From the NCBI GenBank assembly GCA_012026655.1, contig JAAILG010001139.1, positions 1 through 64,000 of the forward strand: 64,000 bases of DNA, given 5' to 3'. The stretch's first letter is position 1; every line of letters begins with the position of its first letter. Positions 1 to 64,000 of this stretch are shown one piece after another. Origin of the DNA: Hydrolagus affinis. Taxonomy: Eukaryota. The translations under genes and the position numbers were made by a program. The notes beneath the pieces are model-generated. The model was not told where the DNA came from and searched no databases. It was given only the letters and a program-made list of their open reading frames with translations.

Positions 1-187
1 GTGTGGGGGCACAAGCGCAGCAATTCTTCCTCGGGCAATTTAATGGTGCTCTTGCCTCCTCCTTCACAGCCCACCCGAGTGTGCAGGGCGAGTGGAAATT
101 AAAACACATCCAGCAACTTGGGGTGTCTTCCTAATGTTAAAGTCACTATACAAATGTAATTTGTTGTTGTCCACCTATACATTGTCT

Positions 188-330
188 GGAGTGCTGCAGC
201 TCGGTGATTAGAGCACTCGCCTCATAAGCGAGAGGACCTGGGTTTGATTCCCAGGTGGGTCAAGGCAAAACATTGGGCAAGTTTCCTTACTGCACCCAAA
301 CGCATCTATTTATTTGGTTATTTGACTGTG
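188..330 (+). mobile_element. tRNA-derived SINE, 5' head
   Basis: A-box-like CAGCTCGGTGATTAGAGC and B-box-like GGTTTGATTCC, followed by CATTGGGCAAGTTTCCTTACT as in the other copies. Confidence 0.75.
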
Positions 331-1217
331 GGGGCCATTACAACCAAGTACTGTATTTGATTTACTGTCAATCTCCACACATATGTACTTTACAGAAGGA
401 TTCACTTTTAATAATCCTAATTCAATAATAATGATGAAGAATCAAACCTGGGTCCACTCATTTGCGAGCCAAACACACTAACAATTACTACGGCCTCAAG
501 CACATACATCACGCACAAAGCCTACTAAAATGAGAGGTATTAAATGAAGACAGGGAACTGTAGTTCATTTTTTTTTATCTCCCCTAGAATAAGTTGCTTC
601 CACCCGCTCAAGAACAGCCAACCCCGGGAACAGAACTGAGAGCAATTTTAGACCATCAATTTCTGCCCTTTTTAGGTTGTTAACGTGTGTCTAGTAACAT
701 CTGATTGTTTTTCTTAAAATGTTGACTTTTTATGCAATATGTTCTGCACATGTTTGCTCTGTGGATCAGTGTTATCTCGGCTTTGAAGAAAGCAGCTTGA
801 TATTTCTGGAACTGTTTAACTAAAATAAGCAATTTCAGCTCAGATACAGTGTCATCCCCGAGTCCTGCTGATTCCATGTGCACCTTTATCAGCATAGGAG
901 CATATATTAATTGGCGTACATAAAGAGGCTTATCTGGGCAATAGATTTGATCAATTGTATTGCAATGAATGGTACCTCAACGTATTGTTGATGGCACATT
1001 AAGTAATGTCAGGAATGAAAAGTGAGGCTCTTGATGTGATAACATCATCAAAAGTCTTGCCTTAATCGATGTGTCAGCTGATGTCTAACAAGTAAATGGA
1101 CACTCTCGCTCCAATTTTCACAGTGATGGGCTAGTATCAGAGTTGACGCCTAAGTCAGTATTTAAGGACTGATTTCTTACAGTTTACATATTACAGTAAG
1201 TTTGTACTTATTCTAAA

Positions 1218-1490
1218 TATAATCCTTGCATTTGATGCAGCACTTTTCATGTCTTCTAGATGTCTCAAAGTGCTTCAGCGAATATACTGCACAGTTGTGG
1301 GCACAAAGCAGCGAATTGCACACAACAGTGTCCCACAAATAGTTGTGGATTGAAATTTATTATTGTTTTGTTGAGGGATTATTAGGCGTGTGGAGTAAGG
1401 CAACTTGCCCAAGGTTTCACGCGGCCTGGATTTGAACCCAGGTCTCTCGCTTGTAAGGCGAATGCTCTAACCACTGAGTTGCAGGACTCC
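1218..1490 (-). mobile_element. tRNA-head/L2-tail SINE, near full length
   Basis: Reverse complement of GGAGTCCTG..AGTGGTTAGAGC..GGTTCAAATCC head, with a TGCAAGGATTA tail; near-identical to 27785-28100. Confidence 0.9.
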
Positions 1491-2139
1491 ACAATGCTGT
1501 TAGGATAGTAAATGAATACAGTAGGTGCCCTTACATTTAGAAGTAATTTTTTTTAGAAAAGTAGGTTCTTTTATATAGTTGTAACCTCTTACCGTTAGAC
1601 TGAATTGCAAGATAAATAAATAGCTTGCTGTCTTTCACAACATGACAACACAACAACTTTGAACAGTCCTAAGTAAATATTTAAACAAATGATTTTACCA
1701 TGTAATATTCTAAACTAACACAGTTTGTACATTGGTTGGATGCATTACACTGTGCTAGACTTGCATTCTTTTATTGGATACATAGATAAACATGTTAAGA
1801 AAACACAGAATAATCAATAATCCACCAGCTCCAAACTGTCACTAACACGTCAGAAAGATGTGATTTCACAAGACAGGATGTGTTCGAACCTTTAAAAAAA
1901 ATGCATATAAATCGAGACTCTGATTGGTGATTTAGAATACAAATGGTTGTACCCAGGCAGCTCTGTATTGTGCATGCTGTGTGTTGTCACATGTGTAGCT
2001 ATGGTTGGATTAAAAACAATTGAGAGCCAGAAGATTTTGAAAAACAAATAAAAATGATGTGTTCCACATTTATATTTTTAATGCATTTCAATGATTTTAC
2101 TTTTACAGCACTTAATCCAGTTGAAATGTGCTCTTTAAA

Positions 2140-2408
2140 TGTAATTTTGTAGTTTTAAAGCACTTCACAGAATATACTAAAAAGTGAATTGACTGTATAT
2201 TTTGTCGGCGAAACTCGGCAACAAATTGAACACAGCAATGTCCCATACAGTCGTGGATTGAGTGATCAAATTTCATAATTTTTTTCCTTGAGGGATTATT
2301 ATCAGGCATAATAAGGAAGGAAACTTGCGCAAGGTTTCGCCCTGCCGGGAATCGAACCCAGGTCCCTTGCTTGTGAGGTGAATGCTCTAACCACTGAGCT
2401 ACCGGATA
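2140..2408 (-). mobile_element. tRNA-head SINE, same family
   Basis: TAGCTCAGTGGTTAGAGC / GGTTCGATTCC boxes on the minus strand; body shared with other copies. Confidence 0.88.
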
Positions 2409-3026
2409 CCTGAAACTCAGAATATGATGCTAGATTATTCTGGCCATTATAATTGAATAACTCTTTTAGAAATTTTTAGTAAGCCAATTTCAGGCCAGGC
2501 ACTGATAGTTCCTTGAAGATGCATGACAGCAGCAATCAGATGATGATTTTTTGTTTTACTTTTTACCTGCAAGCAAGTTTGGAATCTCAGCAGTGCATAG
2601 AATCTTTGATATGAATCACATAACACAAGTCCAAAGAATTGGATAATTGCTTGTTGTTGTTCCAATGTACCATGCCACCACACTATCCCTTGGATCAAAC
2701 ATTTGTCAATAAACTAACAACAAATCAAAGTTTGAAATTCAATGAACCATCCAGTCCTTTAGCAAGAAAAATTCAACTCCTTTGTGTAGTCTCGGTTCAA
2801 ACCAGTCTCACAGGTGAAAGGATTCAATTGACAGGAACAGCTGGCAGGTGTTTGCTTTCCAACATTTTTGGTGCAAAATAGCTGAAGAATTACATGCATT
2901 TACAAAAGAAAATCTCTGGAGAATGGATACTGTAAGGTTCCCCAGAAAGGCTTTACACAATAAGGTGTTGTGGATTGCAAATCTTTCAATAACATATACA
3001 TTCAGAGGTCAATGCTTTAACACGCA

Positions 3027-3750
3027 CAACAACAACTTGCACTTATATAGCATCCTTCCTGCAGGGGAGCGTCTCAGAGTGCTTAACAGTGGTGGAACCT
3101 GACTCCGAGCTGGGTGGGGGAGGTGGGCAGGTGATCAAAGAGGAAGGTTTTCAGGCAGGACTTAGTATAGGGGACAGAGGGAGTAAGGCAAAGGGATTGA
3201 AGTAGAGCGTTCCAGAGTTTCGGGGCATGGTGGTTGAAGGCTCGATGTTTGATAGTGGGTCAGAGGGTGCGAGGGACAAGCAGGAGGCCAGTACCAGTCA
3301 AGCGGAGGTGCCAGGTGGTGGATTGGAAAATGAGGCAATCGTAGAGGTGGGGAGGTGCAAGAGAGTGAAGGGATTTGAACACGAATGTGAGGAGGATGAA
3401 GTCAATCAGTTTGGTGATGGGGAGCCAGTGGAGCTTGGCCTGAACTGGTGAGATGTATGTGTACAGAGTTTGGTCCAGGTATGTATGTGGGAGGCAGAGT
3501 TCTGAATGAGCTAGATCTTTTCAATAGTAGAGCTGGGGAGACCGGCGAGGAATAATTGGAGTAATACAAGCGGGAGGTGACAAATACATCAAAGAGGGTT
3601 ACGGGCTGCATTTGTGGCAAGATACGGTCAGAGACGGAGAATATGGCAGAGGTGAAAGAAAGTGGTCCTGTCAGGGACTGGATGTGTTGGAGGAAGGACA
3701 GCTGAGGGTCGAACCTAGATTGCGCACTGCACATGAGTATGAGGGACTCA
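3027..3750 (-). mobile_element. L2 LINE 3' fragment (degenerate ORF2 end plus 3' tail)
   Basis: (AAC)n-CTTGCACTTATATAGC 3' terminus; minus-strand translation has FVTSRLYYSN (L2 FVTSRLDYCN motif). Confidence 0.8.
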
Positions 3751-6700
3751 TACAATCATTATATAGTTAAGTTACATTGAAGCAATAAGGTTCAACAAAA
3801 ACTATATTATCCAATTCCATAGGGGAAGTCCTGACCACCAGCTGCCTCACAACTATTCCTCCTACAATTATTCCAACTGTTCCAAAGTTAAATCTTTCTT
3901 TTATGTGTTTCTATTCTGCCTCCCGTTGTCACAGAGATAGGCCCCAACCTTCACAAGCTGCTTTGTAGAGAGATATGGACAGCTTCTGGGCAGCCTTTCA
4001 CACCCTACTTGTTTCTTAGTCTTGAGATAGGCAGGTGTCTGAGGCTGTGTACAGCCTTTTCTTTCTGAGGTCCATTGTACATCTTTGCTTGAGGATCTGA
4101 TGGCTCATTATCTCAGAAAAGTGAACACCTTCCCAGGAAAATACAAAATGTAACCAGAAGCTTGACCTCAACCAGTCCAGCAAAGCTACTTTTAACACCT
4201 GCTATAAAGCCAGTCATTAAATCAAACAAACCTTATTAAAGGTTTAAGTGTAGGTTACATTCTAAACATATATACTGTGCATGTATATATATATATATAT
4301 GAGAGATTATTAATTGAAAGCCTTAAATAACATTAATCACCCCAAATATAATCTTACAAAACCTTAAGATTTGTGATGATCTGGGCCAATCGAAAAATGT
4401 GTGTCTCTCTCTCTGTGCTTGTGAGTGGAGCGACGCAATCTGCTTACCTAATTCCAGAAAGTATTGGGCATAGGTTGACAAGAGCTAAGGCTTGTGGACC
4501 CTAGTGCGTTGGGTTAACTGCTGAAATCTAACCAGAAAAAAAACACATGGCTTGTTATTGATATTGCTGTCTGGCAAGCTTTCTCACTGCTTGTCCAGCT
4601 AGGATCACCCTACCAATTAGGGCTTCAGTTCACATGATTAACAGGAGCTGAGTGGGATGACTCCTGGCCCTCAAATGGGTCAGCATTAGATAGTTTATTA
4701 TTTGTGAAGTATGAGTACTATTTTGTGTCTTCATTTTGTTTTGCTCACCTTTCATGCTGGGAGTTGGTGATACTACAACAATAATAACTTGCATTTATAT
4801 AGATCCCCTCAAGCAGGGTAGGGTCCCAGAGCACCAGACACTGGAAGAGGCAGAACGCCACAAAAAGTTGACTTGCAAATCAGAGAGAATAGTAGGTGGT
4901 TTAAGGGACCAGAAGGCAAAGAAAATAAGTAAAAGGAAAAATCTTTAATCATGTGCAAAAATGCTAACTAAATCACTTTAATGCATTGATCCTATTTTTT
5001 TTTAAAAATGATGCTTAGTGACACACGAGCACATTCTCATTCATTCATTTTGCTACCTTCACAAAAATGTACTGAATACCAACTTCAGGCAAATACTGTT
5101 TTATTGATACATTGTCACAGAAATGTCATCCATGCATTTAAGGGCATGCAAAAGTGAAAGCATTGACCAAGATATTTGGCCTACAACCACATAAGGAGAT
5201 CTTGCAATCAGCCTGAGAGAACCCCTGGAGTTTGTAGGTACAGGGGACAATTAGAATTTTATATGTGGGTTTTCGAACTGAAAAACTGACTTTGCAACAC
5301 ACACAGTCCACAGTGTATTTAAACTAAAACCCTTTTTTTTGGGGAAAAAAAAGTATTCAAAATCCTAGGAATTGAAATATACTATCAATATGTTAACTTT
5401 AGGAATTGATCAGGATAATCACAAGGTTCACCAAAGCGTGCACAGTATAATAAACATTGTTTTTAGTAGCAACACCTTCAATTCCTACAATGATTAAGGT
5501 ATCAAACAACCTTCTATAAACATCTAATTTTTTTTTAAAAAACAATCCTTAAAATCGCCGACCAGAGGTTGGCAAACATTCTAAGTCAAACAAAAATAAG
5601 GTAATAAACAATCTATTAAATAACTTCCAGGTAGGCTGCACACCTAGTCACACATTCACTCAGCGTTTGTATCAGATGAACAGATTAAGGTTAAACCAAT
5701 TTTGCTTTTTGGTTATATCAGAAGTGTTTATGCATTAAGAAATATATCAAGTGCTTACAATGTTTAAAGACATAATAGTACAAATTTGTATCCGATTTAC
5801 AAACAAAGGAGACAATTTAAATGATCAAATTACCAGTAAATCATGATTTAAATAGCGATGTTTTGTTCGAAATGTACCAAATTTCACAATTTTCATTTCA
5901 AAATGTCAAGGACAGCCCCAGGGCGTTGGGGCACATGAAAGAAAGTATGTATTAGACACATCAACCTTGTATTTATTATAATCACAACATTGTAATGTAC
6001 CTGGGCGGAGATTTAGCAATGGTCGCCATGATTAACCTCAGCCTTATTTATCATATCACCCCAACATTTTATTTTATCATTTTATATATTATGTATATAC
6101 TTTTTTTTAAAAAAGAATTGGTTAAACTAGTGAATATTTTGGCACAATAATCCCCACTCTTCTTTCCTCCTTTACAGACATGATTTGCAGGCTATGAACC
6201 ATGAACATTCAGAAATCAACGCTATCAGAGAAGCTGAACCCAAAGTAAAGAAAGCGCTTTCATTACATGACTCACTCTTCTCTCGGGTTGTAAATTGTGA
6301 TCTGTCTGCAACTGTTTCACATACCACTTGCTATAGACCATTCTATAGTTAGGCTTCCTGAGTTATGGGTTAAAATGATGTCACTGGGGGGTAATTTGTC
6401 CTGTGGATAAACAAGCCTCCTTTTAAAATCAACTTGTGGGATGAATACTGTACAATAGCTTTTATTGATTCTCAACAAAAACTTAACATACCTTCGTGGA
6501 TTGGTTTTTGTTAAAAATATTGTTAAAATCCTAGCATCCAAAGAGTGAAACAGATGACCACTGCTTGCACCCAGCATCCCTCCCTCTTGCATTTTTGCTC
6601 TGTACACTACAGTTACAGATTTTCACATCAAGATACCGTTCTGAAAAGCACTTCAATAAAATGAAAATATTTGAGCTCTCCGTATTCTTTAATATATAAT

Positions 6701-7989
6701 GTACTTAGGTTCTACTGGATTTCAAATGCTGCTGAAGGCAAACAAAAGATTTAGAACTAGGATTGCATCTTATTTTAAAAAAACTTTAAATTAAATTGTG
6801 CCATCCCACATATCTGGATATTTGCACACATATGGAAAACATGAATGGAAGTATTAGTGTATGGATAATACACTGTAGTGATATCAGGCACTTAAGAATT
6901 GGGAGTTCCAAATTATCACATTTTAATTACACAGAAACACAGCTGAGTATTAGTTTGATATTTACTAAAATACACAAGTGCTATATAGGGAGTGTGCGCC
7001 AAAGTCTATAAGGTAATATAAATTCTGCTCCATTTACACCAACCAAATATCCTGTCTTACCAATACTCATGAGTAGGCTCATCATTTAGATTGGCACTAA
7101 GCAATGGAGATCAAGTAGATGCAAACTTGTCCTCTGTTTGTGATGAGATAGCCAACAAGATGATGGGATATATAATTAGCCTTGGGATACAGGGACTTGG
7201 GGGTTATTTTGTAAAGTACTGGGGCATTGCTGCTTTCAATATAGTTTAAGAGAAGATTAGACATACAAATTGATAGAAAATAAGTTTTCTGTTTAGTTGA
7301 GTGGATATCCTACCAAGACAAATTTCAACACGATTAGTCATTAACTAGAGGAACTTAATTAGTGCAATTATCACTTCATTATTAAACTAATATAACCAGT
7401 GTAAGTTTCACATTATTATCCAACAATGTAATCAGTGTTCACTCACAAACAATATAACCAGTGTAAATTTCATTATTCATTAACTACCAGAGTTGAGGTA
7501 GCATATTATTTATCAAATTATTAGTTAATTTGCTGTATTTTTGCTCTACAGGCTACATGCTTGATAGATTTAGAAAAAGTAACTCTATTCTAATGTGTAT
7601 TTTATAAAACAAACAGTCCAGTTTTCAAATGGTGTGATGGAAGATTATAGCCCAATTTACAGTGATTATGACAGCAACATATTATTGAGTAGGAAAGTCA
7701 GCTAAACAATTCTATAAAGCCTGCCTAACATCTCATCAATGCTATATCTACTTTCTGAAAGTTGAACGTACGTAGCACAATTCTGGGTAGAATGCAACAC
7801 AGTTATTCCAGTTTAGAAACTTAAAATGCCAATTAAATTTCTGTAATGCAGAAATATGACATGGGACTACCGTATAGACTGTGAACAGAAATAGTCAATT
7901 AAATTTTTTACCCTAGAATTCTAGCCAGAATCAAAACAAGGAAGCATAAACTTACTGCTGCCGATTACAACAATAATTTAAAATAAATA

Positions 7990-8055
7990 TATATATCTAT
8001 ATATATATCTATATATTATATATATATATCTATATATCTATATATATGTATATAA
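7990..8055. repeat. (TA)n-rich microsatellite
   Basis: Interrupted TATATA/TCTA run. Confidence 0.9.
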
Positions 8056-8689
8056 AATAGCACCCTTCACACAGGCAATTTCTTGCAGCATTTAACAATA
8101 ATTTAGACCTGCATTTAGACCTGTCATATTGGAAACTGAAGCTGCTCATGGTAGGCTGTGTAGCTTGAATCCTTTGTAAAATGGCTACCCACTCTATTAA
8201 TAACCAACTGAAGAGGTTTGTTTTGTTCACTAACAACAATCTTCTGGCAGGACTATCTACCTCTCCAAGGGATGCTGCACTAATCAAATTACATAAAAAT
8301 CCATTCCCATTGTAAAAATTTGAATATTGTGCACATGAAGATGGGGCATACAAGTGCTGATATGGAATTGAATGCTTTCCTCCCTAGGTTATTCAGTGTC
8401 AACAACAAGAAGTCCAAGGTCAGTTAAAGTTAGCTGCAGAATAAAGCTCCCGCTTCCTTGAACTAGCCTCCAACAAGCAATTCCTGCTGCAAATCAGGTC
8501 ATTTTCCATTTCTCACAGCAGCCATCTTGTTGGCGATTGCCAATTCAATGCCAATTAAGGCCATTCTTTGCATTTATGAACCCACACTCTCTAAGAACTC
8601 AATTGAGATAGCCTAGGGAGTTTTCTTTTCTAATTTTTTTGTAATTTGCATTTTGCTTTTGATTTAGCTTTCCTGAAGGGAATGGTACA

Positions 8690-10130
8690 CATTGTTAGTT
8701 GGTAACTCAAGTGACACACAGTGGAATCTATTAAAGGAGGTCATTTATGCATTATAAAACACATATGTCCCTAAAAGGCAGGGTACTGATGATGGAAAGT
8801 AACCATACACAAAAATGAGTAGAACCATTTTTACACGAAAAGAAAAAGACCAAATAAGGGTGCGGAAAAGTGACTAGCGTTTAAGACTAAGAAGATTATA
8901 AAACCTAAAGAAGCAAACAAGAAAACGAGGGCTAAATATGAGATGGTATAAATGAGTTCATGAAGAAAAACCATGGGAAATGGTTCATGTGGAAAAGTAG
9001 GAGGTAGGCCTTATTAAAACAAATGAAGGTAAAACAATAATTGAGGATATCTTTACGTGTAATCTAGTAAATTAATATTTTGCTCTGGCAATGACGGAGG
9101 ATTTTTGATATGAGAGCTGCAGGGAGGGCTAAGTTTGTAACGGAGGAAAAAGTGCACACATTAGAATAAACAACATGAATGTGGTGAATGAACTATTGGA
9201 ATCAGAAACACAATCTGCAGGCTCTGATAGTTTCATTCTAAGGAGTTAAAAGAAATAGGCAAGGAAATTTGAGATTTACTTTATAATTTTGTCAAAGCTT
9301 TCTGGAGAAACAAATTTCGAAGTTTGCAGGCCTGAAACTGTTATTCAAAAGTCACAAACTGAGTATTAGGTCAGTGAGTTTAACATCAGGGACAGAATAA
9401 GAATAAAAGAGGCCTTGGATAAGCATTACAGAGTCAGCATAGCATGACAGACAGGTTATATTCTGCCTAACCTGATAGAGTTCTTTGATAGAGCTTCGGA
9501 ATAGGTAGCAAGGGGACGGACCATGGATGTTAATTACGTAAATTTCAAGAAGGCATTTGATAAGAGAGATTATTAGTTAAAAATAAAGTGCATGAAATTC
9601 AAGGCACACTTTGTGGCATTGGTAAGAAATTAGTTGCAAAGTATGAGAGTTAAGATGAGATATATTGGCTGATGGATGATTAGTGACAAATGTTTATCTG
9701 TCTAAATATCGGTCAGTTGGATTTGGGAATTGGGAGAGTTTATATCAATTTACATTTGATGTTAAACTAAAGTAGGACATATAAAGTAGGATGGTGCGGA
9801 CAGAAAACTGCAAAGTGGCAAAGACAGGTGGAATATTGTCAGAACACCAACAGATTGGATTTCAATATAGGAAAGTGTGAGGTAGTACAGTGAGAGATAC
9901 TAACAGCAGAAGAAAATATTATAAATGGTAAGTTTGGTTTGGGGGAGGGGTGGATGATTGCAAAAGGATTTGGGATTGAAGTTCATTAAATGTTAGCTTG
10001 TGAATACAGAAAACAATCCCAAAGCCAACTAAAATGCCTGGTTTTATCAATAATAACCCCAGAATGTAAAATCAGAGAGGTTGTTCCAATTTGTAAAGAG
10101 GCATATGAAGGCAGGGTGAGAAAGCACAGG
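8690..10130 (+). mobile_element. Old degenerate CR1 LINE (RT region)
   Basis: Frameshifted remnants NLIEFFD (about 9470), MDVNYVNFKKAFDK (about 9523) and FNIGKCEVV (about 9860). Confidence 0.75.
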
Positions 10131-13049
10131 ATAATGAGATTTTGGGAACAAGAGCCTCTGTAGCACTGCTGTATAGTTGTTGAAGGGTCGACTACCGATC
10201 GGATGGAAGTAAAGAGTTGGTGACCACAAAACGACAAATTAAGCTGCACTGACTTGGTACACGGTCACTACAACCTTAAGCTAAAATTTTCTCCAAACTG
10301 TTACCTTCTAAAAGTGATGCCACGATCTATATACTGCAAGTTCTGCAAGTTTGGTTCAGAAATGGGAATGTGCACTTTTGATAGATATGTGCACTTCATA
10401 CCAAGCAAAATATGTTAAGGGTAAGCAAAAGAACTCAAAAAATCTCTCAAAATACAAAATGCTTCCTCCACGTTTTATTTTAACACTGATGTGTTTCTTT
10501 CCACAAATTTTTCATGGAAGGCAACAGTTTTGTATGTGGATGAACTATATTTTGAGAGTTATTTTTTTATTTTCATAGATTATGTTTTGTTTCAAACTTA
10601 TTTTTAAAAAGTCACTGATTCTATGAATATTGTTTTATTCTGTGCGCAACGTTAGCATATGCTCAGCCCCCAGGTATACACATTCATACCACTAAATATA
10701 AAATTAGTATTACGGTCATGACAAGTAATACGTGGGCATGCAGCATTCATTCCACAATGCTTCAAAATCACAGTCCATTAATGTCTATAGCACAAAAGCA
10801 TGTGCAGCCCTCTCCTCAGTCCGACACATTGCAATAAATAGTGGAGAGTGTTAATTCTCTCTTTTTAAAGCTTACAATCATTTTATTGCTGAAAGGGAAT
10901 ATTAATTTGCTTCCAGGAATATAAACTGGGCATTATTTGTGCACGTGCAGAACTCTGATCAGCCCTGGCGTCGCCAAATGAATTGGGCATTAGATCCCTA
11001 CCATAGAATTACATCTATTAGAAACGTTTTAGTAGTGATGGATTTATTTAATTGATTGATGCTATTTGGAGCAGTCTTTCTCTTACGTATCAACACTATT
11101 ACAAACTGATCATCCGAGCAGCATCGGAACTGCAATTGAAATACACGAGCAACTTTACTCCACAAATTCCAATTGACCAGGTAGTGATAATAGCTGATTC
11201 TTTGTCTCACTATCTAGATATTCATCTAAGAAATGCGTGAAACTCAATCCAGTGCATTGTCATGTGTGCTCAAGAGACAGGAAGGCTTATTAATGGAAGC
11301 AATGATTCCATTCCTCATTTTTCAATCTGTAAAACAGTCTCTTTCACCCCTGCAGTAAACAAAGGATACCTTACTACCTACAGTCAGGTAAAGGCTGTGA
11401 GCAATTAACAGTCTGGAAAAACAAATATTTTTCTGCTGCAAATATTTCCCTTTCTGGCCTTTTTTCAAGTTTGGTTTTACGTGGTGATAAATGCTTGCAT
11501 TTGAACAGTGCCATAACAATGGACTGCTTCAACAATGAACGTCAGTACTGTGGTAAATAACATTTTATGGCATTTAAACACAAACAGCTGATGTTTTTTG
11601 AACCACTTAAATGGCCAAATTGTACACTCTTACTAAAAATCATGCCCAGTAATTTTCGGATTAATCCGAAACAATCACAGTCGAATAAATTCATATTTAT
11701 AAAAAAAACTGTAAAATGACAGATTCCATACTTGCCGAATTTTGCAACTACTCAATTTATGAGATGTATCTCTATTATTTGGGTAAATAAATCTACTGAC
11801 ATCTACCACAGACAAAAGAACAAGAAATTCTTCAGTTTTTAAGGATACTGAAACTGAATTTCAAATGAAGACGAGAAGTTAAACTGGTCAACTTGACTCT
11901 CCGAGGTTATGCCACCTTTGATTATGTTCATCCATTTAGAACTAAAGCTGACCCTTGCACACTACACTCTACCCCCAAATCCGTGCCTCTGAACTTGCTA
12001 GGCCAAAGTAAACAGTTTAGCTAAAATTCTGACTTGAAACACATTAATTTTGTAAACCATATCCTTTTCTAGGATATAGTACAATTTTTAAAGTCATAGT
12101 TCGAGTATATTTCCCATCCTTCAGATAAGAACCAAGATAGACATTGTCAGTGGGCTTTTCAACTGTGAAGCTTACTGAGACAAACTAGCAAGTCAGATTT
12201 CCTGAAGTGTCATAATCACTACCTCTACCTCTACCTCCACCTCAAGGCCATCTAAATGCGGGAACATCAGTGCAAGCTGCCAATATCACGCAAACCCACA
12301 TTCATATTTGTGCTACTTCATAAACATCTAAAACACAATAGTAACGACAAAGCTATAAATTTCTAGCCGCCAGTTTTGCTTTCTTATTCTTAATGAATCT
12401 GAGTGAGAGACGCACAAGTACCACACATTCCATATGACAAGACTAGTACTTAAATCCATTAACCATACAGATCCTAGAAAGACTAAAGACGTAAATCTCT
12501 ATGTATTAGACTCACCTACAATAAGTCTAATGCAGCAATTGCAATTAAGTTGAGAATGTCGAACGCAGGTCCTGTCTTGTTCAATTAGAGATCTAATTCT
12601 ACGTAACATTTGGATTTAATATGCGGGGGGGTGCAGGTGCTCACTCACTGACCACTCTGTCAATGTTAAACAGAATGTTACACTTCTATACTACCACAGG
12701 ATTCTTATGATTGTAAAGATTAATTTCAAAAAGCTTGGTGGGATGCAGATATCTTCCTAGCAGTGGACAGATTTCATTCCACCACACCAAAGCCATGCAT
12801 TCCTGCATCACGTCAGCAAAAGAATCAAGCAAACCCACTGAATTCAGCCGGATTTTCACAAATATTGGCAATCTGAATTACATTTGCAACTTAATTGCAG
12901 CCAAAAAAAAGCACAAGAAATAAAATGATTAAAAGGCATTTTGCGGGTAGTTTTCGTCGGAGGAGACACCGCTTCTCCCCCAAATGCACCATGTTCCATC
13001 AAACTAGTCTCCTCCACTTTTCTTCCTCCGTTTTGCTGGTCCCAAAGGT

Positions 13050-13139
13050 TTAAACATTAATAGCATGAGCGTGCTTCTTGCACAGAGGCTTGTCCTTTTT
13101 GGAATAAAATGGCTGACCTTCCAGGTTCACATGGCATAC
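13050..13139 (-). CDS. LDB3: LDB3 last exon, coding part (end of LIM3, stop)
   Basis: tgcactttcag|GTATGC...GTTTAA; [29 protein letters not shown]. Confidence 0.98.
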
Positions 13140-14076
13140 CTGAAAGTGCAAGATAATAACTTTAAAGGCCAACTTTTAAAGTACACAACCGAGTGTTATC
13201 ACAGGAAGGAGGTTGCCATTTGGATAGTCTTATCTTTTATTCAGAAGGGCAAAAAACAAATCGGTATCAACTTCTATCCAAAACATTCTAACTGTCCGAG
13301 GACATTTACAGCACAATCACAACAGAAAGGTTGCTGTTTGCTCTTTTGTTGACTGCGGCCGAATGCCATTGCAATGTAGGGCAACAAACACACATGTAAA
13401 TCTAAATATTGCCTAAGTCGTTCAATCACCTGAGTCCCATTCAGTTTCCTATCAAAAACACTTAGATTTCTTTGCACTAGTTGTATTTATCATCTTCTAA
13501 TTTGTAACGCTGCTCTCTGTCTTCCATTACACCCATACTTACCAGTTTTTGTTTCTAAAATGCATGGCAAGCTGTCTGGCTTTTTGTGTTCAATTGGTTC
13601 TTTTTTGGTCAGTAAATGTCAGTGTCCACCAACATAAAGCCTGTTTTAATGGGCTTTTACAGTGGTGTGGTCACTTTTTGTCAATCCCATTCACCATATA
13701 ACTCTCACTTGCAGCTTAAAGTTAGTTGAACTTTTTACCTGCCTGACATAAGGCTATGTCTCTTCTCCCAGAAACTGTCGTTCCCCTATCTATGCAGACC
13801 TGTACCTATCAATGAAATTGAGAACTGATGATGCTCACTGAGCTGAGTCAATCACATTTTTGTTTAGGCAGTTCCAGCACTCAATCTACTGCCATACTGG
13901 TGGGCAAGTCTGCGGCTATTCAACTTGCTTCAAAGAACTTTAATCTGATATTTGTTCTTAAGGATCTGGTGGTCTTTACAGGTAACCAGATCTGCAGACT
14001 CTTAGCGCAACGTGCATCATTGGTGCTACTAATACTTAGCGACAGGAGGAATTTTTCATCTGAAGTTTCCATTTCA

Positions 14077-14406
<330 letters not shown>

Positions 14407-14836
14407 TCAAAGAGAAAAAAAAAATTAAGAATTTCAAGTTGTTAAATATTCTGAGAGCAGCAATTGTGATTGCATTCAGGTAACAATAATAATAATTCTT
14501 ACATTTGGTATAACACCTTTCATGTCAGGAGGATGTCCCAGGATATACTGCAAACTATAGGGATTGTGTGTTTTATTGAGTGAATGGTTTCACTTGCACA
14601 GCTCCTGAATTAGATTTTGAAAGTATCTCGGCCAAGAGCAATTCTTGTGGCGAATTTCTGTTTCACTCGCTGCAGAGAAGCACCTGGCCTCTGTTTAGCA
14701 ACAGGAGGCTGAGCTTCTGAATGCACAATAGGGACACAGGAACCCTACCCTTACTTTGTGGAACAGTTTTTGCAAACTTTGGAGGCCCATTGGGCTGTGT
14801 ATCTTTAAATTCAACATAACCTATCAAATCAAATAG

Positions 14837-15095
14837 TAACAACAACAACTTGAATTTATGTAGCTCCCTTCAAGTTTGAAGTGGAAGGTCTTCAAGTGTG
14901 ATCTGAAGGCAGGCCAGGCAGAGAGATTGAGGCAGAGAGTTCCATAATTTCAGGGCATAATGGCTTGAAAGCCATAGCTGCCGATGATGGAGCAGATGGG
15001 ACGAGGGCTGTACCAGTCGAGCAAAGTGGCTGGGAAGAGGAGTGCAATGCAAAAAGGTAGGAGAGGTAGTGGAGGTGAAAAGACCTAAATGATTC
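14837..15095 (-). mobile_element. L2 3' fragment
   Basis: (AAC)n tail; LWNSLPQSL motif in the minus ORF. Confidence 0.7.
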
Positions 15096-15299
15096 AATTT
15101 ACATAATCAAATGGAGGATATATTTACACTTCATTGTAGGCTAGGCTTCCACCCTCACACATGTAGTCTATGTGTGAAGGTGGAAAGTTCTTATGTAGAT
15201 TTCCAGTGAACAAGCACTAGTAAGAATGCACACCTCTCCAATAACAAACTCACTGTTAGATTGCAGTGAATAAACAGTCTTTTCTGAACAGCCATACTT

Positions 15300-15655
15300 T
15301 AGTGGTTAGTGCACTCGCCTCGCAAGCGAGAGGACGTGGCTTTGATTCCCAACAGGGCAGAAACGTTGGGCACGTTTCCTTACTCCACATGCCTCTGTAT
15401 GCTTAGCAGTAAATAGGAAGCCGGTTGTTAGTCGATTGGCAGATCGCTTTTCCAGGGGGGGTAATAATCCCTTAAAAAATAACAATGATAATTTGGTCAC
15501 CCAATCCATGACTGTTTATGGGACACTGCTGTGCGCAATTGGTGGTTGCGTTTTGCCCACAAAATTTACAGTCAATTCACTTTACAGTATATTTCATGAA
15601 GTGCTTTGAGACGTCTCAGCGATGTGAGACCCTATATCAAATGTAAGGATTATTA
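15300..15655 (+). mobile_element. tRNA-derived SINE, long variant with extra central segment
   Basis: Head AGTGGTTAGTGCACTCGCC; central GCCTCTGTATGCTTAGCAGTAAATAGG...GATTGGCAGATCG segment also in 44508-44892; L2-type tail. Confidence 0.85.
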
Positions 15656-15802
<147 letters not shown>

Positions 15803-16119
15803 TCACAACACAGGGAGAAAAGAAATCGCATAGGTTTTACTGGTGGTTTCTCGGTTCCTCGGAAGAGAATAAAAGACTGAATTAATCTCTTTCTCTCCCC
15901 CCGGCCCACCCGCCCCCTTCCTTTCCCATGTAATGTTTACATGTCTGACCGTTGCAGTGCTGCACTGATTTATAATAACTTTTTAACAGAAAAACGAGGT
16001 GCACAGAAAGGCTGAAGCTGAAAGGAAATTTGACAGTGGAGACTCCACTAGGATTGACAAAAGAGGTGAAACAAAGCAGTCAGTGTGGGAGCCATAAAGA
16101 CGTCAGCGTGGAATTAGAA

Positions 16120-16500
16120 AGCCACAAATTATGCTTCACAAATCTAATGGAATTCTTAGAGGAGGTAACTAAACTCGTGGACAAGGACTATATGGTGGAT
16201 ATAATTTACTTAGGTTTTCAGAGGGCAGTTGATAAACTACACAAAAAACCTTAATAACAGGGTAAGGCTCTTAGAATGAATAGCAAGTTAGCTTGAGGAT
16301 TGATGATAAATGGGGAGTGCTTGGATGCAAGGCATTGTTTTGTTTGTTATGTTCTGGGTTTTTTTTACTGTTCCAATAATTTATGTATGATTTTGAGGGG
16401 AAGTACCTCTAATGTGTAAAGATAGAAAGATGTTACTATGTCACTTAGTGACAAATATAAGACAGATAAATGGCAATGAATACATTTTAGCAGAGGAACA
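16120..16500 (+). mobile_element. Degenerate CR1 RT fragment
   Basis: CFTNLMEFLEEVTKLVDKDYMVDIIYLGFQRAVDK. Confidence 0.8.
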
Positions 16501-17260
16501 TAGAATTTTTTTGTATAGAAATGTAAGGTCATTAATCCATTGGGTCAGTTGGTAAACACACTACCCAGGACCAAGCAAGATTTTGCCCCTTGATCTACAC
16601 TGAGTTAGATAACCTCAACCAGGATACTGCCCATCAATAGGCTTCAGTAATCCCAAACTAGAGTGGACAGCAATAAACTTCCCAGTCCCGTTGTTACTGA
16701 ACACCTGCTGGAAACTAAGTGTATGTAGACATTCACTGGTAACTTTCAATGAATGGTAACTAGTGATAGACAAAAATTCCCTCTGTTTCCTGTGAACACA
16801 CAAGTCACCCCCTTCATTCTACACATATTTACTGTCTCCTACTTTAACAGGCATTGATTTGGTTTTAAAGAATATTACCTCCCTTCTCATCTAAAGATGC
16901 CATTTATGCTGAAGTACCATTCTTATAGGCCTATCCCACTCAAGTAACCAGTGGGGTAGGTCTATAGAATGGTGCTTGTGTGATTGGACTCATGGGAGCA
17001 AACAAACTATTCCACAGTGAGCAACCATAGCCGTTCCCACTTTCCATTAACAGCCATGGATCAGCACTTTAAACCCTGTCCGATTATGCCCTCTCTCATT
17101 GAGACACTTACTTTTCTCCTACATGAATGAATCATAGAATTTTACGGCACAAAAGGAAGCCATTTGGCCCATCTTGTCTGTGCCACTGCCACTGCCCAGC
17201 TCTCTCCCCATAACCTAACAGACCTGGTCTTGAAATCCTTGTCCTCCCACTTTCACTTAC

Positions 17261-17441
17261 CCCCATAATCTTCGCACTACACTTGGCACAATTTGGAGCA
17301 AAGAACTGCGCGTAGCATCCTTCACAATAAATGCTGTTTTGCTCTTCTGCAAATCCAGTGTCAGCCAATGAGGTTTTACAGTAAGCACAATTAAACTCCT
17401 CCGGGTGCCAGGAGCGGCCCAAGGCCACAAGGAAAGGACCT
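17261..17441 (-). CDS. LDB3: LDB3 exon 13 (LIM1 and start of LIM2)
   Basis: cttgtctccag|AGGTCC...ATGGGG|gtaagt; 181 nt, phase 2-0; [60 protein letters not shown]. Confidence 0.98.
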
Positions 17442-17756
17442 CTGGAGACAAGAAGCGAAAAGAGGATAAAGTCAATATGTGTCAAAAATGCTCAACATTG
17501 TCCATACATTATCACATTCTTAAGGCGTCTTCACAAGATTTTGTTTACATTCAAGTGTAACGACTGCATATTTGTAACAGACAGATGGGGCTTCAGGGTT
17601 AACACCTCATCTGAAGGATGGTACACAATGCATAAGTGTGCGTGGTGGCCTCTGGACCTGCTGGATGAGTCTGACTCAGAGCTGACACATTCCAATTGTC
17701 TAATTAATCACATCTGATTTGCCACAATCTTGACCGTTTGATCACAGAACTACACT

Positions 17757-17910
17757 GACCAGGGGAGAAGAGAGTGCGCGTTCCACTCCAACAATCGTAT
17801 CTCTGAAATTTCCATGTTTAGGTGGGATGTGTGGAATTCTCAGCTGGGTTTGGATACTCTTAAGCGCGGTGATGGGTTTCCACTTGCGTCAGACACCCGG
17901 CTGACCTCCA
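17757..17910 (+). repeat. Unclassified dispersed repeat (copies also at about 20900-21040 minus, 23035-23205, 38056-38151, 42320-42478, 50220-50320, 51555-51630)
   Basis: Shared core TTCCATGTGTAGGTGGGATG..GGAATTCTCAG..GGTTTGGATACTCTTAAGCATGGTGATGGGTTTC..GTCAGACACCCGGCTGACC. Confidence 0.8.
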
Positions 17911-18075
17911 AAAAAAGACACTGACTACCAGCTTGGCATCTCGCCTTTGTTTAGCTTATCTTCAGGTGGGGAAGGTGTATAGCAAGGTACGTGTCTGGAA
18001 CTAAAGCAGTTCAGTTGTTTTTTTTCCCAATCACTCAAAGCCGAGTGATGATAATGATAGAGAAAGGGTCCTTAC

Positions 18076-18436
18076 CTGATAATACCATTACACTGTCCAC
18101 AAAGAGCAGTCCTGCTGCTGGCAGGGAATCGCTCAGCTCTTTGAATAATATTGCGAACACCTCCAGGACTCTGCCCTGGCATAGGAGCATGTGGGGGACC
18201 CTGGGCGGGTACCTGGGGCACGATTGGTGCTTTTGGTGGTGCTGAATGTGGCAAAGGTTGAACATGTTTAGTGAGGGCCGTCGTGCTTTTGCCAGGCTGG
18301 AACTTCTGTGCAAAGCTGTCGTCGGTTATCCATGGAGGTCGATTAGAGGACGCAGGGGCAGCAGCCTGCATTGCCGGGGCCGGAGCTGATGCTGGCTGAG
18401 GAACACTGAATGTAACAGTGCTGCTATGCATAGGCT
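18076..18436 (-). CDS. LDB3: LDB3 exon 12 (linker and start of LIM1)
   Basis: taatgtttttcag|AGCCTATG...ATTATCAG|gtaagg; 361 nt, phase 1-2; [21 protein letters not shown]...[22 protein letters not shown]. Confidence 0.97.
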
Positions 18437-18549
18437 CTGAAAAACATTAAAGGAAAATTACAGAGCAGCAGTGACCTTAGAGTTTTATCTCTTACCAACA
18501 TGGTAAAAGATTATTCCAGAAACAAAGAGGACATAAAATCAAGCTTCCA

Positions 18550-18965
18550 TTCACGGCCTTGCCCCCGCCCATCTCTCTGACCTACTGTCTCCCTATCAGC
18601 CCGCCCGTCCCCTCTGTTCAGCAGACTCAGGCCTGCTTTGTGTCCACCGCCCTAACGCGCAACCATCGGCGGCCGGGCTTTCAGCCTCTCTGCTCCCACA
18701 CTGTGGAACTCCATCCCGCAGCCCCTCCACCTTGCTTCCTCCCTTTCCACCTTAAAGGCCGGACTTAAGACGCTCCTCTTCGACCGCGCCTTCGGCTGCC
18801 CCATTAACGCTGCCCCATTAACTCTCCCCCTTCTCCCACTCTCCTTCCCCTTCCCCCTACCCTCCCCCCAACCCCCTGCTCCGGTCCCGACCTGACTGTT
18901 CAGCACTTTGGGACGTCCTCCCGACATGAAAGGAGCTATATAAGTGCAATTTTATTGTTGTTGTT
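18550..18965 (+). mobile_element. L2 3' end, GC/CpG-rich (relatively young)
   Basis: CACTGTGGAACTCCATCCC..., tail CAGCACTTTGGGACGTCCTCCCGACATGAAAGGAGCTATATAAGTGCAA(TTG)n. Confidence 0.85.
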
Positions 18966-19135
18966 GAGTGCTTTTCATGTCTTCTAGACGTCTCAAAGCG
19001 CTTCACGGAATATACTGTAAAGTGAATTGACTTTACAATTTGTGGGCGAAACGCGGCGGCCAATTGTGCACAGCACTGTCCCACAAACAGTCATGGATTG
19101 AAATGACCAATTTTTGTGGGGGAGGGATTATTATT
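18966..19135 (-). mobile_element. SINE 3' half, tail-to-tail with the preceding L2
   Basis: Same body as 27785-28100. Confidence 0.8.
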
Positions 19136-19404
19136 TGGATGGTAGGAAGGTAACCAATGGTCTGTTCAAAGAGGAAGCTCTTGCAACGTGCTTGAAGGTG
19201 ACAAAGGAGGGGACAAGGCAAAGGGACTGTTGGATGGAGTTCCACAGTGCAAAAAGCCTGAATACTCGAATGAATGGCTGCAGCTTTCATGTTAGGAGGA
19301 TGTTCCAAAACACTAGACGGGATTGGCTGGGCACCTGTGCTGCGAGTTGATGTGGGGTGTTTGGGGGCGGGGTGGGGGTGTGGGTTACGATGGCAGAAGG
19401 TATG

Positions 19405-19710
19405 TTAATATCCTCTTGCATTTCATATACAGTACAGTAGTGTGTTTCAGGTTGGGAGGACATCTCAAAGTACTTCACATAACATGGTTGTAAAGTATGT
19501 TAATGGCTCTGTATTTTATATGCCCAAGTGGCAGCCAATTTGATTACAGCAATGTCCCACAAACAACCATAAAACTAATGAGCAATTTTATCCGGTGGAT
19601 TGTTGGCTGGGACAGCATGAGAAACTCCCTACTCTTTTTGAATCGTCCTCTGGGATCTTTAACATCCACCTGAGCAGGCAGATAGGACCTCGGTTTAACG
19701 TCTCATCCAG
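19405..19710 (-). mobile_element. DeuSINE (SacSINE1/AmnSINE1-like) relic
   Basis: GGGATCTTTAACATCCACCTGAGCAGGCAGATAGGACCTCGGTTTAACGTCTCATCC matches the Deu domain in reverse; L2-type tail. Other fragments at about 17585-17625 and 63050-63170. Confidence 0.75.
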
Positions 19711-21441
19711 AACACATACTGGATTTAAACAAGTGTTTGCATAAAAGCAGGACGAACATGTCACAGCGCTTCCATTTACACTAACTCCAAAATATTTACC
19801 AGGTGCCCTTTAACTGACACACATGCTGTCAGTGGTTAGCATTTGAAAACAGGAACCTTGGCAGACACCAAAACAATTGTAGCATCCCTACTGCAGCCAC
19901 CGTGGGATTCAGTTAACTCAGTACAGATTGTCATTGAAACTGCTATCTCCCTGTCTGTGGGGCAAAAATTCCATCGAACATTGCGTATGTAGTCTTTGGT
20001 GATGGGTGACCGTTAATGGGAATACCTCCCACCCCCTGCCCACCACTCACCCCTGCCCACCAGTGCTCTGCCACTGTAAAGTGCTACCCTGTGTGATGGG
20101 CGCTATTATAAATGCTCGTTGTTATTATTGTTTCTCATCGTAGATGTGGCACTGAACAGAATATTAGCCTTGTACATCTTAACTTATTTACTGGGTAAAA
20201 CTTACTGATTTGTCAGGATTTTTAAAGTCATTAAATCCGGCAAAGATTACCAGGCGACGGTTAACAATCAGGAACCACAGTGTATGGCCAGGGTTGGTTG
20301 GGGCTGTGAGCAGTTTGGGGCTGTGGACAATGGGCCAGTATGATTGAAAGACATGGCTCTTGGGTGCCATCATCTGGCCACATTATGATTCTTTGCTTTA
20401 CACTTACATTTAATTCCACAACACATTTTCCAAATCTGCATCATGCATCCATATAAATTTGTTTTAATGTAAAAATATATATATCTTTGAAATTATTAAT
20501 TAAAATAATTGTTTGTACCTTGTCCCTAAGGTAATTTAGACACAAATATATCAAATCCCAGCTTTCCGCAAGTGTAACTCTCAGTGCCAACTTCTACATT
20601 GGCAAAACTGAAGCTTTCCTGCTTGGCCACCGCCAGCGCCTCCCCACCTCAGGCACTGACTGCATTGGGTACTATCATTCATTCTTATTCATGGAGCTTG
20701 GCATTTTATTTGACCTTCAACCTGCCTTCAAAATTTTCATCCAGGCTCTGACCAAGTTCGCTTTCTTTCATCTGCAAAATTTCCCAACTTCTGCTGCTCC
20801 CTCACCCTGCAAATCACTCGCAACCCTCACCCATGTCACCTCCAGACTTGATTCTTCCAATTTTCTGCTTATCAGTTTGCCCAACTCTTTTTTTGTGTGC
20901 AGTGGGTGTGATTAACAACGAGCACATGCGGAAACCCTTCACCATGTTCGAGTATCCAAACCAAACTGAGAATTCCACACATCTCGCCTACACATGGAAA
21001 TTCCGAAGCTATTTATTGGAGTGGAATGCATGGAGAACACATCCAAATCCATCCTCCACCAGCTCCATGTCATTCAGAGCCCTGCAGTCCATGCTTTCAA
21101 ACATCTTCTGTTAACAAGTTTTCTAAACTGGCTATGAAAACCTAACTACACAAACAGTCAGAGATGCAATGATACAATTTATAAGAGTCTCAGTAACAAC
21201 TTAAACAATGAGCTACAACACCCCATTGAGAAACCCCTCAGCCTTTACATGGATCCCCCAGCTAACCCCTTCCCTCTCCATTATTAAGGACAAGGACTGG
21301 TTTAATGCTTCACTCGCAAAATACACAGTCGATCCACTTTAAAGTATATTCTGTAAAGTGCTTTGAGAGGTCTCTGAGATGTGATAAGGTGCAGTTACAA
21401 ATGCAAGGTTATTATATTATTATTATTAATGCTCTTATTAC

Positions 21442-21593
21442 CTGCAATTGGCTGGTAGGCTGCAGGCCTGATGCTTGCTGTGCTGACAACCTTTGGTGTG
21501 GGAGAAGGGGCAGCAGCCGGCCCAAGGTAAGAAGCTGAAGGCGGAAGCTGTGGTGGGCTTGTCATGGTGGCGCCGCTGCTGGCAAAGCCTTCA
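21442..21593 (-). CDS. LDB3: LDB3 exon 11
   Basis: ttaattttcccag|TGAAGG...ATTGCAG|gtaata; 152 nt, phase 2-1; ...PTPKVVSTASIRPAAYQPIA matches mammalian PKPRVVTTASIRPSVYQPV. Confidence 0.95.
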
Positions 21594-22079
21594 CTGGGAA
21601 AATTAACAAAGAGCAAGTTTGTAAATAAATGGGATTAAGTGATTAGCCTTGAAATGGAATGCTACAGGCAAGATCCTTAAATACACGTGGGTTGGAAAAT
21701 ATGCACATCTCCGAGGAATAGTGTTGACGTCTGTGGCGTCTGACTTCACAGTCCTCGAAACAACAAAGACATGAATGTCACAGATGTTCACCAAGTGGGC
21801 AGGTGTTCTATCTCATGAGCAATTGTATCAATACATCAAAATGCTTTTGTAGAACTATCGTGAGTTGAATAGTCTTCCTAAAAGCAGCAATATATAATCC
21901 ACTGTAGCAGCAGCAGAAATAAATCATGATCAATATTTGCCTTTTAAATGCTTCATTGGCAGTAAGAAAAGTCCAGTATTCCTTCCTCACTGGTCTAATC
22001 TGAAGCTTTCAGATAGAATTCATTTGTACTCCCTTTTAAGTAGTAACTAGTATCATTTCTATCTTTGGGTCAGAGATTT

Positions 22080-22340
22080 CAAGATGCAGACTAGTATTCG
22101 AGCTAGGCTGACAGTACTGATACAGCTGGTGCTTTGTTGGAGATGCTGTTTTCGTAATGAGACTTTAACTGATGGCTCAGGTGGATATTGAAACTACAAG
22201 ATGCCATTTAAAAAGAAGAACTGGGAGTTCTCTGATATCCTGGCCAATGCTATCCCTCATCCAGTTATTGAAAGAAATATTTGATCATTCACTTATTCAC
22301 TGTGAGATATGATATCAATTTTCTAAATTTTGCGTTAGAT
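22080..22340 (+). mobile_element. DeuSINE relic, forward orientation
   Basis: GGAGATGCTGTTTTCGTAATGAGACTTTAAC...CTCAGGTGGATATT...GGGAGTTCTCTGATATCCTGGCCAA. Confidence 0.65.
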
Positions 22341-23984
22341 TTCCTACACCAGTTCTGAGGCAAAGGTGAGACTGCATTTGTCGGTTTTAGCCAGCGAGTA
22401 AGCTTTGGCATGGCTGGACAATTAAACCTTCTCCTCTGCATCCAAATGGAGTTCACTACAAGGTTGCTGTTTATATAAATAATAATCTTTGTATTTGATA
22501 TAGCGACTTTCACATCAGAAGGATGTCTCGAAGTGCTTCGCAATAAAGTGTTGTGACTATATTTTGCAGTTGAACAAAGGTAAACGAGTGAGAATGCAGT
22601 CATTCTGGTATCAAGGCAGACGTTTCTGAGTGTCAGTTAAGATTTACTAGACACTAGTTGTTCAAGTCAAACCATCACTATTGAGACCCTACTGGGTGCC
22701 TGGTTGGAACTGAATGATTTATTCCTGCTTGTTGGGAAGACTGGGACTTGATCCACTCTGAAAACAATGTTAAGACTTTATTGTTTAATTATGGAGATGT
22801 GCACAGCTTAAAGCTCAACCTTCATTAAAGTTAGAAAGCAAAATGCATTGAGGACAGGACAAGCCTTAAAAAGATAAGCAGCAGGAAATGATGATTTTTC
22901 TTTCTAAAAAAATCCTTTAAAAAAAGGAGTCAGAACCAAAATATTTGATTAGTTGCTTTCCCTCAAGCAGCATGAACTAAACACTCTTGAGATGGAAGAT
23001 GGAAACATTTATATAACAAAAGGCTGCTGAGTGCCAAGTGTAGATGGGAAGCATGGAATTTCACGTCAGGACGGCCTCCCAACATGAACGGTGCTCTAAC
23101 AAATGTAATTTTGTTGTTGTTGATGATGGAATTCTCAGTTTGGTTTGGATACTCTTAAGAATAGTGATGGGTTTCTGCACACATCAGACACACTCGTCTG
23201 ACCAAATATATCACCTTAGTGTTTAAAACATTTTGTTGCTTTTCAGACCAGAGTCCAGTGCACATTATGATTTTGTCTCCTTCCACATTTGCGTTGGACT
23301 TTCACATTTCCACATCCTTCACTATCCCTACAGTTGGGTAAGGTGGGAGCCAATAAGACTATTTCAGCACACAGAATGGAGAGCTATCTCTTCTCAGCTA
23401 TGCCATGTCTGCATAATAACTATCAGGACTGTAGAGCTTTTCTCTCATCTAGTATTTTATAAGTGCCAACATGCTTTTTTTTATTGCCAAAGGAGTTTCT
23501 GATCAAAATCAACTCAATCAGGTTAAAATCAAGCCTACCAATCACACGAGCTGTTGACAGGACAAACTGTGCCCTTATCTTGAGGATTTGTTAAGAGGGC
23601 AACAAGATGTACATGAATATTTTACAGTTATTTCATTTGGGAAGGAATTAGAATCTTTTTAGAGCCGAACAGACTGGAGGCAGGGAGTGAGGAGCAGCAA
23701 GAATGGATGCTTGGCAAAAGGAGAATAGGAAGATCGGGGAGAGGATGTGATGGTGGGAGGGGTGGGGTGGGTGATGGGTGAGAACACTGTTGAGCGAACA
23801 GCAAACAGGAACACCACTTAGAAATTGCAACATACGATTTAAATTGAGATTTTAGATGGGAGGAGTGAATAATTTTTAAAAGGATGTGAATACATACTGA
23901 CTGGTTAATATAGCAGAGCCACACTATTCAGAGCATTAGTGTTAAGTATCTCTTGTGATTCAGTGACAGAGCTCAATCAGATAC

Positions 23985-24056
23985 CTAATATTTGCAGTAT
24001 ATGCTGACTGAGACTGGTAGTTGAAAGAAGATGATGTCTTCTGCTGCCAGTTATAG
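23985..24056 (-). CDS. LDB3: Predicted LDB3 cassette exon, 72 nt (S-YNWQQKTSSSFNYQSQSAYTANI)
   Basis: ttttgtctccttttag|CTATAAC...AATATTAG|gtatct; phase 2-2, open. Confidence 0.7.
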
Positions 24057-26369
24057 CTAAAAGGAGACAAAATACATTGAACAACAAAGCAAGAATAGAC
24101 CCGCCACCCCACCTCTCTCTCCCATCACAATACAAGACTGGAGGGAGGTTTCTCCCTTGTGATGTTAAATGTCCACTCAATTTCTTTCATGCAGTATATT
24201 CAAACGTCAGAGAGCACTGCAGTAACTCACCCATTCACAGACCAAACCATTCCCGGCCAGGGGATTTTAAATGCAAATACCACCTTGTACAGCTCCCTCG
24301 GATTTCCGTCCATTCCAAATGTTATAACCAGCCAGATTTCAATAAGCGGTCAGTCAATCTGCACTGAAGTCAAGGAGTAATATTCTACTCGATTATGCTG
24401 TGTAATAACTTTTTTATATTTCAGTTTGAATTTTTTTTTAACATTTCCTATCCTTCCCCACCAATTTTCTCCTCATTTCATGAAGCTATTCACTTCTCCA
24501 GTCACTGGCCCAGTAGCAAATCAAGAGGGGAACATTTATTTAATCCCCTTCTTAACCAAAGGTACTCGAACACACTGTAGCATCCTTACTACTGCCTAAA
24601 ACCAAAGGGTTTTATTTGCTTTCCATGGCTCTAGATCTCCAGAAATGAACGTAGATGTCCCGATACCAGGAAGTTGTGCCTGTTTTGGGGTGAGCGTTTC
24701 TGATCAAAATGAACTCGATTAGGTTAAAATTAAGACTACAATACACTGTGAACAGGGTAAAAACAATGCAAAGTTGGATTAAAGGAGAAAGCAGTAAAGA
24801 TACTTACAGAAAACGTGGCGATTGAAAAGCAATGAAGCAGCGTTATTACCTTCTCAGATTGACAAGAAGAATACATATACTGTACATATTACCTTATCAA
24901 AGTTGATGAGACCCCATTACTGCACCTCGGACCCGTTGAGGACTTTCAACTCTTCAACTCCATTTATTTCAGCACTTTTGAAAATAATGTCTTAAACCAA
25001 GGAACGCATTCTTTGCACTTCCAGTGTATACAGAGAGGATAGCACACAGTCAGTAGGACTTGGCTCTGGAGCCGAATTTAAGTTCATTATGTCAGGTTAC
25101 CCTTTCAGTTCTCAGCATTGAAATCACACCTTGAATGAAAAGTGTAGAAAAGAACTGGACCTGGAATATTTCCTTCCTATTACTCTATGATCAATGCGAG
25201 CAAATAGACTCCAGACTCAGATCACAAACGGTTAGTCTGTTGAATTTCAGGTCTCAATGCTCCCTTTTCTACAAACACCTTCACTGGGGCCACAGTATAT
25301 GTTTGACATTTCACTTTTTCTATCCTCTATTCAGATAAGTGTTTGTTACGCACATTGGTAAGGACTACAGTGTTTAATCGATAGTTTGTGCACTCTCATC
25401 CACTGGGAACGGAGTGAAACTATCATCTGGTTTGTAGTTCAATCCATATCTCCAAATGTGAAAGACACCATTCAATACCCATTCCCAGAAAAGGGATCCT
25501 CAATATCTCTGTCCATGGATGATTTTGAACAAAAAAACCTTACTCTACGTCACAATGATGCAAAGCCCATTGGAGAAGAGACACTCATTCACTCTGTCTG
25601 CCTGAAATTTAGGATTGATATGATGTCCCACTACACTACCTAAAAGTGAGATAGATCATCAACTTGATCCTGTCGGACTGACTTGAAACTCAAACCAACG
25701 TTACCCTTTCAAAAATATCTGGCAAAAGCAAGCGACTTTGGTATACTTTGGTAAAAAAAAAGCACAAAATAAGGACGTTGTATAATAAACTACAATTAGA
25801 TTCGGCACAGATTACTATGAAAAAGTATTTGGAAAAACAATTAGTGGTACTGAGGATTAAGCAATTCGATTACGAGCATAAAAATGTTATGCTAACACAG
25901 AAAAATACAAAACCTTCCCAGCGTGGGAGATTACTGACTCGATGGTTTAGGGATTACATATGAAAATTAGGCACAGGAGTTATGGAATTGCTGTCACACT
26001 GTCCACATGGAGAGAGGATGGAGATATAAACCTTTCTAAAGTTGTGAATGTAGCACCCTGAAATAAATCTCCAAATAAAGAATTATTGAAATCTTCAAAT
26101 GAAACCCTGCATACCTAGCAATGAAGGATCTTAGAATGTGTTACGATTTACAGGTAAACTGTGTTGCAGATATATGGATTAATATTCAAAACCCTGACAG
26201 GAAGATTAGGCCATTGTAAAGTATTGTGTGGTACTGTGTAGTGACCCTCAAATCCTCCTGCCATATTTTACTATCGGGATTCCTTTCCCAAGCCTCAGCC
26301 TGTCTGTCCTGTCCCCTGTTTCAGGGCCCACTTTGGGGGTTGAATAGTACCTGTCAAAATTCACAATAC

Positions 26370-26474
26370 GTCAGAAGCCACTCCTGTTCAGCCCGTGTTC
26401 CGTACAGAGGACGGCACGGAGAGATGAGTGGATTAAACAAGCTGTGTGCAGTTGTGGTGCTCAGAACACTTGGA
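26370..26474 (-). CDS. Possible LDB3 cassette exon, 105 nt (S-PSVLSTTTAHSLFNPLISPCRPLYGTRAEQEWLL)
   Basis: ttctgactcccttcag|TCCAAG...CTTCTGAC|gtattg; phase 2-2 and open only with the weak donor; the better donor CAG|gtacta 19 nt further on includes a TGA. Confidence 0.4.
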
Positions 26475-27009
26475 CTGAAGGGAGTCAGAATTACACAAAG
26501 GAATTGCTAAGGAAAGGAGGGCTATGTACGCATTTTCTCTCCTATTTTTCATTCCCTTGGCTCCTTGTACCATCTACCTGTCTACCCAAGAGAATGGACC
26601 AAAGTTGCCTCAATACTTGGGGACAGGTGGAAGTAGTTCTTCAGTCATATTTGGAGGAATCTGACACTGGATCATTCAAGGATCTTTGGTTGCAGATTGA
26701 GCACTGAAAAGTAGCATGGAAGCTTTAGTAGCCACTTGTTGTTGAGAATGAGTAGCCGATACGTTCTGTATTTTCCTTTTAAATATGTACACAGGGTGAA
26801 TATAGCATTTTAAAAACAAGGGCATGAAGTTAGTCTACGGTGGCTTTTGAAAGTGGTCTTCAGTGCCCGGCATCATGGAGTATACATTTTGTATACTCTA
26901 TACTCTGCAGTATCATTCACAGCACATCCTTGAAAGATTGGCAACTCCTACTTCTAGAGAACATAGCAGACAATGGTACTGTATAGTTATAACAACCATC
27001 TAATTGTAA

Positions 27010-27420
27010 AATGGACAAGGAGGAGGCTGGACCCAGTAGAGCAGAGGCAGTGGGTAATGCTGTGAGGAGAGAAGAGGTTAGAGAAGTAGGGTGGGGGGTT
27101 CATGAGTAGAGGGATTCAAACACAAGAGTGAGGATCTTGAAGTCGACCTGCTCTGTGACAGGAAGCCAATGCAGTTTGGGAAGGATTGGGGAAATCGGGA
27201 AAAGTTTGGTGCAGATGAGAATGTGGACGGCGGAGTTTCGGATGAGCTGAATTCTGTGAATGGTGGAGGAGAATAGACCAACAAGGAGGATATTAGAGTA
27301 GTCCAGCTGAGGCTTGGACCAAAGTTTTGGCAGGTTTTGGGGTGAGCTATTGACAGAGATGGGCAATGTGGCAGAGGTGGACGAATGCAGTACTGGTGAG
27401 GGACCAAATGTGGGGGAGGA
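27010..27420 (-). mobile_element. L2 ORF2 C-terminal fragment
   Basis: LDYSNILLVGL...IQLIRNSAVHIL...ISPILPKLHWLPVTEQVDFKILTLVF. Confidence 0.88.
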
Positions 27421-27784
27421 AGGATAACTGGGGAAGGATAATAATCTTTGCATTTAGTACAGTGCCTTATCAAGCTATGAAGATGTCTCAAAGCGCTTCA
27501 TGGGATTTACTGTGAAACTGTGTGACTGTGTATTTGCAGGCAAAAAAGGACTCATGAGGGTGGGTCAACCTAAATTTCTCTTCCACATGTCCCATGGTTG
27601 GGTAAGGAGGATGAGCTAGCCATATAATGCTCCCTTTAGTGGGAAATTGGCTCTTGATATATATATATGTATATATCTGTAAGTTTAATTAAATATAGGA
27701 TCCCTCCCACCAAATATGTCCTCATTGCACAGACTTGAAATATATCTGCAACACCTCAGTTCACATACATGTGGTTTTACTGTG

Positions 27785-28100
27785 TAATAATAATAATAAT
27801 AATCCTTGCATTTGATGCAGCATTTTTCACGTCTTCTAGACGTCTCAAAGTGCTTCACAGAATATACTGTCAAGCGAATTGTCTGTATATTTGTGGCAAA
27901 GTGCGGCAGCCAATTATGGACAGCAGTGTCCCACAAATAGTCATGGATTGAAATGACCAATTGATTACTGTTTTTCGAGGAATTATTATCAGGCGTGTAG
28001 AGTAAGAAAACTCTCCACCCAAGGTTTCACCCGCCTGGAATTGAACACAGGTCTCTCGCTTGCAAGGTGAGTGCTCTAACCACTGAGCTACAGGACTCCA
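27785..28100 (-). mobile_element. tRNA-head/L2-tail SINE, full length (3' fragments also at about 21310-21430 plus, and 28520-28690, 28885-28990, 37355-37460, 60530-60725 minus)
   Basis: GGAGTCCTGTAGCTCAGTGGTTAGAGCAC head to (TTA)n tail. Confidence 0.92.
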
Positions 28101-28253
28101 CAATATATATGCCACATATCGTACATGTTTTTAAAATAGTGATATATTTCTAGGGTTGCCTGTTCATTTAGAAATTCAGGTTTATCCGTATGTGTTCTGC
28201 ACATGTGGGTATGTGTGGCTGGCAGGGTTAGTTTTTAAATCGAACTGCGGTAC

Positions 28254-28382
28254 CTCACGTTTGATTTCCCAAGAGGAACATAACTAGCTCTAGTTCGTTT
28301 GGGTAAGGATGGTGAGTTGATGATGGGAGTGATACGAATCGCCTCCAAGGCAGTCGTTGGTTTGGGTAGGCTCACACCGAAT
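28254..28382 (-). CDS. LDB3: Predicted LDB3 cassette exon, 129 nt (R-FGVSLPKPTTALEAIRITPIINSPSLPKRTRASYVPLGKSNV)
   Basis: ttctttgtggggtag|ATTCGG...AACGTGAG|gtaccg; phase 2-2, 42 open codons; ACTAAC about 22 nt downstream. Confidence 0.72.
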
Positions 28383-29399
28383 CTACCCCACAAAGAATTA
28401 AAAACAAACATAGTAAAAACAATCAAATTATTTCTTTCGCACCTCGCCTGACTGGCGAGTGAGTGAGGATCCAGATAACACAGTTAAAACCCACATTCCT
28501 TCATGGTAAATCTAATAAGAATAATTATGATAATCCTGACATTTTATACAGCACCTTACCACATCATTGAGTAATTGTAAAGCGCTTCACAGAATATATT
28601 GTAAAGTGAATTGACGGTATATTTTGTGGGTTTAGTGGCAGCCAATTGTGCATAGCAGTGTCCCCACAAACAGTCATGGATTGAGTGACCATTTCTTTAA
28701 ATCGATATCAACCAAAGAAAAGCAAACAATACTTTCAACCGGAAAAGTCAGTTATAATAGTACCAAAAGCTGCTCAACACAAGACAAGTGTAAAGGTCTC
28801 CCCTCACTTTTGTTCTGGTGATGGGCTAAGCTAAAGACTCTTGTGTTCTTGCCCTAACAGCTCAGGTGAGTCATTTGCATATAATATTAATAATCCTTGC
28901 ATTTGACAGAGCGCCTTATCACATCATTCAGACATCTCAAAGTGCTTCACAGAATATACGGTAAAGTGAATTGACTGTATATTTTGTGGTTGAAATGCCC
29001 GAAATAAAACCTAGAAATGGTTGCATTAAATACTCTTCCAAACAGGTTTTAATTTTGCCTCCAAAATTAAAAAGAGTGAAAAGGAAAATGCTTTTTAAAC
29101 CCAAACTAAATGCCTTTAGTGTAAAAAGCACATCACATCCTTTGGAGTGTTTTAAATGCATAATGCGATCACAGGATTAGCGGTTTAAATTACACCCAAA
29201 CAGCAATTATCTCCTTTCGTCGCTTCCACTCAAGATAGTTCCCTTTCGAAGTTTGCAAGCAAAGCTTTTTCTCCCTAGGCTAACAACTGTTCCTCTAGTA
29301 TTGCTTTTAAACATATAATGCACTCTAGTTAATGTCAGCCTTGTAATTTACAAGCATTCCTGACAACACTTATGTGATGACGTGCTTGCGTCGATTTAC

Positions 29400-29447
29400 C
29401 TTGGCCTCCGTCCTTGCAACATAGAGGAGAAAAGCAATATGGAAACA
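29400..29447 (-). CDS. Possible LDB3 cassette exon, 48 nt (S-VSILLFSSMLQGRRP)
   Basis: atttccaccttag|TGTTTCC...GGCCAAG|gtaaat; phase 2-2 and open, but its 5' half is pyrimidine-rich and could itself be an intron tract. Confidence 0.35.
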
Positions 29448-30686
29448 CTAAGGTGGAAATTAATTTTTGGGGGAAGAGAGGTGAAGAGGGGAGAGAGTAT
29501 GTACTTTTAATTTTGCCTTAGGTGCCAACCCTAACTCTTTACAGTCAGGTACAGACACTCAAGGCAGGATACCAAAGATAAACATTATAGATAGGACAAT
29601 AATAATAATAATTCATACATGTAATATAGCAGCTCATCATGTCAGTCAATCAAATTGGGCAATCAAAAAATAATTTAAAAAATATTGTAAACATCCTTAC
29701 ATGATCTAGAGGGGAAGGTAAATGGCGCAATAAGCCTTCAGGAAGGAGAAACACCAACGTAGGATAACATTGGTATTAATCCTAAAGTGAAAGTCATCAC
29801 ACAAGGGAGTGAGCAGTTAAACATGCACCTCACAGTCAACTGATGTTGGTTGGAAGGTGTAGCTCACCAAGCGAAATTAAGGTGAGGAAAATGTAAGCTT
29901 CTTTTGATAGTGTTGAGCAATTCAGGAGAATATGTGCTTTGGTTTGAGAACGAGTGAACCCACAAGGATGATGTTTGGTTTGTGTTAGTCACTTTGGGGA
30001 GAGTGGAGGGGAAGACACAAGGGAGATAGTTGCTTTCACCTTTCCTACATTAGGGAGGAGAAAACTAGTCAGACATCTCTCAGACTGGATTTACATTTTG
30101 ATGGGAGAGCACAAAGGAACCAAACATTTTGCACTGCAAATTTAGGTCATTAACTCAAGAGTGTTTCAGGCATCGAGCCATTTCAGTATTGTTAAAAAGA
30201 ATTAACATGTACTTTAACAGCAAAATATTTAGGAGTGCCAGCAAGCCACTCAGCAAAATAAGGATCTGTGCAGTAACTTACAACTCAGACCAGCCAAGCT
30301 GTCTAGCCAATGGCAAGGAGCTTGCGTTTTATGATAGGTTTTACAGGAATCAACTGCAGGCGAAGTTGAAATTTTTTGATCAACTGCCCATTGGCATGTT
30401 GATTCCCCACCTGGACCCAAGGAAACTTGGAAAGTTCGTGAAATCGATCCTAGACATTGTGAGATTACTAGGAATTTTCCAGGGCATGGGCAAAGGACGG
30501 CTTCAAACCAGGAAACTCCTGTACTCTCCTGGGAGTGGGAGAGAGTCGTGCTTAGGTGGTCTGCAACCCACCAAAGTAGTTTCTTCTCCAGACTTTCTAT
30601 GTTTTAAGTGCCTGAACAGCCAGCAGTGCGATGCAAACTAGATCTACACAGACAGATGTAGAGAAGATGGAGAGAGATGGATGTAC

Positions 30687-30797
30687 CTAGTCTGGGCAGA
30701 AATAGCAGCAGAGACAGTGGCAACAGCCAGGGATGTGTTCCTGGAGCCAGCAAGCATTCCAGGCTGCAAGGGCGGAGCAATGGAAGGTGTAGCCACT
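30687..30797 (-). CDS. LDB3: Predicted LDB3 cassette exon, 111 nt (R-VATPSIAPPLQPGMLAGSRNTSLAVATVSAAISAQT)
   Basis: ctctgtgttctcttcag|AGTGGC...CAGACTAG|gtacat; phase 2-2, open, A/S/T/P-rich like the rest of the linker. Confidence 0.75.
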   Translation of the reverse strand, partial: SGYTFHCSALAAWNACWLQEHIPGCCHCLCCYFCPD

Positions 30798-31454
30798 CTG
30801 AAGAGAACACAGAGCACAGAGAGAGAAGTAAAGCATCAACACACATTGACAAACAGCTGAACACAGTAGCAGACATCTGCCAGACTTGATTATTACTGAA
30901 ACAAACATTGAATAGTGGGCATGGGTTGGGTTAAAGAGTGCTCTGATGAGCTGTGAAGCGTTATAAAACCCCCACCATGCACATGGTTCTGGGCACCCAC
31001 CCACCCCTTCATTGGTTTGCGACTTGTAACCCATTTACAAGTGCCACGGCACATGATAGAGTGGCCAGAAGAGTACAGATGTACGCAGATGTGTGTTCAC
31101 TTTCCATGTTAATTCCTGGAACAGTCAGATTATGGCATTCTACAGTTTCAGAAACTATTCACAGTGCTCTCTCATTTTGGCAACTATTTTCTCTGCTTTT
31201 TCAGCCAGTCTGACAGAACCTAAATGCTTTGCAAGAAGCATAGCAGTGAAATAGAAGGGAGGAGCAGTGCATTATAAAGGTTTCAAGGCAGCTGCTGTGA
31301 GGGCAAGACAGGAAAACACAAAGCTGTTGATAGGCAGTATCTAAATAACATAATTGTTTAACTTGGGGGGTTTGCATATAGAGGTGTATTGGAGAGTACA
31401 ACCATTGCAGTCATTCATTTAAATAGTAAGGCTAATAATATAATAGCAACCTTT

Positions 31455-33550
31455 CATAAGAACATAAGAATTAGGAGCAGGAGTAGGCCATTCTGTCCCT
31501 CAAGCCTGCCCCGCCATTTGATAAGATCATGGCTGATCTTCTAACCCAATTCTAATTACCTGCCCTATCCCCATATCCCCTAATCCCTCTATTTTTTTAA
31601 AAAAAATCTATCAGTCTCTGCCTTGAAAATGTTCAAGGACTGAGCATCTACAACCTTCTGGAGTAGTGAATTCCATAAATGAAGAAATGTTTCCTCAACT
31701 CTGTTCTAAAAGGCTGACCCTTAATTTTAAGATTATGACCTCTGGTTATGGATTCTCCCACCAGGGGAAACAGTCCCTCACTGTCGACTTTATCCAGCCC
31801 TTTTAGAATGTTATATGTTTCAATAAGATCTCCCCTAATTCTTCTGTACTCTAGAGAATAGAGCCCTAGTTTATTCAACCTATCCTCATAGGTCAGTCCC
31901 CTCATCCCAGGAACTAATCTAGTGAATCTACGCTGCACCCCCTCTAAGGCAAGTATGTCCTTTATTAAATAAGGAGACCAAAACTGCACACAATACTCTA
32001 GGTGCGGTCTCACCAAGGCCCCATACAGTTGCTGCAAGACTTCCCTACTCTTGTACTCTAAACCTTTTGCAATGAACGCTAACATGCCATTTGCCTTCTT
32101 AGTTGCTTGCTGCACCTGCAAACTAACTTATTGAGACTGGTGTACAAGGACACCCGAATCCCTTTGTACACTAATTCTACCTAACCTTTCCCCGTCTAGA
32201 AAATAATTTGTTTTTTTATTTTTGCTACCTAGGTGAATAATTTCACACTTCCCCACATTAAATTCCATCTACCTCCTACTTGCCCAGTCTTCTAGCCTAT
32301 CTATATCCCGTTGCAATCTTTTTGCATCATCCTCACAGCTGACTCTCCTACCTAGTTTAGTGTCATCCGCGAATTTAGACACATTACATTCAATGTCCTC
32401 GTCTAGATCATTGATGTAAATAGCTGAGGCCCAAGCACTGATCCTTGTGGCATTCCACTAGTTACATCCTGCCAATTCGAGAATAACCCGTTTATCCCTA
32501 CTCTCTGTTTTCTACCTGTTAGCCACTCTTCTATCCATGCTAAATATGTTCCCATTAATCCCGTGGGCCTTGACTTTGTGCAATAGCCTTTTGTGTGGCA
32601 CTTTATCAAATGCCTTCTTAAAATCTAAATATACCACATCTACTGTTTCCCCCCTATCCAACCTGCTAGATACATCCTCAAAAAACTCTAAAAGATTAGT
32701 TAAGCATGACTTCCCTTTTGTAAAGCCATGCTGACTCTGCCTAATCTTGTTATGGTCATCCTGGTATCCCATAACGATGTCTTTAATTAAGGACTCAAGA
32801 ATTTTCCCTACCACTGATGTCAGACTAAATGGTCTACAGTTCCCCATGTTTTCTCTCCCACCCTTCGTAAATAGTGGAGTTATGTTTGCAATCTTCCAAT
32901 CAAAGGGAACTTTTCCAGTATCCAGAGAATTTTGGAAGATTATAGACAAGCCATCCACTATCTCAGTGGCCACCTCCTTTAAAACTCTAGGATGTAGGCC
33001 ATCAGGTCCAGGGGATTTATTGGTTTTAAGACCTGACAATTTACCTAAAACCATTTCTTTACTAATATTAATCTCCCTAAATTGGTTGCTAACATTGTCT
33101 TCTTGGTTCCCCTCTATTCTTGGTAGGTTTTTACTGTCTTCTATGGTGAAGACAGTAGCAAAGTACTTGTTTAATGACTCTGCCATGTCTTTGTCCCCTA
33201 TTATAATTCCCCCTGTCTCTGCCGGTAATGGACCCACATGCACCCTTGATAGCATTTTCCTCTTTATATATTTGTAGAAACTCTTGCAGTCTGTCTTTAT
33301 GTTCCTGGCTAGTTTGCCCTCATATTCTATTTTCTCCCTCTAGATCAATTTTTGGGTTCTTCTTTGTTGATCCCTAAAGCTCTCCCAATCCTTGGGTTTA
33401 CTGCTCACCTTAGCTGTTTATAGGTTTCTTCTTTTAACTTTATACTTTCCCTCACTGCTCTAGTTAGCCTCGGTTGGACCACCTTTCCCATGGCATTCTT
33501 ATTCCTCAAAGCAATACGTGCTCATTGGGAATTTTGCTCTATCTCCTTGA
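31455..33550 (-). mobile_element. CR1 LINE, 5'-truncated, about 2.1 kb, RT domain with few frameshifts
   Basis: KSPGPDGLHPRVLKE, QHGFTKGKSCLTNLLEFF, YLDFKKAFDKVPH, PQGSVLGP, SKFADDTKL, LVRPHLEYCVQFWSP; 3' (TTCTTATG)n terminus at 31455. Confidence 0.97.
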
Positions 33551-35201
33551 TATCAATCAGATCCTTGATCCAATTTCATTTGATGTAGCGCCTATGTTGT
33601 CGGGATGGATTTTTAACTTAAAGAAATCAGGTAAACATTAGGTTTGGTGGAAACACTCCACTCTACATGGAGTTTTTAGATGCTGCTTTTAACATTGCTT
33701 GTATTATTATTATTATTATTATTGGGTTTGAGTGATTGATATAAGGCTGAACATCTGCCTGAATGACTAGTTCTTTTCAATTAGAGAGATCCCACAAACC
33801 CTGCCGCCACAATAAACATTAATTTCAACTTATCTTAGTCATGCGCAGTCAATGTTAGGATAGTTTATGTACTCTCTTGGCTAGGGCTTAAATAGTCACA
33901 GGAGATCTAATCACTGTGAATGCTGTGATATTTTCCCTATTGTGTAAATGTCAGTGGTCTTTTGTTGTTATTGTCTACGCCACCCAATATTTCTTATAAA
34001 TTATAAATATTGCAGGTGGTTACTGATGTTAATTGGGATACCATAATGGAAATTGAATCATTTCTATTGATCAGATGGTCTCTGTTAAGTACAACTAACT
34101 GAGCAGCAGAGATTTAGATACATCAACAAAGTTTTCTTTGAAAACTGAAAACATAACTGCAACATTAGTACATTTCCCAAAGTCTGACTCAAGGCAGGTC
34201 CATGAGTTCAGTAAAAGCTACTTATGTACCATGAAAAGCATACCAAACCTCCAGTCTAGCTAATTGGCAAGCAAGAGCGTAACCTAAATGAATAGCACAA
34301 GACAATATCACTATAGAAGCATTGAGGGTAAAAAAGGATTAGGATGTTCGATTTGATAGAACGGATGGGATAGCAGCAAGGAGGCAGAAGGTTCCACAAA
34401 AGTTTCCACTCTCTGAATCCTGAGTCCTCCAAGCTCAAAGGATTTTCACTAACACCTCGTTGAAATGAGAAAAGAATTCATTTCTACAGGGAATTTCTGT
34501 TCAAAGAAACTTTTAAAAAAGACAAAATCAAATAAATCAGCGAATAAACACTCAGCAGATCCTGAAATCACTGAAAGTAAATGTTGATTGGATACGCTAA
34601 AATCTGAAGGGACAACATACAACAATAAAGGAGCAGAATTGAATTAAGTCTTAAGGAATGTAATGTTTTTGATAAACAGGTTTGTTAAATCATGTCTTAG
34701 AAATTATAGGCATTTAGGCACAAGATCATTATATCAGGACATATTACAGGTGATTCATTGAGGGTTAGTAAACTTGTGATTTGGCAGTGTGGAACTTACA
34801 CAAACTCATACCCCTATACAATTATAAACTCACCACCCTTTGCAGAGGTGTGTGAATGTCTGCACTCCAGTCACATGTTACTGGTGACACCTTGCATATT
34901 GTATTACAAAACCTGGTGAGCTGTTCAACCAACACCCGAATCCAAACACATCATAAACACACAAACAGAATTAATGGAGTTCTTTCTCCAAATTCAGAAT
35001 GGCCTGAAATTGAGAACACAAAAGTATGCACATCATGCCCAATGTACATGATTAGACATTTCTGACACATGCAACTCTAGAATGAGAAAACAGCATGGAT
35101 TCCCTCCCTCCGAAGGTCTAACATCCCCTTGAAGCAAACACTGTCTAACCTGAATATCTGCGAATGTACACGAGAAATCCTCCTTGTAGAAAATGCAATA
35201 C

Positions 35202-35420
35202 CTTACTGGGGCAGGCGACACCGGAGCAGGAAACACCGGAGCAGCGGTCACTGGAAAGACAGCCACTGGAGAGGCAGAAGGCTCTTGACTGACGACAGCA
35301 GGTAGCGGCGTGGGCATCGTGTTAGTGGCGGCAGCAGGCGGACTGGCCGAAGCGACAGACATAGCGACATTGGCGGGGCTGGCCGCTGGCGAAGCTGACT
35401 GAGCATGCTCGATAGGAGTA
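35202..35420 (-). CDS. LDB3: LDB3 exon 10 (STPIEHA Ala/Pro-rich linker; the developmentally regulated exon called exon 11 in mouse and myotonic dystrophy literature)
   Basis: taatttggattag|TACTCCTATCGAGCATGCT...CCAGTAAG|gtattg; 219 nt, phase 2-2; STPIEHAQSASPAASPANVAMSVASASPPAAATNTMPTPLPAVVSQEPSASPVAVFPVTAAPVFPAPVSPAPV. Confidence 0.92.
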
Positions 35421-38400
35421 CTAATCCAAATTACAGAAAAAGAAGAGGAAAAAACAATTCGTTAAAGAGAAATTTTTTTGGTCGCGTCTTGATAACATTT
35501 TCCAGTGAGCTTGGAACAGATGCTTGGCAATTCTACAACAGTAGAATTCTAAACATCCATTATCTTTGGCAACCAAAGCAACTGTGTAGGGGCTGGGCAT
35601 TAAGCATCCAATGGTCAAAGAAAGGAGCCTGAAGAAAGGGCATCTTCACAACTGCAGTGAAGAGAGGGAAGAAATTTACTGTGGACCGCAATTGACTCTT
35701 CAAAGGGGGAATCGGATATACTTTGAAAAGAAAAGAATTGCAAGACTATGGGTGAAGAACGGGAGAGAGTGACTAATTGGATAGCTCCTTCAAAGGGTTG
35801 GTACAGTTATGGTGGGCTGAATGGCCTCTTTCTGTGCTGTAAGATTCTATGAAGAGACGGATATCAGTGACAGGAATCTTATCCCAAGTGGAACAAGAGT
35901 CCTCAACCGTACTTGTTTTTTTTGACAGAGGAAATAATGCTGTTGGGACAAACCAAACCTGCAGGTGATCATTCTCCCCCAGCACCAGCTTTGGTCCACA
36001 GATGCTTCAGATACCTCGATTGATGGGTCAATATTTTAGCAAGTTGAACAAAGTTACACAACTAAGCTACAATGCAGTGTGCCGTGCGGGCACCGAGAGT
36101 TAGTAGCAGTTATTTATTTACGTAAAATCTTATCAAAGGTTAATGTGGAAATTTGGAGCCTTGTTTTTTTTTCATTTAAGAAAAAAAGTGATTCTTTTTC
36201 AGAGTTCAAATTCCAGATGGCCGGTAAGACTGTATCTCTACTGTATTTAACAAGCAGCTTGATGCTTTGATGGGAAGACGGTTAGGTGAGTAGCCTGGAA
36301 GAGGAGCTCACAGTGCTCCTTCTTTCATATTTCTTACAATGCTGTCCTAGCCATTGCAAGTTTAATTAATCATTTTCCTGCAGCTGAGAAAGTTTGAATG
36401 TGGAGGTAATGTGCTCCATTTCACTGGTAGCCAAACTCTTAATCTTTTCCATCTGTTGCTTGGTATTTTTGACTGACCCAGTGAATCAGTTTGATACAAA
36501 TGGAAAAAAAAACTGCATTGTATTTTAGATTTTATTGATCCAAGATTTTTTACAACATTTCCCCCCCTTGTTTTTTTTTTGGTGGGTGGGGGAAGAGGGT
36601 GCAAGGAATGGTTGGATGGTGTGAAGGTTGTTTCATTTCAAATGGGTCACTGGAAAAATCTGGAAAGCGAGTGACATCTGACTTGGAATGTTTTCCCGAT
36701 GTGAAAGGCACAATATAAATGCAAATTTCGTCTTGCACCAAAATTATGAAAGGCGTCAATTTCACTCTCACTGTTCAGACAATTGAGACAAATGTGATAG
36801 AGACTCTGCAGGTTAGTCAGCTGTGCTGGCATCTTCTTACTATATAACACAATCCAGACTTATTTAATTAAAGGAACTACAGTATTTCCAAGAAGGCAAC
36901 AACACTCCCTCTCTCTCCCTCGATGCCGTTTTACATAAAGATCTGTATCTCTACCGCCCACTACCTACCACTATTATTATATTTACCATGATTTAAATTG
37001 TAGTTACTCGGTTCCCAGTATTTTGATGAGAAGATGGTAGGATGCGTGTTCTGGAAGGTTGAAATAAAATGAGCCATGCTTGGGTGATTGACAGTGCGGT
37101 GGGAGGATTGACAGTGAATGCTGGTGTGGAACAAGCAATTGAGAAATGGAATTACCAATCTAGTGAGTCATGGGGCAGGAGTGGGTGATAGGCACACTAT
37201 GGTGGTGGTGGGAGGGGAGGAGGCAAAGAGTTAAAGAGGGAGGGTGTATGGTTGGAAGTAGAGGGTGTATGGTATGGAGCATAGGAATGGGTTAGGGCAA
37301 GAAGTTCAGAGGGAAAATAAAGTATAAGGAGACTTGAGGGGTGGGTCAGTATGGACATAATAATCCTTGCATTTGATACAGCGACTTATCACGTCTTCGA
37401 GACATCTCAAAGTGCTTCACCAATATTCTGTAAAGCGTAGTGACTGGATTTTGTGTGTGGAACGACAGGCAAAAGGACATATCTTGGAGAAAAACAGCTA
37501 AACTGGGAACAAGACGAGAGCAGCTTAGCAATTGTGACAATCACCAAATGGGATCCTACCCATTCAACTGCCCCTGTCCCTTGTCAAGCTTTATACCATT
37601 GTACAGTATTATACTTTTCCTCGTTCCCCCGCAGTTTACTCCTCTTTAGATATCTGTTGTATTCTCTTTTGAAAACTAAGACGGATTCTGCCTCAACCAC
37701 TGCTCCCAGCAGGGTCTTCCTAACAAAATGTATGAAAAAAAATCTGTGAATTTCCTCATTTGCTACCTACCTTACAATCATAATTTGTCTCACTTTTACA
37801 TATGTAATTTATGCAATGCCTATCAAAACATATCCTTAGAAACATATAAAGATAATGATAATAATAAAAATGACATTATAGCACCTTATTTTATAACTAC
37901 ATCAAAACATCTCAAAGCACTTCACAGGACTCTAGATTATAACAACTCTTGGCAAATTGTAGGTATGAAACAGAATAAGAACCTGTCAACGTGCCTGTTC
38001 CTTCCCATATACAATATGCACAGTCACCATCATGGGATGCTATGATTATTTCTTTGGTCAGCCGGTTGTCTTGACACCCGCAGAAACTAATCACCATCAC
38101 CTCTTAAGCATGGTAACGGGTTTCTGTATGAATCAAGATAACCGGCTGGCCCTCAAAAAATCATTGATGAACCCAAGTTAGTTACCCTTGGAAGGAAGAA
38201 TAACCATATAAGAGCTACGTGTCACCAGATAAAACAGTAATATTTCCCCAGAGACAAATCAATAGAAAAATACGCATTCATCGAAAGCCCATTTAATACT
38301 AGAATTTTCAAGCTGAATTTTGATCTTAAGTAGCATGAGTTTACATTAAACAAGTACAGATTGACTGAATATTTCTAATTCAGGCTCTGTGTCTGATTCT

Positions 38401-38632
38401 TGACCTTATGATTCCTGATTTAGTGATCGGATATTGCTGGCTTCAACTTCAGGATACCTGGAGTCAATACAATGCTGCAGGATAACATAAATCATGGTCA
38501 ACATTTGAACCAGCTACTTACAAGTGAGAATCCAGTTCCTTGAGCTAGCACACTCTTTGCCATTGATTAGATTTTAAACCTTCACTGCAGGCACATGCGC
38601 AACAGGTAAACATGTATGAAGGGCAAAAGTAC

Positions 38633-38716
38633 CAAATCTCAGGGCGCCACGTTCTTGCTGTAGGGAATCCGGTCAACACGAACGAGGGAGCATTGAACAG
38701 TGGGTTCTCATTCTCA
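38633..38716 (-). CDS. LDB3: Predicted LDB3 cassette exon, 84 nt (S-ENENPLFNAPSFVLTGFPTARTWRPEI)
   Basis: ttctacttgtcagtccag|TGAGAAT...GAGATTTG|gtactt; phase 2-2, open, CpG-retaining relative to flanks; donor is modest. Confidence 0.55.
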
Positions 38717-39585
38717 CTGGACTGACAAGTAGAATAGCAATTCTCACTGCCAATATTCCACTGAGTACACACCTAGTATTACAACTATGTAAATGCAGTT
38801 TAAGAGGTGCTGTATCTGGTTTGTATTTGCAAACACCAAACCTCCCAGGACTTCTCTCAAGCATTCAGAGAGGCCTCAGAGCTTCTCGGTGAGTCAGGTC
38901 AGTGAATGGATGTTATAAGTCCTGGAATACAGTGATTATGTAGCCAAAGTTACAATGGGATACTCATTACCATCATAGTACTTTTTTCTGATTGACCGAT
39001 TTCCAAGATAAGCACTTACAGAACTTGTATCCAGCTCAATGCACAATTGTTTAAATGTTAATTTACCATCACATCAATAGTTATCCATTGTTTTTTTTAC
39101 CCTCATTGTTCACTACATTGCATTAATTGCGACATCCTAGAAACGCGTAGCTCCTATTTATTAAGATGAGAATCCTTGTGGGTTGAAGCAAAGTAGGCTG
39201 CTCCAAAATAATGTCTAGGAGCTAGGCCAAGAATAGTGTCCAGCGAAAAGCCCTAGAGGAAAATACCCTCCAGCCAGCTTAATGACTGCTATGTGGAAGA
39301 GATAGGAATGAAAGGAAAGGGAGGCAGTTAGACCCCAGCATAGAGTAACATTTTCACCCTAGAAAATGTTATTTCAGAGATTGACTTAAAATATTTTAAA
39401 AGGTAGAACATACATAATGGTTAGTATCAACAGTGAAAGATGCAAATCCAACTGTATGTCCCCGATGTAGCCCTACAGTACAAACAGCCACTTCTGCACT
39501 CAAACTCACAGCCTCACAATGATACGTGTGAAGAGATACGTGTGAAGTGAAGCAGAGGAGGAGAAGCAGAAAGAGATGGTGTTAC

Positions 39586-39624
39586 CTGGGCTCGGAGGTT
39601 TCCGTGCTGTGCTTCGTCAGGTTA
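39586..39624 (-). CDS. LDB3: Predicted LDB3 cassette exon, 39 nt (S-NLTKHSTETSEP)
   Basis: ctcctctcctcactccag|TAACCTG...GAGCCCAG|gtaaca; phase 2-2, open frame, strong pyrimidine tract and donor. Confidence 0.7.
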
Positions 39625-42600
39625 CTGGAGTGAGGAGAGGAGCGTGCAGAGAAGCAGTAGTGAGAGACAGAGGTACATTTAAAGGAAAATGACACTGAAA
39701 AGCAAAGTGAAGAACCACAATAGGAAAAATGCAAATGCATAAGCTAAACTCGTACGAATTGAATACCCACTTCCTGGACAATAAATCCTCTTTAAAAACA
39801 TGGGTTACTACACCAGATCATTGCCAGGAAATCCAAACCTGGTCAATTGGGAGTCGGATAAAGAAAAATCACCAAGAAAGAAAGACCAGGCAGACACTCT
39901 CCATAGGGAAACTCCAGGAGGTCTCCCGAGAGTAGAATTATTCATCTTGTGAGAATATCAATAGAGCAGGATTAGGCAGAAGCTTGGGAACATGTCTCTG
40001 CGTCCTATCAGCTATAGGTACCCCAATGCACTGACTGAGTGAGTCCAGGTTTCTGGGGTATTATTTGTCCATTAGTTTTTTCAATACCTTCACTGTGCCT
40101 TGTTAAACCAAGGATCAACTTTGTTCCTGTATTCCAAAAAGCACAGGTCTGGTTCATTTTGGTCTTCTCCTTAATGAACGTCATTTTGGGGCAGATTAGG
40201 TGATGATGCAGCAGCAGGTATGGGAGCGAGGGCACTAGTTTTGTTGGTGGGTTAGTGAGTGTGTATGTGTATGCATGCATGTGTAACTGTTCAAAATCAC
40301 AGCATTTGTTCTTCATCCAGGTTGAATAAATGTGACTGTGTTTGGGAGATACATACAAGGAAAAGATACACAGAGGTTAAAACTGTTCAAAACAAAAATG
40401 ACAAACATGGCAAAATAAAAGTGGTGAAGAGTGAGGATGTTGAATGAAATACAATTCAGTGCAGTATAAATACAGCATTAGTCCACACACAAAGAAACAC
40501 ACTCACCATAAACACATTGTGGTTTTTTTTTATTTCTAATAAAATGACAATCATTTGGGGGAACGACCAAGGCAGGCACCGGGGGAGTCAGTGGCTCTTC
40601 AAGCTTCGAGCAGCAGCAGGCTCACTACCTACCAAGCCTTCCCTCCCACCATTGCTAGGGCAAACTGTGTGCTTTGATGTGGGCAACTGACCGTGAATTT
40701 GTGGTGTGTTAGGGTTGAGAAGATGCATTGAAGTGAGGATTAAAAGGATCAATTCTCAGTAAGTTACCGAGAAATGGGCCTTGGAAATGGAATATCTAAG
40801 GCTGTTGGAAGAATTCAAGTGCTTGTGATAATGTCAAGAAGACATCTAATATCGAATCTGGAAGCATGATTTATACCTTTCATTTAATAGTAATTTTTTT
40901 TTAAAGATGAGGATGTTTTGGAGAAATTCTGTATCACAAGGTAAACAACAGAGGCTTTATTAACCAAGGGCTGGAGCATCAATAATGAAAATTATTCACA
41001 ATGAACAATTACCATTTTCTACCAACAGCTTTAAACAAACACAAACAGAATGGAGGACAAGACAGGATGACTTTGCACATATGGACAATACGAACATAGA
41101 TATATATATATATTTAAAAACTTATTTATAAACACATACAGCAATCTCAGACACATGCAATGTTTAATGTTCCGATGGTATTGAGGACATTTTGCTTGCT
41201 TACTTTGATTGACCACACAGAGAAACAGGTTGAATTGATGGGGTAAGAGGTAACACAGGGAACCAACTAGTCAATTGTAAATCCAGATCAATCAATTAAC
41301 TGTAAATCTGAATTTGTACTCAAGAAGTTGGCATCAGGATTTGGTTTGGTGAAGCTGTATCATTAGTAATTATTCCATCAAACGAGATCATAAGATCACA
41401 TGGTTATAGGAACCAGAATAAGAGTTAAATGGTTAGATTAGTTTGGGTTTGAAACATCCCATCGAAAACAGATATCAAGAATAGAGATAATAAAAACCAG
41501 AGACTTACAGATTCTTAACATTCAAACAAAAGAAACTGAGCAAAAAGGATCTCTTAAGGATGAATAGAACTTTGGTTCTATTCATTCTTGTCACAGTACA
41601 TTGTCATGTTCTAGTGACTATTTAGATTTGAGTTGGTGCACTAACCTCATGAACACTAAAACTATTCCACAGTTTGACAGGGATTATTTGGTGCATCAGT
41701 ACTTTATCTATACTGGCTCCCAGCTCGGGGGGCACTGTGGTTGTGATGCCGCTGGTACAGACTCGGATATTTAGGTGCATTTCCCAAATATTTTGCAATA
41801 CCGCTTGATGATTGTTAATTCACAAAGATTAAACTGGATTACGTTGGGAGAATTCAAGCAGTCAGTTTTCTAATTAGCAATGCAGGATCTTTTCCCCCCC
41901 CAAATGGGCCTATATTGAAAATAAATATGTTCATGGTTTCCACCACCCTAAACATTAACGTCCATATTTGACCTCACCCACAGATGTGTTTTAACAAGAT
42001 TCTATACCATTTTCTGTTGTTTCCAATTTCAACATCTTCATTTCCTAAGAGGAGCCACAGCCCACCATGCAAGGAAAATGGATAGTCTGGACTGTACAAG
42101 CACTATCATTGATGTTTCAATGATCAAAGGTGTAATAGCAGAGGTTGAAACAGTGCATTTTGGATTCAGCATCTTGCAATGGGATGCTACTTTATGGCGT
42201 GGACTAGCTGGGAAAGTACAAACATTTGTTCCCTCATCTGTAGCTGTTGGGTCCCCAACTCTAGGGTCTTGCCAACCTGCACCTAATAGTTTCCAAAATT
42301 AGCTAAGCACGATGCATCCTTCCAGGGGGAAAGTACACATACCATTCCAACAATCTATCTCTGGAAGTTCCATGTGTAGGTGGGATGCATGGTATTCTCA
42401 TCTTGCTTTAAACCTGTCACCCTACTTTTAAGCATAGTGATGAGTTTTCACATTTGTCAGGCACCCGGCTAACCAAAGATAAAGGAGCTGTGGATATCTC
42501 AATACTAGATTTCAAAGAGATCGTCTCTCTATTGAAGGGCAGGTCTTGAAAACTATGGCTGAGACAGTATGGTCACCAAAAGAGATACTGCATGAGCTGC

Positions 42601-44507
42601 AATGTTATTCAGTAAATGGAGAAGTGGCAGGATATAAAGAGACAACAGCTACTGAAAGGAAAGGTGAGACGGTTAAAACTACATAGCCTATTTCATGCTG
42701 TTTTTAGTCCACAACTGTTTTAGAGGCAGGTAAAGCCATATCTCTCTTTCTCAGCCACTGCGGTTATAGGCAAGGCCCTTTCACGGGAGGGTGTCCAGTC
42801 AAGGCCTGCAGCTTAATCTGCATTTGTGTCTGCTTGCAGTATAACATAGGGAAATAACTGGGGGCTATTGGGTTTGGTGGGGTGGGGGAGGAGGAAGAGA
42901 TTTAGTGCAGACAGAAGCAGCGGATTGGAAGATGAAAATCAGGGACCATCAAAAGAAATGTTAGGTACAGAATGAATCAACATGCACAAAAGTCAAAGCA
43001 CAGGCAACACAGAGTAAAATGCCAGAACCAGTCCAGCCTCACCACAAGCAAAATACCCTATTGAGAGGGTGGACTTTAAGTAAGCAGAAAGCCTAATGTA
43101 GTACAAGCTGTCATAGACCAATGATGAGAAAGAGCAAAAATTGTGTGGTCTGCGTTAAATGACTAACAGTAAAACTAATGATAATGCAATACATTAAAAA
43201 AACTCTTTCTTGTTCAGCTCACTCATTGTAATTTTTGCTAGTGATGATCTTGCCCTTCATTACATATATGCCCAAATCTATCACATACAATTAAAATTAA
43301 CGCAACTGAATGGCGCTCCATTCAACTCCATACTGAATTACATTTTATTTCCCATGGGATATTAAATTGTTGATATTGGCAAGACTGCCACTGTTTTCCT
43401 TCCCCAGGCAAAAAGGAATAAACTGAATTTCTTGGGATTTATGCCCAAATTCTCAGACAATTCGTATCTTGTGTTAGGTGAATGATGTGTTTGTGTTTAT
43501 TACATGAAGCAAATGTAACTTTCTTCACACAAATCGGTGCCCCCGATTATCATTACAGATACGCTCCCTCTATCCTGCGCAAATAACATTCTCAATCCTA
43601 TTCTGAGAAAAGTTGTCTTTAACTACAAGATTTCCATGTCCCATACCACTAACTCCTATACAATCCTATGGGAAACTTAGGGCCAATGAATTGAATTATT
43701 ATGGACATTTCACACTGTAAAGTGCTTAGATCTTGCCTTCTAAATGTTTGCAATTGAATACAAGATTTATTTTACTATTACAATTTTGATTTACATTTTT
43801 CATTGCTGGATTAATGAAATGCTCAATTTTTAAAGAGCTAATGGCCTTAACATTGTTTTTTCTTACATTTTTAAAGACAGTAGATTAAAATTAGACCAAT
43901 GATGCAAAAATAGATTAGAATTCATTCTCATAAATAGTTCTCGAGTATTGTAGAACAGGAACAACAGTTTCCTCCTGTCTCTACATTCCTTTAAGAAGAC
44001 AAAGGGTGGGTATCTCACCACAGAGCATATTTAAGCAATGAGCTGATTTGAGAGTTGCACAATAGACCTACACAGTTTCCAAAGCAGCTGCCTTTTCGAT
44101 GTCAATCGGATTGCACATGGTTAGAAGTACACTCATGAATCGAAAGACAGAATCAACAAAGATTGAAGCACAGACTTAGATGGATGAAGACACTGCTACT
44201 ACACAGAATAGCCTATTTTCCCCAATTTCAAACTTTCTGGTCAACATTATTTGGGGCAACATGCACTCGGTGATTGTAAAGCATGCAGATCTATTTGTAT
44301 AAAAATTGCATGAAGACAAAATTCTTCCCACCAAGTGCTTCCACTCATGCCAGCCAGGCCCTCGATTTGTCCAATGACAGCACCTTGACCTGGTAACAAT
44401 AACATGCTCATAGTCATGGGTTCTTTTACCACATGCTCTGTGACAATAAAACTCATGGCTTTTGACCAGCACCAGTTTGGGGGTAAAACAAGTTTCTCAG
44501 GCAATGG

Positions 44508-44892
44508 TAATAATAATAATAATCCTTGCATTTGATATAATGCTTTATCACATATTCGAGATGTCTCAAAGCGCCTTGCAGAATATATTATAAAATGAAT
44601 TGACTTTTATATTTTGTGAGGCGAAACACAGCAGCCAATCGTACACAGCAGTGTCCCACCAATAGTCATGGATTGATTGACCAAATCATTTATTTTTTTG
44701 AAGGGATTATTACCCCTAGAAAATCGATCTGCCAATCGACTAACAACTGGGTTCCTACTTACTGCTAGGAAAACAGAGGTGCGTGGAGAAACTTGCCTAA
44801 GATTTTTGCTGGGAATCAAACCCGGGTTCTCTCGCTTGCAAGTCAAGAGTAAAAACCAGAGGACTACAGGATAGGGTACAGCTTCAGGACTC
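44508..44892 (-). mobile_element. tRNA-derived SINE, long variant
   Basis: Reverse-complement match to 15300-15655, including the central segment. Confidence 0.88.
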
Positions 44893-47109
44893 CACAGTGC
44901 TTATGGTTCCTTTAATATGGTTCCATAATAAAGGAGGTCTCAAGTTTTCCCACAAAAAACAAACATTTTTTGCAAACACTGTATACATTTGTCAGTGTGT
45001 GAAACCTAAAAGTTGGTTATTGCAGACAGAGCCACCTTTCCCAGGCTAGGGTACAAGGGAGTGGAATGGGGGAGAGTGGGGGCAGGGAGTGGGGGAAGAG
45101 GGAGGAGAGAAGGATGGACATCTAGCTTTGAATTACCTGGCAAAAAAAGTTTTTTAATTTTTTTTTAAATGTAGTGCTCTATGGTTACAAGGTTCAATGC
45201 AATGGGAATGTTGGTAGCATCATGGTTTGGGATCTTAGTTCGAGAGGAGATGGAAGGGGAAAGTGTAAAGTAAAGTAATAGATAGGTTATTATCAATGAT
45301 TACATGCAATGGAGCTATTTGGTAGCATGGAGCAAAAAGCTGCCAACAGGGTTGAATGGAGGGAGAGGATGGAAGGTTAATTCCCCATTTCCATAGGAGC
45401 AATTCCCAACATGCTGAGCATGCAGTCAGTCATCCAGCCAGTCAAGGAGGCTTCCAGCGGAAAAAAGGTTAGTTTGTTTTGGTTTAGAAAATGAACAGCC
45501 CATTGCAGATGGGGTATTTCCCTATGTCACAACCAGACAAGCAATTTACCTGACAGGCCTCTCTTTTTGTTTCAGCTGTCCTCACGGAGACAGAATCTTC
45601 CAGAACAAATTAATTGCGCGGGATTCTATTTGCCCACGTGTCAGACCTTGTATCCCTTACTCATGTTCAAGCCAAAAAACGAGGTCCATGCAATACATAT
45701 CTAAAGATATATTCTTTCCCTAAAGTTTTACCACCTTTCCAAATCCGATTCTCTCTCATTTCCCAGCTGGAGACACTCACCAGCTATAACATTCCTTCAG
45801 CCTTGATAAAACTCAAAGAATTTGCTGTGTCGGTGATATCAAATTGAAGTGAGCACCTCCTAGTGATTCAAGTAGAAGCATACAGATTAACAAGCTACTG
45901 CAGCACTTTCGTATCATGGGTTTAAATCGGTTAACTGGGCATTAAACAGTAAAAGTATGTTATCTCGAACCCATCGGTTTTCTTTTCAATGGACAACTTA
46001 GTCCTGCTGCAGAACTCAGCCTGAAATTGTAATTAACAGCTGCAGACATTCAATGTGAAGCACGGGTTAACGGAGACAGACACTCGGGTCTCATTGGAGA
46101 TTTTCGCGTTACTCTTGTTTTAGGAAGGAGGAGGGATTGGATTATAGACACCTAGATTCATACATGCAGTACACAAGGAAGCCATTTAGCCCATCATGCC
46201 TATGCCAGCTCTTTGAAAGAATTACCAACTAGTCCCATTCTTAACTCATAGCCTGCAATTTTTTCCTTTCAAGTACCAATCCAATTCCCTTTTGAAAGCT
46301 ACTATCAAATCTGCTTCCTTTGTCATTTCAAGCAGTGCATTCCAGTTGTAATAACTCTGTTTTATTTAATGGTTTATATTTGTAACAAGTAGTTATAGAA
46401 AGGAGAATTTTATACCCTCTTTTCCTATAATTGCAGTAATATCCTCTGAGAGTTACAGATAAATTTTGCTAGTCTGACACTGATGCTGTCTATTTAACGG
46501 GGCTTCTACACAATCAAATTGAGATAGTCTGGCTGGAAGTAATAGGATTTGCGTTTTACAGTAACTGCCTCAGTGCTTGATCCAACAGGGCAACACAGAA
46601 AGACTGGAACAGGAGCTAATTGTCCGTTTCAAATGTCATTTTTAGTTTATTTCAGAGAAATACGTGCTGGTATATACAGAGAAATTTCACATCAAAGCAG
46701 CTAAAGCACAAAATAATACAGGAACCGAATAAATAAACTCTGCCTTTCACCAAACAAACAATCTCCCACACCAAGTGTGACTTTAGACACTATTCTCCAT
46801 CAAATGTCACGTGTCCACCCATCATCTCTATTCAAATCAACTATAAACATATTATCAAGTCACTGCCTAACACAACAGTTCGGCGTTTGGCCAAAGGTCC
46901 ACACAGCTCAGTCTTTCTAACATCTAGCCATTGTCCCAAACATCTAATACAGGGCATTTATATACAGCACATGTGCTTTAACCCCTGATGGACAACACAT
47001 CCTACTGATAATTTGTTTTTATCTAGTCTTATTTTGCAAACTTGTGAACTGTCCTGCGTAAAAGTTTTATTTATTTTTCTTCTCTTCTTTCCCATTAAAC
47101 TAACAGAAG

Positions 47110-47490
47110 CAGATTGCCCCAAGATGTCCCAATGGGTAAAATGCACTGCACACTGTTGCACATTACTCAGCTATGAGAGACTTTATCTGTGTGTCAGTCC
47201 CCAGTCTGTGCTGAGAGGCAGTACAAAAAGCTACAATTGGCCCCAGCATTATTTGGCTGGGGTGGCAAGAAAGCAAAAAAAAATCAGCTACGGTTCTACT
47301 TATCACTATGCAATAAGCTCCACGGCAAGTGCTTGTTTGTGGCACAGATAAAGTGGGATCAAGCATTGTCTCGATGACCCAAATGGCTGAATAGCCCAAA
47401 GACACTCACTACCTAGGCTCACACATGAAAAATAGTGACTTGTGGCAAGGTATCAGAGCATTGCTGGCACCTGCGGAACCATATCACAAC
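47110..47490 (+). mobile_element. Ancient SINE-like relic (tentatively AmnSINE2-like); related pieces at about 16540-16740 plus and 19830-19990 minus
   Basis: Shared CCCCAGTCTGTGCTGAG...GCTACAATTGGCC...AAAATCAGC motif; the family name is from recall only. Confidence 0.4.
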
Positions 47491-48937
47491 ATGAAATTGG
47501 CATTTTGGGAGGAGGGGAGGGAGAAGGGAGTGGATTGGGATAGAAAGCAAAAATGGAAGAGTGAGAAAGTAATGTCGAAATCCATCCCATACAGATTTAC
47601 ATCTTACAGATTTACAAATACCAAACTGTTTTTAAAGACAAACTTTCTTTGCTTGAATCTCTTCATCCCATCCTGATTAATTTCCAGTTTAGCTAGCATT
47701 AAATACCCCACCCATCTCCATTAAATGGTTCATAAAATAGTCTTATGCATTATCATTATTTTTCCTCCTCTTCTGAAGGAATGCTTGTGCTATTATTAAT
47801 AAATCATTGCAATTGATACAGCACCTTTCATGTCAGGAGAATGTCTCACAATGCTTGACAGGATTCACTGTAGAGTGAAGTGAATGTATTTTGTAGATAA
47901 ATTATTAAGGAATCACTCTTTGCTCTTTGCTACTGGAAGCAATTTTATTATAGCATCCTGATGTTGTGTAGTCTGTTATCGACTAATTAATTTTCATCTC
48001 ACCTAAAAATCTTAGCACTTACCCTGGAATCTGATCCACACTAGGCGAAATCCACGTTAAAGTACCACAGTTCTCAGGAAGCTAGGTTGTGTTTTGGAAA
48101 TCCCGATCCAGTTAAAATAATTTGTTCAACCAGCAGAGTGTTCCTGAGAATTAGACTCCAATTTTTGCCTGTGGTTTAATTATTTGAAAAATGGAGACTG
48201 AGGATGGATAAGGCACAGAAAAGGACAGGGGAGGGATCGAAAAGGCATCTTCCAGGAGTTGCCAAAACATGATCTGGTGATTACTGCATGCAAGGGCTGG
48301 TGATTGTGGATTATTAAAGCCTTGTTGGTGACGGATGTGTGTGATTGTTTTAAGTGAGATCCGCAATGTCCCAAATCTGCAGGATTTGTAAGAATCTGCA
48401 AAGCAGCCACCTTGGACTTTGGTAAGATTTCAGCTTTTTAACTGCAGCGCCTTGGGAAGTCCTCCCGACGTGAAAGGCGCTTTATAAGTTTAAATTGTTG
48501 TTGTTGTTGAGATGCTGTTTATTGCCACTGAGCTTCACTTCATTAAATCTTCCCCATTCTATTCACAATCAGAAGTAGGAGGAATAGGCTATCCAATATG
48601 TCAATAGTCTTTGTTAAATCCATCTCCCTACTTTTTCTGCACATCCCTCTATACATTTAACTTCCAAGCATCTACCTATCTATCTTCCTTTAAATATCCT
48701 AATCTATTCTGCAGACAGTGGCCCGCTGACTACAACAACTGGATGTATTGCTGTGTTCAAGTTAAACTGTGTTCTGTGAGCATTCCCCATAGTCTGACAG
48801 CAAACCACTTAGTTTCAACTTGCACCTTTGCTTGTACAAAGAAAAACTTTTTTTTAATCCAGTATTTTACAATTCTTTCTAAATGAACTCAAAGATGTAG
48901 AAGCTGACTCCTTATACAGAAATAAACCTTTTAGCAT

Positions 48938-48943
48938 TTTATT
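48938..48943 (-). terminator. candidate polyadenylation signal (AATAAA) of the short LDB3 isoform
   Basis: First AATAAA seen on the minus strand after the exon 9 stop (about 220 nt downstream); another at 48518-48523. Usage is not shown by sequence. Confidence 0.35.
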
Positions 48944-49159
48944 GGCTGAGTACATTGGGAAGACCCGTGCTGCTAAGCACCAGTACATTGTAACAGAGGA
49001 GGGATACAAGGCTAAGGACCAAAGACACTCAACAACCACTTGATTTAACTTGTTATCTATTTGTTCTTACACTAATTTTGTTTAGCAACTGTGACAGTAA
49101 CAATGCTCTTTTAGTTTGATTAGTCACCGTCTTGAATTGTCTTATTGCACGTGGGCATT

Positions 49160-49256
49160 TTACCCTTTAATGTTTAGGATCTGTGCAGACAGACCATGAT
49201 GCCAATTGCGCAATTTGGCAAATCGTGGACCTTTTACTTCATGTTCAAACTTTTCC
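49160..49256 (-). CDS. LDB3: LDB3 exon 9, terminal coding exon of the short (LIM-less) isoform
   Basis: tctctacgccacag|G GAA AAG TTT...AAA GGG TAA; REKFEHEVKGPRFAKLRNWHHGLSAQILNIKG* vs mammalian RERFETERNSPRFAKLRNWHHGLSAQILNVKS*. Confidence 0.96.
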
Positions 49257-49909
49257 CTGTGGCGTAGAGAAAGAGAGAAAAGAGAGGAGGAGAAAGAATA
49301 AGGGATTAGGGAATATGGCCATTCCCCTGCCTTATAAATGAAACAATTTACTCAGTCACATGCTTGTAGAAAACCCAATGGAACTGTGACTACAACAGCT
49401 AAAAGGAGGAAAATGCTTTGCGTGTTGGTTTGAGTTATTAAGGCCTTTAAAGTGGAAGCCTTTTTCACTTCAAAAGAACCCATTGGATTCAGTCTCAGGA
49501 ACACAGAATGAACCATGGAATCAAAGCATTCCCCAGTCACTGTTTATGTAATCTGGACAGACCATGTTCGCTGTGGCGAAAGCCATTCGGGTAACACTAC
49601 ATTACAGGACAACACAGATGCCTTACCATGGCCTATCAAAGTAGGCTCACACCCATTAATGGTACATACATAAGCATGAATTACACAATGTAATTGTACA
49701 CACATCCCTATGGCCCTAGATTTCTGCCCGACTTAGCTATGTGTGGTATTTGGTTGGTACAATTGATAGGTTTTTGTATATATTGAAAGCTGATTATTTC
49801 TCATTTTAATGACCAATTAAGTGTAATGTCCCACTGCCTTATGAGCAATAAAATGTTTGCTATATGTGTTAAGTAGGCCGAGTGACTGCTGCTGTCGCCA
49901 GGTGCCTAC

Positions 49910-49946
49910 CTTGATCTCTTCATGGCTTCCTCATCCGGATCTTGCA
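49910..49946 (-). CDS. LDB3: LDB3 exon 8 (LQDPDEEAMKRS)
   Basis: ccctcttgttgcag|TGCAAGATCCGGATGAGGAAGCCATGAAGAGATCAAG|gtaggc; 37 nt, phase 1-2; matches mammalian MQDPDEEALRRS. Confidence 0.96.
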
Positions 49947-52170
49947 CTGCAACAAGAGGGAAAATAGTTTAATACAACCAATGAGAAGGCTTCTTTACAT
50001 GCACAGGGCTCCAATTTAAACTGTGGATCTGATGGGACGTTTGCAGGATATTTGGGGATATTTTCTCTGCAAGCCTGAAATCTGCTCTCAGCCAAGCTGA
50101 ACCTCTGTACTGTGTCCATGTATTTAATGGAGAGTACAAAGCAAAGGGACTGAGCTGAATTTAGACTGATCTGGGGTTGAGAAGGATAGCTTTCTTTTCT
50201 ACACTCCCCATATCTAAAAATTTTCATGTGTAGTTGGGATGCGTTAAATTCTCAGTTTGAGTTGAATACTCTTAAGCATGGTGGTGGGTTCCTATATGCA
50301 TCGGACATCCGTCTGAATCATAAAATAACCAGGCAACAGTTAATCTCAGTCCCCTGGATTAAGGAGCAGAGGTGAGGGTTTGGAAGGAAGGAAAGAGGGA
50401 AGGGATTCCCACAGTGACCCTGTTCCCAAATATTGTCCAGCACCTCAGCAGGAAAGCATGTACTGTACATGAATGTTAGGCGTGGGTCATTACAAATTGT
50501 CATAGTTAACTGTCATCTACGTAAAGCACTTTGAGATAGTCCTCTGAACTGAATGCATTATATAAATGTAACTAGGATTGTTTGCTCATAAAAAAAATAG
50601 GTATTCTAACACATAATATTACTGACTTCCTGAGAGAAGGGAGACTCGAGTCTATGAGAGCCTATCATTCCTATGAAGTCTACATGGCTCTATATCAAAA
50701 ACGCTTGTAAAATGCGTAACTTCATTGTAAAGATCTCATGATGTACAACACATCCTGTTTTCACCTTTACGTCAATAGATAATCTATCATTTAAAATTTG
50801 ATAAAAATGCAGTCGCCCTGCTTTCACAACTGGTATGGATTAAAAAACAAAGACCTCAGGAATTTCAGTCTTGGGAATGATCAAATAATTTTTGATTGTT
50901 GCACTTTAAGAACTAGTAACAGCAGTTGATAACCAAATAACTTGGAGTCCTGAGAATGGCTAGAGGACATGGGAGTGCAGGGGGAAATAGGCAAAGGGAA
51001 TATTCAGTAATTATTGTTTAACATATACAGAATACCAACAAAATTCTGCAGTTGCTGTATTCTGACATTACAACACAGTCCAGATGCATCCCTTCCTGTA
51101 ATTTTAATTTACCTCCATCACTCCTCCACGATTTTGTATGTGAATGGCAATACTGTCTGCTCACCTGTCTGTTCACACACCTTCACCGCAGCAAAAACAA
51201 CACACTCCATCAGAATGAGAGCCCCAAAATGAACCATATGGAATCAAAGCATTCCCCAGATAATGTTTTGTAAATGTTATCTGGATCAGACCATATTCTC
51301 CATGGCAAAAAACATGTATGAATTAATAGTGATTTATTCCCCGCCCTGGTTTGTATGTTACCTGTTCATACCCCAAACATTGCATCACTGAGTAAGTAGA
51401 TAGACAGACTAAACCCCAAATATTTACCATGATGGTCTAAGCTATGACATATCAGGACACGTTACCAGGATAACAATGAAACTATTGGTAATGATCTATT
51501 GCAATATTCCCTGCCCCGCCCCGGAAAGGTCCATGATTTTGGTGACAAGCGTATATGGAATTCAGACTGATTTGGATTACCAAGATGATTGGTTTCTGAA
51601 TGTGTCAGGCACCCAAAACCGACCACAAAAATCACTCAAACATTAATGTCTTAGCACAATATGCAGATGTACAGAGGCATGGGAACCTGAGAAGATTGTA
51701 ATTCTAATATTCGTAAACACGGAAAGAGATTACATTTTTATAATTCTGTATCCAAACCACTACAATGTATTATTGCACCATTGCTTAAATTACCACAGCT
51801 GCACATAATCCAACACATCAAATATTTATACAGCATTATAGTCACCATTACATTTAATAACATTACATAGTCTTGTTGCATCCATGGTCAGGTACAGAGC
51901 AAAGCTTAGATTACTCTGATCACCAAGACATTGAGGATAGAGGCAATGTACAGCTCCCTCTATACAATGCCTCTATCATGCCCAACACAATGCCTTCAAT
52001 GCCAGCTTCAGAGGAGAACCTCCAAGCATTATAATTTTAAATATCAGCCATCCCAGTGTCATTATCCCATTAAACTCAGGTTGGGAGAGGTAAAGAGGCA
52101 GTTGGCTACTGTGCACCACTTACTCTGCATTCACACTGAAAAACTAGAATCAAAGGATTTCTATACTTAC

Positions 52171-52355
52171 AGTATTCCGTTCCTGTCAACTGGGCGAGGA
52201 TGCGGAAAGATTTAGACTGCAGGTTAGCAGCCCGGCGAGCCCACTCGTCCACCTCGTACTGGGGGCCCACCATCTCAGCCTTGTTAGTGTTACGAATGAC
52301 AGCCTGGTAGACTGGTGAGGCGCTGTCAACCATAGGATCTTTAACATGAAGGTTA
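52171..52355 (-). CDS. LDB3: LDB3 exon 7
   Basis: ctctctatttcag|TAACC...GAATACT|gtaagt; 185 nt, phase 2-1; [61 protein letters not shown]. Confidence 0.97.
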
Positions 52356-53774
52356 CTGAAATAGAGAGATTTTTATTTTAAAACTGCTCACTTTGCCTCT
52401 TAGCCCCGTAACTTCTTCCTCTGCAGCCCCAACCCTGCGAGTCCCCAGACTTTCTCTAACCAAAAAAAAATCCTTAAATTTGGAAACCTTATTATTTGTT
52501 CGAGCTAATATCCCTTTATCTATTTCCCAAGCTTCTGTCAATGCTGGTCTATGGGTATAAAATGACCAGGGGTATTGTATTGAGGGCACTAACCTCCTTC
52601 CCCCCCACCTCTCACTTAAATGTACAGCAACTAGCCTCTGCTTGGTCCATAGCGATGCAGCCGAGATCAGCATTTCAGCCCTTTTATATTGTGAGCACAC
52701 TGTTCTATGGTCACAAGCAGGACCTCCAACAACGAACCACCATCGAGATGCTTTCTTGAAATTGAGATGTTGGTCATTCAGCAAGTTCAAATCGAGATCC
52801 AAAACCCGACTGGAACTGAACAGAGACGCTGCAGTTGAATAGAAGCTCAAAGAAGCATTTGGTGACTACTGAATATAGTGGAGTCCTCTTGAGGTCAACA
52901 ACTGAGGAAAAACAAGTTATCCATGGATCCAAAATCTGGTCTTTGGGATTTTCTGGTAACATGTTGGGCAACGTCTGCATTTCACAAGATCCAAGATCAT
53001 TGGCAGCCTAGTGAGCTGATTGGTGCAACTACCGCTAGGGATCCAATGGCTCTCATCCTTCACAATACTCACTCCACTGTCCTCCCATCATACTATTAAG
53101 TTGTTTTTAAATAGAGCACATTACGTGATTTTACTCAATGTCATCCTCAAGTTTTGAGATATTCCGTGGAATAATGGCTTCCACAAAAATGCCCCACCTC
53201 TGAATGGAACAAGAGACATCCTTGCTACTGGTAACCCTGGAGTTTGTTGGGTGTTCCAGTGCCACTCCCATGTCATGCGGGATGTTCAGTGGACGGGAAA
53301 GGAAGAAATACTTCAGTTTAGAAGTATTATGTCTTCCCCCACCCCTCTCCATGACATTCTCCTTGTTACATTTATTTCATAAAATGACAGAAGTCATTTG
53401 AGATAATTTAAAAAAAAAAAAATCTATAGGAACTTACTGACCTCCTCCTTAGATGAATGCAGTCAAAATGCCAGTAAAGTGTGAACCCATAACTGTAAGT
53501 ATGTATTAAATGTAATAGCCAGAGAATCTGCCATGTTAATATTTGTTTTAGCTTCTTGATCACATCAATGGGATGAATATTTTGTGGAAAATCCAAAATG
53601 GTAACCTTTGTCGAGACTTGCTGTGGTGAAGGAAAAGAACCAAACATTTGTTCTCTTGTTGTACAATTGATATGAATCTGACAGCAGTCTGGCTGGGTTT
53701 CTTGCATAACTCAAGGCTGCTTACTTTATCCGTAGCACTGTAAGGTCTTGGAGGGTCTTTGATTTGGTGTTCCT

Positions 53775-53814
53775 AGAGAAGAATACTGTATTGCAGAGAA
53801 GAATACTGTATTGC
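53775..53814. repeat. Perfect 20-bp tandem duplication
   Basis: AGAGAAGAATACTGTATTGC x2. Confidence 0.95.
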
Positions 53815-56345
53815 GAAGCCTCGACTGTGCATGGGCTGAGACACAAATGTATTTTGATGGCTGATATCAAGAAAGTTTCTTCCTTCATCAAATGATCTGA
53901 AGTCAACGAGCACAATCCATCTCCCTAAGCAACATGAAATTCCTGCAGGAAGTGACAGCTTCATCGGGTTGGGAGCTCTCAGGGGACAGAGTAATGGAGA
54001 TAGTCAAGGGAATAGAGTTGAAGCGGGCTGTTAAATGTTCAACCATAATTGGTTAAGCTGGAATTTGCTCCTACTCAGTTGAAGCTGGGGCATGTCTTAG
54101 GCCATTGCATCAATGGGAGAAACAAGTAAAGGAGTAACTCCTCACGTAGACGCAAAGAATATGTTGGTGGGAGTTGAACAGAGAAGGTGAGCCATCAATG
54201 TCCATGGGGAAATCAGCATCAAGAATTCAAGATACTAAAACTAAGCAAAGGGCATAAGCATGTTATGTGAATGCTTTACAATTGTGCCTCTTCTTGTTTT
54301 AAAAACATTGTCTATAAAATACAATTAACATCACATTATAATGATTGAGTAACTGCTTTACGCACTGCTGCTTTCAAAGACGTGAACTAAATAGACTGGA
54401 TAGATTCTGTCATCACAATGCCACCATGGCAGCCAACCTCTAATTCTTCACACCTTCATGGCTCTGGCCCTCAACCATCATGGCAAGGTGGTACTGTCTC
54501 ATGATTATCCCACACCTATTCTGCTTCATGAGCAACAGATAACTCACAGACAGCCATTTGGATCAACAAAAATTACAATGTAATGGCTGTTCCCACATAG
54601 GTTTGGGGTGTACCTCCATGTACACAAAAAAAGCCTTAACATAACTCACCAGATAAAACAAGAGGGTTGCATGCAGAAGACTCTTTAGCCTTTTAGACCT
54701 CTTCCTTCCAGAATACATCCTACCATCACAACATCAAGATGCTTGTTAAATAAGTACAGTATACTGGCCTCAACCACCCTTCTTCACAACACAATCTCAA
54801 GGTTGATACCATGTGAACTGCCACAAATAATGATTGCAATCTCGAAAAGACCATTAAGTGTCCCAAAATTCCACCTGGTCTTAGCCTTAAAATGCAAGAT
54901 TGGCCAACTTTTTAGAAATTTGTGCCTGATCTTAAATTTTTAAAAGAACAATTGTGAGGCTAAGACCATAGAGATCTTTGAATCTCTGTACTGACACAAC
55001 ATAGCAATAACAATGTAATGGAGAGAAGCTAGCCTGCCGACTACCCCCAACATAGTGGGCATCAGTAGATGATGAGACCGATGAAATGGTGGTCACTTAC
55101 TGTCCAAACAAACTTACAACAGGCTGTAGGATTGTAAGGTTTTAACCTCTACCTTCCAACTTAGACTTTGTTTCCTTAGTTCACATCATGCTGAACTCTT
55201 AAGACACCCGGCTTATTCCCCAAAACCAATACTGCAGAAACCTCAACCACATATATATATAGATAGATAGATATAGTACACACATATATATCTCGATGGA
55301 GCTGTAGACAGAGGGGGCAATAACTGATATCAGTTTAGTCTTTGAGCTGGTGGGATGGAACCATATTCAAATGGTTACAGTGGGTATGTTCATCAATGAA
55401 AGATGAGTGATCTCATACCATCAGAAAAGCCTTTCCAAGCTCATCCCCCTGCTACCCTCCCTTACCCAGATACTATCCAGGATCTTTCTGAATGTTCCTC
55501 TATCACCCCATTTGTTAGCCTGATCCATACATTTGTGCCTTGCAAAACTCAGCCTAGCCTTGGAGCGAGAGACTTGAAGAATTGGGATATTGTATATTAT
55601 AAATGGTCCATTTTGTCAAATAAGACTATTCCAAATCCATAATGAAGTTATGATTGTATCCCAGCTCAATGCCCAGCAAATCAGTGCCACACCATGACAC
55701 AATGTGGCCTGAAATGGCTAATGGTCTTTGTTGCCTATAGCCCCAATCACTCCCACAAATTATATCTGATAATCTTATCACCACTGAGTTGACATAATTA
55801 CTTATGGCAAATGCACATACTTAGTTGGCTTAGTTCACATTATGATGGACAATACAGCAGAAACCTCAATACAATATCCAGTATATACATGGTGCAGTGG
55901 TCAGAGGAACCAATATCTGATTCCAGCTAACTAGGTTTGGGCTGGTTTTAGATAGTCAATTATCAATGATAGATGTATCTAGCTACCTCTGGGAGGGGCA
56001 ACAGAACCAGAAAGTGCCATCCATGCAAGAGGTGAGATCTTATCCAAAGATAGAGATAAAACTGGATCATTTTGATGGAACAATTAGAGACAAATGAAGT
56101 CCGAGCAGTGTTGTCTTCCTTGAAGAGAGTCACTAACAACTGCCCATTGGACACTCAGCAATAGATTAATCTGGAATCCCAGCAGTTGGTTTGGGATCTT
56201 CTGCTACCATAAACATTCCATGAATGTATCACCAAAACTACGGTTACAAAATATGTAGTTAAATTTGGAAGATACCTGTGGGTAAATGCATGCTTTCTAA
56301 ACTATACAAATCTGATGAACTCATGCTAAGATGGACTCTTGTTAA

Positions 56346-56406
56346 AACAGATTAATGTTAAAAAGGCCTCCAGAACAGATTAATGTTAAAAAGGCCTCCA
56401 GAACAG
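56346..56406. repeat. Perfect 28-bp tandem duplication
   Basis: AACAGATTAATGTTAAAAAGGCCTCCAG x2 plus AACAG. Confidence 0.95.
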
Positions 56407-58218
56407 CACACAGCAAAGAATAGCCCCATTCTCAGGTTTTCAGCCTTACTCCTCTGCACAACCTCTCCCTTTCTCCCATTAGCATCCAGATTTACAGTAG
56501 CACCTGGTTGCGTTGAGAACAATTCTCCTATTGACCAGGTTGTTGTTGCCTTTGCTCAGAGAATGATAGCAATTTCTGCTTAGTCTTCAACGACTCACCC
56601 TCTTCGTTGATCAGTAACTGATCATGTCTTCTGACATGAGACCCACTGGAACGCTTTACTGCCCGGTTAGAATATCTCGCGGTTAAAAATAACAAGTTGT
56701 ATTTGGTTGCACAAAACAGGTCCCAACAAAATGCCCTCTTCCACACAGGACATTCCTGGTTTATATAGTCAATGTCAAAAAAATTGCAGACAATATAAAA
56801 AAGTTAATTCTCTCATGGATAGTGTATACACCACCTCACAAAACATTGACCATATCAGTTAGCTCAGGTTAGCAAATTTTGTCCTAGTGACCATTTGCCT
56901 CTTCTGGTAGAAGTCATCAATCCAGGGGACATTGTGTTCTGGAGCACTGTGAAGCCTTTAATACCAGCTAGATGTAGGTAAGTAATGTATGAGTTTAGAA
57001 CCACAAAGCAGGTCACACTCATTCAGCATTCCATGCAATACCTTCAGACCAGACATCGGCATTTTTAGGTTTTGTATCAAATTTAACCAAAATCAATGGA
57101 GAAACTATAACCTTGAACAATAACTGATGCACCATATTTTATCAGGCCAATACTAGGCTAACTCATTGGTATATTTGTCAGATATAGGAAATTACACAAT
57201 TAATGGGGAATAGGAGTCCCCTTGTGTATTCAGAAGTTGAAGTTAATAATAGTAATCACCCTTAGAACCTACAATCATACAACTTTACAATAAATCCTGT
57301 GAATGCTTTGGGACATCCTCCAAACATGAAAGGTGTTGTACAAAATGTAAGGATCATGATTATTATAATAGTAATCCTTTCATTTGATATAGCACCTTAT
57401 CATGCCATTGAGACATCTCACAGCACTTTACAGGATATGCTGAAAAGTTGTCTCAAAGCCAAAAACTATTTCAGTTATCTTACTCCACATGTGTGCCGTT
57501 CTCTTTTGAAATTGCTTTACCCAAATTCCTTATGTACCCGGAAGTTTAAATTACAAAAGTTCTTTAAACCTTCAGAGATGTGAACAGCTCCTCTGGATAA
57601 ACTATGAATTCCCGTTCTTAATTCTGAAAACATCTCAGTTGTCTTGCGATGATCTCCTTCCCCACAGGAACAACCTTGATTGCCTTAAACGTTATTCAGA
57701 GCATAAATTCTCAGGACATCCATTTGGATGGATTTACCCCAGGCTGAAAACTCACCAAGTCAAATAATAACCTGGCTTTGGGACATGGACCAGTGCTTAA
57801 AACTACAGCATCCCACAATATGATAAGGTGCTATAATCGAATGAAATCATTTTTATTATACAATTCTACTGACAAGATGGAGATCTTGTCAGTACTGAAT
57901 AGAGCACCGCCAATATGTCTTCTATTAGATTCTATCCCTCTGCTAATACAATTCATGACTTGTTTGCCCTTTTCACGGTCATCATTGGAAACAGCCCTCC
58001 ATAAGTTTGTAAAAATGGAAGAAACCCAAAACTGCAGATGTCATGACACAATTTCAAATGTAATAAGAGTGGAAAAAACCCCACAAGAAAACAGAAACTC
58101 GCACCTTGGAGAGTTGGGATTGAAACAGTGTCTCTTGCCCCACGTTGGGTTTAGTACAGAGAGTGGGTTAAGGTTATATTTTTAAAATAGGCTGATTACC
58201 AAAGATGGACCTACTTAC

Positions 58219-58239
58219 GCAAATGGAGGTTCAGGGCCA
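58219..58239 (-). CDS. LDB3: LDB3 21-nt cassette microexon (S-GPEPPF-A), positional homolog of the short mouse Cypher exon encoding ASPLA
   Basis: gtgactctcag|TGGCCCTGAACCTCCATTTGC|gtaagt; phase 2-2; consensus donor; no other AG for about 200 nt upstream; TACTAAC at 58294-58300. Confidence 0.8.
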
Positions 58240-58907
58240 CTGAGAGTCACATGATCAAACACCACATGGGCATTTGGATCATTCGTTTCCAGGGTTAGTA
58301 GGAAGAATGATGGTTTGATTGGCGGGTTACAAGGTTGATTGTTGTGTATTAAGAGATGGTGAGGGGGATGGAGTGAAGGCAGGAAGGGATTAGGGAGGAG
58401 ATGAAAAGAGAGAGAAAGTAACACAATAATTAGCATACAATACCACTTATCTACCAATCATGGCTGATGATATAGTGATACTTGTTGCACAGAAGTCATC
58501 ATCAATGTCATATCGTTACAAAGAAGTTCTTAAACATTGTAGACTACAACCATAACTATATTGTTGGTTATGGCAGTCTCACGCTAGAAAGCTATTACCT
58601 TCCTTGGACATCACTAGAGGAAGGATTCCCTAAGCAATACTTTTTATAATCTTGTTTAAACAATGAGATCCTAATGCAGAAACATCAACATGATGGCACA
58701 CAATTTGGAATGGCTGTTTCTTGCCTCGGTCAGTTTGTGTTCCTCTTGGAAAATGGATGACATTTCAAATCTAGTGTTACCATTAAGTGTGGGTCAGATT
58801 CAGAATAAAGCTCCTTTATTATTGCCCTAAGGCTGTGAATGTTGGATCCATTCAAATTATCAAGACTATCTAACAATAGATTATTGTTAGATAAGATTGT
58901 CAAGGTA

Positions 58908-59128
58908 CAGTAAAAGCCCATTTATCTGGCACCCTTGGGACCTGGCCAATGCCAATTAAAGTGCCTGCCGGATATTCGGCCGAAAACGCAAAAAAAAACC
59001 AAAAGTTTTTTTTCAGTGCATTTTTCTGGATAAATTCCAGTTAATCAAATGTGGACCTTTTTTTTTGTGTTGCCGGTTATAGGGAAGTTGGGAAGTTGAT
59101 CGGGTGCCAGATAAATGGGCTTTTACGC
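58908..59128. mobile_element. Tc1/mariner-superfamily (pogo/Tigger-like) MITE
   Basis: 25-bp perfect inverted repeats GTAAAAGCCCATTTATCTGGCACCC (58910-58934 / 59102-59126), CAGT start, TA on both flanks, no ORF. Confidence 0.88.
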
Positions 59129-59981
59129 TATATGGAGCAAAAGAGGGTAATTGGAGTTGAGGCACAGACCAGCTATGATCTAATACAACGACACAACAGG
59201 CTGGAGCGGCTGAATGGCCTCATCCTTTTCCCATGTTCCTATATTCCCATCAAGCCAGCTTTAGTATGGCATGAAGTACATCCAAGGAAAAGGTCTTTCC
59301 CTGATTCCCAGTTGCAGAAGAGCATTTGTTGCTGTACTAGGAAACTGTTCCCACTTCTGACACTTGCCACCCAATGACTCTCTGACCAAGAATGTACCAA
59401 TTTACAGGAGTTTGTCTTGGTTTACTAGGTAGGAATTTGAGTGACATTAGTTAAATGGCTCTCATGGAGGAGCCTCAAAGCCAGCAGATCTTCACTCCCT
59501 TGGTCTGAACTGATTGGATTGAAGTCAAAGAGGTGCAAGAAGTGAGTCAATTGTGAATGCCACCCAGCTATCCTTCAAACTTAACAGAAGAAATCCCAAT
59601 TATTTTAAACCTTACTCAGAACATAGAAGATCATGATGGGCTTGTGTGAAAGTTTACCGTGGAGTTATGACATTTTGATTGAGGAACTGTCCTGAAAAAG
59701 AATCGTCAAACCATCTAGAAGACATACACAATAACCGCAGGGAACCTACCACAAACAGGTAGCCCCAACGGGAACCTTCTAGAAAGCCAACACTGCTTTT
59801 ATCCAATTGCAGCTTCCAGGTAGGCTTTCATTGAAAGTCATTTAATTAATCCACCATCCTTCAAAAGTTAAGCATTTGATTTCCATGATATGAATTCCTA
59901 TTTCTTTAAGAATTCAGACCCCTTCAATAGCTCTTGAAAGTCTTATCATGCAAACGCGGATTTGAGTCTTTCTTGGCCTAC

Positions 59982-60185
59982 CTTGAGAGATCACTGCCCC
60001 TGGCATGGGCCTGACCAGCAATGGCATCCATGATGGCATCCTGGGAGTACATGCTGATGGGTGTGTTATATTGGGCGTGGATGATTGTGGCTTTGCCACC
60101 AGGGCCTTTCACCTCAATGGGCTTGTGTGTGGACATCACTGAGTCCTTCAGGATGTTGGGATTAAAACGCTCCACATACTCATTA
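59982..60185 (-). CDS. LDB3: LDB3 exon 6, skeletal ZM (ZASP-like motif) exon
   Basis: ctcctcaccag|TAATGAG...CTCTCAAG|gtaggc; 204 nt, phase 2-2; NEYVERFNPNILKDSVMSTHKPIEVKGPGGKATIIHAQYNTPISMYSQDAIMDAIAGQAHARGSDLS. Confidence 0.98.
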
Positions 60186-61431
60186 CTGGTGAGGAGAGGG
60201 AGAGACAAAGGAAAGGACAGTGCAATGTGAAAGGAAGAGCCAGAAACAGTGAAGGGTGCAGAACAGTTAGTAACGAGCAAAGGCAAGCACATTCTCATTT
60301 CCACTTAGTTCTGTTGCTGAGACCAGGACCTTTATCTTCATCTCTTTCTATGGAAAAAGTCCAAATAGCCACTAAATAATGAAAGGATAGTAGATTCTAC
60401 TTCTCCCCCCCGGGTCTCCAGGCTATGTAAGTTTAATGGGGATATTATATTAGGGTTGGGCATGGATGATTGTGGCTGCTACAGCCAGACCTATTCCTCT
60501 CCTACATCCAACCTCTCCCCCAAGAAAAATAATAATTGCATTTGGTATAGCACCTCAGCACATCTCAAAGCACTTCACAAAATTTACTGTGAAGCAGATT
60601 GACTATTTTGTGGGCAAGTGTCCCAGAAACAGCCATAAAATGAGTGATCAATTTTATTAATAATTTTTTGGGGTGGAGGGATTATTACCCCAGTAAAGAG
60701 ATCTGCCAATTGACTAACAACTGAAATCATAACACCATCAACTAAGATTAGGAACTCTAAAGGCATGGTGGTGGAGGTTTAAATCACAATTTGTGCTCTG
60801 GCCTCCACCAAATGTGAATCAGGGTGAAGATGTAGAATATCAGAGCAATTAATACACCATGTAGTTCTTTCCCTGATAAAACGTCTCAAGAACGTCTTAG
60901 GGATAGGTTAATGCCTATCGGAAACCGTTCCCCCTCCCAGCAGTGTAGTGTTACAAGCAGAATGTGATTGGTGCAGCACAGTCTCTCTGACAAAACTCAA
61001 CTGTAACTGATCGAACACGACACTTTCTCCCCATTGCACTGACACACAAAGCTCTGAATGGCCAACTGTTTCTCATGCACATGACATTGGCATGCTGCAT
61101 GCTGGGTACGGTGGGGTTCTGTATCACATACAGCAGGCACAACAGGCAATGTTAAAACCACCAGTGGCTGCAGGTGCGCACTGACCCCTTGACCTCCTTG
61201 CCGCTGCTAACTCAGCCTCATTAAACTTTTCATCACTTTCTAACTGGAGGCAAGTGACCAGGGCTTGGAGAGAACAGTCCAGCAGACATGAGGTGCCACA
61301 ATACAAATCGCTGCGGAGCAAATAATAACCCCAACCAGTGTAGCTGTACGGCAACCCCCTTCCCCGGCAATAGGATAGGTCATGGAGTGAAATCTCAGCT
61401 GCCAAAGAGGCTGAGATCAACCAGCTGATAG

Positions 61432-61811
61432 ATAATAATAATAATCCTTGTATTTGATATGACGCCTCAACACATTGTTAAGATGTCTCAAAACACTTGA
61501 AAGCGCTTCACAGAATATATTGTAAAATGGATTGACTGTATATTTTGTGCGCGAAACACGGCAGCCAGTTGCACTTAATTAATTCACTAAATTAACTAAT
61601 TCAGGGGCTACAGGCCATTTAACCCCCCTCCCCCTCCCCGGCTGGGTTCCAGAAGCTGTATTTTTGTGGGTCACTGCCATGCGCAATTGGCTGCTGCGTT
61701 TCACCCACAATATATACAGTCAATTCACTTTACAGTATATTCTGTGAAGCGCTTTCAAATGTCTTGAAGACATGATCAGGCACTATACCAAATGCAAAGA
61801 TTATTATTATT
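61432..61811. repeat. Inverted pair of SINE 3' halves (61432-61574 minus; 61676-61811 plus)
   Basis: Arms are reverse complements over about 130 bp with an about 100-bp spacer. Confidence 0.88.
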
Positions 61812-62256
61812 CTAACATTCACACAAGGCCCACAGACGGATCACAGATTTGAAAGGTCAGTATTTCATCTCCAAACTGATCCGTCTTGTACAATGACTCA
61901 TTTTGCCACTTTGGTGAGTTACAGCTTTGAGCCACTTAGGACTACCACAATTTTACATTTTCTTGTGCCTTTCACGTTGGGAGGATGTCTCAAAGAGCTT
62001 CAGGAGAATTGGCTGATAGGAGAAAGTGGTTGGGGTGGGAGGGTAAGTGACTGAAAGTAAAGGTCTTAAATCAGGCATCCAGATCATTCAGTTGCAAAGC
62101 TCAGTACCGCATTGTTTGTCATTCCCCACCGGGTGCAAACTGCCCTGTGCTTCAGAAACCCACAACAAGGCTCCCAAGCAGCAGAACCACCAAGACTCCA
62201 TCACTCTTTTTGATGTCTCCTTCAGGTGGTCACCAAACAACGTGGCTCCAGAGTGA

Positions 62257-62435
62257 GGTGTGTATGTGTATACACGTGAGTGGTTGTTCACATGTGGGTG
62301 CATGTGTATACATGCTTGTGTGTGTTTGGATGTGAGTGTGCGTATGTACGTGAGTGTATGTGTCTGTGTGAGTGTATATATAGGAGGGGAGTGAAAGTGC
62401 ATGTGAGTATGAGTATGAATGTTTGTGTGCTCGAG
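62257..62435. repeat. Degenerate (TG)n simple repeat, read as (CA)n in the pre-mRNA
   Basis: Interrupted GTGTGT/GTATGT run about 270 nt downstream of exon 5. Confidence 0.85.
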
Positions 62436-62703
62436 TACCTGTGCATACTTGATAAATCACCTCACAAGATGGACAACATTAAGATAAACACAGCGGCATT
62501 ATAGCAACAGCCATCGTTAAGATCATAAGATAATTCCAACCAACTATGGGGAAAATGAACTCCCAAAGTCTTTGAAAGTCTCCTGATCCACACCACACAT
62601 CAACACAAAGACAGCAGATCCAATCGAGCAACACAACACAGGGGCTACATGCTGCCCACATCACAGCACACAGGACACTACCACATGAAGATTGGGCACT
62701 GAC

Positions 62704-62726
62704 TTGGCAGCAGTGTTTGCGATGAC
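62704..62726 (-). CDS. LDB3: LDB3 exon 5, 23-nt skeletal-muscle microexon (VIANTAAN)
   Basis: ttctgttccttccgcag|GTCATCGCAAACACTGCTGCCAA|gtcagt; phase 0-2; corresponds to mammalian VVVNSPAN. Confidence 0.93.
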
Positions 62727-64000
62727 CTGCGGAAGGAACAGAATGAAAGAATGTTTAGTACTTTATTACATTGCAGCACCACCAGGAACACAAGGGCACA
62801 CACAACTCCCGGGTCTCTGCACCCCCTTGTTTCATTTTTGAGGCAGCGTATGTCAAAAGTATCTTCGTAGGATGAACTGATGTGTTACAAACATGGCAGG
62901 TAATTTGCACCAGCAACATCCTGGATGTGGCATGCGACTGACTTTTTATGCGTGGATGAATTCAGATGAACAAGTTAGATCAGAACACCAGGCGAATGTT
63001 CTCTCTTGCAATCGTGCCCAGGCATCTAACAACAGTACCACTTGTGACATTAGTTTTAATGCCTCATCCACAGGATGGCAGCACCTCCAACAGTGCAGCG
63101 GCCTTGGCCAGCCCTGTATGGGATTGTCTGCCGGTAACGAGAGCTCAATTCCTGGTGTGGAATCCAGAACTATAAAGTAGGAGACTGGTCCGATTTGTGC
63201 TACGAACTTAAGACAGTCCAGGGTCAAGAAGACCTCACTTACTCCCCCATCTCCAAGACAACAGTGTTAGTCCCGAGGGCAAGCCCTGAGCAAACAGTTA
63301 TAGATTGATCTACACTCACTCAGGAACACCTCAGGCACATCGCTAACTGATAACAGTCACCAAGTAGCAAGAAAATACCTACACAAAACAAGCCTAATAC
63401 AGTAACATCCTCACAATATTGGTCCAACATGTCGGAAGATAAGAATTTCCATGGCAAAGTCCAAGATCCATCCAGTTTGCCTTCTTCCATCCTGGCAGTC
63501 AATTCCACATGTCATGTCCCAAACTACATATTGTATCCCGAGATAGTATTTCCCAACAGAAATGTGTCTAATTTGTTCTTGAAAAAAACCCTACACTTTC
63601 TGCTTCCATCGTTATCCCAAGGCAGCCCTTTCCACACATTTACTACTTGTTTATTATAGTATTTCTGAATACAGCTGCCCAAAGAAATATCTGCAGTGTT
63701 TTATTGCTGACACTAGAGCCTGCTAATGATCAGTGCTCCAGAGCCCTCTTGGGGTTCAGATAAGGTCCAGTAATACCATCATCTGGTCGATAGTCTCCAC
63801 TGGATGATTGGACTTTGGAATCAGCTGGCAAACCCTGACATGTGAACTGGACCTGGGCATCAGACTAACAGAAGAATGTGCAAGTCTAAATTAACCTGTA
63901 CTTTCCTTCACTGTCTCTCACTCAGTCACTCGCTGACACCGAGCGCGATGGAGGGGAATAGATACGCACATCACAGGATCACATGAAGTGATATGTCCTG

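Follow-up and report, generated by a model that had tools for sequence, protein, structure and literature searches.

Three short segments on the minus strand of a Hydrolagus affinis contig, termed here cassettes C, D and E, are with high probability true exons of LDB3, as their peptides match exons annotated in other jawed vertebrates. We consider it probable that these exons are skippable cassettes that switch conserved motifs in the linker between the ZM motif and the LIM domains. In the window (the whole stretch of 64,000 nucleotides that was analysed; contig JAAILG010001139.1), protein matches and PF15936 identified LDB3 as the gene carried on the minus strand. The ZM-motif exon and the terminal exon of the short isoform were 93-97% identical to named cartilaginous-fish LDB3 and matched PF15936. 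The LIM exons (17261-13053) were matched by 88-89 of 120 proteins, with best identities of 90-100%, and all three LIM stretches are present in the matching protein of Callorhinchus milii. No match to the PDZ exon was obtained anywhere in the window; the N-terminal PDZ is expected past its right end. Exon 12 is 95% identical to that of C. milii vs 65-72% to those of sharks and rays, so the species of the window differs from C. milii but is closer to it than to sharks and rays. The anchoring exons and the candidate segments between them are as follows.

49910..49946, minus strand: LDB3 exon 8, 37 nt; bounds the array upstream, with its end in phase 2
49160..49256, minus strand: coding part of exon 9, with which the short isoform lacking LIM domains ends (best tblastn identity 97%)
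48023..48040, minus strand: 18-nt candidate, unsupported
41204..41266, minus strand: 63-nt candidate, likely chance
39586..39624, minus strand: candidate cassette, 39 nt, 13 codons (splice score; weak peptide likeness)
38633..38716, minus strand: 84-nt candidate, unsupported
35202..35420, minus strand: exon 10, 219 nt, symmetric cassette kept by mammals (protein match, frame)
30687..30797, minus strand: cassette C, 111 nt, 37 codons; C-terminal core conserved, predicted helical (homology)
29400..29447, minus strand: 48-nt candidate, likely chance
28254..28382, minus strand: cassette D of 129 nt (43 codons), with net charge +5; a basic stretch comes after its conserved ALEA..ITP core (homology)
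26370..26474, minus strand: 105-nt candidate, likely chance
23985..24056, minus strand: cassette E of 72 nt (24 codons), rich in Ser and Gln (homology)
21442..21593, minus strand: exon 11, 152 nt; bounds the array downstream, with its start in phase 2 (frame, protein match)

Candidate segments and their homologs

The preliminary description of this DNA had proposed nine symmetric, open AG...GT segments between exons 8 and 11. All nine are indeed preceded by AG, followed by GT, divisible by three in length and open in the phase-2 frame on the minus strand within LDB3. Its account of the anchors holds as well: exon 8 ends in phase 2, exon 11 starts in phase 2 and exon 10 is symmetric. Owing to this symmetry, the reading frame of the three LIM domains is preserved whichever cassettes are spliced between exons 8 and 11. 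As had been cautioned, such segments can arise by chance: from the exon 9 stop to exon 11, we counted 1215 segments of 18-150 nt with the same pattern on the minus strand, and 1377 on the plus strand as a control. Self-comparison of the window placed none of the nine in a repeat, and counts of splicing-factor motifs near the candidates gave no clear enrichment. Our splice-site score is built from approximate frequencies, and a low score rejects nothing, because exon 10, a true exon, scores -4.7, below all nine candidates.

Each peptide was then compared with 216 long-isoform LDB3 proteins (184 distinct linkers), with 60 shuffles as the null. For three of the nine segments, C, D and E, 0/60 shuffles reached the score (158 vs a null maximum of 56 for C, 195 vs 55 for D, and 123 vs 45 for E). 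Conservation in other chondrichthyans, which had been named as a test of the array, was found for these three. The scores of the other six were reached by shuffled peptides, and these six had no homolog above chance among the 216 long isoforms. Matches exceeding the shuffle maximum were found in 20 genus labels for C, 15 for D, and 14 cartilaginous-fish genera for E. Identities amounted to 33/36 (C), 40/42 (D) and 23/23 (E) with C. milii LDB3, and to 30/36, 31/42 and 14/23, respectively, with the basking shark. C and D were also matched in sharks, bony fish and tetrapods. Significant matches of E were confined to cartilaginous fish; its bony-vertebrate counterparts were assigned by position and motif only, their homology lying below the level of the shuffle test. 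In the C. milii proteins (XP_042192761.1 and XP_007897513.1), exon 10, C, D, E and exon 11 follow one another with boundaries as in the window, and sharks and rays also have C, D and E in this succession, with exon limits that match (e.g., Cetorhinus XP_078386754-62 and Stegostoma XP_059496233-40). E begins with two residues more than in sharks and rays, as it does in C. milii. Alignments of 22 genera show conserved cores, C and D being conserved from chimaera to frogs and C also in a duck; the alignment of C comprises bony vertebrates only, and its link to sharks comes from other comparisons. Pfam and PDB searches with C, D and E gave no match, and the ESM Atlas returned a single match for D at 0.79, a chance level.

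Of the five segments originally picked as strong, three therefore match annotated exons, 38633-38716 has no homolog, and 39586-39624 is only plausible. Their sum of 435 nt was correct, but of the 145 aa that had been derived from it, 104 aa are supported as extra length. We lean slightly towards regarding 39586-39624 as a real cassette. Its splice score ranks 1/1215 and is reached by 0/1377 plus-strand controls, and its pyrimidine fraction is 0.77 (12/1674 AGs reach 0.75). The peptide weakly resembles a cassette of 12-13 residues in tetrapods and two sharks (cassette A, before exon 10), of which it is possibly the counterpart. In a post-hoc, end-anchored comparison with A peptides it ranked 1/138, with 6/321 controls reaching its likeness, and in local alignment with the 216 long isoforms 30/60 shuffles reached its score. 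No such exon is present in any C. milii model retrieved, two of which span the linker.

The remaining five are likely chance AG/GT pairs. The segment 38633-38716 is unsupported and hardly credible as a real cassette: 41/60 shuffles reach its score, an AG competes 3 nt upstream and the pyrimidine fraction is 0.51; a database search with its frame, of weak evidential value, yielded no candidate. The segment 48023-48040, located past the exon 9 stop and flanked by poly(A)-signal hexamers, ranks 7/1215 in splice score and has its alignment score reached by 7/60 shuffles, with only five residues testable. Scores were reached by 54/60 shuffles for 41204-41266 (splice rank 125/1215), 60/60 for 29400-29447 (71/1215) and 41/60 for 26370-26474 (149/1215).

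Linker cassettes across jawed vertebrates

Motifs were called in 246 long-isoform proteins by regular expressions of our own, which miss some cases (cassette B). C was called in 1/1 holocephalan, 4/8 shark, 0/8 ray, 1/4 non-teleost ray-finned, 3/12 teleost, 1/2 lobe-finned, 12/15 amphibian, 4/11 reptile, 1/1 bird and 0/1 mammalian genera. The corresponding figures for D are 1/1, 5/8, 3/8, 1/4, 4/12, 0/2, 8/15, 0/11, 0/1 and 0/1. Amphibians have six cassettes, and turtles and a duck five. As in the window, the inserts between exons 8 and 11 of amphibians, reptiles and birds preserve the frame and keep the cores of C and D, and they occur in many combinations of A, B, exon 10, C, D and E. Unlike in the window, D was seen in neither the 11 reptile genera nor the duck, and it seems to have been lost in reptiles and birds. 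Cassette B of tetrapods (~70 aa) is without a match in the window: searched against 3886 six-frame pieces, its profile gave a best E of 0.78, on the wrong strand, and did not match 38633-38716.

Mammals are reported to have one linker cassette vs four to six elsewhere. Mouse long reads point to exon 10 alone (mouse exon 11; PMC9822979), which is likewise symmetric and regulated in its inclusion (PMC9822979, PMC13521563). The sole mammalian protein retrieved, one lemur isoform, also has only exon 10, and from these two sources mammals seem to have lost every other cassette. A caecilian linker compared with a representative library gave seven matches, five LDB3-related and two unrelated of low complexity; no mammal was named among them. 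As C and D are widely shared and tetrapods carry further cassettes, the array appears to be ancestral and the mammalian linker reduced. Judged from these sequences, the set of exon 10, C, D and E would go back to the ancestor that all jawed vertebrates share, and tetrapods appear to have two more cassettes, A and B, ahead of exon 10. The array had been described as specific to one lineage and as comprising five to nine extra modules. Neither view is supported by the comparison: both C and D recur in sharks, bony fish and amphibians, reptiles and a duck have C as well, and the extra modules come down to three supported and one plausible, with six segments lacking a homolog above chance in the 216 long isoforms.

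The finding itself is ordinary, since public gene models already include the exons, and disordered Zasp linkers that are spliced have been published. The comparison adds that a multi-cassette linker looks ancestral and that of mammals reduced, and that two cassettes, C and D, hold conserved motifs without a Pfam family. Splicing of the LDB3 linker is linked to myopathy and myotonic dystrophy, and is modelled in zebrafish, frog and chick. The LDB3 isoform inventories of these three would differ from that of human. In the freely accessible literature that was searched, no paper described these cassettes across vertebrates, and the available parts of PMC1781342 and PMC10770608 do not address C, D or E.

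Isoforms and transcripts of relatives

In the annotation of relatives, linker cassettes occur in both skipped and included forms; these isoforms are database gene models, taken as deposited and apart from the reads behind them. Short reads do not phase exon combinations. Five combinations of C, D and E are found in basking shark models and five in zebra shark models. In complete cartilaginous-fish models (with exon 8 and without exon 9), C or D is always accompanied by E, which disagrees with the modules having been called interchangeable.

Contig sets from four of eight listed sequencing runs were placed on 21400-41399, a stretch to which exon 8 and 48023-48040 are external. This comparison showed no exon junction, the tables of joints and loose ends being filled by repeats. 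In each of three runs of a relative that are guessed to be RNA, one contig spans exon 11, and in two such runs 41204-41266 lies within an unbroken contig piece (40899-41397). A putative RNA piece at 40.5-42 kb might represent a long 3' UTR or a further terminal exon. In run X1, a depth of 14.3 in the bin of E was discounted as support for E because the bin also holds a 44-nt repeat; a depth of 15.1 would be expected there if a contig of depth 140 included E. The bins of exon 10, C, 39586-39624 and 26370-26474 had zero cover in the same run, which is evidence neither way.

Possible roles of the spliced linker

If C, D and E are switchable, muscle-type or stage-specific splicing may select the motifs carried by the long isoform, namely a predicted helix in C and a hydrophobic-plus-basic motif in D. 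The choice could alter partner binding or residence at the Z-disc, and the linker length would vary as a side effect (16 possible lengths of 0-177 aa, computed for exon 10, C, D and E). Effects of linker splicing have been reported: inclusion of human exon 10 abolishes actin binding (PMC13521563), mis-spliced LDB3 binds PKC more weakly (PMC7564762), and the spliced disordered linker of Drosophila Zasp52 stabilises Z-discs (PMC13521563). The Zasp52 linker, exon 15e, likewise belongs to the Zasp family and affects Z-disc stability, but it consists of a single, very long exon that separates LIM1 from LIM2, and it is stated to lack sequence homology to vertebrate linkers (PMC13521563). The full-length AlphaFold model says nothing on disorder, as its pLDDT is 35 even in PDZ and LIM.

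We regard it as improbable that this lineage has five to nine extra, freely interchangeable modules setting the distance from PDZ/ZM to LIM, even though all nine segments are symmetric and open and exon 10, C, D and E alone offer the 16 lengths given above. A spacing effect is possible, because length does change with inclusion. In fly Zasp52, moreover, deletion of a single short motif does not reproduce loss of the whole linker (PMC13521563), which favours bulk properties over single motifs. Nevertheless, six of the nine segments have no homolog above chance among the 216 long isoforms, the supported cassettes are common to jawed vertebrates, and their combinations look restricted in cartilaginous fish. 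The cores of C and D, persisting from chimaera to frogs, would be superfluous for the pure length tuning implied by the earlier term 'spacer', and motif switching fits better because C and D retain them. Very improbable, in our view, is that C, D and E, though genuine exons, matter little functionally, that is, are included at low levels or propagated by annotation, with no regulated role. The repeat-filled contig comparison without a junction, the splice rank of D (only 43/1215) and the models of whole lineages lacking D and C agree with such a reading. Against it stand the core residues and exon order conserved from chimaera to frogs (C and D) and to duck (C), and the complete identity of E to C. 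milii, compared with 62/72 for exon 10 and 43/50 for exon 11.

The motif of C can be described further. A helix is predicted at residues 18-35 with a pLDDT of about 80 (no control fold), and a run of 19 residues is free of Pro and Gly. The core of eight residues has A/V, V/I and I/L at positions 1, 4 and 8 in 12/12 listed variants, and Ser or Thr at position 5 in 11/12. This helix may resemble the titin Z-repeats. The latter, like the 1-4-5-8 helices of myotilin and palladin, are differentially spliced short Z-disc helices (PMC4259493), and alpha-actinin EF3-4 binds all of them; in the actinin neck, small residues are tolerated at positions 1 and 5 (PMC4259493, 10.1101/2020.09.25.310029). C might carry a Z-repeat-like helix binding EF3-4, an extra anchor to be added or removed by splicing, but we judge this unlikely: position 5 is polar in nearly all variants, Pfam has no family for any of 11 C peptides, and a PDB search with a C profile gave neither titin nor any chain of an actinin ligand (three chance-level matches, E 0.24-0.38). 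Short Ala-rich peptides, furthermore, often come out helical in models. Equally doubtful is the wider proposal that the linker is a switchboard inherited from the jawed-vertebrate ancestor, with four to six cassettes of which mammals retain one, and that C encodes a hitherto undescribed helix of this kind, which would be a splice-controlled EF3-4 anchor conserved from chimaeras to birds. For motif switching as such, the motifs of C and D are short, cheap targets for binding assays.

The LDB3 linker and its candidate segments

The 3' part of LDB3 lies on the minus strand inside the window. Its ZM exon (59982-60185) bears 93-97% identity with named LDB3 proteins of sharks, rays and Callorhinchus milii, and exon 12 is 95% identical to that of C. 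milii as against 65-72% for sharks and rays, which points most probably to a chimaera other than C. milii as the source. The linker between the ZM motif and the LIM domains has these exons as landmarks, numbered after human usage:

49910-49946, minus, exon 8, ending in phase 2
35202-35420, minus, exon 10, 219 nt, symmetric
21442-21593, minus, exon 11, starting in phase 2

Around the ZM exon we noticed two further features:

58219-58239, minus, a microexon of 21 nt downstream of the ZM exon, symmetric in phase 2, with matches among 8 of 120 proteins (the best at 100%); C. milii isoform pairs have it in one member and lack it in the other
~60430-60480, minus, degenerate copy of a ~45-nt part of the ZM exon, in the intron ~250 nt upstream of that exon, with an in-frame stop

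The preliminary description had proposed five to nine extra, lineage-specific and interchangeable cassettes in the linker, acting as a spacer. All nine segments indeed carry AG and GT ends, a length divisible by three and an open phase-2 frame, but this pattern is not distinctive, because the minus strand from the exon 9 stop to exon 11 has 1215 segments, each 18-150 nt long, that pass the same test, and the opposite strand has 1377.

Splice-site score of the nine segments (start coordinate, strand, cassette label if any, rank among the 1215)
39586, minus, rank 1
30687, minus, cassette C, rank 4
23985, minus, cassette E, rank 6
48023, minus, rank 7
28254, minus, cassette D, rank 43
29400, minus, rank 71
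38633, minus, rank 92
41204, minus, rank 125
26370, minus, rank 149

The score is approximate, and the true exon 10 scored lower than all nine segments; it is therefore informative only when high.

Conservation and distribution of the cassettes

For each of the nine peptides, the alignment score against 216 long-isoform LDB3 linkers (184 distinct) was compared with those of 60 shuffles. Every shuffle was beaten by three peptides, namely C (30687-30797), D (28254-28382) and E (23985-24056). Their identities to one C. milii model are 33/36, 40/42 and 23/23, respectively, and this model has the order exon 10-C-D-E-exon 11 and boundaries identical to those in the window. The scores of the other six against the same proteins were reached by 7 to all 60 of the shuffles, and the 38633 frame yielded no candidate when searched against a database. 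In all, three of the segments picked out from raw sequence (C, D and E) match annotated exons and a fourth, 39586-39624, may be a cassette too; the array is smaller than the five to nine modules proposed. C, D and E are already in public annotation. The start of E (24051-24056) lies two codons further upstream in the window and in C. milii than it does in sharks and rays, suggesting that the acceptor shifted in one lineage or the other.

Genus labels above the shuffles numbered 20 for C (sturgeon, lungfish, frogs, caecilian, turtle and alligator among them), 15 for D (with gar, catfish, piranha and caecilian) and 14 for E, every one a cartilaginous fish; in bony vertebrates, inserts resembling E at the corresponding position come from motif calls only. 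Such calls over 246 long-isoform proteins, where absence refers to retrieved models rather than genomes, placed C in chimaera, sharks, ray-finned fish, lungfish, amphibians, reptiles and duck (0/8 ray genera), D in chimaera, sharks, rays, ray-finned fish and amphibians (0/11 reptile genera), and the tetrapod cassettes A and B in amphibians, reptiles and duck. All six cassettes are present in the caecilian model and five in that of duck; the single mammalian protein retrieved has exon 10 alone. Long-read work in mouse reports that the counterpart of this single exon is included or skipped (PMC9822979). As C and D are common to sharks, bony fish and amphibians, the array appears to be old instead of lineage-specific, and on these sequences an ancestral array with later lineage losses would be the simplest reading.

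Combinations and possible roles

Any subset of cassettes leaves the LIM domains in frame, because each starts and ends in phase 2, and exon 10 with C, D and E allows 0-177 residues, 104 of them extra. Five states occur among the models of basking shark, and the same five among those of zebra shark (exon 10 alone, +E, +D+E, +C+E and +C+D+E). C or D without E was not found in complete cartilaginous-fish models, which are gene models and not reads; C without E occurs in models of two frog genera and lungfish. Shark, ray and chimaera models that fuse the terminal exon 9 of the short isoform to exon 10 or split the gene (P0003-P0006, P0012, P0017, P0021, P0025 and P0141) contain intron-like filler, look like annotation errors and were kept apart in this count.

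A spacer requires no fixed sequence, yet C has a conserved core near its C-terminal end and D a conserved core, ALEA..ITP with a basic tail (22 genera each). From this we infer motif switching over a spacer: splicing would switch linker motifs in and out, the change in length being a side effect. PMC13521563 states that inclusion of human exon 10 abolishes an actin-binding activity and that the fly Zasp52 linker exon stabilises Z-discs; it also states that deleting one short Zasp52 motif does not equal loss of the whole linker, which counts against motif switching. The linkers are called little understood in PMC9751615. A full-length structure model was rejected as evidence of linker disorder, as the folded domains themselves failed in it.

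C ends in a 19-residue run free of Pro and Gly, predicted to be helical, which we presume to resemble titin Z-repeats. The latter bind alpha-actinin EF3-4 via a 1-4-5-8 motif (PMC4259493, 10.1101/2020.09.25.310029). C is likewise hydrophobic at 1, 4 and 8 but differs at 5, which is Ser/Thr in 11/12 variants, and Pfam and PDB searches gave no link between C and the Z-repeats. It seems rather unlikely that the predicted helix is a Z-repeat-like EF3-4 ligand.

Literature searches brought up no comparative description of the LDB3 linker cassettes; supplements of the cited papers, or a zebrafish cypher paper, may already show some of these exons.

The 39586-39624 segment and intronic sequence

The splice score of 39586-39624, the highest of the 1215, was reached by none of the 1377 plus-strand controls. 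In tetrapod models exon 8 is directly followed by the 12-residue cassette A; two carpet sharks have an insert of 13 residues ahead of exon 10. By C-terminal-anchored scoring against 14 such peptides, a test chosen after the data were seen, the segment ranked first of 138 of similar size with a low score that 6/321 controls reached. It shares a penultimate Glu with 10 of the 14 (background 5.5%). Local alignment to LDB3 linkers was at chance level (60 shuffles). The zebra shark insert occurs in every long model retrieved and therefore may be an exon 10 extension. On balance, we lean slightly towards 39586-39624 being a real fourth cassette, possibly the counterpart of A.

Contigs of four out of eight sequencing runs, none of the eight recorded as RNA but three of the four, from a relative, guessed to be so, were aligned over 21400-41399. 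Their joint tables, filled by repeats, showed no exon junctions in this interval; exon 11 was covered by one contig in each of the three. Contigs of 1370-1418 nt from two of these runs cover 40899-41397 unbroken, spanning the 41204 candidate, and one extends to 40524, next to an AATAAA (at 40534) that leads into a run of A. This pattern fits untranslated or terminal-exon sequence better than it fits a 63-nt cassette, although the contigs may be DNA or unspliced RNA. The stretch, on the minus strand in the exon 9-exon 10 intron from 40524 to beyond 41397, may represent a long 3' UTR belonging to the short isoform, a further terminal exon from ~42280 or internal priming; a Pfam search with the 86-codon open frame at 42038-42298 gave no match.

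Repeats in the linker introns are as follows:

~31400-33400, minus, exon 10-C intron, reverse-transcriptase fragment (PF00078, E 7.7e-13), likely a LINE remnant, at very high depth in all runs aligned
27438-28998, 37357-37464, 44504-44858 and others, interspersed repeats, short and with as many as 14 self-matches overlapping, found on both sides of cassette D
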